Shown here: in pieces, positions 1 through 64,000 of the stretch
Layout: every line of letters starts with the position of its first letter
Numbering within the stretch: position 1 is the stretch's first letter
Source: Hormiphora californensis
Lineage: Eukaryota; Animalia; Ctenophora
Assembly (NCBI GenBank): GCA_020137815.1
Contig: CM035362.1
Span: forward strand, 6,319,404-6,383,403
Length of the DNA: 64,000 bases
Reading direction: 5' to 3'
The notes under the pieces: model-generated
Seen by the model: only the letters and a program-made list of their open reading frames with translations
What the model was told of the DNA's origin: nothing
The model's database searches: none
Made by a program: the position numbers and the translations under genes

Positions 1-3000
1 GTAGACGAGGAGGCGTGTTGTCCACAGTGTGTAACAGGTAAGGAGGCGTGCTGTCCACAGTGTGTAACAGGTAAGGAGGCGTGCTGTCCACAGTGTGTAA
101 CAGGTAAGGAGGCGTGCTGTCCACAGTGTGTAACAGGTAAGGAGGCGTGCTGTCCACAGTGTGTAACAGGTAAGGAGGCGTGCTGTCCACAGTGTGTAAC
201 AGGTAAGGAGGCGTGCTGTCCACAGTGTGTAACAGGTAAGGAGGCGTGCTGTCCACAGTGTGTAACAGGTAAGGAGGCGTGTTGTCCACAGTGTGTAACA
301 GGTAAGGAGGCGTGCTGTCCACAGTGTGTAACAGGTAAGGAGGCGTGTTGTCCACAGTGTGTAACAGGTAAGGAGGCGTGCTGTCCACAGTGTGTAACAG
401 GTAAGGAGGCGTGCTGTCCACAGTGTGTCACAGGTAAGGAGGCGTGCTGTCCACAGTGTGTAACAGGTAAGGAGGCGTGCTGTCCACAGTGTGTAACAGG
501 TAAGGAGGCGTGCTGTCCACAGTGTGTAACAGGTAAGGAGGCGTGTTGTCCACAGTGTGTCACAGGTAAGGAGGCGTGCTGTCCACAGTGTGTCACAGGT
601 AAGGAGGCGTGCTGTCCACAGTGTGTAACAGGTAAGGAGGCGTGCTGTCCACAGTGTGTAACAGGTAAGGAGGCGTGCTGTCCACAGTGTGTCACAGGTA
701 AGGAGGCGTGCTGTCCACAGTGTGTCACAGGTAAGGAGGCGTGTTGTCCACAGTGTGTAACAGGTAAGGAGGCGTGCTGTCCACAGTGTGTAACAGGTAA
801 GGAGGCGTGCTGTCCACAGTGTGTAACAGGTAAGGAGGCGTGCTGTCCACAGTGTGTAACAGGTAAGGAGGCGTGCTGTCCACAGTGTGTAACAGGTAAG
901 GAGGCGTGTTGTCCACAGTGTGTAACAGGTAAGGAGGCGTGTTGTCCACAGTGTGTAACAGGTAAGGAGGCGTGTTGTCCACAGTGTGTAACAGGTAAGG
1001 AGGCGTGCTGTCCACAGTGTGTCACAGGTAAGGAGGCGTGCTGTCCACAGTGTGTAACAGGTAAGGAGGCGTGCTGTCCACAGTGTGTAACAGGTAAGGA
1101 GGCGTGCTGTCCACAGTGTGTAACAGGTAAGGAGGCGTGCTGTCCACAGTGTGTAACAGGTAAGGAGGCGTGTTGTCCACAGTGTGTCACAGGTAAGGAG
1201 GCGTGCTGTCCACAGTGTGTCACAGGTAAGGAGGCGTGCTGTCCACAGTGTGTAACAGGTAAGGAGGCGTGCTGTCCACAGTGTGTAACAGGTAAGGAGG
1301 CGTGCTGTCCACAGTGTGTCACAGGTAAGGAGGCGTGCTGTCCACAGTGTGTCACAGGTAAGGAGGCGTGCTGTCCACAGTGTGTCACAGGTAAGGAGGC
1401 GTGCTGTCCACAGTGTGTAACAGGTAAGGAGGCGTGCTGTCCACAGTGTGTAACAGGTAAGGAGGCGTGCTGTCCACAGTGTGTAACAGGTAAGGAGGCG
1501 TGTTGTCCACAGTGTGTAACAGGTAAGGAGGCGTGCTGTCCACAGTGTGTAACAGGTAAGGAGGCGTGTTGTCCACAGTGTGTAACAGGTAAGGAGGCGT
1601 GCTGTCCACAGTGTGTAACAGGTAAGGAGGCGTGCTGTCCACAGTGTGTCACAGGTAAGGAGGCGTGCTGTCCACAGTGTGTAACAGGTAAGGAGGCGTG
1701 CTGTCCACAGTGTGTCACAGGTAAGGAGGCGTGCTGTCCACAGTGTGTAACAGGTAAGGAGGCGTGCTGTCCACAGTGTGTAACAGGTAAGGAGGCGTGC
1801 TGTCCACAGTGTGTAACAGGTAAGGAGGCGTGCTGTCCACAGTGTGTCACAGGTAAGGAGGCGTGCTGTCCACAGTGTGTAACAGGTAAGGAGGCGTGCT
1901 GTCCACAGTGTGTAACAGGTAAGGAGGCGTGCTGTCCACAGTGTGTCACAGGTAAGGAGGCGTGCTGTCCACAGTGTGTAACAGGTAAGGAGGCGTGCTG
2001 TCCACAGTGTGTAACAGGTAAGGAGGCGTGCTGTCCACAGTGTGTAACAGGTAAGGAGGCGTGCTGTCCACAGTGTGTAACAGGTAAGGAGGCGTGCTGT
2101 CCACAGTGTGTCACAGGTAAGGAGGCGTGCTGTCCACAGTGTGTCACAGGTAAGGAGGCGTGCTGTCCACAGTGTGTCACAGGTGTGTACGGATGACAGA
2201 CTTGGCCCGTTTTGATGGAATTCATCATTTCCAATTCCTCGATCTAAGCTTCTAGGTTCTTTAATGTAATTTCATTATATCCAGTACCGAGTTCCCCCTC
2301 ATATTCCCACCCTCCTAGTAGGCTCCTAGGCTCCCACCCTCTTACCTAGAAGTTCCCACCAGCTAGAGAGTGGAGTTAGAAGAACCTCTTCCCTCGTATA
2401 TTTCCACTCATATAGTCCTCTATAACCCTCATATATTCACAGATTGGTTGGTTGCCCGTAACGACAAGACAGAGTTCACCAGTAAGGTTGGAGAGTCAGT
2501 AACTCTAGCTGTAGACATCCACCTCCCCATCAAACTTCCATCCAGGAACTTCAAGTGGGAAAAGAGGAGGGAGAGTGACGGTCTTATGGCCAAGAAATTC
2601 GAGTAAGATCTATATTTTCACCATCTGTAGAATATGAAATGCATACATTTTGATCATGATCACCAGCACAAACCTAGTCTTATAGTTCCCAGGAACCGAC
2701 TGACACAAGTAAAAAACCAATCAGAACTCGTTATTTAGGTCACGTGACTGGTTATCAGCCAATCAGGGACCAGTATTTCCTCTCACATTTCCCCTCAGCA
2801 TATCCGATGATGGGACATCTCTAACTATCAATGATTTGACACTGTCCGATGAGGGAGGATATAGAGTTAGAGTTTGTGTTGACAACAGTAACTGTGGAAG
2901 CATTGAATTCAGTCTGAGTGTCACGCAGAACGTGCTAGTTCCTGTTAATGCGGTAAGAACCAATCAGATCTCTCCGATAGACTGTCCAATAGACTGTCAC

Positions 3001-5771
3001 GCGTGATGCGAGACCGGCAATTATAGCTGCGCAGCTGCGTGAATCGCCCCTAAAGGTGTCAGGTGATATAGAATTAAACAATTTGAATCATTCTCCCAGC
3101 ATCAAATCATTATTAATATCATTCTCCCAGCATCAAATCATTATTAATATCATTCTCCCAGCATCAAATCATTATTAATACCATTCTCCCAGCATCAAAT
3201 CATTATTAATATCTTTCTCCCAGTATCAAATCATTATTAATGTCTTTCTCCCAGCATCAAAAAATTTGTATCATTCTCCCAGCATCAAACGGTAACAGAG
3301 TTGGAGTCCGTTACGTTTGAAGTTGAGGTGTTTGTGGAGCCTCAGCCGGAATGGCAGCATCTCATGTGGATGTCAGAGGCTGACGGAGACATGTTACCTC
3401 CAAAGAGCGGTAAGGAATGACAATACATTATTGTACCTGTACTGTTGTAATAATGGTTTTTGATGAGCTGATTTAAATTGAGTGTAATTCTCCACATCCT
3501 TGTAGGTCGAGTAAAGGCAGGAAATTCCCGGAGGACAATCACCATCAGTAGCATTACAAAAGAAGATGAAGGTAAGTAGCCCATTAAAACATATAGTCAT
3601 TTTATATATCCAAAATTGGTATGCCATGCACAACATCGCACAACATATCTCTTTCTGTCTATCAGGTCGATACCAGTGCCGTTTGACCCTGGAAGATGGT
3701 TCAGTGTACACAGCGGACTTCAAACTGACAGTAAAAAAGAGTGATGAGGTGATCCTATCTCCTGTAGAATCACCTGTCACAGCCCTGCACAGCAGCACAG
3801 TGACACTCGCAGTGAGTCATATAGATGTGCAATGTGTCAGTATACAGTATATTTGCCAGTATACATATTTCATGTGATGTGTCAGACCATGGATCATGTT
3901 GTAAACATGGTTATTTCGTAGTCACAATTAGTTTTCTGTATAATAATAACATAATGCAATAATAATTCTTGTTCTGTACGGTCTTCTTTTAGTATTTTCC
4001 AACCCAATTACAAATTTCCATTTTAGGTCAAAACAACGATAGCAAATGTTCCACCTAATTCCTTTACCTGGATTCGTAACGAGCAGTACATTAATCCTGA
4101 CAGTGGGGACAACAAGTACAGGTAACATTGTTACCATAGCAACACATAGCAAACTCAACGTGTTACCATAGCAATTTACCATTGTTAGTAAGACTCTAAT
4201 TTGGAATGCTAACCCCCCTACAATTTCTATGACTATTAATTTCACACAAATGTTATCACATCATTCCCATAGGTTTGCTAACTACAGAAAGGGCCTAGTA
4301 ATTAAAGATGTAACAGCGGCTGATGCTGGCGAGTATACTGCTCAGATGATGTACGGGAAGATTCACGAAAGGGCTGTGGTCCGTCTTATAGTCAGTTGTA
4401 AGTTTTATGAAGGAGTAAACAGCTTTATGAAGTAGTAAATAGCTTTATGAAGGAATAAACAGTTTTATGAAGAAGTAATTAGGTTTATGAAGGAGTAAAT
4501 AGGTTTATGAAGGAGTAAACATGTTTATGAAGGAGTGAACATTCACATTTTCCCAGCTGCAGAAGTGAAGATAGTGGCGGAGAACACTCCACTAAAAACA
4601 GTTGTCAACCAGAACGCTCACTTCCTGGTTTCTATAACGAGCAGTACTGGCAGTGTACCCTGGAAGACTATCGACTGGTACAAACTAGACGGTAATAACA
4701 CAATTTAATACTCGTTATAGCTGGTCTTGAACTTTATTCCTCGTAGGATTGAGTAACAAATAGAGTACATAGTCGCTAGACAATATGTACCTTATTTTCT
4801 AAATATCCATGTTTTCAGGGGCGGGTAAGCGAGTAAAGAAGTTAACACCTCCTGATAATGTGAAATACGCTACACCCAATTACAGAAGGAAACTTACCAT
4901 CAGAAATGTGCAACTTACTGACCAAGGTATTACATTCAATGCATTCCTTTATGTTCGGGTGGGTTTCTAACACTCATTCTGATTCAGACAAATGCAGATT
5001 TATAAACTTCTTTAAATGCAGATTAGCTACCTCTAATCACCTACTACTAATTACACCTCTAATCACCTACTACTAGTACTACTAGTACTAATTACACCTC
5101 TAATTACCTACTACTAATTACCTACCTCTAATTAATTTCAGGATTGTACGAGGTAGAGGTATCTCTCTAATCACCTACACCTCTAATCACCTACCTCTAA
5201 TTAATTGCAGGATTGTACGAGGTAGAGGTATCTCACCAGGGAGTTAATTACACCTCTAATTACACTAATTACCTCTAATTAATTGCAGGATTGTACGAGG
5301 TAGAGGTATCTCATCAGGGAGTTAATTACACCTCTAATTATCTCTAATTACCTCTAATTAATTGCAGGACTGTACGAGGTAGAGGTATCTCACCAGGGAG
5401 TTAATTACACCTCTAATCACTTACTACTAATTACACCTCTAATTACCTACCTCTAATTAATTGCAGGACTGTACGAGGTAGAGGTATCTCTAATTACCTA
5501 CCTCTAATTAATTGCAGGATTGTACGAGGTAGAGGTATCTCTAATTACCTACCTCTAATTAATTGCAGGATTGTACGAGGTAGAGGTATCTCTAATTACC
5601 TACCTCTAATTAATTGCAGGATTGTACGAGGTAGAGGTATCTCTAATTACCTACCTCTAATTAATTGCAGGATTGTACGAGGTAGAGGTATCTCACCAGG
5701 GAGTCAAAGTTTCTGAGAAAATGCAACTTACCGTTCTGGAATCTACCTTCCAAAGCTCCAGAGAGGAATAG
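1..5771 (+). CDS. 3' part of a multi-exon gene: end of a VWC-type Cys-rich domain followed by four Ig-like domains (probably secreted/ECM protein)
   Basis: Phase-consistent GT-AG exons <1-37 (VDEEACCPQCVT; CCPxC is the VWC C-terminal motif), 2443-2602, 2799-2952, 3283-3409, 3506-3571, 3666-3811, 4027-4121, 4273-4397, 4557-4691, 4819-4926, 5671-5771 (stop TAG). Ig F-strand motifs: LTINDLTLSDEGGY, ITISSITKEDEGRYQC, LVIKDVTAADAGEY, LTIRNVQLTDQGLY. Confidence 0.85.
8..2185 (+). repeat. 33-bp minisatellite x66 = last 28 nt of exon + GTAAG donor
   Basis: Unit gaggcgtgYtgtccacagtgtgtMacag|gtaag; first GT at 38, last at 2183 (65 x 33 nt apart). Confidence 0.97.
2690..2781. mobile_element. Short dispersed repeat family A (MITE-like, ~110 bp); other copies 8109-8184, 8463-8530, 17244-17328, 59645-59752, degenerate 61752-61808
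   Basis: Shared core aaccaatcagaactcgttatttaggtcacgtgactggttatcagccaatcagggaccag; the fullest copy (59645-59752) has inverted ends aggaaccgaccga / tcggtcggttcct. Confidence 0.85.
3088..3290 (+). repeat. 31-bp tandem repeat carrying 7 copies of the splice acceptor + first 7 exon nt
   Basis: ttctcccag|catcaaa with AG ending at 3099, 3130, 3161, 3192, 3223, 3254, 3282; only the last continues into unique exon. Confidence 0.9.
4403..4540. repeat. ~21-bp tandem repeat filling a short intron
   Basis: tttatgaaggagtaaa(c/t)ag repeated ~7x directly after the donor at 4398. Confidence 0.85.
5030..5703 (+). repeat. Compound tandem repeat with 9 copies of acceptor + 24-33 nt of the last exon
   Basis: ctctaattaattgcag|gaYtgtacgaggtagaggtatctc with AG ending at 5141, 5210, 5288, 5367, 5466, 5517, 5568, 5619, 5670. 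Confidence 0.92.
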
Positions 5772-6052
5772 AACCCACATGGTTCCATGACTACAAGATC
5801 ACGTGTTGAGACAAGAGTCCATAGCAACACGTTGCTACAAGACAGGAGTCCATAGCAACACGTTGCCATGAGACGGGAGTCCATAGCAACACGTTGCCAT
5901 GAGTCAAGACTCAAGAGTCAACACCAAACACTCAATGTATATTCAGTTAGAATCAGACTCTTTATACAGGGATGAGATTTGAACCCCTTTTTTAATTCAG
6001 TCCATCCTTATCCAGCTGAATGTACGAATTACAGGAACCTATTTGTAACAAT

Positions 6053-6306
6053 TGAATTGAGTGTTTACCAAGCAAACCTAAACACCTGTTTATCTTCTTG
6101 TTGGGGGGGAGGGGAATTGAGTGTTTACCAAGCAAACCTAAACACCTGTTTATCTTCTTGTTGGGGGGGGGAGGGGAATTGAGTGTTTACCAAGCAAACC
6201 TAAACACCTGTTTATCTTCTTGTTGTTGGGGGGGGGGGGAATTGAGTGTTTACCAAGCAAACCTAAACACCTGTTTATCTTCTTGTTGGGGGGGGGGTGG
6301 GGGGGA
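6053..6306. repeat. ~60-bp tandem repeat x4 with poly-G
   Basis: gaattgagtgtttaccaagcaaacctaaacacctgtttatcttcttgttgggggg repeated. Confidence 0.9.
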
Positions 6307-7399
6307 AGAAATTGACTAAAATTGTCACTATCGAACTGGAAGTGGAAACGTTTTTTGTATTCTTCCTGATTCAGCAGTCAGCGCTCACAACCATGTCGTG
6401 TTGTTGAGTCATAATATTACCTGCATATGAGATGATGATCCAATACCGTACATGTTTTGTTTGCTTCTTGGAGGTTGCCGGGTAGCTAAATAGAGCGCCA
6501 GACTCGCGCGGTATTATAGAGGTCTGTTAAAACTATTAAAAGAGCCGATTTGTATGCTTGTTACGTCAGATTACATCATATCATGACTTGATATAGAGCT
6601 CCTGCAAGTATTAGTAGTTACCGTGCATTATAAAAAGGAACGGGACGGACACAATCCGAATCATGGGAGAATCATCCACTGCGTAGCTGGAGTTGTTCAG
6701 ACCTTCTACTTTCCAACTTTTTCGTGTTAAAAGCAGTAGGTAGAGTAGGGATCCCTACCACACCTCTTCAGCCACCTGCCAGTCAAATTCACATCCTACA
6801 ACACGTCCTGTGTTATTTAGTACATTTGATCCACATTCCACAGAATATCGGATCCGGTTTCCTCTGTAGTACCTTTGTTGTCATGGCCCATTGTCTGTTG
6901 TTACCATGGTAACCGCTCCTTGTTGTATTGGTTGTCATGGATACTAAACACTGTGATGTCATCACACAGATGTTATCCAATACCACTTAGTGTCGGACCC
7001 AAAACTAATAAAGCGTTTACCTTTCATACCATATCTCATGGTTACACCCTTGTTCTGACCTACTGCAGTGATACTTTATTCTTTAGTCTTTTGGTACTTT
7101 GAATCCGTGCCTCCCCCTCTCCTACAACCGTAGGGACTGTAAAAATAACTTTCTGTGCCGAGCACACGATATGTGTAGTACACACGATTTGTAGGTCGCA
7201 GCCATCAATTAAAATTGTCACAATTAAAGATATGTCTCTTTACTGTTGAAATTGTTTTTAACTGTTTTCCTCACATGCTAGCATATAGGATTTATTTGAA
7301 AATATATTTTCAAATAAACACTATAGTGTTTTCAGTGTGTTACTATAAGAACGTACCACATGCCAAACATTTAAACGTCTTAGTTACAAGATATGAATA

Positions 7400-7570
7400 T
7401 CATAGGGGGAACGAGTCGTACCTGAATTGCTTAGGTCTCAGTGGAAAACAGTCGTGCCTGAATTGCTTAGGTCTTAGTGGAAAACAGTCGTGCCTGAATT
7501 GCTTAGGTCTCAGTGGAAAACAGTCGTGCCTGAATTGCTTAGGTTCGAGGCACGACTGTTTCTCCCATAC
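7400..7570. mobile_element. Dispersed repeat family B (MITE-like ends); related pieces at 15339-15387, 15776-15977, 21620-21720, 30865-30900, 31615-31660, 61640-61665
   Basis: Recurrent ggggRaaacagtcgtgcctgaacctgaggttcaggtcacggct motif in both orientations; here with four internal 36-bp tandem units and inverted ends. Confidence 0.65.
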
Positions 7571-7948
7571 TGTATCGTTAAATTAACATCTTAATCTATA
7601 ATTTATCTTATAAAAAAGAAGATTGTATGACGTAATGGAACTTGCTTGCCTGATCTGCGTGCTGATATAGCATCTATCTATCGTGCTGATATAGCATGTT
7701 TCGGTGCAGCTCTTATAAGCGGTGGTGTCAATACACTTTTAGATCTCAGACCATGCAGACCTGTTGATGCTTGTTATTAAGATTATCGGTGGGAAATATC
7801 TCTAACAGTGGTCCCATTGTGTTCGCAAAAACCGCTAGTTGTGAGCTGTTCGCAACTTTGTGAGCATTTCCAAGAACTTTTCGTTCGTAGAAAACTAGAA
7901 CGATCAGTGATCCCAATATCATGTCCCCAATACCATGTCCTAGGGCCC

Positions 7949-10900
7949 ATGTTTTTCTGTCGAAGTAGCAAATCAGTTTCCACCAATGGGGAGCTGCAGG
8001 GTGAGGATCAGCACTGTGGAGAGGAGTGGGTACCGGGGTCGGTGGCTTACACCTTCCACATTAGAACTGGATTTGTGTACCCCCAACTAGGAGCAACACG
8101 GTAAGCGCCAGGAACCAATCAGAACTCGTTATTTAGGTCACGTGACTGGTTATCAGCCAATCAGGCACCAGTATTTCTCGATTCCCGCAACTAGGAGCAA
8201 CACGAGATAATTGACACGCGTTTTAGGGGGTAATCGCGTTTTAGGGGGTCTGAGGGGGCTTTAATTTTGCAATCTGATTTGTTTGCTCCTTCATAAAATA
8301 TAATGTTGCTCCTTTAGAAAGTGGGACGATGGGACGATGGTGCTGGTAGTTAACCCGGGGAGTAAAGATAGTGAGTCCCAGGAGCTGAGAGTTAACAGGA
8401 CCTTTCATACAGATACTGAGTGGGCCACCATTGCTGATTTCTGGCTGCCAGAACGTATCGGTAAGTAAACAACCAATCAGAGCTCTTTATTTAGGTCACG
8501 TGACTGATTATCAGCCAATCAGGGGCCACTATTGCTGACTTCTGGCTGCCAGAACATATCGGTAAGTTGTTCGACCCTGTTTAGTGCATTAGAACATATC
8601 GGTAAGGAAGCAATCTACAATTTGAGGCTATAGGGCACGGCTTTGATAGTGATATTCCGAGTTATTCTAATAACTAATTGCTGTCTATAAAATTTGTCCA
8701 ATATAACCGGCCATACTACTATTCTATATCATGCTATCAAGGGAATTTTATGCAAAAGGGAAATTTATGCATCAAGGGAAATTTATGCAAATTTTATCAT
8801 CCAGTTCTCTGCAAGGGTTCTGATGCTAGAAGGCAGTGCTACGACAACCAGTGTAAAATGACTCATTTGTTGCACACCAGGAGAGTGAGGGAGGACACCC
8901 AGGACTCTTGGAGAACAGAAGAGAGGCATCGGAAATCCTTTGCACATGCGGTTGATGCGGCAGATACCGCGTTTAGACCCAAGCGACAGAGGAACATGAC
9001 AGCACCTGAGAAACGGGAGGAACCTGTGACCAAGGAGTTTCTACTGGAATCCCTGGGGAAAATCAAAACCGAACCTCCTCGTAAAGAGATACAGAAGGAG
9101 AAGAAGAATGAAGCCATCACGAAGGATTTTTTATTAAACATCTTGGAGGACATGAAAACAGAAATAAAGCAGTCAGTGGTCCTACAGCTGATGGAGTTCA
9201 AGACTCAAGTGGTGGATCCAGTGGCGGGGAGCAGAATACCTGTTTGGGGGTCAACAGGAACGCACCCGATGTTTCACAGTTTCACCTCTTAAACGCCAGA
9301 AGTTTTTGCCCATCAGAGGAGTCCACCTGGAAACTTGAGGTGGTACGTGATATGATGGATGCAGAGACCACCCCTGTGGCGTTTCTAGGAATAACGGAAA
9401 CCTGGTGGAGAGGGTATATGGCGGAGGCCCAGCTGCAGATTTCCGGATATAACCTGGTGAGATGTGACAGGAAGGGTAGGATTGGAGGAGGATGCGCCCT
9501 CTACATCCATTCTAGCCTCGCTATATCGGACCAGGTGGAGTATTCCGACAACAGCAATAACCTAGTGGCGGCCTACATGGGTGCAACCCACTCAATTGCG
9601 GCAGTTGTGTATCGTGCAGGGTCGGACTCAACCGATTTCCAGGAACTGGTGAATAAACTGCAGAAATTTGTAGAATTGCATAGCCAGGATAAAACCGTAC
9701 CAGATATTTGGGTGATGGGTGACTTCAATCTCCCACTCCTCAAATGGAAAGGAGGGGTACGGGAAACAATAGACCTACCTTTGTATAATGTTCTAGGTCA
9801 TTTTGTAGACAATAACTCTCTAAGTCAAATGGTTGATTTTCCTACCAGAGGGGAGAACGTCTTGGATTTGGTACTAACCAATCGTCCCGATTATGTTCTT
9901 TCAACCAAGTGTGAAGACCTGGGGATTTCCGATCACGAGATGGTAACATGCACCTTGACGTATAATAGTACGGAGAAGCCCCCCACCGATGATAAGGTTA
10001 GGTCGGACTTTGCGGAACTGAATCTTCTGAAAGCTGACTACGACAGGTTAAACTCGGTTTTCGATGAAGTGGACTGGAATCAGATGCATCTTCTGTGTAC
10101 AGAGTTGGAAGACCCTGATGCTGGCTTCTTAGAGCTAGTTAGGCTCACTGTTCTTCAGGTCTGCAAGATGTTCATTGAGCCGAAGCGATGGAAGGGAAAA
10201 CGGAAGGACAAAACTCTCCGGCACCTCCGCAGTCGGAGAAGAAAGTTAAATAAGAGACTGGTAAATGCAACAGGCAAGATGAAGTTCAAATTTGAGGAGC
10301 TTGTCGGCGGAATTACCCTTGCTATTAAAGTACATATTAAGGAAAAACAGCAGAACGAGGAAGAACGAGTCGCTTATGCAGTTAAAGGAAATCCTAAATT
10401 TTTCTACAGCCATGCCAAGTCGCTGTCTAAGGTCAAATCAACAGTTTCACCTCTAACGACACAAGATGGATCGCTTACCACCGACCCCAAGGAGAAAGCC
10501 GAGATCCTACAGAACCAGTATGTGAAGGTTTTCAGCAACCCATCAGAGGTGGATCCGGAAAAGGCAGTAGAGCACATCACAGAAGAGGAAGCCGAGATAA
10601 GCGACATCAGCTTTACGAAGGAGGACATAGAGCGGGCACTCAAGGAGCTTAAACCGAACTCAGCGGCCCCTCCTGGTGATATTCCGTCCATCGTTCTGAA
10701 AAACTGCCGCAAAACCTTGGCCTATCCAGTATGGGTTATATGGCAGTCCTCGTTCCAGACCGGTACAATACCCTCCGTTATGAAGGAACAGTTTATTTGC
10801 CCTATTTTCAAGAAAGGGGATCGATCAATAGCTGGTAACTATAGGCCGGTATCATTGACTTCGCATCTTTCGAAAACCTTCGAAAGAATTGTCAGGGATC

Positions 10901-13900
10901 ACCTAACTGAGTTCCTAGAGAGGGCAGAGCTGCACTGTAGTGGTCAACATGGATTCAGGAAAGGGAGAAGTACGATGACCCATCTTCTCGCACATATAGA
11001 TAGGGTTCTCAAACATTTGACGGACAACAATGAAGTCGATGTTCTGTACCTAGACTTTCAAAAGCCTTCGACCGAGTTGATATCGGGGTCTTACTGCGAA
11101 AGTTACAGAAGTATGGGGTGAGAGGAAAGCTACTGCTTGGATAAAGAATTCCTCACCAATAGGAAGCAGCAATACTAGTGGATGGTGAGCAGTCGCGGTG
11201 GGAATGGGTCATAGCAGTGTTATCCAAGGAAGCGCGCTTGGACCTATCTTGTTTATTTTCTACGTAATTGACTTGAAGAGTCTTTGCTAAGCGCCGACGC
11301 CTTGTCTTTTGCTGACGCACACGAAACCATACAAGTTATACGGACACTACTTGACCAGGCTGAACTTCAAAAGGACCTAGGAAGTGTGACTCGGTGGTCA
11401 GTCAACAACAACATGAAACTCCACGAGATAAGTTTCAACTGGTTAATTATTCGCTTGTAGTCAAAGCTGTTGAGAGAACTGCCCTTCACTGCAGAAACGT
11501 ATCATATGTTACAATGGGAGGAACCGTGGTCGATCCAGAGCAGCATGTAAAGGACTTGGGGGTCTGGCTATCTGCAGATGGTACATGGACTCATCATATT
11601 GGCGATATTGTGAGGAGAGCAACATGATTTCAGGGTGGATATTTTGTGCTTCAGGAGTAGGACACCAGAAGTACTACTAACCTTGTACAAGGCGTTAGTT
11701 CGACCCATACTGGAAATATGTTGCCTGGTGTGGTATCCAACCAAAATCGGAGATATCCAGGCGGTGGAAACGTCAACGGGCTTTCACCGGAAGATACAAG
11801 GGATGAAGGATCTGGACTATTGGCAGCGTCTTGAGGCGCTTGACCTCATGTCCCTTCAAAGGAGACGCCAAAGGTATGAGTTAATCCACGTTTGGAAGAT
11901 CTATCAGGGCTTGTCCCCAATTGTGTTGAAATGGAGTTCCAGACGGGTCGGCTGGGAGTACACGGCAAAAACCCAGAAATATCCATACTGGGCAGAAGCT
12001 AAACGGGCCAGCCAACTATATAATCCTTCAGCTTTAGGGCACCTCGGTTATGGAACAAACTCCCTAAAGAGGTTAATCTTTCAGAAACACTTCCGGGTTC
12101 AAGGCAAACCTTGGTGGCGTTCATGAAGGAATTCCATGACAGACCACCGGTGCGTGGCTATATGACAGTCCTTAATGAGTTCAGCGATGCAGAAAGAAGA
12201 CCGTTATGTGAAGCTGTAATTGTTGTTTGCTGCTGACGCTGTTTGTGTTTTACTTTGAGTAAGAGACTGTAATAGACATTTTGACAAAGGAGACCCACGA
12301 GATGGGAATTCTGCACTATATGTTTGTATTGTGTGTAATTTATTTGAATTTGAATTTGAATTTGAATTTGAATCCCTTGGATTTTATCTCGAATCTGTTT
12401 ATAGGTGCATTCTATCTATCTCTATTATAGGTGAGCCAAAGTTGCTGAAAATCCGTTTGGAGTCCCACAGGTTCGAGGTCATTAAAGAGGAGCTCTATGT
12501 AAAGGAAATATCTGTGCGATACAACCGAAAATCTTACAGGTATACTAATATATCATAGCACTGGCAAGTGCCCCAGGCCCAAAAGGGGGGTTGATTTATT
12601 ATCATACAGGTATACTATATATTATTATTATTATTATCATTATTTAGTATAAGATTTGACACTTGCACTTTCTGTATAAGCCTCCATTACAGGAAGTAAT
12701 TTTGATATCTCCTTCTGGTGATCAAACACACACACACGCCCTCTGTACAACAGTTTAATGGGGAACCTCACACATACACGGGCTGAACTCGGTTAAGGAG
12801 AGATTAATTAGTATTCTGAATAATGAGTTCAGAGCAAGAATTAAATAGGAAGAAATCGAAAAATACTGGTTTGACCGGGAATTGAACCAGGGACCTCCAG
12901 AGAACTGCTCGAGATAAACCACTAAGCTACCAACCCTATGTACTGATCGCATTTCATCGCTATATTCAAGCTAAGGGCGAGCTTGAATATAGAGCGATGA
13001 AATGCGATCAGTACATAGGGTTTGGTAGCTTAGTGGTTTATAGCTCCGAGCATGTCTCTCTGGAGGTCCCTGGTTCAATTCCCGGTCAAACCCAGTATTT
13101 TTCGATTTTCTTCCCTATTTAATTCTTGCTCTGAACTCATTATTCAGAGCCTCCATTACATTTGTAAAAGATTCGCCGTGCGAGTAAGGCAAGCTATTTA
13201 TATAGCTTGGATATATTTTGAGTCCACACATGAATTGGGTACAATATGTGTTATCGGAGTTGTGCCCGACCTTGGGCACGTCGCGCCCCTCATGTTCACG
13301 CGCCCGTAGGGCGATCCCCTCACGGGGCTTGCCCGCTACGCGGGCAATGACCGACCATGACCGATATGAACCATTTTAGAGTAAAATGTGGTACGAGTAC
13401 GACAAACTATATACAAAGACTAAAAAATAGAAACTATCGTAATACATAATAAACGCTACCACTAATATAACTCAAGGGAGACGGTCCTGTGACCGTTCCC
13501 TAACCCTAACACATATTGTCAGTGTTCATCACGCGGCTAGTCATACCCCACACACTCTAAAAGCTCTCCTGAGTTTGTAGCTCTGAGAAGTGAGCAGTCC
13601 AAACACCGCATTATCCTCCCTCTCTCGCCACGTGTTGCTCGTGCCTCCCACGTCTGTAGACATAACAACCCATGTTATGAGACATATATCGTATATGAAA
13701 ATAGAAGGAGGGGGTTATGAACATATAATCCCGATAAAATATGTGGTTTCAGGTAGGAAGGAGGGGGGTTAGAAAGGTGTTTTCAGGTAGCTCCTACTAA
13801 CAGTATATGTTTTCAGATTCCCGGTAAGGAACTATTTGTACCCCTATCACCCATCAAGAAAGAGCTCAAAGATCACTGATAGTCGCTGTCCACCCTACCT

Positions 13901-16900
13901 ACTGGCACAATCAGGTCCTGGGACAATTAAACATCTCACTACTGAGGACTTCCTTGTCAAAGCCAGGGGTTAGTGCGTTGTAAAGCCAGGGGTTAGTGAT
14001 AGTATGGATAGTATATCGTACTGATGACATTAGTGCGTTGTAAAGCCAGGGGTTAGTGCGTTGTAAAGCCAGGGGTTAGTGCGTTGCAAAGCTAGGGGTT
14101 AGTGCGTTGTAAAGCCAGGGGTTAGTGCGTTGCAAGGCCAGGGGTTAGTGCGTTGCAAAGCTAGGGGTTAGTGCGTTGCAAAGCTAGGGGTTAGTGCGTT
14201 GCAAAGCTAGGGGTTAGTGCGTTGCAAAGCTAGGGGTTAGTGCGTTGCAAAGCTATAGGGGTTAGTGTGTTGCAAGGCCAGGGGTTAGTGGTAGTATGGA
14301 TGAAATACAGGGTGGGTGGTGCGTTGCAAAGCTAGGGGTTAGTGTTGCAAGGCCAAGGGTTAGTGGTAGTATGGATGAAATACAGGGTGGGTGGTGCGTT
14401 GCAAAGCTAGGGGTTAGTGCGTTGTAAAGCTAGGGGTTAGTGCGTTGTAAAGCTAGGGGTTTGTGGTAGTATGGATGGTTAGTGCGTTGCAAAGCCAGGG
14501 GTTAGTGCGTTCAAGCCAGGGTTAGTGCGTTGCAAGCCAGGGTTAGTGCGTTTCAAAGCCAGGGGTTAGTTCGTTGCAAAGCCAGGGGTTAGTGCGTTCA
14601 AGCTAGGGTTAGTGCGTTGCAAAGCCAGGGGTTAGTGCGTTGCAAAGCCAGGGGTTAGTGCGTTGCAAAGCCAGGGGTTAGTGCGTTGCAAAGCTAGGGG
14701 TTAGTGCGTTGCAAAGCCAGGGGTTAGTGCGTTGCAAAGCCAGGGGTTAGTGCGTTGCAAAGCCAGGGGTTAGTGCGTTGCAAAGCCAGGGGTTAGTGCG
14801 TTGCAAAGCAGAAAGCTAGGGGTTAGTGCGTTGCAAAGCAGAAAGCTAGGGGTTAGTGCGTTGCAAAGCAGAAAGCTAGGGGTTAGTGGTAGTATGGATG
14901 AAATACTATGTGGAGACAGATATTATTCATAGCAGCTGGAATCACATGGAAGCTAATCCCAAAGCAGCAACATGTATACTTGTAACCTAACCATCCATTT
15001 CCTACAGAGCACGAGTTGAATACTATTCGAGGTATGGTACCCTGGGCTAATCAGCCCTCAGAAGAAGAGGAGGAAGACACAACCTCTGGTCAGCTACTTC
15101 AACCCAACTTCACTAGTTGGGAATGATGAGCTGCCACGGTTTTTACAATTCAAGGATGCCTCGGTGAGTAACCATAGCAACACGCTGTAACCATAGTTAC
15201 CAACTAAGCAACAGCAGGCTGTAACACAGTACCAGCAACACGCCCTGTCACCGCACTAATCATTTGAGTGACCGGCTTCCAGTATCCTCGACCTTAGCGA
15301 CATCTTTTCCCCCTTTCAAAATAGTACTTTACTTGTATCAGCCGTGGCCTGAACCTGAGGTTCAGGCACGATTGTTTTCCCCCAATAGGCTAGGAGTGTT
15401 TATCAAGTGGCATTGCTTACCGTATTTTTGGAGGGCGAACACGGTCTGCTTTAGTTTCTCGGTCTGGGGCTGATCTTCTATTAACTTCTTAATAACTATT
15501 GTACCTGCTGGCTTTTTCTTGTAAATCTGGTTAATTGGTCAGCGCACAGAGCATGCAGCATTACGGTCAAGTCCCCTTTCAATCATTTGAGTGGCCGCAG
15601 CTTCCGGTATTCTTGCTCTTTAACAGTCCGTCATACGCATAGCACTTTACTAGACTCGGATCAGCTATGTTGGTTAGGAATTTACAGCCCTATTACGAGC
15701 TGTATAGGGGGTTGAGGGGTAATTTCATTACCAAAATCAGCTGAGCAGTGTTTTGGTTAAGCAGCATGCTGAATGAGGGAAAACAATCGTGACTGAATCT
15801 TAGGTTCAGGTCATGGCTATTTACACCTGGGACCTGAGGTCTCAGGGCTATTCTTGGCTATTTACTGAAAATTTGCATGAAATCTCAGGGAATAGCCGTC
15901 ACTGCACTGAGCCCTGAGATCGGAGATCTTAGTGGTAAATAGCCGTAACATGAGATTCAGACTGTTTCCTCCCAATAACTTACATCAGCTGGTTTTCTTT
16001 ATCATCAGATTCAACAAGCACTGCCTAACAGACTGGACACAAAACATAGTAAAGTTAAACACCACAGACTAACAACCAACCCACTTTACGACAAGCACAA
16101 TGCAATGTCATCTCTAATCGTTCCCCCCCCCCTCGAGTGCGGAAATTCGAGATTTCCAGTTTGCCCAGCTCGCCCCTTTCTAAATATGTACAACTTTTTC
16201 ATATTTTCCAGTGAGTAAACCTATAACTGAAAAAGTTCCCCATCTTTTTCAGTAATACGTGGTTTTGCACGGGTAAAATTAAAGGATAAAATTACCAATC
16301 ACCCCTATTAATTACCCATCGAAACTTACGAACTTTCCTGCAGATAGGAACTTCACTATCCCACTGCACTCCTCAGGTTACAGGTCCTCTCAGAGATACC
16401 GTCTAGAACATGCTTCTTCTGACAGTTGATGGTCACCGTCTTTCCTGGATCTGTGTCGTTCCAACTTTCTTGCACTGATCCATCCATACCACAGTACCCG
16501 GGCATTTCACTGATGGATAGAGTGGATGGAATATCGATTAGTCATAATACCTGAATACCACTTGTGACATCCCACACATATACATTAATATTGTACATAA
16601 CATCACCATAAGTATAATGCAGTGCAACTCTTCATTACTCAGCGTAGTGATGACTGTTAATAACTCCTTCATTACCTGCAGCACGGTAGCTGTCTGATGC
16701 GGTGTCATAGGAGCCAAACATTATCTTCTCCACTACATCTCCTCCCCACTTGGGTACACAGCCAATATCACTACTGTTACTGAACTGGTAGTTCAGTACC
16801 TCCACCCCATTACACTCTATCCTGAGGGTGGTGGTGTTCTTTCTAATTGTCCAAATCTTGTTCACTCCCTCTGGTGGTTGTACTGGGAGGGAGGTCCATC

Positions 16901-19900
16901 CGGTGCAGTAGCCGATGGAGTATACCATAGGTGAGGTGAACTGCACCCTCAGCCCTCCAATCTTACTCCCATATGCAGTGTATGTAACCACCCAGATCCT
17001 GTCCTCACTCCCAGCAGAAGAGTTGGTTTTGATTTGGAGAGGGATGGCCCTCCAGATCAAATTGGATCTTAGTATCACCACGTACAACTGGACTCCAAAC
17101 TGAAATATCATTATTCATTATCATTATTATCATACTGTTCGCAGCAGTGGATATAGTCGTGGGTGGTTATACTTATATTACTTAATTATAAGTTGGGGAG
17201 GGGGGCGGGGGACTAGTCAACTAGGAATGACCTCCTCTTTGTACAAGTAACAACCAATGCAAGCTCGTTATTTAGGTCACGTGACTGGTTATCAGCCAAT
17301 CATGAGGGACCAGTATTTCCTGATTCGGCCTTTGGATGACGAAATATAAATCACCCTTAAGAATTATAACAAATCCAATTAGTAAGCCGAGTGCTAATGA
17401 CTGCTTGATGGTGCATATGTTTGTTCTTACCTTCTGTCGTAGGAGACATGGCCAATGATAATGAAAATCACAGAAGCACCTCATTCTTGGCAGGTCAAAT
17501 ACAACAGTCACGAGATAGTGTGAGAATAAAGTCACGCGACTGTTAGCCAAGTTAGATGCAGCCTCACTCATATTTTCTAGGTTTCTCTCCCATGGGTAAT
17601 GTCCTTGTCCCTCGAGACATTAGCCGTGCCTTGACTCCCTCTAGCAAAGTTTGAGCTAGCTCTCCGTGTTCTCTTTCTTTTAATAGTATTCCCTATGTCT
17701 CTTACTCGCGTGGCTAACCTACCTCCTGCACTTGGCTTGCCTACCTCTATCCGCTTGGGGAGTTCTCAATGATCTATTTTTCTCCCCTAATCTCTCCATT
17801 CTTTCTATCTCTCTCTCACTCCCGGGATGTCTCCATTCTTTTTATATCTCCTCCTCCCCGATGTCTCTCTCTTTCTATATCTCTCACTCCCCGATGTCTC
17901 TCCATTCTTTTCTATTCTCTCTCACTCCCCATGTCGTCCATTTCTCCATTTCCACTCCCAGAGTCTCTCATTCCTCTTTTTATATCTCTCTCACTCCCGA
18001 TGTCTCTCCATTCTTTTCATACTCTCTCACTCCCCGATGTCTCTCCATTCTTTTCTATCTCTCTCTCACTCCCCAATGTCCTCTCCATTCTTTTCTATTC
18101 TCTCTCACTCCCGATGTCTCTCCATCTTTTCTATATTTCTCTCACTCCCCGATGTCTCCCATTCTTTTCTATATCCTCTCACTCCCCGTGTCTCTCCATT
18201 CTTTCTACATCGCTCTCACTCCTCCTCTCTATATCTCTCCATCTCTCTTCTATATCTCTCTCACTCCCCGAGTGTCTCTCCATTCTTTTCTATATATCTC
18301 TCTCACGCCCCGTTCTCCCATTCTTTATATCTCTCTCACTCCCCGATGTCTCTCCATTCTTTTCTATATACTCTCACTCCCCGATGTCTCTCAACACTTT
18401 TTCTAGATCTCTCTCGTCCCGAGTCCTCTCATTCTTTTTCTATATCTCTCACTCCCCTTTATCTCTCCATCTTTCTATAGCTCTCTATCTACACCTTGAC
18501 GTGGCAAAGCTGAGAGTCTACCTACTGTTATACTTGTAGTGGAAACGGAATAAAAAACCGTTTTGTTTAACACTGGTGGTGCCAATCAACGTGCTAGACG
18601 TGCTGAAAAATTAAAACTTTTTGACATAAGCACTCGCGCCTACGCAAGTCTGCGTCTTCTTACCGTATTTCAAATACAGTATCTCCACTGCACTACAAGC
18701 GGCACTGTAACCATGATAGTAACCAAGTCATATAATCACACATGTATAATTCTACTAGGACCAGATGAGTACCAGGCATTATTATTGATTCGATCGACGC
18801 ATTCGAGTCCTTCGAAAGGTCGGACGAAAATAATGGATGAGCATCAGGCATAAGGGGTGAACACATTAAAAAGTTGTCTGGGGACCGCGGGTCTGATGTG
18901 GTTGATCAGGACGTAATTCCAGATATCTCGAGTTGTTCTTTGACGAAGAGTGAGGATTGCTGGAGAGTCAGTTAGCGAGTTGATCTGAGAGATATGTGGA
19001 GGGAAGCAGATTGGAGTCGTAGAACTCTAGAAACTCTGACAGCTGGGATATGACTGGAAAGCGAAGATTGTAGGTGTCTGTGTGACGTCACATAGGTTTC
19101 CATGACAACAATGCGTGTCTTCCAGGACGACATTGGTGTCACATGACAAACATGACGTTCACCCAATAAATTCAAATTAATACATTAACCTCTATCTAGA
19201 TGGAACAAGATATGAAGATAGCAGATAGGTATTCCACTCAGATGAGGAAGCTGGCAGCAGATGCATTGTGCTAACAATAAGCATCTATCTCATTAAAGTG
19301 TCTACTACTTCACAGAGATGGATGGGGGGCTGTGGATAACCGTACCACACCACGTGTTCAATGGCAGAAAAATCACGTATGTAAGATTAGATTAATTTAG
19401 TTTGATTTAGTACCATTATATCGTTGTCTATCTTGTTAATAGATTAGATGGAACTATTAGGCTCTTCAGAGATGGGCTCGCTTTGCTTTTTGCTATACAA
19501 ATCTGTACAAATGCGCACATTTTCCCCTTGGTAAACATGAGTCTAATATGGTAACTGCATGTCCCATATGTGTCTATATGGTAACCATGGTAACCACGTC
19601 TCACATGTGTCTATATGGTAACCATGGTAACTGCATATCCCATATGTGTCTATATGGTAACCATGGTAACCACGTCTCACATGTGTCTATATGGTAACCA
19701 TGGTAACTGCATATCCCATATGTGTCTATATGGTAACCATGGTAACCACGTCTATAACATGTGTCTATATGGTAACCATGGTAACTGCATGTCCCACATG
19801 TGTCTTTATGGTAACCATGGTAACTGCATATCCCACATGTGTCTATATGGTAACCATGGTAACTGCATATCCCACATGTGTCTATATGGTAACCATGTCT

Positions 19901-22900
19901 CACATGTGTCTATATGGTAACCATGGTAACTGCATATCCCACATGTGTCTATATGGTAACCATGGTAACCACGTCTCACATGTGTCTATATGGTAACCAT
20001 GGTAACCACGTCTCATATGTGTCTATATGGTAACCATGGTAACTGCATGTCCCACATGTGTCTATATGGTAACCATGGTAACTGCATGTCCCACATGTGT
20101 CTGTATGGTAACCATGGTAACTGCATGTCCCACATGTGTCTATATGGTAACCATGGTAACCACGTCTCACATGTGTCTATATGGTAACCATGGTAACTGC
20201 ATATCCCATATGTGTCTATATGGTAACCATGGTAACCACGTCTATAACATGTGTCTATATGGTAACCATGGTAACTGCATGTCCCACATGTGTCTTTATG
20301 GTAACCATGGTAACTGCATATCCCACATGTGTCTATATGGTAACCATGGTAACTGCATATCCCACATGTGTCTATATGGTAACCATGTCTCACATGTGTC
20401 TATATGGTAACCATGGTAACTGCATATCCCACATGTGTCTATATGGTAACCACGTCTCACATGTGTCTATATGGTAACCATGGTAACTGCATGTCCCACA
20501 TGTGTCTATATGGTAACCATGGTAACTGCATGTCCCACATGTGTCTGTATGGTAACCATGGTAACTGCATGTCCCACATGTGTCTATATGGTAACCATGG
20601 TAACCACGTCTCACATGTGTCTATATGGTAACCATGGTAACTACATATCCCACATGTGTCTATATGGTAACCATGGTAACTGCATATCCCACATGTGTCT
20701 ATATGGTAACCATGGTAACTGCATATCCCACATGTGTATAATTATCTCCCCAGGACATTGTATCAAGTGGAAAACTGTTCGAGGTCAGTGCCAGCTCTCT
20801 TCTGGATAATGTTCCGCATGGTGGGAAAGCTAACAAACTTCTGGCAGGTGAGGATCAACCCATTATAATTATATAATTACTAATTAATAATTAGTTGCAA
20901 CCATATATATCAGATTGATATCATCATTGATCACCATCATTAATTTCACTGAATTACAAACTAAGTCAGCGCGGTCGTGTTTTGTGATTTGTGATTTCTA
21001 ACGAACTAACTACATATCTCAGGTTTTGAACTACAATGGTATGTGGCTCCCTCTGATTGCTTGTTGTGGGTGAATGAACAGGGGAAACTTGTACCTGCAG
21101 TTATCAGGTAGATTTGGGTATAGGTGATTTAGTGAAGATTAGCCAAGAATAGCCTGACTGATTCCCCTAAAGAGACCTATATGTCCCTTTAGGGCCGGAA
21201 ATAGCCGTGTCTGAAAGGCTGATATGCAGCTATTATAAAGAAAGGGACCTAGTTTAAACCCACTTTCCACTCTGCAGGATAGAAAACAAAGTGGATGGAG
21301 AGGAGCCAACTTTCTGGTATCCCCCTCCTGCAGACACGCCAACAGATCACTCAGATGCCCTTTCTTGGTCCCTTGCCAAAATGTACTTCCGCTGCTCTGA
21401 CTCACAGGTTCGCTACGTGTTGCCCATATATGGTGTTGTGTGTCACGTGTTGCCCATATATGGTGTTGTGTGTCACGTGCTCTGACTCACAGGTTCGCTA
21501 CAGACACATTTGGAAATTAGAATTTTGAGGTCATCTTTGGATCTCAATAGTTGACGTTTCTTGACCCCACTCAAATCTGTATATGCCCATTATTATAGTA
21601 ACTAGCTTCAGATACCCTGCATTGGGGGGAATCAGTCGTGACCTGAATCTCAGGTTCGGGTCACGGCTATTTACTCCTGAGACCTGAGATCTCAGGGTTC
21701 AGTGACGGCTATAATTCCCCCCACACTTTACAGATCTACGCCCTGTTGACCGCCCCCTTCTCCCGATCTCGCCCTGTTGACCCCCCCCTTCCTAGATTAC
21801 GCCCTGTGACCCCCCCCTTCCCAGATCTACGCCTGTTGACCCCCCCCCTTTTTCAAGACTACGCCCTGTTGACCCCCCCTTCCTCGGTCTACGCCTGTTG
21901 ACCCACCCCTTCTCTCAATCTAGCCTTTCCCCCCCCCTTCTCTCAGACTACGCCTGTGCCCCCCCTTCTCCTCAGATCTCGCCCTGTGACCCCCCCCTCT
22001 CTCAGATCTACGCCTGTTGACCCCCCCCCTTCTCCTCGATCTACGCCTGTGACCCCCCCCTTCTCTCAGATCTACGCCCTGTGACACCCCTTCTCCTCAG
22101 ATCTACGCCCTGTTGACCCCACCACTCTCTCAGATCACCCTGTTGACCCCCCCCCCACCCTTCTCCTCAGATCTACGCCCTTGTTGACCCCCCCACCCCA
22201 TTATCTCTCAAGATTACGCCCTGTTGACCCACCCCCCCCCTTCTCCTCAGATCTACGCCCGTTGACCCCACCCCCCCTTCTCCTCAGATCTACGCCTGTT
22301 GACCCCCCCCCCCCCTTCTCCTCAGATCTACGCCACTGTTGACCCCCCCTTCTCTCAGATCTACGCCCTGTTGACACCCTTCTCCTCAGATCTACGCCCT
22401 GTTGACCCCCCCCCCCCCTTCTCCTCAGATCTACGCCCTGTTGACCCCCCCCCTTCTCCTCAGTCTAGCCCTGTTGACCCCCCCCCTTTCCTCAGATCTA
22501 CGCCCTGTTGACCCCCCCCCCTTCTCCTCAGATCTACGCCATTTTGACCCCCCCCCCTTCTCCTCAGATCTACGCCCTGTTGACACCCCTTCTCCTCAGA
22601 TCTACGCCCTGTTGACCCCCCCCCCCCCCTTCTCCTCAGATCTACGCCCTGATGACCCCCCCTTCCTCAGATCTACGCCTGTGGACACCCCCCCCCTTCT
22701 CCTCAGGTCTACGCCCTGTTGACCCCCCCCCCCCTTCTCTCAGATCTACGCCTGATGACCCCCCCCCCTTCTCCTCAGATCTACGCCCTGTTGACCCCCC
22801 CCCCTTCTCCTCAGATCTAGGGCCCTGTTGACCCCCCCCCTTCCCCTCAGATCTACGCCCTGGATGACCCCCCCCCCTTCTCCTCAGATCTACGCCTGTT

Positions 22901-25900
22901 GACCCCCCCCCCCCCTTCTCCTCAGATCTACGCCCTGTTGACCCCCCCCCTTCTCCTCAGATCTACGCCCTGTTGACCCCCCCCCTTCTCCTCAGATCTA
23001 TGCGCTGTTGACCCCCCTTTCCCTCAGATCTAGCCTGTTGACCCCCCCCCCTTCTCCTCAGATCTACGCCCTGTTGACCCCCCCCTCTTCTCCGCAGATC
23101 TACGCCCTGTTTGACCCACCCCCCCTTCTTCTCAGATCTACGCCCTGTTTGGACCCCCCCCCCTTCTCCTCAGATCTACGCCCTGTTGACCCCCCCCCCC
23201 CCCTTCTCCTCAGATTCTACGCCCTGTTGAACACCCCTTCTCCTCAGATCTACGCCCTGTTGACTCCCACCCCCTTCTCCTCAGGTCTACGCCCTGTTGA
23301 CCCCCCCCCCCTTCTCCTCAGATCTACGCCCTGATGACCCCCCCCCCTTCTCCTCAGATCTACGCCCTGTTGACCCCCCCCCCCCCCTTCTCCTCAGATC
23401 TACGCCCTGTTGACCCCCCCCCCTTTCTCCTCAGATCTACGCCCTGTTGACCCCCCCTTCTCCTCAGATCTACGCCCTGTTGACACCCCTTCTCCTCAGA
23501 TCTACGCCCTGTTGACCCGCCCCCCCCCTTCTCCTCAGGTCTACGCCCTGTTGACCCCCCCCCCCCTTCTCCTCAGATCTACGCCCTGATGACCCCCCCC
23601 CCTTCTCCTCAGATCTACGCCCTGTTGACCCCCCCCCCCCCTTCTCCTCAGATCTACGCCCTGTTGACCCCCCCCCCCCCCCCTTCTCCTCAGATCTACG
23701 CCCTGTTGACCCCCCCTTCTCCTCAGATCTACGCCCTGTTGACCCCCCCTTCTCCTCAGGTCTACGCCCTGTTGACCCCCCCCCCTTCTCCTCAGATCTA
23801 CGCCCTGTTGACACCCCTTCTCCTCAGATCTACGCCCTGTTGACCCCCCCTCCCCCCTTCTCCTCAGATCTACGCCCTGTTGACCCCCCCCCCCCTTCTC
23901 CTCAGATCTATGCGCTGTTGACCCCCCCTTCTCCTCAGATCTACGCCCTGATGACCCCCCCCCCCTTCTCCTCAGATCTACGCCCTGTTGACCCCCCCCC
24001 CACACTTTATAGATCTACGCCCTGTTGACCCCCCCCCCTTCTCCTCAGATCTACGCCCTGTTGACCCCCCCCCCCTTCTCCTCAGATCTACGCCCTGTTG
24101 ACCCCCCCCTTCTCCTCAGATCTACGCCCTGTTGACCCCCCCCCTTCTCCTCAGATCTACGCCCTGTTGACACCCCTTCTCCTCAGATCTACGCCCTGTT
24201 GACCCCCCCCCCCTTCTCCTCAGGTCTACGCCCTGTTGACCCCCCCCCCTTCTCCTCAGATCTACGCCCTGATGACCCCCCCCCCTTCTCCTCAGATCTA
24301 CGCCCTGTTGACCCCCCCCCCTTCTCCTCAGGTCTACGCCCTGTTGACCCCCCCCCCCCTTCTCCTCAGATCTACGCCCTGTTGACCCCCCCCCCTTCTC
24401 CTCAGATCTATGCGCTGTTGACCCCCCCCTTCTCCTCAGATCTACGCCCTGTTGACCCCCCCCCCTTCTCCTCAGATCTACGCCCTGTTGACCCCCCCCC
24501 CCTTCTCCTCAGATCTACGCCCTGTTGACCCCCCCCCCCCTTCTCCTCAGATCTACGCCCTGTTGACCCCCCCCCTTCTCCTCAGATCTACGCCCTGTTG
24601 ACCCCCCCCCCCCCCACACTTTATAGATCTACGCCCTGTTGACCCCCCCCCCCCCACACTTTATAGATCTACGCCCTGTTGACCCACTTCTGTCGAGCCC
24701 ATGCTGTTAATGAGGTGTTTGCAGTGGCATCTCATCGGAACCTGCCATCCTCTCACCCCGTTCTGAGGCTTCTCCACCCTCACATCCAGGGGATCATTGC
24801 CGTCAACGCTCAGGTGAGTTGTGTATAGTACCTATTGTAATCTGTGGAGTCTGACGTTTAGTTTAATGCAGTGTCAACAAGTTGACCTATGTATATTGGT
24901 GCCAATGCCCAATCTTACATCGTACACCCAGTGTCTTCTTTTTAGCCACATGTCACCTGCAACCTCTATTAACCCCTTGTAAAACCCCACACCCCATGTT
25001 CATTTCAGGCACGTGATCTACTAGTCAACCCGAAGAGCAGTGCCTTCAGTATGTTTCTATCTGCTGGTGATCACCTCCCGATAGCTTTTGATAACTATTA
25101 CAAACACGAGTTCAATTACCAGCGACTTATCGGTGAGAGAAAACCTCGAATAAACAAGAACCGAATGTAAGATAAACCTTGTTATTCTAATAAACAAGAA
25201 CCGAATGAATGAAATTGAAATTGAAAACCTTACTTTCACTGACCAAGGTAACAAGTGAGCTACTAATTAATTAATTAATTAATTAACAGCGTCCCTCCCC
25301 CTCCCCTACAGTTCCTGAAGATCTGAAATCACGGGGTGTAGATGATATGGGGGGAGCCTACCTGTTCGCTGATGACTCAACTGCCCTGTGGAACGCCCTC
25401 CTTAGGTAACATTTCAGGTCAATCCCATGCTCTGAAGGTACCTACTTTAATCCACCCTCCCTTATATAGTACATAACTCCCTCCCGCGCGTGCATCTATT
25501 CAATAGACGCACTGCAGAGCAGTGCGTCTATTGAGCTGTAATGCACGGGTCCGGAAGGGACCGTGCATTACAGCCTGTAAATCCCGAGCGTCAGCGAGGG
25601 GGTTTACAGGTATATCTGCACGCAAGGGAGGGAGGTTGTGTTCTATAGACCCCGCTGGCGGGCACCTAGAAGCAAAACAAGCACAAATTAGGGTGGTTTG
25701 CACAGAGAGAGCTCACACAAAACGGGTCAAACAGTTGGAATGAAGCTACAGAGTGCCTCTCTACATTCATACACCTCGTAACAATCGTCGTAACAGTTTC
25801 AAAGGGTGGAATGCAGAGATAGATTACAGTTAATTGTGGGTCATGAGCAACAGTTGCAACAGACTGGCGGGCGCCAAATCTAGACAGAGAGCGTTGTAGG

Positions 25901-27807
25901 GTTGTACACACACTCCCTCTTGTGTTTGTCATGTCATTTTATCGTGTTTCCAGTGAGTCTTTGTGATCTTTACACAAATCTGTCAGAGGGCGTGCGTCTA
26001 TCGAGACACAAAACTCACGGCAGTGCACGGCCCAATAGACCAGTGCAAATTGTTTGAAGCGCGCCGTGCGTCTATTTGAGCCGGCGGGGGGTCTATATAA
26101 ATGGGTCCATATCTTGACATTTGATGAACATTATGTTAGCATTGAATTGCGCTACCGGTCAAAAGATATTATTCTGGATAAAATTATTATTAATTATATA
26201 CCAAATATTCCGAATTGATCAGATCTCAATCATTACAGGTACGCTAGTGAGGTTGTGGAACTGTCCTATCCCTCCGATGACGATGTAGCCAAAGACAGAG
26301 AGCTACAAAGTTGGGTCACTAGAGGTACATCTCAAGTTCCAAACTTAAAATTCAAATAGTAACTCCTAGTATCATGTTTCAAATAGTAACTCCTAGTATC
26401 ATGTTTCAAATAGTAACTCCTAGTATCATGTTTCAAATAGTAACTCCTAGTAGCATGTTCAAAAAGGTATGAACCAAGCTAATACAACTTAATGCCCCTC
26501 TCTTCACTGCAGATGGTGGATGTGGGATTTGCAGGATTTGAGGACGGTGCTGGATTTCCCAGACAACTCCGGGACAGAGCCTCACTATCAGAACTAATAA
26601 CTGTCATTATATTCAATATCAGTGTGTTTCACGCTGCTGTCAACTTCCAGGTACAATTCCATATTTGGGTATATGACACTAATGACCATATATGGTCATA
26701 TATCTAACATATTCACTCCCAATTTGTAGTGTATTACCGTTCTTGGTTTCTACCCCAACTGTCCTGGTGTAATGATAAAATCACCTCCCTCTCAAGATGA
26801 GGTTATCACTGCTGACAGGCTCTGGGACTCACTCCCACCTAAACAGGTAGGATATGGAAACAAAGTTATTTGTTACTTACTCCAAACCAAGAAGCAATGA
26901 GTACATTATTTGACTGTGATTTTAGGAACACAAAAGGAGCACGTGCAAAAATATGTTTCAAATTAAAATTGAATACTCCTCTCCCTTCAGATTGCGTTTG
27001 TACAGGCTCACCTAGCGAATATGTTGGGTTCTCTGTCTCCTGTTGAGAAATTCTACCTGCCAACAGTGGAACGAAACAGGGGAGGTAAATCTTAACTGTT
27101 TTGTTTGTCTAAATTTAATTTTTTGAATTGTGCAAACTACCTCCCGTCCCCCTGTAATCCCCTTACCCCCTACCTCCCTCCCCTAAAATAACCCCCTATT
27201 ATAATTCTCCTGCAGGTTTGAGGGACGAAGTTAACCCACTACCTCCCCTATAATCCCCTATAATCCCCTAACCCCCTATAATAATTCTCCTGCAGGTTTG
27301 AGGGACGAGGTTAACATGGTTTGTCACGAACAAATATCCTAACCTCCTATTATTGTCCCAGGTTTGAGGGACGAGGTTAACATGGTTTGTCACGAACAAC
27401 TGTCATGTCACCCCCTACCTCCCATATAGGGCACTAACCCTAACCACCTTATACCTCCCCCTATCTCCTGCAGGTTTGAGGGACGAAGTTAACCCACTAC
27501 CTCCCCCCCCATAACCCCTAACTCCCTATAATCCCCTATAATCCCCTAACCCCTATAATAATTCTCCTGCAGGTTTGAGGGACGAGGTTAACATGGTTTG
27601 TCACGAACAAATATCCTAACCTCCTATTATTGTCCCAGGTTTGAGGGACGAAGTTAACATGGTTTGTCACGAACAACTGGCCTGTGTTGATAGACTTAGC
27701 TCATCTCTCAGAGATATACAAAACACTATAACAGAGAGGAACAAGGAAACGGAAATATTTACGATGTTATGAACCCTACCAATGTGCCCCTAACTACCCA
27801 GGCCTAG
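7949..27807 (+). CDS. Lipoxygenase (N-terminal PLAT domain + iron-dependent LOX catalytic domain), ~17 exons; several frameshifts as assembled
   Basis: Exons 7949-8100, 8318-8460, 12431-12539, 13817-13968, 15008-15163 (frameshift), 19200-19376 (tentative), 20754-20847, 21023-21107, 21278-21407, 24667-24813, 25009-25132, 25312-25405, 26239-26324 (+1 nt), 26513-26650, 26730-26846, 26991-27084, 27639-27807 (-1 nt). Motifs: PLAT YTFHIRTG...GEPKLLKIRLE...RFPVRNYL; WSLAKMYFRCSDSQ; THFCRAHAVNEVFAVASHRNLPSSHPVLRLLHPH; FHAAVNFQ. Confidence 0.92.
8737..12373 (+). mobile_element. CR1-type non-LTR retrotransposon, 5'-truncated, in LOX intron 2
   Basis: ORF1 remnant with Cys/His finger (CKFYHPVLC...CKMTH); ORF2 APE (LNARS, ITETW, GDFN, LDLVLT, SDH) and RT (NYRPVSLT, QHGFRKGRS, LYLDF), frameshifted after ~11060; C-terminal LYKALVRP / LMSLQRRRQR; (TTTGAA)n 3' tail 12341-12373. 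Confidence 0.92.
12816..13147. mobile_element. ~330-bp palindromic element; each arm contains a tRNA-like unit (divergent pair)
   Basis: Arms 12816-12972 and 12980-13147 are near-perfect reverse complements; 13018-13094 has acceptor stem gggtttg/caaaccc, A-box tagcttagtgg, B-box ggttcaattcc and a downstream T-run. Confidence 0.8.
13959..14890 (+). repeat. 23-bp minisatellite (~35 copies) = last 10 nt of LOX exon 4 + GTTAGT donor
   Basis: aaagcYaggg|gttagtgcgttgY; first donor GT at 13969. Confidence 0.93.
16330..17484 (-). CDS. Nested antisense gene or pseudogene in a LOX intron: beta-rich extracellular domain + sushi/CCP-like domain
   Basis: Exon ~17099-16675 PLQIKTNSSAGS...YSIGYC...LPVQPPEGVNKIWTI...CNGVEVLNYQF...CVPKWGGDVVEKI (a domain I recall from expanded ctenophore families); exon ~16510-16330 GKTVTINCQKKHVLDG..ERTC...WDSEVPIC (frameshifted); short first exon 17484-17431 ending in GTAAG. 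Confidence 0.65.
17780..18485. repeat. Degenerate CT-rich ~38-bp tandem repeat
   Basis: ctctcactccccgatgtctctccattcttttctatat variants; AG-poor on + strand. Confidence 0.9.
19546..20738. repeat. 37/39-bp minisatellite ending just before a LOX acceptor
   Basis: atatggtaaccatggtaactgcatRtcccacatgtgtct, ~31 units, with a ~490-bp higher-order duplication; acceptor AG at 20752-20753. Confidence 0.95.
21722..24685 (+). repeat. ~38-bp minisatellite (~75 copies) = polypyrimidine tract + acceptor + first 18 nt of the LOX iron-binding exon
   Basis: C(n)ttctcctcag|atctacgccctgttgacc; the last copy (ttatag|atctacgccctgttgacccacttctgt) continues as IYALLTHFCRAH. Confidence 0.95.
25465..26100. mobile_element. 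Probable non-autonomous DNA element in a LOX intron (second copy ~28375-29003)
   Basis: GC-richer block with subterminal inverted motifs aatagacgcac / gtgcgtctatt, flanked by TATA. Confidence 0.4.
27195..27678 (+). repeat. Six copies of the acceptor + 20-40 nt of the last LOX exon (repeated at ~30100-30590)
   Basis: cag|gtttgagggacgaRgttaac with AG ending at 27215, 27295, 27361, 27473, 27572, 27638. Confidence 0.92.
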
Positions 27808-27961
27808 CTCAACTGCAATTGCTATGACAACATTGTGTAATGATCTGTGTTAACCCGTCTGAGTGACATCTTCACAGGGTCGATAATTATGGCTGAGATT
27901 GATTGTGTTTGTAAGGTAAATTGTCTATTATAGGGTTAAAGGGGGAATATCCATGCTTCAG

Positions 27962-30855
27962 ATGTTTCTATGCTGGTGATCACCTCCCGATAGCTTTTGA
28001 TAACTATTACAAACACGAGTTCAATTACCAGCGACTTATCGGTGAGAGAAAACCTCGAATAAACAAGAACCGAATGTAAGATAAACCTTGTTATTCTAAT
28101 AAACAAGAACCGAATGAATGAAATTGAAATTGAAAACCTTACTTTCACTGACCAAGGTAACAAGTGAGCTACTAATTAATTAATTAATTAATTAACAGCG
28201 TCCCTCCCCCTCCCCTACAGTTCCTGAAGATCTGAAATCACGGGGTGTAGATGATATGGGGGGAGCCTACCTGTTCGCTGATGACTCAACTGCCCTGTGG
28301 AACGCCCCTCCTTAGGTAACATTTCAGGTCAATCCCATGCTCTGAAGGTACCTACTTTAATCCACCCTCCCTTATATAGTACATAACTCCCTCCCGCGCG
28401 TGCATCTATTCAATAGACGCACTGCAGAGCAGTGCGTCTATTGAGCTGTAATGCACGGGTCCGGAAGGGACCGTGCATTACAGCCCTGTAAATCCCGAGC
28501 GTCAGCGAGGGGTTTACAGGTATATCTGCACGCAAGGGAGGGAGTTATGTTCTATAGACCCCGCTGGCGGGCACCTAGAAGCAAAACAAGCACAATTTAC
28601 GTGGTTGACACAGAGAGAGCTCACACAAAACGGGTCAAACAGTTAGAAATGAAGCTACAGAGTGCCTCTCTACATTCCTACACACTCGTAACAATCGTCG
28701 TAACAGTTTCAAAGGGTGGAATGCAGAGAGAGATTACAGTTAATTGTGGGTCATGAGCAACAGTTGCAACAGACTGGCGGGCGCCAAATCTAGACAGAGA
28801 GCGTTGTAGGTTGTACACACACTCCCTCTTGTGTTGTCATGTCATTTTATCGTGTTTCCAGTGATTCTTTGTGATCTTTACACAAATCTGTCAGAGGGCG
28901 TGCGTCTATCGAGACACAAACTCACGGCAGTGCACGGCCCAATAGACCAGTGCAAATTGTTTGAGCGCGCCGTGCGTCTATTTGAGCCGGCGGGGTCTAT
29001 ATAAATGGGTCCATATCTTGACATTTGATGAACATTATGTTAGCATTGAATTGCGCTACCGGTCAAAAGATATTATTCTGGATAAAATTATTATTAATTA
29101 TATACCAAATATTCCGAATTGATCAGATCTCAATCATTACAGGTACGCTAGTGAGGTTGTGGAACTGTCCTATCCCTCCGATGACGATGTAGCCAAAGAC
29201 AGAGAGCTACAAAGTTGGGTCCTAGAGGTACATCTCAAGTTCCAAACTTAAAATTCAAATAGTAACTCCTAGTATCATGTTTCAAATAGTAACTCCTAGT
29301 ATCATGTTTCAAATAGTAACTCCTAGTATCATGTTTCAAATAGTAACTCCTAGTAGCATGTTCAAAAAGGTATGAACCAAGCTAATACAACTTAATGCCC
29401 CTCTCTTCACTGCAGATGGTGGATGTGGGATTTGCAGGATTTGAGGACGGTGCTGGATTTCCCAGACAACTCCGGGACAGAGCCTCACTATCAGAACTAA
29501 TAACTGTCATTATATTCAATATCAGTGTGTTTCACGCTGCTGTCAACTTCCAGGTACAATTCCATATTTGGGTATATGACACTAATGACCATATATGGTC
29601 ATATATCTAACATATTCACTCCCAATTTGTAGTGTATTACCGTTCTTGGTTTCTACCCCAACTGTCCTGGTGTAATGATAAAATCACCTCCCTCTCAAGA
29701 TGAGGTTATCACTGCTGACAGGCTCTGGGACTCACTCCCACCTAAACAGGTAGGATATGGAAACAAAGTTATTTGTTACTTACTCCAAACCAAGAAGCAA
29801 TGAGTACATTATTTGACTGTGATTTTAGGAACACAAAAGGAGCACGTGCCAAAAATATGTTTCAAATTAAAATTGAATACTCCTCTCCCTTCAGATTGCG
29901 TTTGTACAGGCTCACCTAGCGAATATGTTGGGTTCTCTGTCTCCTGTTGAGAAATTCTACCTGCCAACAGTGGAACGAAACAGGGGAGGTAAATCTTAAC
30001 TGTTTTGTTTGTCTAAATTTAATTTTTTGAATTGTGCAAACTACCTCCCGTCCCCCTGTAATCCCCTTACCCCCTACCTCCCTCCCCTAAAATAACCCCC
30101 TATTATAATTCTCCTGCAGGTTTGAGGGACGAAGTTAACCCACTACCTCCCCTATAATCCCCTATAATCCCCTAACCCCCTATAATAATTCTCCTGCAGG
30201 TTTGAGGGACGAGGTTAACATGGTTTGTCACGAACAAATATCCTAACCTCCTATTATTGTCCCAGGTTTGAGGGACGAGGTTAACATGGTTTGTCACGAA
30301 CAACTGTCATGTCACCCCCTACCTCCCATATAGGGCACTAACCCTAACCACCTTATACCTCCCCCTATCTCCTGCAGGTTTGAGGGACGAAGTTAACCCA
30401 CTACCTCCCCCCCCCATAACCCCCTAACTCCCCTATAATCCCCTATAATCCCCTAACCCCCTATAATAATTCTCCTGCAGGTTTGAGGGACGAGGTTAAC
30501 ATGGTTTGTCACGAACAAATATCCTAACCTCCTATTATTGTCCCAGGTTTGAGGGACGAAGTTAACATGGTTTGTCACGAACAACTGGCCTGTGTTGATA
30601 GACTTAGCTCATCTCTCAGAGATATACAAAACACTATAACAGAGAGGAACAAGGAAACGGAAATTATTTACGATGTTATGAACCCTACCAATGTGCCCCT
30701 AACTACCCAGGCCTAGCTCAACCTGCAATTGCTATGACAACATTGTTGTGTAATGATCTGTGTTAACCCGTCTGAGTGACATCTTCACAGGGTCGTATAT
30801 TATGGCTGAGATTGAGTTGTGTGTGTTGTAATGGTAAATATAGTCTATTATAGGG
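27962..30855 (+). repeat. Direct duplication (~2.9 kb) of the 3' part of the LOX gene (copy of 25051-27934)
   Basis: Near-identical exons and introns, starting mid-exon; differences are mostly 1-nt indels. This copy has the intact terminal exon ending YDVMNPTNVPLTTQA* at 30716. Confidence 0.93.
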
Positions 30856-31194
30856 AGAATATAAATAGTCGTGCCTGACCCTCAGGTTCATGGCTATTTT
30901 CCACTGTTATATAGTCAATACGTGATGCGTTTTGTAAATTATAGTAAGCTACGATGCATTGAGGATTTTATAAACAGCTGTATAATCTGAGCTTGAGTTT
31001 TAAATTTCACAGTTTTTCAAAGTAAAATAGTTTCATTTCTTTGTCTGCAACAGTTAAGTAATTTCATTCCTTGAGAAAGGATGCAAGATGGTGTCAATGA
31101 GTTTGGAGAGTGATCAGTGTCAGCACTGTAAAATGTCAACAAGGACTCTCCACATTAGTTGAGTAAGAACTGGTTACATCACTGGTTACTGGAC

Positions 31195-34100
31195 TCAGTT
31201 GTTGGTGGTTCCTATGGTTACTACACCCAGTTGTTGTTGGTGTTGGGGTTGGTCCTCGTATTCATTTTCAAGGCTTGATTGTTCAATAAAACTTGGTTCT
31301 GAGACACTAAACGTGCATGTACTGCTTTTATCCCATAACTCCTGAAAAGAAGAGAAGGGTAACCATGGTAACCATGGTAACCAGACTATGTAGGTAACAA
31401 TGGTAACGTACCTGGTTGACAGATAAGCGATGTGAATCACACCACCGGGGATGATTTAGTGTTCCATGTCGGTAAAGCAGAGAATTATCTCGCATCAGCT
31501 CTCGCCCAACCTGGACATGCAGGTTTAATTTGTCAGAGCATTGGCATGAGCGCAAGGCGAGGAACCAGCCCTCGCCTATAATAAACCTTGAGAGCTCAGA
31601 TTTCATAGGTAAAAAAGCCGTGACCTGAACCTGAGGTTCAGGCACGACTGTTCCCCCAAGCTAATCTCAAATACTAATATCTTGAATCTCTTGAATCTCT
31701 CTCTAATACACTGACCGGGTCGAGTTGAGCTGATATCCGTTCAATCTGAATGCATCTCTCCACCGTCTCAGCTGTCTCAATACTAATGACTGGCATTGGA
31801 ACAGCAGGGAAGTCAAACACTCCGCTACCAGCACCATGGTAACCATGGTAACCATGGTAACCACCACCTCCATTAGTTGAGTAGCTGTGGTCGGGGTGGG
31901 GTCGTGGCGGGTAACTGAAGTTATCATGATATTAGTGTCACTCTGATGAAAGTATACAATGACGCCATGTTTCTATGGTAACCAAGGTTACCATGATAAC
32001 AATGGTAACGATGGTAACCACGGTAACCATAACCTCATGCTGTGGTTTCTCCAGTATCTGGGTAGCGGTGCTGAGAGAGGTCTTCCACTGCTACTATGAC
32101 TGCCACCACAATCACCTATAAATACAAGTGGAGCTGTGGTCTTGGTATATTAGATCAAAAATTGGCCAGAAATGGGTCAGCAACGGGTAGAGTCTGAAAA
32201 TCTATCTAGTTTCATGACATAAAGCACTGCCCTAATTGGTTAACTATTAGAACCTAGTGGAGGTATGATCAATTAGCGAATTTAGTTTGGAGGTACCTAG
32301 TATTATAGGAGGAGGTGGAGTTATGACAAGATCATCTTCCTTCCTAAGACTCCTCAGAAACAGAGACATGTGTTTCAGGTAGGTGGGGCAGGTGACTAGG
32401 TAGGAGAGAGGGACGAGAAGCGAGCTGGTCTCCATTATTATCATGTCTATCTGGAGGAACCTGGAGAAGTTGTGTCTGGATTCCAAATTCTGGATTCCAA
32501 ATTCTGGATTCCAGATTCTGGACTCTGCAGATTCTGGACTCCAGATTCTGGACTCCAGATTCTGGATTCCAGATTCTGGACTCTGCAGATTCTGGATTCC
32601 AGATTCTGGATTCCAGATTCTGGACTCTGCAGATTCTGGATTCCAGATTCTGGATTCCAGATTCTGGACTCTGCAGATTCTGGATTCCAGATTCTGGATT
32701 CCAGATTCTGGACTCTGCAGATTCTGGACTCCAGATTCTGGACTCCAGATTCTGGATTCCAGATTCTGGACTCCGGATTCTGGATTCCAGATTCTGGACT
32801 CTGCAGATTCTGGATTCCAGATTCTGGATTCCAGATTCTGGACTCTGCAGATTCTGGATTCCAGATTCTGGATTCCAGATTCTGGACTCTGCAGATTCTG
32901 GATTCCAGATTCTGGATTCCAGATTCTGGATTCCAGATTCTGGACTCCAGATTCTGGACTCCAGGTTCTGGAATCCAGATTCTGGACTCCAGATTCTCGA
33001 CTCCAGATTCTGGAGGTTATTATATCGGGGGTTTCAAAATCTTCCAATACTAGATCATGTTTATCAATAACATGTCAGAACGCTTTTTCTTTCTTTTATC
33101 AAGCCAACAAAAACAAACTCGAGGCGAAACCAATTTATTTATTTAATAACTAAATATTTAGTAATTATGTAATTGGTTAGTAATTAGTTAGTAATTAATC
33201 AGTTTCTTACCATGATGGTATTAAAGATTTTGTTGCCAACGACCACACCCCAGCGCAGCAGTGAGGTGACATCGTCAGGAAATAGATACCAATCAGACAA
33301 CCTAGGGGAGGTTATTGTTTTCAAAATGTTTCAAACTTTTCAACACTACTTTAAACAAATTAATTTGAGTTTGCCGTCAATCGTTCCGATAACTGTGTTA
33401 GCATCTATTCTCTAATCTTTTAGATCTCTGTTAGACCTACTTTAAGTTAACTTACGAGTGATATCAGTGAAGAGTTTGTTGTTGGCCGGCGTGCAACGGG
33501 TGTTTTAGGATGACCGTTACGAGTAAATATGACAGTTGTATCACTAGGAGTGATTTTGAAGATGTGTTATCAGGAGAAGTATTTAATAATGATTATAAGG
33601 GTAGTGATTTATTGGTGTGCCTTGAGAGGGGTGACGCTGCTTGTCCGTCGTTTGTCCATAAGCCTCAGCTGTGGGATCTTCTCAAAGCCTGCTACAAAAT
33701 GCTTCCGGCGTCGGCACTGTTTTCTGTTCCTGGAGACCATTCTGATCTGAGAGAATCGTTTGCAAAACTTCACAAAGATCTAGTTTCGACTATATCTGCA
33801 CTAGTCAAACCTGTGGAGAATGGGAGAAGTGATGTTGGTGGTGGTGATCCAGAGGAACCGGTTACACCTACGATGAAACACTATGTGAATATTACAACTG
33901 GCAACAATGAGGGAGGAGAGCCAGGATTCTGTGCTAAGAAGTGGACTGATGAGGTCAAACCCAAAGTGGAAACTGCGTTGAAGACGATACCGGTGGTGAG
34001 ATCCAGAGTCAACAGTGACCATACCCGGCTGTATTTCCCTAATGAGGACCAGATGAAGGAAGCGGAGAAAGTCTTGACTCCTCTTGCACAGGACTGCTCC

Positions 34101-37100
34101 ATGTCATTCTTCTCGGAGGAGGCCAAGAAGCTTGAACCAAAGGTGACAATAAATGATTTGGACCCGGAACTACTGAAAAAGGAGACTATCCTGGCAGCGA
34201 TTTTGGACAAAAATGAGAACATCAGGATTAAGCTGTATCAAGAGGACAAGAAGTTAAAGGTGGTGTTCGTGAGTGAAAGAGACAGGTATGCAGTGATCCA
34301 GATGGCACCGGAGATCCGGAGGCTCCTGTCTAATAACGGTGATAGGATTAACTTGGGACTTCGACAGCATTTGGTGAAGAACAGGTATCACGTGATACAA
34401 TGTTATCACTGTCAAGGATTTGGTCACATTGCAGGCTCTATATACTGTCCACAGAAGGATACTCCCGTATGCTGTTTCTGTGCTGGATCACATCAGACGA
34501 AAGATTGTAGAGCAAAGAAGACCAATGATACTGGTAAGATGAAGTGTGTGAATTGTGCGGATGGAGGATCTAGGGAGGACAAGAAGTATGCGAGGACCCA
34601 TACTGCTTCTAGTATGTGGTGTCCCTCGTACATCAACGAACGGGCACGGCTTATGGAGAGGACTTCAGGTGTTAGCAAAGAGGAAAAAAACCTGTACTGG
34701 ACGAGGACCAAGGAGGAACTACACAGGAAAAGACTTGGAAGATTGGGACATTAAATGTCCGCTCTCTTGTCAATAAAACTGGAGGTGTCATTTCACATCT
34801 GGAGGATGAAGATTGTGATATATGTCTTATACAGGAAACATTTCTGAAGTCCACAGACACAGGGAAACTCCAAGAAATAAGAGACAATGGATGGGATATT
34901 TTCTCATGCCCCAGAGGAGACAGAGGAGGTGGAGGAATTGGAATTCTCTTTCGAGATGGCATAGTCCTTCGGCAGTGTCCTGTGAAGACCAAATATAAAT
35001 CATTTCAAGTTCAAGAGGTTCTCATCAGTGACAGGGATCAACCCAAGAGGCTCTGTAATGTCTACCGTCCTCCGTACACACCTAAGTCAAGACTTACAGA
35101 AGCAACTTTCCTATCAGAATTTGGGGACTACCTTTCCGAGCTTGTCATGAAGCAAGGTACTCCGATCATTGCTGGAGACCTAAACTTCCAAGTACAAGAT
35201 GATAACAACTTCTATGCGAGGAAACTGTTGGAACTGCTGGATTCATTTGACCTTCAACAAAGGGTACCACCTCTGCCTACTCACAGACTTGGAGGAACCT
35301 TGGACCTGGTGATAACTGCGAGAGAAACTACTCTGGGTGATTTAACCATATTTCCCAATGGTACTACATCGGATCATTTCCTAGTGCAGTTTGGGATTCA
35401 AGTGAGACCTGACCTATCAAATTCCTGTTTGAAGAAATCAGTGTATCGAGAATATATGGACTACAAATCTGTGGATCTGGAAGGATTTAAGGAGGACTTG
35501 AGGAAAGGAGATTTTGACAGAGGCAGGGATCCAGAGGAGGGTGTTGTGAACTTCTATCGTTGGCTGGAAGGAATAGTGGAAAAGCGTGTACCGAGGAAGC
35601 GGGTGAGGATGGGGAAAAAGTTTAAACCGTGGAGGGATGAGGAACTTAGGGGATTACTTCGTAAGAGGAGGAGTGCGGAACGGTATTGGCGGAAGCATGG
35701 AACTGAGGATGCAAAGCGGAGATTCAACGATCTGAAGAAGCTGTATGGAAATATGGATAAGGACAAGAGGTCACTTTTCATTAGAGAGGACTTAGACGCT
35801 GTCAAAGGTGACCCAAAGAAACTACAGAGTAATTAACTACAGAAACTCCTGGGAAAAGCTGAATCAATCCTCCCTGAAACAACAAACACGAAGAGTTTGG
35901 CGGATGATTTCTCGCAGTTCTTTAGCTCCAAAGTGGAAAAGATTCGAACCCAAGTCAATGAGGAGCAACAGCAAGCTGGGGACTTTGAGGAACCCGGAAA
36001 GGCCTGTGATTCAACATGGAAGGAATTCAAGGAGATATCTGAGGAGGAACTTGTTTTGGTGGTAAAGTCTATGTCAAGTAAACATTGTGACCTTGATCCG
36101 TTGCCCACCTGGGTAGTAAAGGAGTGTATCAGGGATCTTGCTCCAGTATTAACATCGATTGTAAACCATTCTCTTCGTCAGTCAACAGTTGCAGAATCGC
36201 TCCAGAAGGCTATTGTGTTTCCTACCATCAAGAATATGTACGGAGATAGGGAAGCTCTCAGTAACTACCGTCCTGTATCAAACATCCCATTCCTTTCTAA
36301 GCTCCTAGAAAAGGTGGTGCTCACGCAACTGAATGAGTACCTTGAAAGCAATTCACTTTTGGGCAAGCATCAATCTGGTTATCGTGCCGGTCATAGCTGC
36401 GAAACGCTGTTAGCCAGCATGTTTGATGATGTATTGGGTGAGATGGATAAAGGAAATGTTGTGGCTCTCATATGTTTGGACATGAGCGCTGCGTTTGACA
36501 CAGTGGATCATGAGAAGTTGTTGGAGGTGCTGCAAAAACGTTTTGGGGTGGATGGTGATCCTCTTCAATGGTTTAAGAGCTATCTGAGTTCCAGATCTTT
36601 TAGAGTCTCGGTTGGTGATTGTCTCTCGGATACTCTGGCCTTACTCTGTGGAGTGCCCCAAGGGTCCCTCCTGGGTCCTATTTTGTTTCTACTATACATT
36701 GAGGCTGTACAGGACATTGTGGAACCATATGGGCTCCGGATAAAGTTATATGCTGACGACTCCCAGCTCTATGTGAGTCTGGTTCCTACAGATTCTACTG
36801 GCTGGTTGGAGGCAAAGGTGGATATTGAGGAATGTCTGGCGAAGGTGAAGCGGTGGATGGTGGGACAGTAGTTGAAGTGCAACGAGGCTAAGACAGAATT
36901 CATCCTTCTTGGAAAGCGCAGTTCCTTAGGCAAGGTCACTTTCGATCCAGTCATTAACTTTGGAGGAACAGAAATCTCCCCTAGTGAATGTAGTGGAACA
37001 ACCGGGAAAACCCTTGGAATCCTCTTGGATCACAATCTCAATCTTGAACGACAGGTTAACAATGTGAGGAAACAGTGTGGATTGGCATTACGGAATCTCT

Positions 37101-40100
37101 GGCAGTTGCACAGGTGTTTTGATATTCCAACAAAGATAATGTTGGTCAAACAATTGATCATATCAAGAATTGATTACAGTAACATACTGTACTGTGGACT
37201 TCCAGGTCGAGTTCTCAGTGGGCTCCAGAAACTTCTTAACGCCTGTGTGACTTACTTGACTTATGGCGGCCGGAGAGGTCGAGTAGTAATGAACGATCTC
37301 CAGTTATCCCGGTTGCACATAAGTTCAAGCATTTCGTTACTGTTATCACACACCCCGTCCAGGTCTTGTAATAGGACATCTGGGAAGGTTAGTAACGGGC
37401 GGCCACGCCGCGCCTGGCCATGAGCTGGTTTCCACATTAGTAGTTCATGTCCCACTAGGTCATCGTGTCTAGCAAGGTGCCCTGCCATTCTCAGTCTCTG
37501 GCTTCTAATCTTCTCAGTTACACGAGGAATATCTTGGAAAACCACGGCATTTGACACTCTGTCCGCACACCTGATGTTCAGTGCTGCCCTCAACATCCTC
37601 GAGTAACACCCATCAATCTTCTTGCCTAGGCTCTTGGTTATAGTCCACGTTTCAGATCCGTAGAGAAAGATAGTCTCGACAGTGGATCTGAATAACCTCA
37701 CCTTCATCTTCCTAGACATCTTAGACTTCCAGACTCTGTTCATCTTATTTAGGGCACTCCATGCCTTAGCCTTCCTAACTTCGAAGTCTTTCACACTGTT
37801 TCCAATCCATGATCCCAGGTATACAAAGTCATCCACTTCATCCAGCAACTGTCCATCAGATGTTCTGATACCGTTGTGATCTGGACCAATGCTGTTAGTC
37901 ATGTACTTCGTCTTACTACCATTTATGTGGAGACCAACAGATGCAGCAAACTCCTCCAGCCGGGCCAGGAATACCTGGGCCCCATCGATGGTATCAGCTA
38001 ACAGAGCCTGTGTGCGCTTTATATACAACATCCATGGACACCAGGAAAGCTATTTAGAATACTTCAGGCAGTGCCATATCTTGCCCATCTCCTACAGACT
38101 GGACTTCAAAGCCTGTCTGATCGCCTACAAGATAGTCTATGGAACAGCACCCCGTTACCTCCAGGAAATGGTGCCACTTGATGACAGCTGGGGTCTCTCC
38201 AGGACAACAAGGATGACTAGTGTTACTGATCCGTACAGATTAAAACACCCAAAGATGACAAGCATCAACGCCAACTCTAAGTTGAGACGTAGGAGACTAT
38301 CAGTGTTCCTGCCTACTATTTGGAATGAGTTACCTCTTGAGCTCAGGTCAATCCCCAATGTGGATACATTCAAGGCCCGTCTGAAAACACATCTCTTCGT
38401 TGGTGCATTTGGAGTGGGTGATGGGGAACCCGTGGCTGAGTTGTAATGTTTGTTGTAGTTGTGGAGCCTGCGGGCAATCGGTGTCATCCTCTCTCTAGAC
38501 ATGCTATTAAATCACTACCTAGTTTAAACTTTTTTCCCTAGCAGGTGTGAGTATAGCGTGTTTTAAATTTATATCTACAGGTTTATGGGACCAGTTATTC
38601 CACCAGTTTTATAAGTCCAGTTATATCGGCTTCTATATATTGTCTTTTTCAACCAGAGTGTTTGTGTGTGTCATATATTTACTCGAGGATATACCGCTCT
38701 GATGACCAGGCGGAGCATCGCCAATATTTTGACATGTTTCCGTCGGGTATGGGCGGTATATAAGCGCGGAATATTATTATTATTATTATTATTATTGAGG
38801 TTATTGTAGATAGGTCACATTTTCTTAAGAATCTATATCCTTACAGCTTGTTCGACCCTATAATGGGTTTGAACAAAACAGGTTTATCCCATTGTCTGTG
38901 ACCTGTGTGTGTGTTACAGACAATATGAAATATTACAGCTGGCTTTATTGTGGATGGAATCTCCTTTCATTCAAACTTCACTATTTCCTGTTTCTAAAAT
39001 AGATCCTTGAAAAAGAGAATCTCTCGATCCCAATATATCACACAATAGATACTGTTATTTTGTACTGACATGCCACTACCTCTTATCCCTGAGGGTCATT
39101 CTGCTGTTGCACAGGTCATAACGACAGTGAGAGAGCTCCACAGATTAGGAGAGAGGTTGCAGGATTATGTCGATGAGAGGTGTGTGTTTTGCACTCTGAT
39201 CATTCAGCTAGAGTTTCCCCTGATTTGTTTAGCACCGATCCCATCATCTTGGCACCATGTGTCTCCTACTACCATGATCCCATCATTATAATCTTGGCAC
39301 CATGTGTCTCCTACTACCATGATTCCATCATTATAATATTGGCACCATGTGTCTCCTACTACCATGATCCCATCATTATAATCTTGGCACCATGTGTCTC
39401 CTACTACCATGATCCCATCATTATAATATTGGCACCATGTGTCTCCTACTACCATGATCCCATCATTATAATCTTGGCACCATGTGTCTCCTACTACCAT
39501 GATCCCATCATTATAATATTGGCACCATGTGTCTCCTACTACCATGATCCCATCATTATAATCTTGGCACCATGTGTCTCCTACTACCATGATTCCATAT
39601 CATTATAATATTGGCACCATGTGTCTCCTACTACCATGATCCCATCATTATAATATTGGCACCATGTGTCTCCTACTACCATGATCCCATCATTATAATC
39701 TTGGCACCATGTGTCTCCTACTACCATGATCCCATCATTATAATATTGGCACCATGTGTCTCCTACTACCATGATCCCATCATTATAATATTGGCACCAT
39801 GTGTCTCCTACTACCATGATCCCATCATTATAATATTGGCACCATGTGTCTCCTACTACCATGATCCCATCATTATAATCTTGGCACCATGTGTCTCCTA
39901 CTACCATGATTCCATCATTATAATCTTGGCACCATGTGTCTCCTACTACCATGATTCCATCATTATAATCTTGGCACCATGTGTCTCCTACTACCATGAT
40001 CCCATCATTATAATCTTGGCACCATGTGTCTCCTACTACCATGATTCCATCATTATAATCTTGGCACCATGTGTCTCCTACTACCATGATCCCATCATTA

Positions 40101-43100
40101 TAATCTTGGCACCATGTGTCTCCTACTACCATGATTCCATCATTATAATATTGGCACCATGTGTCTCCTACTACCATGACCCCATCATTATAATCTTGGC
40201 ACCATGTGTCTCCTACTACCATGATCCCATCATTATAATATTGGCACCATGTGTCTCCTACTACCATGATCCCATCATTATAATCTTGGCACCATGTGTC
40301 TCCTACTACCATGATCCCATCATTATAATATTGGCACCATGTGTCTCCTACTACCATGATCCCATCATTATAATCTTGGCACCATGTGTCTCCTACTACC
40401 ATGATTCCATATCATTATAATATTGGCACCATGTGTCTCCTACTACCATGATCCCATCATTATAATATTGGCACCATGTGTCTCCTACTACCATGATCCC
40501 ATCATTATAATCTTGGCACCATGTGTCTCCTACTACCATGATCCCATCATTATAATATTGGCACCATGTGTCTCCTACTACCATGATCCCATCATTATAA
40601 TCTTGGCACCATGTGTCTCCTACTACCATGATTCCATATCATTATAATATTGGCACCATGTGTCTCCTACTACCATGATCCCATCATTATAATCTTGGCA
40701 CCATGTGTCTCCTACTACCATGATCCCATCATTATAATCTTGGCACCATGTGTCTCCTACTACCATGATTCCATCATTATAATATTGGCACCATGTGTCT
40801 CCTACTACCATGATCCCATCATTATAATCTTGGCACCATGTGTCTCCTACTACCATGATCCCATCATTATAATCTTGGCACCATGTGTCTCCTACTACCA
40901 TGATCCCATCATTATAATCTTGGCACCATGTGTCTCCTACTACCATGATCCCATCATTATAATCTTGGCACCATGTGTCTCCTACTACCATGATTCCATC
41001 ATTATAATATTGGCACCATGTGTCTCCTACTACCATGATCCCATCATTATAATCTTGGCACCATGTGTCTCCTACTACCATGATCCCATCATTATAATCT
41101 TGGCACCATGTGTCTCCTACTACCATGATTCCATATCATTATAATATTGGCACCATGTGTCTCCTACTACCATGATCCCATCATTATAATCTTGGCACCA
41201 TGTGTCTCCTACTACCATGATCCCATCATTATAATCTTGGCACCATGTGTCTCCTACTACCATGATCCCATCATTATAATATTGGCACCATGTGTCTCCT
41301 ACTACCATGATTCCATCATTATAAGATTCAAGATTCAAGATTCAAATTAAAAAGTACTTAACAATAATATTATTGTCATATAACTATAGGTAAAAAAGTG
41401 GGAGTAGGAGGGGTAGAGAGAGGGTTCAGGGGGTTGAGAGGAGAGGTATGGTGGGCGGTGGTAGTGTGTGAATTATGGGTTGATGATGGTGTGAATTAGG
41501 TGAGAGAGATGATGATTGATATGCGAGGGGAAGACATGACCACGAAGGGAGGTTCTGTCTTGATCTGTTAGGCGGTCTCGAGCTGATTTGGTGCGGGTGC
41601 ATTCATTCAGCATGTGCCACTCATCTTGAATGATGGGGTCGAAGAAAGGGAGGGCACGCAGGAGAGGTATAGACTCGGGTGAGGAGCAATCATCACAGAT
41701 GCGCTCAGATCTGTCAGTTTTGTTATGGCGTCCGGTTTCGATTTTTAGGCGGTGGGTACTCGTTCTTAACTTGATGAAGTCAGGTGCCGTCCTTCTTTCT
41801 AGGTAATCCTCAAAGCCATGTCCGGTCTTGACACTGTTGTAGAATTCAAGCTTCCGGTTGCTGTGGCGAATATCGTCCCATTGGGTCCAAAACCAATCTG
41901 AGATACGGGCCTGCACGAGTTGGGAGTTAGGGAGAAGTGTCTTCTGCGGGTGGTGGGCATTGGAGTCGAATATCTCGGAGGTCCTTAGGACACTTTGATA
42001 CCAGGGCAACTGTAGTCGCTTCTGTTCGTTATAGGCGTGTACGACTAGCTTGCTTTGGTTGTCGAGAGAGTTGCTCATGATACATAGTCTATTGTGGAAG
42101 TCCAGCAGGTGTTTGCTGTTTCTTACGGCCAGGGGGACTCTATCAGTGTCCCCGTAGAGTGGAGGTAGCGGTGTGTTTTTCCGAAGTCCTAGTAGCCATC
42201 TCAGAAAGCTGGTTTGACATTTTTCTGTTTGGTCGTCCCAGATGTCCTTCGATGTAGTTTTCACATGCTTCCCGTTTAGAGATGTCTTGAGAAATCTTGT
42301 TTCGTGCAGCCAGATAGCTGATGCATACCCTGCTACAGGTGCTACCAGAGCATCAAATAGTTTTAGGGCCGCTTGCTTGGATATTGATCTGATATCCACT
42401 ATTCTTTTTATGGCGAAAATGCTCCGCATGCTCTTGATTCTCAGTTGTTTTTGGGCTTCTCGTAGGTTACCATTCACCGAGAAAGTCAAACCGAGATATT
42501 GATAGGTCTTGGTTGATGGGATGTGTGAGTCGCCGTAGAGAAAGCTGTTGGATTCTTTGAGTTTCCTCCCAGCTTGGTTAAAGACCATTATAGCCGTTTT
42601 TTCGGTGTTAACGGTAAGATCCCAATCAGAGCAGAACCGGTAGAGGGCATCGAGGAGTTTCTGAAGACCCTTAGCCGAGGTTGACATAAGTACCAGATCA
42701 TCAGCCCAGAGCAAGTGAGTCACTAGGGCTGTTCCTAGTGCTACTGGGTCAGATTCCAGGTCTTTATCATTGAGTATTGTGGATAGGTCCAAGAGGAAAC
42801 ACTTGAAAAGCTCTGGACTTGTGACATGCCCCTGCTCTGTGCCAATTTGGATGTCAATGAGATCAGAGAGTTTCTGAGCTAGTTTTAGGCGAGCCTTGGA
42901 GTTGTTGTACATGTGGTCGAGTACATTGAAGAACTTCCCACGAACTCCAAGGTTTAGCAGTTTTAGGAGAAGGGCGTCTCTGTTGAGGCCATCGAATGCC
43001 TTACGAAAGTCGATAAAGCAAGTGTAGAGCCTTCCTTTGTTCTGTATTCCTTTCTGAATGGCAGTATGGAGTGTTAAAAGGTGGTCGCTGGTCTGTGCGC

Positions 43101-46100
43101 CCTTCACAAAGCCTTGTTGGTTGGGCGGGTCCGGGCAGTGAGTCTTCCTGAAGTTCACTAGGCGCTCCAGATAGATGGCGGAGAAGACACGCCCCAGACT
43201 GCTCCCTACAGCAATGGCTCGGTAGTTGTTAGGGTCATGTTTGGGCCCTTTTTTGTGGATAGGTGTTATAACCGTAGTGTTCCAAGGGTACACGCCGTGT
43301 TCGAGGCATTGGTTATACAGATGTGTGAGTAGCTGTATCGTGTTGGGACATGCCTCTTTGAGTAGTTCGTTAGGTATTCCATCAATGCCTGGCGATTTGC
43401 CCCTTTTTAGATCCTTGATAGCCTTTTCGACATCATTAGTGCATATAGGTTGGTTGAGTGCACTTTCCAGGTCTGATTGCAGATTGATTTTAGTATGGAT
43501 GTCAGCTTTCCAGGTGTCAGTTTTCTCGTTCTGGTTTTTGGAGTAAAGCTGATTGAAGAAGCTGTGGAAGTCGGTCATATGAGAGATGCTGAGTTCCTCT
43601 TTTTGATCGAACTGCTGTTTCAGTTCCTCGATTGTGTCCCAGTTCAATGTTTTGGATGAAAGAATTCTGCTGCTCAAGTTTTGCTTGAGCTGGCTCTTCT
43701 TGTTCCTCATTGTTCGACGATACAATCGTTTCTGCTGGTGGTAGAGGTCTTTGATCCTGGGGTTAGCAGTTTTCCCCTTGCCCTGGGCTCGTGCAAGGCG
43801 GTTGGTTTCAAAGCGTAGGATGTCACACTCTTTATCATACCATTTAGATTTCGTGTATCGTTTTTTATGCTTCTTTTTCTTGTCTCCAGCTGGTTCAGTG
43901 CTTTTGAGTTGGGCGGCAAGCAGATCTGATATTTTTTGGTTCATGGTGTACACATCATCACGGCAATTGCAGGTTGTCCGGATTAACCCAGAGATAGCAT
44001 CAGAGTCCTTCATTTGCCGTTCTTTGAGTAGCTGGGCGGTAGTGTCTTTCCATTTGGTTTGCCGAGGAGCGTCTGGTAGGTTTATAAACTTCCTTTGGGC
44101 TGTTGCACTTTTCAATGTCGTCTTGGTGTTAAGCGTCACTTCTATTGGGCAGTGGTCCGATAGTGGCAGGAGTGGCCTGACCTTGAGAGATCGGGTGGAG
44201 CAGCGAATGCTATCAGAGGCAATGATGTAATCAACAACACTAGCTCCATTGTACGTGTGACAGGTATACTGTCCTGTTAGATCACCAATTGTACAGCCGT
44301 TTAGGATGGTAAGCTCAGCTGATGACAGACAGTCAAGTAGCTTGGCTCCTCTGTCATTGCAGACAGTATCTTTGCTGGTGCGGAGTTGTTTATAAGACGG
44401 GTCTCCGCTGGAGAGAATGTCATCAGAGATGTGTTGAGTCGGTGGGATCGTGTTGAGTCCACTCAATCTAGCGTTCATGTCACCGGCAATTAGGATCTCG
44501 GTTTGCCTTAGAGATAGAAGCAGTTGGCTCAGGTCATGGAGTGTGTCCCTCTCCTCACTGGTACCTGCCCATTTCTTTTTGTAACTGCTTTCGGGTGGGG
44601 AGTCGTATACATTAATGATGGTGAGGTCCTTCCCTGTCCCGGTGATTTTCCTGGAAATCCTTAGTGCGAGAAGGTCCTCGTGGTCAGTTTTGATTAGTTT
44701 AGTGTGTGCTGCTATAGTTGAGTGGACGCCGATGGTTAGTCCGCCAGATCGTGGGTTGGGACGTGTCTTGTTGTGGCAGATGTAGCTGTCAACTTCAACA
44801 GATCCCTTTGTTTCTTGTAGCAGGAATACGTGGGAACCACCCAGTTGGGCGAGGAATTCATGACAGTTGGTTTTGGGCCCAAGATTAGCGTCTTTGATTC
44901 CGTGAATGTTCCAGGACACGATGTTGAGCGTGCAACTGTTTGCCTCGGGTGCGCCTTGAGAATTACTCTTCATTGTGAGGTCTTCTTTTGTGGTTAGGAT
45001 TGGTCATTCTGTTTAGCCCTTCTCTGAGATTTAGCCAGAGTTTTTTCCCACCATGTTCGGTTGGTATACTTTCTATCCCACTGTCTGTTGCAACTTGGGT
45101 TGTAGTGTGTTCACCGATTCTGGCGTTGTTTATTGTGAATACCCGGTTAGTGAAGGCTGGGTTTTTCCTGAGTTCTGTGATGAATCTGGATATTTGTAGG
45201 TTCCAGTTTTTGATGCTGGCATCGAGAGATGGTAGTTTGGGAGCCGGTATCGGTAGAGATACGCAGATCTTAGAGGGGGTGTTTTGTAGTATCCCTTTTA
45301 CCACAGACTTTAGTATTTCTATCTCAGCTGAAATAGGTTGCTTGTCTTTAAGTTTTTTAAGGATGTCCTCCTTGCCTACGTGAAGGACGATGGCACCGGG
45401 GCGATGCTTCCTGATAGCTTTTTGGAGTTCACTGGGATTTGAGGGTTCAGTCTTGGCCTCCTCTAGTGATGCTATCTTGTGTGTTTCGATGTCGAAAGAT
45501 TTTGAGAACAGCGTCCTATCAAATGCGTCCATTTCCGCGCCGTGGGCTATGAAGCATTTTGGTTTACTTGGAGCGAGGTCTCCACTTGCAGTTGTGGTTC
45601 CTCTCTGAGTGGGTGGTTGTGCGTTGGGCTGCCTCATGTGGGGACTGATGGTGTTTGGAGTGGTGTTGCCAGAGCTGGTTGTGCTTTGATCTGGTCTAGT
45701 AGAGCCCTGCCTCCTCCGTGAGTTGTAGGATGGTTGGTGGTTGCTAGGGGTAGGTCGGAGTTCTTGGAGGTCCTTGGTGCATTTCTCAAGGGCTTGGTTC
45801 AGGTTGTTCGTGGTGGTTTGAAGTTGATTGATCAACAGTTGCTGATTCTGTAAGAGTTTTTGCTGATCTTCCACTGATTTCTGGAGGTTCTTGATCTTCG
45901 TTTCTGATTCTCTTAGGAGCAGTTCTGTTCCGTTGTCGCTGGCGACCATTGCCGCTGACATCGAGTCCATCTTTCTTTCCAGTGAGAGAAGTCTTTCTTC
46001 CATTAGCTTGATTATGATATCTTTAGAGGATTCAGGCTGAGCGGGTTGTTTGGCTACATCTTCCTGTCTGTTCCCATTGGTGTGTTCTGAGGATTCTCCA

Positions 46101-49100
46101 ACCTTCTGTTGATTGGTCGGGGCCTTAATCTGCTGTTTCCTGGAAGATTTCTTTAAGCTTGCTGCAGTAATGGGTTTTTGGCTAGCTGTATGTGGGGTAG
46201 ATTCAGAATCTTCGCACCAGTGTTTGACCAGTAGAGTTCTTTTGAAGGCCACCGTGTTGACACTTGACTCAATTTCAAGTCGGTCTAGTTCCAAGTTTAC
46301 GGCGGTTGATGTCAACTGTTCCAGCATGGCTCGGCAAAACTTAGCCGAGGGCCTACTAGTTTCTTCAAAGATAGAGTCTAGGTCTTTGAGAAGGAGCATC
46401 CTTGCATCGAGTATGTCAGTGAAGGTGTGGTCGGCTGCTTCGCAGAGCTTCTTAAGGGTTTTCTTGCTGGCCGAAGTGATTATATTTGTCGCCAGTTCCT
46501 TTTTGATGAAGTTTTTGCTGTCGGGTTCAAAGATAATTTGGTTAGGCGAGTCCGGTGTTGCCACTTCTGAGCTTGTTTCAGGACTGATCTCTTTTGTGGT
46601 TGTGGACTCGGTTGCGCAATCTGGATCTTTTTCTTCTGGGGTTATGGTTACCCGGGTCTCTGGTTTGGGATCGTTCGTTTCGTCAGATGCTTGGGCAGTG
46701 GTTTCTCTTGCCGAGTCTGTTGTGTGGCCGATGGATTCCGGTTCCACAGCAGGTGGAATGGGATTTTGTATTGGAGTTCTGAATGTGGGGACTATCCAGT
46801 AGTGGAAGTCAAGGGATTCTTCAGAGGAGGAGCTAGTGATAACCTTGACAGAGCTCCTGTGTTTCGGGTTGATGAATAGAGCACTGATTTTGTCGAGAGG
46901 AGCGTCCACTATATTGTATTTTGATTTGTATTGAACAGTCTGCGATCTTCCGATATGGACGATTGTCAAGACATCATTTGCAGTGACGAATTTGACTTCA
47001 TTTTCCCTGCTGTAGGTGGAGATGATTGTCAGATTGTTCCAATCATCGCCGGGGATGTCTGGGTAGATTGATTGACGTGTGTTGAGGAGTGCGGATATAA
47101 GGTCCTTGTATATTTTCGGACAATCATTACTGGCTGTTCGTATGTTTAGTTTGCACTTCGAGTTGAGGGTGTTGTTCCCATGTATCTCCATCAGGTCGTG
47201 ACTTATTTGGCGTCCAATGCTCAATAGGTCAATGGTATCCAGGAAGTCTGTTTCTGTAGATTTAAACAGTATCTGTGTGTTGGTCTTTGGGTCGTATACA
47301 GGGCCTCTGGAGTCGAGCTGTGAATATGCAGGTTCATTCCGGGACGGTGTATCCTGCCCGATATTGTCTAATATGGATCCGTCCATGGAATGTTCGCTGC
47401 ATGTTCTTTTCCGGCTCAGATATCTGTTGCTGAGACGAGGAGTTGTTGCTTGGGGAGTGGTGTTGCTGAGATGAGGAGTTGTTGCTTGGGGAGTAATGAA
47501 TTCAGCGTCAGGTTTAGCTTTGGTGGGTGTAGTCTGCTCCTCAGGGACTGGTTCGGTGTCTATAAAAGTGCTACTGTGGGATTTACCACTTCCACTTAAC
47601 CAGGATACGTTAAAGCTGAGGCCTGGGAGTACCATGAGAAGAAGAAGAATGAGCAGAGTATTCGGTTGCGGTCTCAGGTGTAGGGATCGAAGTGGTGGTC
47701 CAGGAGAGGAGCATCGGAGAGGGAGGGGTGACCCAGGAGAGGAGCACCGGAGAGAGCAGGTGTGGAGAGGGAGGGGTGACCCAGGAGAGGAGCACCGGAG
47801 AGAGCTGGTGTGGTGAGGGAGGGGTGACCCAGGACAGGAGCACCGGAGAGAGCAGGTGTGGAGAGGGAGGGGTGACCCAGGAGAGGAGCACCGGAGAGGG
47901 AGGGGTGACCCAGGAAAGGAGCATCGGAGGGAGCAGGTGTGGAGAGGGAGGGGTGACCCAGGAGAGGAACACCGGAGAGAGCTGGTGTGGTGAGGTGGGG
48001 GTGACCCAGGACAGGAGCACCGGAGAGAGCAGGTGTGGAGAGGGAGGGGTGACCCAGGACAGGAGCACCGGAGAGGGAGGGGTGACCCAGGAGAGGAACA
48101 CCGGAGAGAGCAGGTGTGGAGAGGGAGGGGTGACCCAGGAGAGGAGCACCGGAGAGAGCTGGTGTGGTGAGGGAGGGGTGACCCAGGACAGGAGCACCGG
48201 AGAGAGCTGGTGTGGTGAGGGAGGGGTGACCCAGGACAGGAGCACCGGAGAGAGCTGGTGTGGTGAGGGAGGGGTGACCCAGGACAGGAGCACCGGAGAG
48301 AGCAGGTGTAGTGAGGGAGGGGTGACCCAGGAGAGGAGCACCGGAGAGAGCTGGTGTGGAGAGGGAGGGGTGACCCAGGACAGGAGCACCGGAGAGAGCT
48401 GGTGTGGTGAGGGAGGGGTGACCCAGGAGAGGAGCACCGGAGAGAGCTGGTGTGGTGAGGGAGGGGTGACCCAGGAGAGGAACACCGGAGAGAGCAGGTG
48501 TGGAGAGGGAGGGGTGACCCAGGAGAGGAGCACCGGAGAGAGCTGGAGTGGTGAGGTGAGGGGAGGCGGGAGGGGGTGGCTATGGTAGGAGCAGAGAAAG
48601 CAGGAGCAGAGAAATTGAAAACATCATGAGCGCAAAACCTACCCGACGGGGGTGGGTCTGCTAGGGGGATGTTAGGAGCGGGGGCGGGAGTGGGCGCCCC
48701 CCTAGCAGCCCGGGTCCTCTTTGCAGTCATGTACTAGTACAAGCTTGTATAGGTACTGTACAGGGTGTCGTTGTGCAGCTGCAGGTATATCTCGGAAGTA
48801 GATATGTACTGGATCAAATCGAGAGCAGCAACGTAACAACGAGAGAGAGTGTGTATAATATTGGCACCATGTGTCTCCTACTACCATGATCCCATCATTA
48901 TAATCTTGGCACCATGTGTCTCCTACTACCATGATTCCATCATTATAATATTGGCACCATGTGTCTCCTACTACCGTGATCCCATCATTATAATCTTGGC
49001 ACCATGTGTCTCCTACTACCATGATCCCATCATTATAATATTGGCACCATGTGTCTCCTACTACCATGATTCCATATCATTATAATCTTGGCACCATGTG

Positions 49101-52100
49101 TCTCCTACTACCATGATCCCATCATTATAATCTTGGCACCATGTGTCTCCTACTACCATGATCCCATCATTATAATCTTGGCACCATGTGTCTCCTACTA
49201 CCATGATCCCATCATTATAATATTGGCACCATGTGTCTCCTACTACCATGATCCCATCATTATAATATTGGCACCATGTGTCTCCTACTACCATGATTCC
49301 ATATCATTATAATCTTGGCACCATGTGTCTCCTACTACCATGATCCCATCATTATAATATTGGCACCATGTGTCTCCTACTACCATGATTCCATCATTAT
49401 AATCTTGGCACCATGTGTCTCCTACTACCATGATTCCATATCATTATAATCTTGGCACCATGTGTCTCCTACTACCATGATCCCATCATTATAATATTGG
49501 CACCATGTGTCTCCTACTACCATGATTCCATCATTATAATCTTGGCACCATGTGTCTCCTACTACCATGATCCCATCATTATAATCTTGGCACCATGTGT
49601 CTCCTACTACCATGATCCCATCATTATAATATTGGCACCATGTGTCTCCTACTACCATGATCCCATCATTATAATCTTGGCACCATGTGTCTCCTACTAC
49701 CATGATCCCATCATTATAATCTTGGCACCATGTGTCTCCTACTACCATGATTCCATATCATTATAATATTGGCACCATGTGTCTCCTACTACCATGATCC
49801 CATCATTATAATCTTGGCACCATGTGTCTCCTACTACCATGATCCCATCATTATAATATTGGCACCATGTGTCTCCTACTACCATGATCCCATCATTATA
49901 ATCTTGGCACCATGTGTCTCCTACTACCATGATCCCATCATTATAATATTGGCACCATGTGTCTCCTACTACCATGATCCCATCATTATAATCTTGGCAC
50001 CATGTGTCTCCTACTACCATGATCCCATCATTATAATATTGGCACCATGTGTCTCCTACTACCATGATTCCATATCATTATAATATTGGCACCATGTGTC
50101 TCCTACTACCATGATCCCATCATTATAATATTGGCACCATGTGTCTCCTACTACCATGATCCCATCATTATAATCTTGGCACCATGTGTCTCCTACTACC
50201 ATGATCCCATCATTATAATATTGGCACCATGTGTCTCCTACTACCATGATTCCATCATTATAATCTTGGCACCATGTGTCTCCTACTACCATGATCCCAT
50301 CATTATAATCTTGGCACCATGTGTCTCCTACTACCATGAACCCATCATTATAATATTGGCACCATGTGTCTCCTACTACCATGATCCCATCATTATAATC
50401 TTGGCACCATGTGTCTCCTACTACCATGATCCCATCATTATAATATTGGCACCATGTGTCTCCTACTACCATGATCCCATCATTATAATATTGGCACCAT
50501 GTGTCTCCTACTACCATGATCCCATCATTATAATATTGGCACCATGTGTCTCCTACTACCATGATCCCATCATTATAATATTGGCACCATGTGTCTCCTA
50601 CTACCATGATCCCATCATTATAATCTTGGCACCATGTGTCTCCTACTACCATGATCCCATCATTATAATATTGGCACCATGTGTCTCCTACTATACCATG
50701 ATCCATCATTATAATATTGGCACCATGTGTCTCCTACTACCATGATCCCATCATTATAATCTTGGCACCATGTGTCTCCTACTACCATGATCCCATCATT
50801 ATAATCTTGGCACCATGTGTCTCCTACTACCATGATCCCATCATTATAATATTGGCACCATGTGTCTCCTACTACCATGATCCCATCATTATAATCTTGG
50901 CACCATGTGTCTCCTACTACCATGATCCCATCATTATAATATTGGCACCATGTGTCTCCTACTACCATGATCCCATCATTATAATCTTGGCACCATGTGT
51001 CTCCTACTACCATGATCCCATCATTATAATCTTGGCACCATGTGTCTCCTACTACCATGATCCCATCATTATAATCTTGGCACCATGTGTCTCCTACTAC
51101 CATGATCCCATCATTATAATCTTGGCACCATGTGTCTCCTACTACCATGATCCCATCATTATAATCTTGGCACCATGTGTCTCCTACTACCATGATCCCA
51201 TCATTATAATCTTGGCACCATGTGTCTCCTACTACCATGATCCCATCATTATAATATTGGCACCATGTGTCTCCTACTACCATGATCCCATCATTATAAT
51301 ATTGGCACCATGTGTCTCCTACTACCATGATCCCATCATTATAATATTGGCACCATGTGTCTCCTACTACCATGATCCCATCATTATAATATTGGCACCA
51401 TGTGTCTCCTACTACCATGATTCCCATCATTATAATCTTGGCACCATGTGTCTCCTACTACCATGATCCCATCATTATAATCTTGGCACCATGTGTCTCC
51501 TACTACCATGATCCCATCATTATAATCTTGGCACCATGTGTCTCCTACTACCATGATCCCATCATTATAATATTGGCACCATGTGTCTCCTACTACCATG
51601 ATCCCATCATTATAATATTGGCACCATGTGTCTCCTACTACCATGATCCCATCATTATAATATTGGCACCATGTGTCTCCTACTACCATGATCCCATCAT
51701 TATAATATTGGCACCATGTGTCTCCTACTACCATGATCCCATCATTATAATCTTGGCACCATGTGTCTCCTACTACCATGATCCCATCATTATAATATTG
51801 GCACCATGTGTCTCCTACTACCATGATCCCATCATTATAATCTTGGCACCATGTGTCTCCTACTACCATGATCCCATCATTATAATATTGGCACCATGTG
51901 TCTCCTACTACCATGATCCCATCATTATAATCTTGGCACCATGTGTCTCCTACTACCATGATCCCATCATTATAATCTTGGCACCATGTGTCTCCTACTA
52001 CCATGATCCCATCATTATAATATTGGCACCATGTGTCTCCTACTACCATGATTCCATCATTATAATCTTGGCACCATGTGTCTCCTACTACCATGATCCC

Positions 52101-55100
52101 ATCATTATAATATTGGCACCATGTGTCTCCTACTACCATGATCCCATCATTATAATCTTGGCACCATGTGTCTCCTACTACCATGATCCCATCATTATAA
52201 TATTGGCACCATGTGTCTCCTACTACCGTGATCCCATCATTATAATCTTGGCACCATGTGTCTCCTACTACCATGATCCCATCATTATAATATTGGCACC
52301 ATGTGTCTCCTACTACCATGATCCCATCATTATAATATTGGCACCATGTGTCTCCTACTACCATGATCCAATCATTATAATATTGGCACCATGTGTCTCC
52401 TACTACCATGATCCCATCATTATAATCTTGGCACCATGTGTCTCCTACTACCATGATTCCATCATTATAATCTTGGCACCATGTGTCTCCTACTACCATG
52501 ATCCCATCATTATAATCTTGGCACCATGTGTCTCCTACTACCATGATCCCATCATTATAATCTTGGCACCATGTGTCTCCTACTACCATGATCCCATCAT
52601 TATAATATTGGCACCATGTGTCTCCTACTACCATGATCCCATCATCTTGGCACCATGTGTCTCCTACTACCATGATCCCATCATTATAATCTTGGCACCA
52701 TGTGTCTCCTACTACCATGATCCCATCATTATAATCTTGGCACCATGTGTCTCCTACTACCATGATCCCATCATTATAATCTTGGCACCATGTGACTCCT
52801 ACTACCATGATCCCATCATTATAATATTGGCACCATGTGTCTCCTACTACCATGATTCCATATCATTATAATATTGGCACCATGTGTCTCCTACTACCAT
52901 GATCCCATCATTATAATCTTGGCACCATGTGTCTCCTACTACCGTGATCCCATCATTATAATATTGGCACCATGTGTCTCCTACTACCATGATCCCATCA
53001 TTATAATATTGGCACCATGTGTCTCCTACTACCATGATCCCATCATTATAATCTTGGCACCATGTGTCTCCTACTACCATGATCCCATCATTATAATATT
53101 GGCACCATGTGTCTCCTACTACCATGATTCCATCATTATAATCTTGGCACCATGTGTCTCCTACTACCATGATCCCATCATTATAATCTTGGCACCATGT
53201 GTCTCCTACTACCATGATCCCATCATTATAATATTGGCACCATGTGTCTCCTACTACCATGATCCCATCATTATAATCTTGGCACCATGTGTCTCCTACT
53301 ACCATGATCCCATCATTATAATATTGGCACCATGTGTCTCCTACTACCATGATTCCATCATTATAATATTGGCACCATGTGTCTCCTACTACCATGATCC
53401 CATCATTATAATCTTGGCACCATGTGTCTCCTACTACCATGATCCCATCATTATAATATTGGCACCATGTGTCTCCTACTACCATGATCCCATCATTATA
53501 ATATTGGCACCATGTGTCTCCTACTACCATGATCCCATCATTATAATCTTGGCACCATGTGTCTCCTACTACCATGATCCCATCATTATAATATTGGCAC
53601 CATGTGTCTCCTACTACCATGATCCCATCATTATAATATTGGCACCATGTGTCTCCTACTACCATGATCCCATCATTATAATCTTGGCACCATGTGTCTC
53701 CTACTACCATGATCCCATCATTATAATCTTGGCACCATGTGTCTCCTACTACCATGATCCCATCATTATAATCTTGGCACCATGTGTCTCCTACTACCAT
53801 GATCCCATCATTATAATATTGGCACCATGTGTCTCCTACTACCATGATTCCATCATTATAATATTGGCACCATGTGTCTCCTACTACCATGATCCCATCA
53901 TTATAATCTTGGCACCATGTGTCTCCTACTACCATGATCCCATCATTATAATATTGGCACCATGTGTCTCCTACTACCATGATCCCATCATTATAATATT
54001 GGCACCATGTGTCTCCTACTATACCATGATCCCATCATTATAATATTGGCACCATGTGTCTCCTACTACCATGATCCCATCATTATAATATTGGCACCAT
54101 GTGTCTCCTACTATACCATGATCCCATCATTATAATATTGGCACCATGTGTCTCCTACTACCATGATCCCATCATTATAATCTTGGCACCATGTTTCTCC
54201 TACTACCATGATCCCATCATTATAATATTGGCACCATGTGTCTCCTACTACCATGATCCCATCATTATAATCTTGGCACCATGTGTCTCCTACTACCATG
54301 ATCCCATCATTATAATCTTGGCACCATGTGTCTCCTACTACCATGATTCCATCATTATAATATTGGCACCATGTGTCTCCTACTACCATGATCCCATCAT
54401 TATAATCTTGGCACCATGTGTCTCCTACTACCATGATCCCATCATTATAATATTGGCACCATGTGTCTCCTACTACCATGATCCCATCATTATAATATTG
54501 GCACCATGTGTCTCCTACTACCATGATTCCATATCATTATAATCTTGGCACCATGTGTCTCCTACTACCATGATCCCATCATTATAATCTTGGCACCATG
54601 TGTCTCCTACTACCATGATCCCATCATTATAATCTTGGCACCATGTGTCTCCTACTACCATGATCCCATCATTATAATATTGGCACCATGTGTCTCCTAC
54701 TACCATGATCCCATCATTATAATATTGGCACCATGTGTCTCCTACTACCATGATCCCATCATTATAATATTGGCACCATGTGTCTCCTACTACCATGATC
54801 CCATCATTATAATATTGGCACCATGTGTCTCCTACTACCATGATCCCATCATTATAATATTGGCACCATGTGTCTCCTACTACCATGATCCCATCATTAT
54901 AATCTTGGCACCATGTGTCTCCTACTACCATGATCCCATCATTATAATATTGGCACCATGTGTCTCCTACTACCATGATCCCATCATTATAATATTGGCA
55001 CCATGTGTCTCCTACTACCATGATCCCATCATTATAATCTTGGCACCATGTGTCTCCTACTACCATGATCCCATCATTATAATCTTGGCACCATGTGTCT

Positions 55101-58100
55101 CCTACTACCATGATCCCATCATTATAATCTTGGCACCATGTGTACTCCTACTACCATGATCCCATCATTATAATATTGGCACCATGTGTCTCCTACTACC
55201 ATGATTCCATATCATTATAATATTGGCACCATGTGTCTCCTACTACCATGATCCCATCATTATAATATTGGCACCATGTGTCTCCTACTACCATGATTCC
55301 ATATCATTATAATATTGGCACCATGTGTCTCCTACTACCATGATCCCATCATTATAATATTGGCACCATGTGTCTCCTACTACCATGATCCCATCATTAT
55401 AATATTGGCACCATGTGTCTCCTACTACCATGATTCCATCATTATAATCTTGGCACCATGTGTCTCCTACTACCATGATCCCATCATTATAATCTTGGCA
55501 CCATGTGTCTCCTACTACCATGATCCCATCATTATAATCTTGGCACCATGTGTCTCCTACTACCATGATCCCATCATTATAATCTTGGCACCATGTGTCT
55601 CCTACTACCATGATCCCATCATTATAATCTTGGCACCATGTGTCTCCTACTACCATGATTCCATCATTATAATATTGGCACCATGTGTCTCCTACTACCA
55701 TGATCCCATCATTATAATCTTGGCACCATGTGTCTCCTACTACCGTGATCCCATCATTATAATCTTGGCACCATGTGTCTCCTACTACCATGATCCCATC
55801 ATTATAATCTTGGCACCATGTGTCTCCTACTACCATGATCCCATCATTATAATATTGGCACCATGTGTCTCCTACTACCATGATCCCATCATTATAATAT
55901 TGGCACCATGTGTCTCCTACTATACCATGATCCCATCATTATAATATTGGCACCATGTGTCTCCTACTACCATGATTCCATCATTATAATATTGGCACCA
56001 TGTGTCTCCTACTACCATGATCCCATCATTATAATCTTGGCACCATGTGTCTCCTACTACCATGATCCCATCATTATAATCTTGGCACCATGTGTCTCCT
56101 ACTACCATGATCCCATCATTATAATCTTGGCACCATGTGTCTCCTACTACCATGATCCCATCATTATAATCTTGGCACCATGTGTCTCCTACTACCATGA
56201 TCCCATCATTATAATATTGGCACCATGTGTCTCCTACTACCATGATCCCATCATTATAATATTGGCACCATGTGTCTCCTACTACCATGATCCCATCATT
56301 ATAATCTTGGCACCATGTGTCTCCTACTACCATGATCCCATCATTATAATATTGGCACCATGTGTCTCCTACTACCATGATTCCATCATTATAATCTTGG
56401 CACCATGTGTCTCCTACTACCATGATCCCATCATTATAATATTGGCACCATGTGTCTCCTACTACCATGATTCCATATCATTATAATATTGGCACCATGT
56501 GTCTCCTACTACCATGATCCCATCATTATAATATTGGCACCATGTGTCTCCTACTACCATGATCCCATCATTATAATATTGGCACCATGTGTCTCCTACT
56601 ACCATGATCCCATCATTATAATCTTGGCACCATGTGTCTCCTACTACCATGATCCCATCATTATAATCTTGGCACCATGTGTCTCCTACTACCATGATCC
56701 CATCATTATAATCTTGGCACCATGTGTCTCCTACTACCATGATCCCATCATTATAATATTGGCACCATGTGTCTCCTACTACCATGATTCCATCATTATA
56801 AGATTGGCACCATGTGTCTCCTACTACCATGATCCCATCATTATAATATTGGCACCATGTGTCTCCTACTACCATGATCCCATCATTATAATCTTGGCAC
56901 CATGTGTCTCCTACTACCATGATCCCATCATTATAATCTTGGCACCATGTGTCTCCTACTACCATGATCCCATCATTATAATATTGGCACCATGTGTCTC
57001 CTCCCCCATAAAAAAGTCGCTTGGCAAATTCCCTCGTCGCTCGGCAATTGGTTCGGCAACAACAGGTGGTTTGCCGAGCCAGTCGCTCGGCTAATCAAGG
57101 AAGTCGCCGTGTTTTCACCGCGTTCTTACAGAAAAAGTACATTTTTTCAACACTTTTTTTCAAAATCTCCTGCTGAAAAATACAAAGTGCTGAAAAAATG
57201 TGCTTTTTCTGTAAGAACGCGGTGAAATCACGGAGACTTCCTTGATTAGCCGAGCGACTGGCTCGGCAAACCACCTGTTTTTGCCGAACCAATTGCCGAG
57301 CGACGAGGGAATTTGCCAAGCGACTTTTTTATGGGGGCTACTACCATGATCCCATCATTATAATATTGGCACCATGTGTCTCCTACTACCATGATCCCAT
57401 CATTATAATCTTGGCACCATGTGTCTCCTACTACCATGATCCCATCATTATAATCTTGGCACCATGTGTCTCCTACTACCATGATCCCATCATTATAATC
57501 TTGGCACCATGTGTCTCCTACTACCATGATTCCATCATTATAATCTTGGCACCATGTGACTCCTACTACCATGATCCCATCATTATAATATTGGCACCAT
57601 GTGTCTCCTACTACCATGATCCCATCATTATAATATTGGCACCATGTGTCTCCTACTACCATGATCCCATCATTATAATATTGGCACCATGTGTCTCCTA
57701 CTACCATGATCCCATCATTATAATATTGGCACCATGTGTCTCCTACTACCATGATCCCATCATTATAATATTGGCACCATGTGTCTCCTACTACCATGAT
57801 CCCATCATTATAATCTTGGCACCATGTGTCTCCTACTACCATGATCCCATCATTATAATCTTGGCACCATGTGTCTCCTACTACCATGATCCCATCATTA
57901 TAATATTGGCACCATGTGTCTCCTACTACCATGATCCCATCATTATAATATTGGCACCATGTGTCTCCTACTACCATGATCCCATCATTATAATCTTGGC
58001 ACCATGTGTCTCCTACTACCATGATCCCATCATTATAATCTTGGCACCATGTGTCTCCTACTACCGTGATCCCATCATTATAATCTTGGCACCATGTGTC

Positions 58101-61100
58101 TCCTACTACCATGATCCCATCATTATAATATTGGCACCATGTGTCTCCTACTACCATGATCCCATCATTATAATCTTGGCACCATGTGTCTCCTACTACC
58201 ATGATCCCATCATTATAATATTGGCACCATGTGTCTCCTACTACCATGATCCCATCATTATAATCTTGGCACCATGTGTCTCCTACTACCATGATCCCAT
58301 CATTATAATCTTGGCACCATGTGTCTCCTACTACCATGATCCCATCATTATAATCTTGGCACCATGTGTCTCCTACTACCATGATCCCATCATTATAATC
58401 TTGGCACCATGTGTCTCCTACTACCATGATCCCATCATTATAATATTGGCACCATGTGTCTCCTACTACCATGATCCCATCATTATAATATTGGCACCAT
58501 GTGTCTCCTACTACCATGATCCCATCATTATAATCTTGGCACCATGTGTCTCCTACTACCATGATTCCATCATTATAATATTGGCACCATGTGTCTCCTA
58601 CTACCATGATCCCATCATTATAATCTTGGCACCATGTGTCTCCTACTACCATGATCCCATCATTATAATCTTGGCACCATGTGTCTCCTACTACCATGAT
58701 CCCATCATTATAATATTGGCACCATGTGTCTCCTACTACCATGATCCCATCATTATAATCTTGGCACCATGTGTCTCCTACTACCATGATCCCATCATTA
58801 TAATCTTGGCACCATGTGTCTCCTACTACCATGATCCCATCATTATAATATTGGCACCATGTGTCTCCTACTACCATGATCCCATCATTATAATCTTGGC
58901 ACCATGTGTCTCCTACTACCATGATTCCATATCATTATAATCTTGGCACCATGTGTCTCCTACTACCATGATCCCATCATTATAATATTGGCACCATGTG
59001 TCTCCTACTACCATGATCCCATCATTATAATCTTGGCACCATGTGTCTCCTACTACCATGATCCCATCATTATAATCTTGGCACCATGTGTCTCCTACTA
59101 CCATGATCCCATCATTATAAGATTGGCACCATGTGTCTCCTACTACCATGATCCCATCATTATAATCTTGGCACCATGTGTCTCCTACTACCATGATCCC
59201 ATCATTATAATCTTGGCACCATGTGTCTCCTACTACCATGATTCCATATCATTATAATCTTGGCACCATGTGTCTCCTACTACCATGATCCCATCATTAT
59301 AATATTGGCACCATGTGTCTCCTACTACCATGATCCCATCATTATAATCTTGGCACCATGTGTCTCCTACTACCATGATCCCATCATTATAATCTTGGCA
59401 CCATGTGTCTCCTACTACCATGATCCCATCCCTAGGTGGGGTGTGGAGGAGCCAAGGAGGGTCCAGATAGTTGGTATCCCTGCATCTCCTTCTGGTGTCC
59501 TCAACCGATACAGTTAGTTAATGTGTTTGTGCTATATTCTTGGCTATAATTCCCTGAACATTTCTCTGAAATCTCAGGGAATCCATAGCCTCAGGTTTCA
59601 GGGGTAAATATCCTATCACCATGCCAGCAGCTACTAACGAACATCAGGAACCGACCGAATCAGGAAATGCTGGTCCCTGATTGGCTGATAACCAGTCACG
59701 TGACCTAAACAACGAGTTCTGATTGGTTGATTATTTGTGTCGGTCGGTTCCTAACGAACACATGGTTTCAGCTCGTCTGGCCAGCCTGTCAGTTGAGATC
59801 CCAGGTCGACAATGCTACATTATCGATTGTACCAACATACCATCCCTCTCCCTGGTATCCCTATCCTACCTCCTCTCTCATGATGGCGTTGAGAAAGTGG
59901 TGTTTGACTCTCGGGATCTTGTTGATTGCTTGGAAAGGTAATGTTGTATTGTTGTGTGAGCTTTTAGATACTGGAAAAACCGTCGAAGGCTCCTGTTGTT
60001 TTTGATTTCCAATGTTACAGAAATTGTATGAAATTCTTGGACTTTGATTACTTGCCCCATATCTCAATTGACTTTACATACATTCCCTTCATTCCTGCAG
60101 TCGTTATGATCATGGGCCATAATTCACGGAAATTATTATAATTTTACATTGTCTTCTTCTCCACCCAGACAGTACGATTTAACGTTATCCTGTCTATTGG
60201 ATCTCCAGGCTTGTGAGTTTGCCCTCCGGGGTGTAGTCCCCACCAAGGTAACTAGAATCTCTTCTTCGCACTCCGTATCTTGAATACTGCAGTAGCTATG
60301 TCAGAGCATTAAGGTAAATTTACCTGACCCTATTAATTATTATCGTATTTGCGAAAACCGCGGTCACACTGGCCTGACAGCTTCTGCTAAATATATTCTC
60401 TATTTCTCTAATTCGTTTCCCAACAGGCCCCACTACCATGTGATGCTATAATGAAGGGAGGTTCAGTTAGTCGTGTTGTACAACGAGATTCCCTATTTGC
60501 GGAGGGGCAATGTAGACGGCACTACCTCCCACCATCCTCCTCCTCTACACAAGACTCGACCACCCTCATCTCAACCCATACTTCTCACCACTCCTTCCTA
60601 TCTTCTCTCTACTCCGTTCTTTTGGAAGGTCCAACCACAGCCCCAATCCTGCCCCGTTCATATCTCAGAACCATCTCCCACCGACACAGCAGACTTCATA
60701 CAGACAAACCAACACGGAATGGTGATCTGTTCGATACCCACAATAGGATTTACAGCCACGTTATGACACGTGGAGCTGTGCTGGCTGTGATTGGTTGCGG
60801 TGTGTGTCATGTGATGCAGCCTGTGGACGGGTTTAACGATACTGAGCTGTATCAAAATAACAGGGGTTACCATGGTAACCATGGTAACAACAGTAACCAT
60901 GGCAACAGTGAGATCTACAGGTCATTAGCCGGTAGAGGAATCAGTGGACCTGTGTGTAAAGTGTGTAAAGTAATAGCAGAGAACGAGGAAAGAAAGGCAA
61001 TGACGGTGGGAATGGGAGATAAGAAAAAGAAAAGCTGCATGACATGTTTTTGAAATGTGGTGCTCCTTCATCAAATAATTTATGTTTGGCGGAATTTTGA

Positions 61101-63508
61101 AATGTGGTGCTCCTTTATCAAATTATTTATGCTTGGAAATTTCTTGGAAATTGTGTTGAAAGCTTCAGATTTTATTTTGTAAAACTCACATACCTTGTGT
61201 TTTTAAGCTGTCAGTTTCCCGTGGCGACTCTAGCGGCCCTGAAATCAGTTATCAAACTTAAAGGTCTCCGGAGAAACGACGATAGAAACATTTAAAGGTC
61301 GTATATATCCTGTCTGGCGCCGCGACCCATCTGAGAATCAAATGGGGTATGGCGCCGCCATACAGTATATATCAAGTAATAATATAGTAAGCTGTACCAT
61401 ACCAATCTATACCACTCCTGTTATAGCTCTAGGGACTAGGGTCTACCGCACCAAATGAACTCACAGTTGCTACGATGCACTCACGGTTGCTAAGGGTGAT
61501 TGTTAGTCGCCTATTTCCCTCCTCTCGAAACAGAACTGACATGTAATATACCATAATGACAACTGAAAAAGAGAATGTTATTGTCATTTTGGAAGTTATG
61601 TAGCCTTGATTGACTCTCCCTTACCACACCTCGGTTTAAGGGGAAAAACAGTCGTGCCTGAACCTTTTCCCCCTGAAGGAGGGTCAGAAAATAGTTTTTG
61701 CTTTTTTCTGATACAGCAGCTCATTGGAAAATAAAAGAAACAAAGTTCACATCCAATCAGAGCTCTCCATTTAGATCACATTACCAAATGGTGGGCCCTG
61801 ATTGGCTAACTGTTACCTATGGGAACGGCGATGTAGACGAGAGCAGTGAATCCCAGTGATGTCCAGGATCTGAACACAAATCTCTCAAAGCAGCCCCCTC
61901 GGACAGGATCATATCCGTATTCATCTCGCGGGTTCAGACAAATAACATCCTCGTCTTGGGGGATGTTGCCACCACCTACAAATACTTGGGTTTATATCCA
62001 CTCTATGTAAGCAAAATCTATTTATTCACAATATTATGTTGAGTAGTAGTAGGTCAGTTTCGACCCCCGTGAAATAGCTCAAGCATCGACATTCTGAAAT
62101 GTACACAATCTCAGCTTTCCAATGCGCACACGCTCATGCTTCAACTCCATCGGGAACCGCTGCCAAAATTGTTGGTTGTTTTAAGTTTTTACGTGACACA
62201 CAATTACACACAGCAGCAAGTGATATACTCACTGTGTATTTATCTACCTGGTTCATTCTCCAGATCCTGGTTGTCATGGTGGTGATCAGCACACAACACA
62301 GATAAGAAGGGGTAAAGTTGGGGAATCAATGACACAGTCCATCCAGACAGTGCAACCTTCTTACTGAGCGATACCGCCAGCAGTTTCCTGATATCTGCAG
62401 GAAGTTGTTTAGAGGTATTTTAGTTTTAGTTTAGGGTTTGGGACAAGAACTATAGAAGGCCAATGCTCTGACAGATAGAACATATTTTATGGTTCAAAAA
62501 GTAGGGTAAACCGGGGCAATTCGAGCAACCGGGGCAATTCGAACATAGTACTGCCCGTCTCTCACCTAGTTAAGCTATCATAATGACGTCATCCTATCTC
62601 CAGAAGAAAACTGCTCGTTCGAGCCTGCCCGTTACCACTAAATAGGCTCTAGATCCGGTTTAAGTTGGTCAATTTCCGATTTGAAAAAACCAGCTGAAAG
62701 CTAATAATATCAGCTTTCAGATGGTATAAAAATTATTTAAATATTCGCATGTTTTCATTCCAAATTCTGGTAAATTAAGATTACCGGGGCAATTCGAACA
62801 ACCGGGGCAATTCGAACATGGGCAATTTGGTTAACACACCGGGGCAATTTGGTTAACTCCCGGGCCAATGATGTGCAGTTCTTTGTACCACGTGATCACG
62901 CGTGATACCGGGGCAATTCGAGCAAGAACGACCAGCGTGTAGATTGCGTGTAGATTACATTGTTCGAATTGCCCCCACCTCTAACAACACCAGGCGGGAA
63001 TCTTCTTCTGGTGTTGTGAGGACGTTCACGTGACTCCCACGTGACGAAATAAAGCACTCCTATTGGTGATGCTCGAATTGCCCCGGTACCAATTTTTCCG
63101 ACCAAAATTTTTCAATTAGTTATTTAGTTAAGTAAATGATGGTCCCTATAGTTGAAATTTATCTTATTTGAAAGATAAAATAATGAACTTTTATCCTATA
63201 TAATTTTTTTCATTGTATCTTTTTTTAAATGGGAGTGAGAACCGATTAAGTAAAAAGTTAACCATTTTGCCCCGGTTTACCCTAAGTTGTAATAAGTAAG
63301 AACTTTATAATTGCAGTATATACCTGAGTAATAGTAGTAATAAAGTACCTGAGTATTAACAGTATAGTAATAGTATAGTAATAAAGTACCTGAGTATTTG
63401 TACACCAGGATATCCAGTATTATCAGGATGGTGTGAAGGGTGTAGAGGGTGGTTAGGTAGATACTGATAACACCCATACTGTAGCACCACAACCTACCCA
63501 ACTTCCAA
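31195..63508 (-). CDS. Rhodopsin-class (family A-like) GPCR, TM3 to C-tail; 5' exons lie beyond the window
   Basis: Phase-consistent exons 63508-63390 (WKLGRLWC...TLHTILIILD, ECL1/TM3), 62394-62248 (GWTVSLIP, TM4), 61975-61817 (ECL2 Cys, VYIAVP), 61562-61485 (VVIMVYY, TM5), 33301-33211 (LIGIYFLTMSP, TM6), 32460-32297 (SSLLVPLSY, NPxxY-like TM7), 32115-32034, 31914-31716, 31341-31195. No frameshift needed. Confidence 0.8.
32475..33013. repeat. 14/23-bp quasi-palindromic minisatellite in a GPCR intron
   Basis: attctggattccag and attctggactctgcag units; ctgga-t-tccag is self-complementary; ends ~13 nt from the acceptor at 32461. Confidence 0.93.
33319..38796 (+). mobile_element. Full-length L2-clade LINE (ORF1 with zinc knuckles; APE-RT ORF2, disrupted)
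   Basis: TSD gaggttattgt at 33308-33318 and 38797-38807; (ATT)n tail; ORF1 33510-34754 with CYHCQGFGH and CFCAGSH; ORF2 LNVRSL, QETF, LDMSAAFDTVDH, GVPQGSLLGP, YADD, SRIDYSN; frameshift ~35830, stop ~36869, RTE insertion. Confidence 0.95.
37250..38005 (-). mobile_element. 5'-truncated RTE-clade LINE fragment inserted in the L2 ORF2
   Basis: TSD gcctgtgtg at 37241-37249 and 38006-38014; removing it restores LNACV|RFIY; encodes GLHINGSKTKYM, FVYLGS, LYGSETW, GRP; short gtcaagtaagt tail. Confidence 0.93.
39070..61053 (+). CDS. EXD1/Egalitarian-like 3'-5' exonuclease (DEDDy-fold) domain protein, probably catalytically degenerate; nested antisense in the GPCR intron
   Basis: Phase-consistent exons 39070-39179, 59436-59512, 59772-59937, 60169-60247, 60427-61053; RLASLSV...CYIID...LLSHDGVEKVVFDSRDLVDCLERQYDLTLSCLLDLQ matches the pattern L.LLQI..YLFD..LLES..I.KV.HD.R.D..L..QY.I.L..VFDTQ. 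Confidence 0.72.
41473..44973 (-). CDS. LINE ORF2: APE endonuclease + reverse transcriptase + C-terminal Cys/His motif (1166 aa)
   Basis: SWNIHG, LQET, GDMNAR, VVDY, SDH; FIDFRKAFD, GTEQGHVTSP, WADD; KLRTSTHRLKIETGR..RICDDC..DEWHMLNEC. Confidence 0.95.
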   Translation of the reverse strand: MKSNSQGAPEANSCTLNIVSWNIHGIKDANLGPKTNCHEFLAQLGGSHVFLLQETKGSVEVDSYICHNKTRPNPRSGGLTIGVHSTIAAHTKLIKTDHEDLLALRISRKITGTGKDLTIINVYDSPPESSYKKKWAGTSEERDTLHDLSQLLLSLRQTEILIAGDMNARLSGLNTIPPTQHISDDILSSGDPSYKQLRTSKDTVCNDRGAKLLDCLSSAELTILNGCTIGDLTGQYTCHTYNGASVVDYIIASDSIRCSTRSLKVRPLLPLSDHCPIEVTLNTKTTLKSATAQRKFINLPDAPRQTKWKDTTAQLLKERQMKDSDAISGLIRTTCNCRDDVYTMNQKISDLLAAQLKSTEPAGDKKKKHKKRYTKSKWYDKECDILRFETNRLARAQGKGKTANPRIKDLYHQQKRLYRRTMRNKKSQLKQNLSSRILSSKTLNWDTIEELKQQFDQKEELSISHMTDFHSFFNQLYSKNQNEKTDTWKADIHTKINLQSDLESALNQPICTNDVEKAIKDLKRGKSPGIDGIPNELLKEACPNTIQLLTHLYNQCLEHGVYPWNTTVITPIHKKGPKHDPNNYRAIAVGSSLGRVFSAIYLERLVNFRKTHCPDPPNQQGFVKGAQTSDHLLTLHTAIQKGIQNKGRLYTCFIDFRKAFDGLNRDALLLKLLNLGVRGKFFNVLDHMYNNSKARLKLAQKLSDLIDIQIGTEQGHVTSPELFKCFLLDLSTILNDKDLESDPVALGTALVTHLLWADDLVLMSTSAKGLQKLLDALYRFCSDWDLTVNTEKTAIMVFNQAGRKLKESNSFLYGDSHIPSTKTYQYLGLTFSVNGNLREAQKQLRIKSMRSIFAIKRIVDIRSISKQAALKLFDALVAPVAGYASAIWLHETRFLKTSLNGKHVKTTSKDIWDDQTEKCQTSFLRWLLGLRKNTPLPPLYGDTDRVPLAVRNSKHLLDFHNRLCIMSNSLDNQSKLVVHAYNEQKRLQLPWYQSVLRTSEIFDSNAHHPQKTLLPNSQLVQARISDWFWTQWDDIRHSNRKLEFYNSVKTGHGFEDYLERRTAPDFIKLRTSTHRLKIETGRHNKTDRSERICDDCSSPESIPLLRALPFFDPIIQDEWHMLNECTRTKSARDRLTDQDRTSLRGHVFPSHINHHLSHLIHTIINP
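44963..48730 (-). CDS. LINE ORF1 with coiled coil and degenerate SGNH-esterase-like C-terminus (true start may be the Met at ~47635)
   Basis: Heptad-rich segment LSLERKMDS...LQELR; IVLHVGKED resembles SGNH block III (GxND); N-terminal part is a 45/27-bp tandem repeat (47690-48550). Confidence 0.75.
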   Translation of the reverse strand: MTAKRTRAARGAPTPAPAPNIPLADPPPSGRFCAHDVFNFSAPAFSAPTIATPSRLPSPHHSSSLRCSSPGSPLPLHTCSLRCSSPGSPLPHHTSSLRCSSPGSPLPHHTSSLRCSCPGSPLPLHTSSLRCSSPGSPLPHYTCSLRCSCPGSPLPHHTSSLRCSCPGSPLPHHTSSLRCSCPGSPLPHHTSSLRCSSPGSPLPLHTCSLRCSSPGSPLPLRCSCPGSPLPLHTCSLRCSCPGSPPPHHTSSLRCSSPGSPLPLHTCSLRCSFPGSPLPLRCSSPGSPLPLHTCSLRCSCPGSPLPHHTSSLRCSSPGSPLPLHTCSLRCSSPGSPLPLRCSSPGPPLRSLHLRPQPNTLLILLLLMVLPGLSFNVSWLSGSGKSHSSTFIDTEPVPEEQTTPTKAKPDAEFITPQATTPHLSNTTPQATTPRLSNRYLSRKRTCSEHSMDGSILDNIGQDTPSRNEPAYSQLDSRGPVYDPKTNTQILFKSTETDFLDTIDLLSIGRQISHDLMEIHGNNTLNSKCKLNIRTASNDCPKIYKDLISALLNTRQSIYPDIPGDDWNNLTIISTYSRENEVKFVTANDVLTIVHIGRSQTVQYKSKYNIVDAPLDKISALFINPKHRSSVKVITSSSSEESLDFHYWIVPTFRTPIQNPIPPAVEPESIGHTTDSARETTAQASDETNDPKPETRVTITPEEKDPDCATESTTTKEISPETSSEVATPDSPNQIIFEPDSKNFIKKELATNIITSASKKTLKKLCEAADHTFTDILDARMLLLKDLDSIFEETSRPSAKFCRAMLEQLTSTAVNLELDRLEIESSVNTVAFKRTLLVKHWCEDSESTPHTASQKPITAASLKKSSRKQQIKAPTNQQKVGESSEHTNGNRQEDVAKQPAQPESSKDIIIKLMEERLLSLERKMDSMSAAMVASDNGTELLLRESETKIKNLQKSVEDQQKLLQNQQLLINQLQTTTNNLNQALEKCTKDLQELRPTPSNHQPSYNSRRRQGSTRPDQSTTSSGNTTPNTISPHMRQPNAQPPTQRGTTTASGDLAPSKPKCFIAHGAEMDAFDRTLFSKSFDIETHKIASLEEAKTEPSNPSELQKAIRKHRPGAIVLHVGKEDILKKLKDKQPISAEIEILKSVVKGILQNTPSKICVSLPIPAPKLPSLDASIKNWNLQISRFITELRKNPAFTNRVFTINNARIGEHTTTQVATDSGIESIPTEHGGKKLWLNLREGLNRMTNPNHKRRPHNEE
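57003..57337. mobile_element. 335-bp palindromic MITE inserted in the satellite, 2-bp TSD (CT), CCC...GGG termini (CMC/EnSpm-like)
   Basis: cccccataaaaaagtcgcttggcaaattccctcgtcgctcgg... mirrored at the right end over most of its length; satellite gtctcct|actacc is split with CT duplicated. Confidence 0.92.
62504..63282. mobile_element. Non-autonomous DNA transposon with TA TSD (Tc1/mariner-pogo type)
   Basis: TIR gggtaaaccggggcaa / ttgccccggtttaccc flanked by TA; many internal accggggcaattcga sub-repeats in both orientations; no transposase ORF. Confidence 0.85.
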
Positions 63509-64000
63509 CTGGAGGGGGTGGGTGGAGGGGGTGGGTGGAGGGGTGGGTGGAGGGGTGGGTGGAGGGGTGGAGGGGTGTGTGAAGGGTGTAGAGGGTAGTT
63601 AGGTAGATACTGATAACACCCATACTGTAGCACCACAACCTACCCAACTTCCAACTGGAGGGGGTGGGGTGTGGAGGGGGTGGGTTGTGGGGTGGGTGGA
63701 GGGGTGGAGGGGTGTGTGAAGGGTGTAGAGGGTAGTTAGGTAGATACTGATAACACCCATACTGTAGCACCACAACCTACCCAACTTCCAACTGGGTGGA
63801 GGGGGTGGGTTGTGGGTGGGTTGTGTGTGGGTGGAGGGGTGTGTGAAGGTGTGTAGAGGTAGTTAGGTAGATACTGATAACACCCATACTGTAGCACCAC
63901 AACCTACCCAACTTCCAACTGGAGGGGTGGGGTGGAGGTGGGTTGTGGGGTGGTGGGAGGGGTGGAGGGGTGTGTGAAGGGTGTAGAGGGTAGTTAGGTT
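63432..64000 (-). repeat. ~137-bp tandem repeat (>=4 copies, runs off window) = acceptor + ~75 nt of the GPCR TM3 exon
   Basis: Minus strand ccctccag|ttggaagttgggtaggttgtggtgctacagtatgggtgttatcagtatctacctaactaccctctacacccttcacac repeated; only the copy at 63508 continues to the donor. Confidence 0.93.

Follow-up and report, generated by a model that had tools for sequence, protein, structure and literature searches.

Splice junctions copied in tandem in three genes of the ctenophore Hormiphora californensis, and a possible origin of the copies in working alleles

Exon-intron boundaries are copied in tandem into the adjoining introns of three genes in a 64,000-nucleotide stretch of the Hormiphora californensis genome (GCA_020137815.1, contig CM035362.1, positions 6,319,404 to 6,383,403), hereafter the window. 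These junction arrays are real, and they belong to a kind of repeat already known from amphioxus, where it is called a mirage, and from human: a direct repeat unit spanning the exon-intron boundary of its own gene was found at 12 of the 65 junctions modelled. At a probability of about 0.5, we consider that these mirage minisatellites arise and are renewed through unequal exchange of DNA with other working alleles of the exon concerned. The arrays are likely tolerated because the copy adjoining the exon is the one that is spliced.

The modelled set comprised 33 introns, equal to 65 junctions, in place of the roughly 40 introns counted in a first-pass annotation of the window, and the two genes for which a spliced relative is available (P0001 or P0002) account for 27 of these introns. 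The model of the VWC/immunoglobulin-domain gene contains no internal stops, and 383 of its 410 residues equal those of P0002, a Pleurobrachia bachei protein by its EukProt database label, in an ungapped alignment, which makes the window that of a closely related, Pleurobrachia-like ctenophore. Ig domains were detected in this model, the join from the VWC end to the Ig region is as in the homologue P0003, and contigs from sequencing run X7 bridge 8 of the 10 introns. For the lipoxygenase gene, the alignment to P0001 runs through the join at 13 of 17 junctions as initially placed, and at junctions 4, 5, 6 and 14 it covers one side only, junction 4 having later been shifted by 2 bases; indel errors at about 17800-22400 fall within this gene's region of the window. 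No relative of P0001 was found among 19 pattern matches in metagenomes. The third gene is a prediction, for which no homologue was found among 3 candidates and no Pfam match for the single exon tested. The second copy of the lipoxygenase 3' end was excluded from every count.

Copies were present at all 12 sites of the first-pass list, in roughly the numbers given there, as judged by Tandem Repeats Finder (TRF) and motif counts (Table 1). The list was amended in two respects: the copy at 8101 does not span its junction because the exon end is present but the GT is absent, and a donor at 12540 had been overlooked. With the exception of the 8101 copy, the junction copies retain their AG or GT signals by motif counts, and the decoy splice sites score at least as high as the real sites against a matrix derived from the VWC/immunoglobulin-domain and lipoxygenase genes (27 introns). 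As the first-pass annotation had stated, the unique exon adjoins the terminal copy. In spliced contigs and proteins from other samples and relatives, each junction is single. Interior units of the 24666 array are unlike its first and last units. A single transposon or introner family was rejected as the source, in agreement with the earlier reading, as the TRF consensus units are mutually unrelated and each is a local copy of its own junction. A high-copy element, separate from the repeat units, adjoins some of them: its fragments lie right at donors 2953, 8101, 8461 and 61816 and just before acceptor 2798. When its core was compared with metagenomes, one 1.2-kb contig (L001) was recovered, with similarity to the window confined to that element.

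Table 1. Genes, junction copies and intron-internal arrays in the window. Motif copy counts take in the real site.
Feature	Position	Strand	Details
VWC/immunoglobulin-domain gene	1..5772	+	11 exons, 10 introns; first exon truncated by window start
Lipoxygenase gene	7949..27807	+	18 exons, 17 introns; tblastn and junction alignments to P0001; PF00305
Gene 3, predicted multi-exon membrane-protein gene	60850..63508	-	6 introns; by-eye prediction
Second copy of 25044-27935 (lipoxygenase 3' end)	27956..30855	+	98.5%; 9 mismatches, 32 gap openings, mostly one-base gaps
Donor array 38	8..2184	+	66 copies of a 33-bp unit (30 exon bases, GT and 1 further base); donor 38 is the first; no stop on read-through
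Acceptor array 3282	3080..3290	+	31 bp x7; real AG 3281-3282
Acceptor array 5670	5123..5695	+	51-79 bp units x9; real AG 5669-5670
Exon-end copy at 8101	8080..8205	+	17 bp, without GT; behind high-copy element fragment 8113-8184
Donor 8461	8422..8607	+	x3; high-copy element fragment 8463-8528 between copies 1 and 2
Donor 12540	12531..12618	+	x2; absent from first-pass list
Donor array 13969	13958..14889	+	23 bp x about 33; 32 motif matches; TRF 33.7 units
Donor 21408	21392..21502	+	x2 (15 exon + 9 intron bases)
Acceptor array 24666	21721..24687	+	31-42 bp units, x about 70-75; 61 strict motif matches; 69 decoys; TRF 76 units
Acceptor 27638	27149..27681	+	x6, mixed unit lengths; motif counts
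Donor 61484	61459..61492	-	x2 (20 bp); TRF and motif; predicted junction
Donor 63389	63330..63399	-	x3; motif; predicted junction
Acceptor array 63509	63430..64000	-	137 bp, at least x4 (to window end); real AG 63510-63509; predicted junction
Intron-internal array	19547..20740	+	39 bp; no junction spanned; TRF
Intron-internal array	4401-4542	+	no junction spanned
Intron-internal array	17790-18486	+	no junction spanned
Intron-internal array	26350-26459	+	no junction spanned

Density at junctions was scored with one rule for all positions. If a 14-mer crossing a position recurred within 300 bases with one mismatch, the position was counted as having an echo. This scoring resulted in echoes at 18% of junctions in three genes (donors, 7 of 32; acceptors, 5 of 33), and 9 of the 12 belong to genes that have a spliced relative. 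These densities and the enrichments that follow come from a window chosen because it shows the pattern. Shuffled introns gave 0 echoes in 540, so the copies exceed sequence chance. Background was defined as intron positions beginning or ending a local duplication, after junction-array sequence was removed and transposons and a nested gene were masked. Such positions numbered 654 of 9838 (6.6%), against which the junctions are 2.8-fold enriched (binomial P 0.001; bootstrap over introns 1.2-6.7); the unmasked test gave a 5.8-fold excess. The 54 protein-supported junctions alone were enriched 2.3-fold (P 0.014; 0.044 when the per-intron mean is used). The masked position-based test ranged from 2.3- to 2.8-fold, and P lay between 0.0005 and 0.04 over all settings tried. 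When the far ends of arrays were scored as background, the per-intron control was without excess (P 0.17-0.35), as were introns of up to 400 bp (1-3 of 42); an intron drops out of this size class once its array has grown long. By event count, the excess is not significant: 9 of 21 duplications in protein-supported introns span a junction, where a share of 0.10-0.41 is expected, depending on unit length, giving P values of 0.0001 to 0.53 across unit lengths and 0.016-0.26 for 30-40 bp units. For this expectation, duplications were placed uniformly in introns collapsed to a median of 144 bp, with lengths estimated by hand. Elsewhere, local duplication was detected at 0 of 5592 positions in exon interiors, 22 of 28396 in three LINE stretches and 329 of 7951 in other non-genic, non-LINE DNA, and at none of 10 unconfirmed junctions was there an echo in two other predicted genes. 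Local duplication is frequent in this genome, and an excess at junctions is probable, though small. The copies exceed sequence chance clearly and the local duplication background modestly, and the mutational process centred on splice sites that the first-pass annotation had proposed gains weak support from a borderline, 2-3-fold excess.

These counts bear on an alternative in which local duplication is blind to position and survival does the sorting, the decoys being neutral snapshots of older exons. Under this alternative, which we regard as unlikely, many surviving duplications would cross a junction because exonic ones are purged and introns are short. At the median intron length, 17-41% of random 20-50 bp duplications would do so, the observed count being 9 of 21, and there are 12 intron-internal events outside transposons. 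The duplicated non-genic DNA and the echo-free junctions of the two other predicted genes, in a window chosen for its pattern, point the same way, and an exon-anchored copy may stay recognisable for longer than a copy in neutral DNA. The alternative is opposed by the masked position test and, more specifically, by the kind of substitution that the decoys carry.

When the exon parts of decoys were compared with the real exons, 12 synonymous and 4 non-synonymous distinct variants were found over 64 and 241 sites, respectively (13 sites of copying). This silent excess has a P of 6e-6 against neutral decay, and of 0.0007 when a synonymous share of 0.33 is expected; it rests on 16 variants, as 7 of the 13 sites yielded none or were too short, the reading frame of gene 3 is a predicted one, and the bias was spotted by eye before being tested. 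A model of old snapshots followed by decay predicts 35-50% synonymous variants, with which the observed 12 of 16 agrees poorly (P 0.001-0.04). Among the 12 variants confined to some copies, 9 are synonymous, and two of the four non-synonymous variants encode the residue present in P0001; at donor 8461, the copies encode His, the exon Arg and P0001 His. In array 38 only two exon positions vary, both synonymously, with the first and last copies differing at both silent sites and interior units showing all four combinations. In array 24666, two silent variants co-occur in 3 of 69 units and were not seen singly. Translation cannot account for this in most arrays because their units shift frame or contain stops; in the stop-free array 38 it might. 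The pattern suggests, as the simplest account, that decoys are drawn from working alleles. Two observations weigh on the other side. The decoy variants were not seen in the sequenced second allele among the matches listed (40 of 244 difference rows), and two alleles may not suffice as a source of 16 variants over 305 sites because exon differences between the X1 haplotypes look sparse in the rows listed. In sample X5, a C>T change at position 5394 within a decoy would create a stop, that is, plain decay, which counts against exchange.

Sequencing runs, available as contigs only, were then compared with the window. Run X1 has contigs identical to it and is not independent evidence because it may be its source; X1 contigs cover the 3282 and 5670 arrays and run into the former without mismatch. 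Over 4579-4914, one X1 contig equals the window, and another departs from it by 26 differences and 14 gaps, with 4 of the 5 listed differences in a 127-bp intron and introns 5 and 6 partly replaced. The second haplotype is close to the window in exons and distant in introns, so that the premise of exchange is visible. In X7, presumed to be RNA, with most exon pieces 6-9% off the window, contigs join 2951 to 3282 and 4924 to 5669, the exon-abutting acceptors, in a sample that may or may not carry the arrays. At the other sites, splicing at the exon-abutting copy is read from relatives' proteins or from prediction. X14, also guessed to be RNA, gave one repeat match only.

X5 is a second DNA sample from a different study, in which detection needs an exon anchor. 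It carries at least four junction-spanning duplications missing from the window, at 2917-2955, 3536-3579, 4895-4929 and 3648-3681. The first of these reaches a summed depth of 14,764 at 2929 versus a few hundred nearby, and summed depth, although not a copy number, suggests a long array. In X5, a further duplication ends at an acceptor (4009-4025) and two others fall within existing intronic repeats, so that 4 of the 7 back-joints among the matches listed span a junction, under a detection that favours exon anchors; skips within the 5670 array indicate shorter forms. Donor breakpoints seem skewed toward the GT, in few events and with the same detection bias. In X9, from organism B, contigs skip 2987-3279 and hence lack the 3282 array, and the intron-internal 20-bp array at 4401 is common to both. 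From the additional duplications in X5 and the loss in X9, it follows that junction arrays come and go quickly. The length polymorphism between samples is that of mirages.

Exchange with working alleles would proceed as follows. Homologue repair or recombination would start in a conserved exon and slip at the intron edge, where similarity between alleles drops, sometimes by way of a short templated insert. Only events sparing the first donor or the last acceptor would survive because duplications inside exons are purged. The resulting two copies could then grow and shrink like any minisatellite, and exchange with a working copy would bring in silent allele variants and clear damaging ones. The element fragment between copies at 8101 and 8461 would, in our reading, fit template switching. 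The slip at the drop in allele similarity may be unnecessary because the junction enrichment is borderline. According to the available parts of the literature, minisatellites may mutate through conversion-like events (PMC3356730), and heterozygosity reaches 3.2% in a related ctenophore, where non-coding indels are numerous (PMC8527503).

A second alternative, close to that of the first-pass annotation, is that mutation is linked to splicing itself, with R-loops or pre-mRNA at splice sites triggering or templating the duplication. Some junction excess exists, several donor units end 2-9 bases past the GT (38, 8461, 21408 and three in X5), and the element fragments described above lie at or near splice sites. 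By eye, however, the copies run on into their own intron rather than into the next exon, so spliced RNA was not the template, and the position of the breakpoints relative to the cleavage site varies. Survival would equally leave short intronic parts, X5 detection requires an exon anchor, and the allele-like silent variants are left unexplained. We regard this alternative as quite improbable; the RNA-templated repair that had been proposed fares less well against the sequence signature than DNA exchange with working alleles.

It is very unlikely that the decoys are used, whether in alternative or recursive splicing or, for array 38, as a coding repeat. Array 38 can indeed be read through with no stop, as 65 identical units of 11 residues, both of its variants being silent, and with its last donor an intron of ordinary size (260 bp) would remain; moreover, decoys score as well as real sites, the unit of the long X5 array is 39 bp, a multiple of three, and the human 6-16 and CBS genes employ two extra donors, as far as the available text of PMC1557585 describes them. 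Yet the X7 contigs, guessed to be RNA, use the terminal copies of the two acceptors they cover (3282 and 5670), the P0001 and P0002 alignments are without inserts, and in P0003, which matches the first copy of array 38 when this is fused to the following exon, a single VWC-end motif precedes every one of the four Ig pairs. Units of 31, 23, 20 and 137 bp shift the frame, those at 24666 range from 31 to 42 bp, and a 51-bp unit contains a stop. A preference of long arrays for in-frame units was considered and set aside, as there are too few cases. Nor is the special spliceosome proposed earlier needed for donors, because human cells choose the first among identical donors (F7; PMC1557585). For 3' sites, the same paper calls scanning widely accepted, its F7 experiments being on donors (PMC1557585).

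That the arrays are artefacts of noisy long-read consensus is highly improbable: the indel errors, the near-identical 2.9-kb duplicate and copy numbers taken from the assembly, which is also the source for arrays 38, 13969 and 24666 and all of gene 3, speak for it, and the mismatch-free X1 contigs, the junction duplications of X5's own and the ordered, linked substitutions of the units speak against it.

More tentatively still, exchange with working alleles may act throughout the genomes of hyper-polymorphic animals, a doubtful but possible extension in which the drop in similarity at exon edges would drive junction duplication genome-wide, about one fifth of the junctions of each haplotype would carry decoys that differ among individuals, and exchange would keep untranslated decoys under protein-level purifying selection. 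If true, this would account for the recurrence of mirages in lancelets and ctenophores, and would offer natural tests of splice-site choice by the thousand, together with a permanent reservoir for new introns. A short-intron genome would still pick the exon-side site among up to 70 equals, which bears on exon versus intron definition. The signature is testable, as decoys should resemble working alleles and not decaying copies, and if it held genome-wide the mechanism would be named. In practice, decoys will mislead ctenophore gene prediction and read mapping. The window adds a very early-branching animal lineage to the record of these repeats, together with a controlled density and fast turnover between samples. 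A full-text search, judged by titles and abstract starts and reaching few subscription papers, found no ctenophore report, genome-wide test or silent-site bias, and junction repeats are unmentioned in the available part of the Hormiphora genome paper (PMC8527503).

The repeat type, of which the first-pass annotation knew no description as a genome-wide system, has counterparts in several systems, compared here as far as the available parts of the papers describe them. Variable internal tandem repeats at exon-intron boundaries are known from human segmental duplications (PMC2812944), and introns have been gained through tandem duplication (PMC3265369, PMC4974935). Both share with the present arrays a local duplication across splice signals that alters gene structure, but they yield new introns or isoforms, of which none was seen here. 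Closer are the human junction minisatellites, namely the 37-bp VNTR of F7 IVS7 and those of 6-16, CBS IVS13, LAMIN B2 and PDGF (PMC1557585), in which the first unit also crosses the exon-intron boundary, the pseudo-donors are identical and the most upstream one is used. The human cases are isolated and on the donor side, whereas in the window acceptors are hit no less often than donors (5 of 33 versus 7 of 32), and 4 of the 37 bases of the F7 unit are exonic, compared with up to 30-78 exonic bases in the present units. Closest are the mirages of amphioxus, on which single-gene reports have appeared since 2002. The original amphioxus Adh3 paper is that of Canestro et al. 2002, and the Adh3 mirage is reportedly unstable in somatic tissue. 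Mirages are described in Adh3, in the globins BflGb6 and BflGb9 and, in the second of the two papers, in troponin C and PGBD5 (PMC3087553, PMC3902484), with alignments in the supplement of PMC3087553, and their mechanism is called unclear. They share with the ctenophore arrays tandem copies across 5' or 3' exon-intron boundaries, unrelated units (10-160 bp in amphioxus), copy-number differences between haplotypes, a homogenised interior with distinct edge units, and normal splicing, which is probable for the ctenophore genes. The silent-site bias of the decoys is absent from the amphioxus descriptions examined, and what further distinguishes the present case is a ctenophore host, a measured density of 12 in 65 with a background control and arrays of up to about 70 copies.

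Two tandem copies (25044–27935 and 27956–30855) of the lipoxygenase gene's 3' part occur in the window; they are 98.5% identical, with gaps that are mostly of one base, and represent either an assembly duplicate or a very recent duplication. The gene predicted within an intron of this locus was examined for its reading frame, and its long exon was found to contain stops, which probably reflect indel errors.

The coordinates of the repeated elements are collected in the table. The inverted-end element has a very high summed depth in the DNA sequencing runs. Several of its copies or fragments start no more than about 10 bases from a donor or end immediately 5' of an acceptor. The 9-bp unit occurs in several introns as well as in a stretch predicted to be coding, where it would encode Gly-Tyr-His repeats. 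Several arrays of this unit finish 10–20 bases 5' of an acceptor. Two long intron-internal arrays (19547–20740 and 32475–33014) end about 13 bases before an acceptor AG without crossing it. A minus-strand LINE-like element of 7.5 kb divides the 45-bp satellite in two, and a second LINE-like element is itself broken at about 37260–38030, where part of a different reverse-transcriptase element lies in the opposite orientation.

Coordinates of the predicted nested gene and repeated elements in the window
Feature	Position	Details
Predicted nested gene	16330–17460	Minus strand; lipoxygenase intron 5, opposite strand to host gene
High-copy element	2691–2781, 8113–8184, 8463–8528, 17243–17328, 59651–59765	~110 bp, inverted ends
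High-copy element, fragments	2958–2972, 61750–61807	
Palindrome-forming 9-bp unit	19547–20740, 31358–31383, 31833–31863, 31975–32030, 60865–60906, 4128–4175	
45-bp satellite	39246–41324, 48854–59430	46 and 234 units
48-bp repeat	47716–48563	Belongs to 7.5-kb LINE-like element
LINE-like element	33700–38450	
Tandem repeats	5807–5903, 6054–6302	3' of Ig/VWC stop codon

Beyond the Ig/VWC stop codon, a 31-bp tandem repeat has fewer units in one X5 contig, from a second sample sequenced in another study, than in the window. P0003, a homologue of the Ig/VWC protein, consists of four near-identical VWC-Ig-Ig modules, an architecture suggesting that the window's gene extends upstream with a VWC domain.
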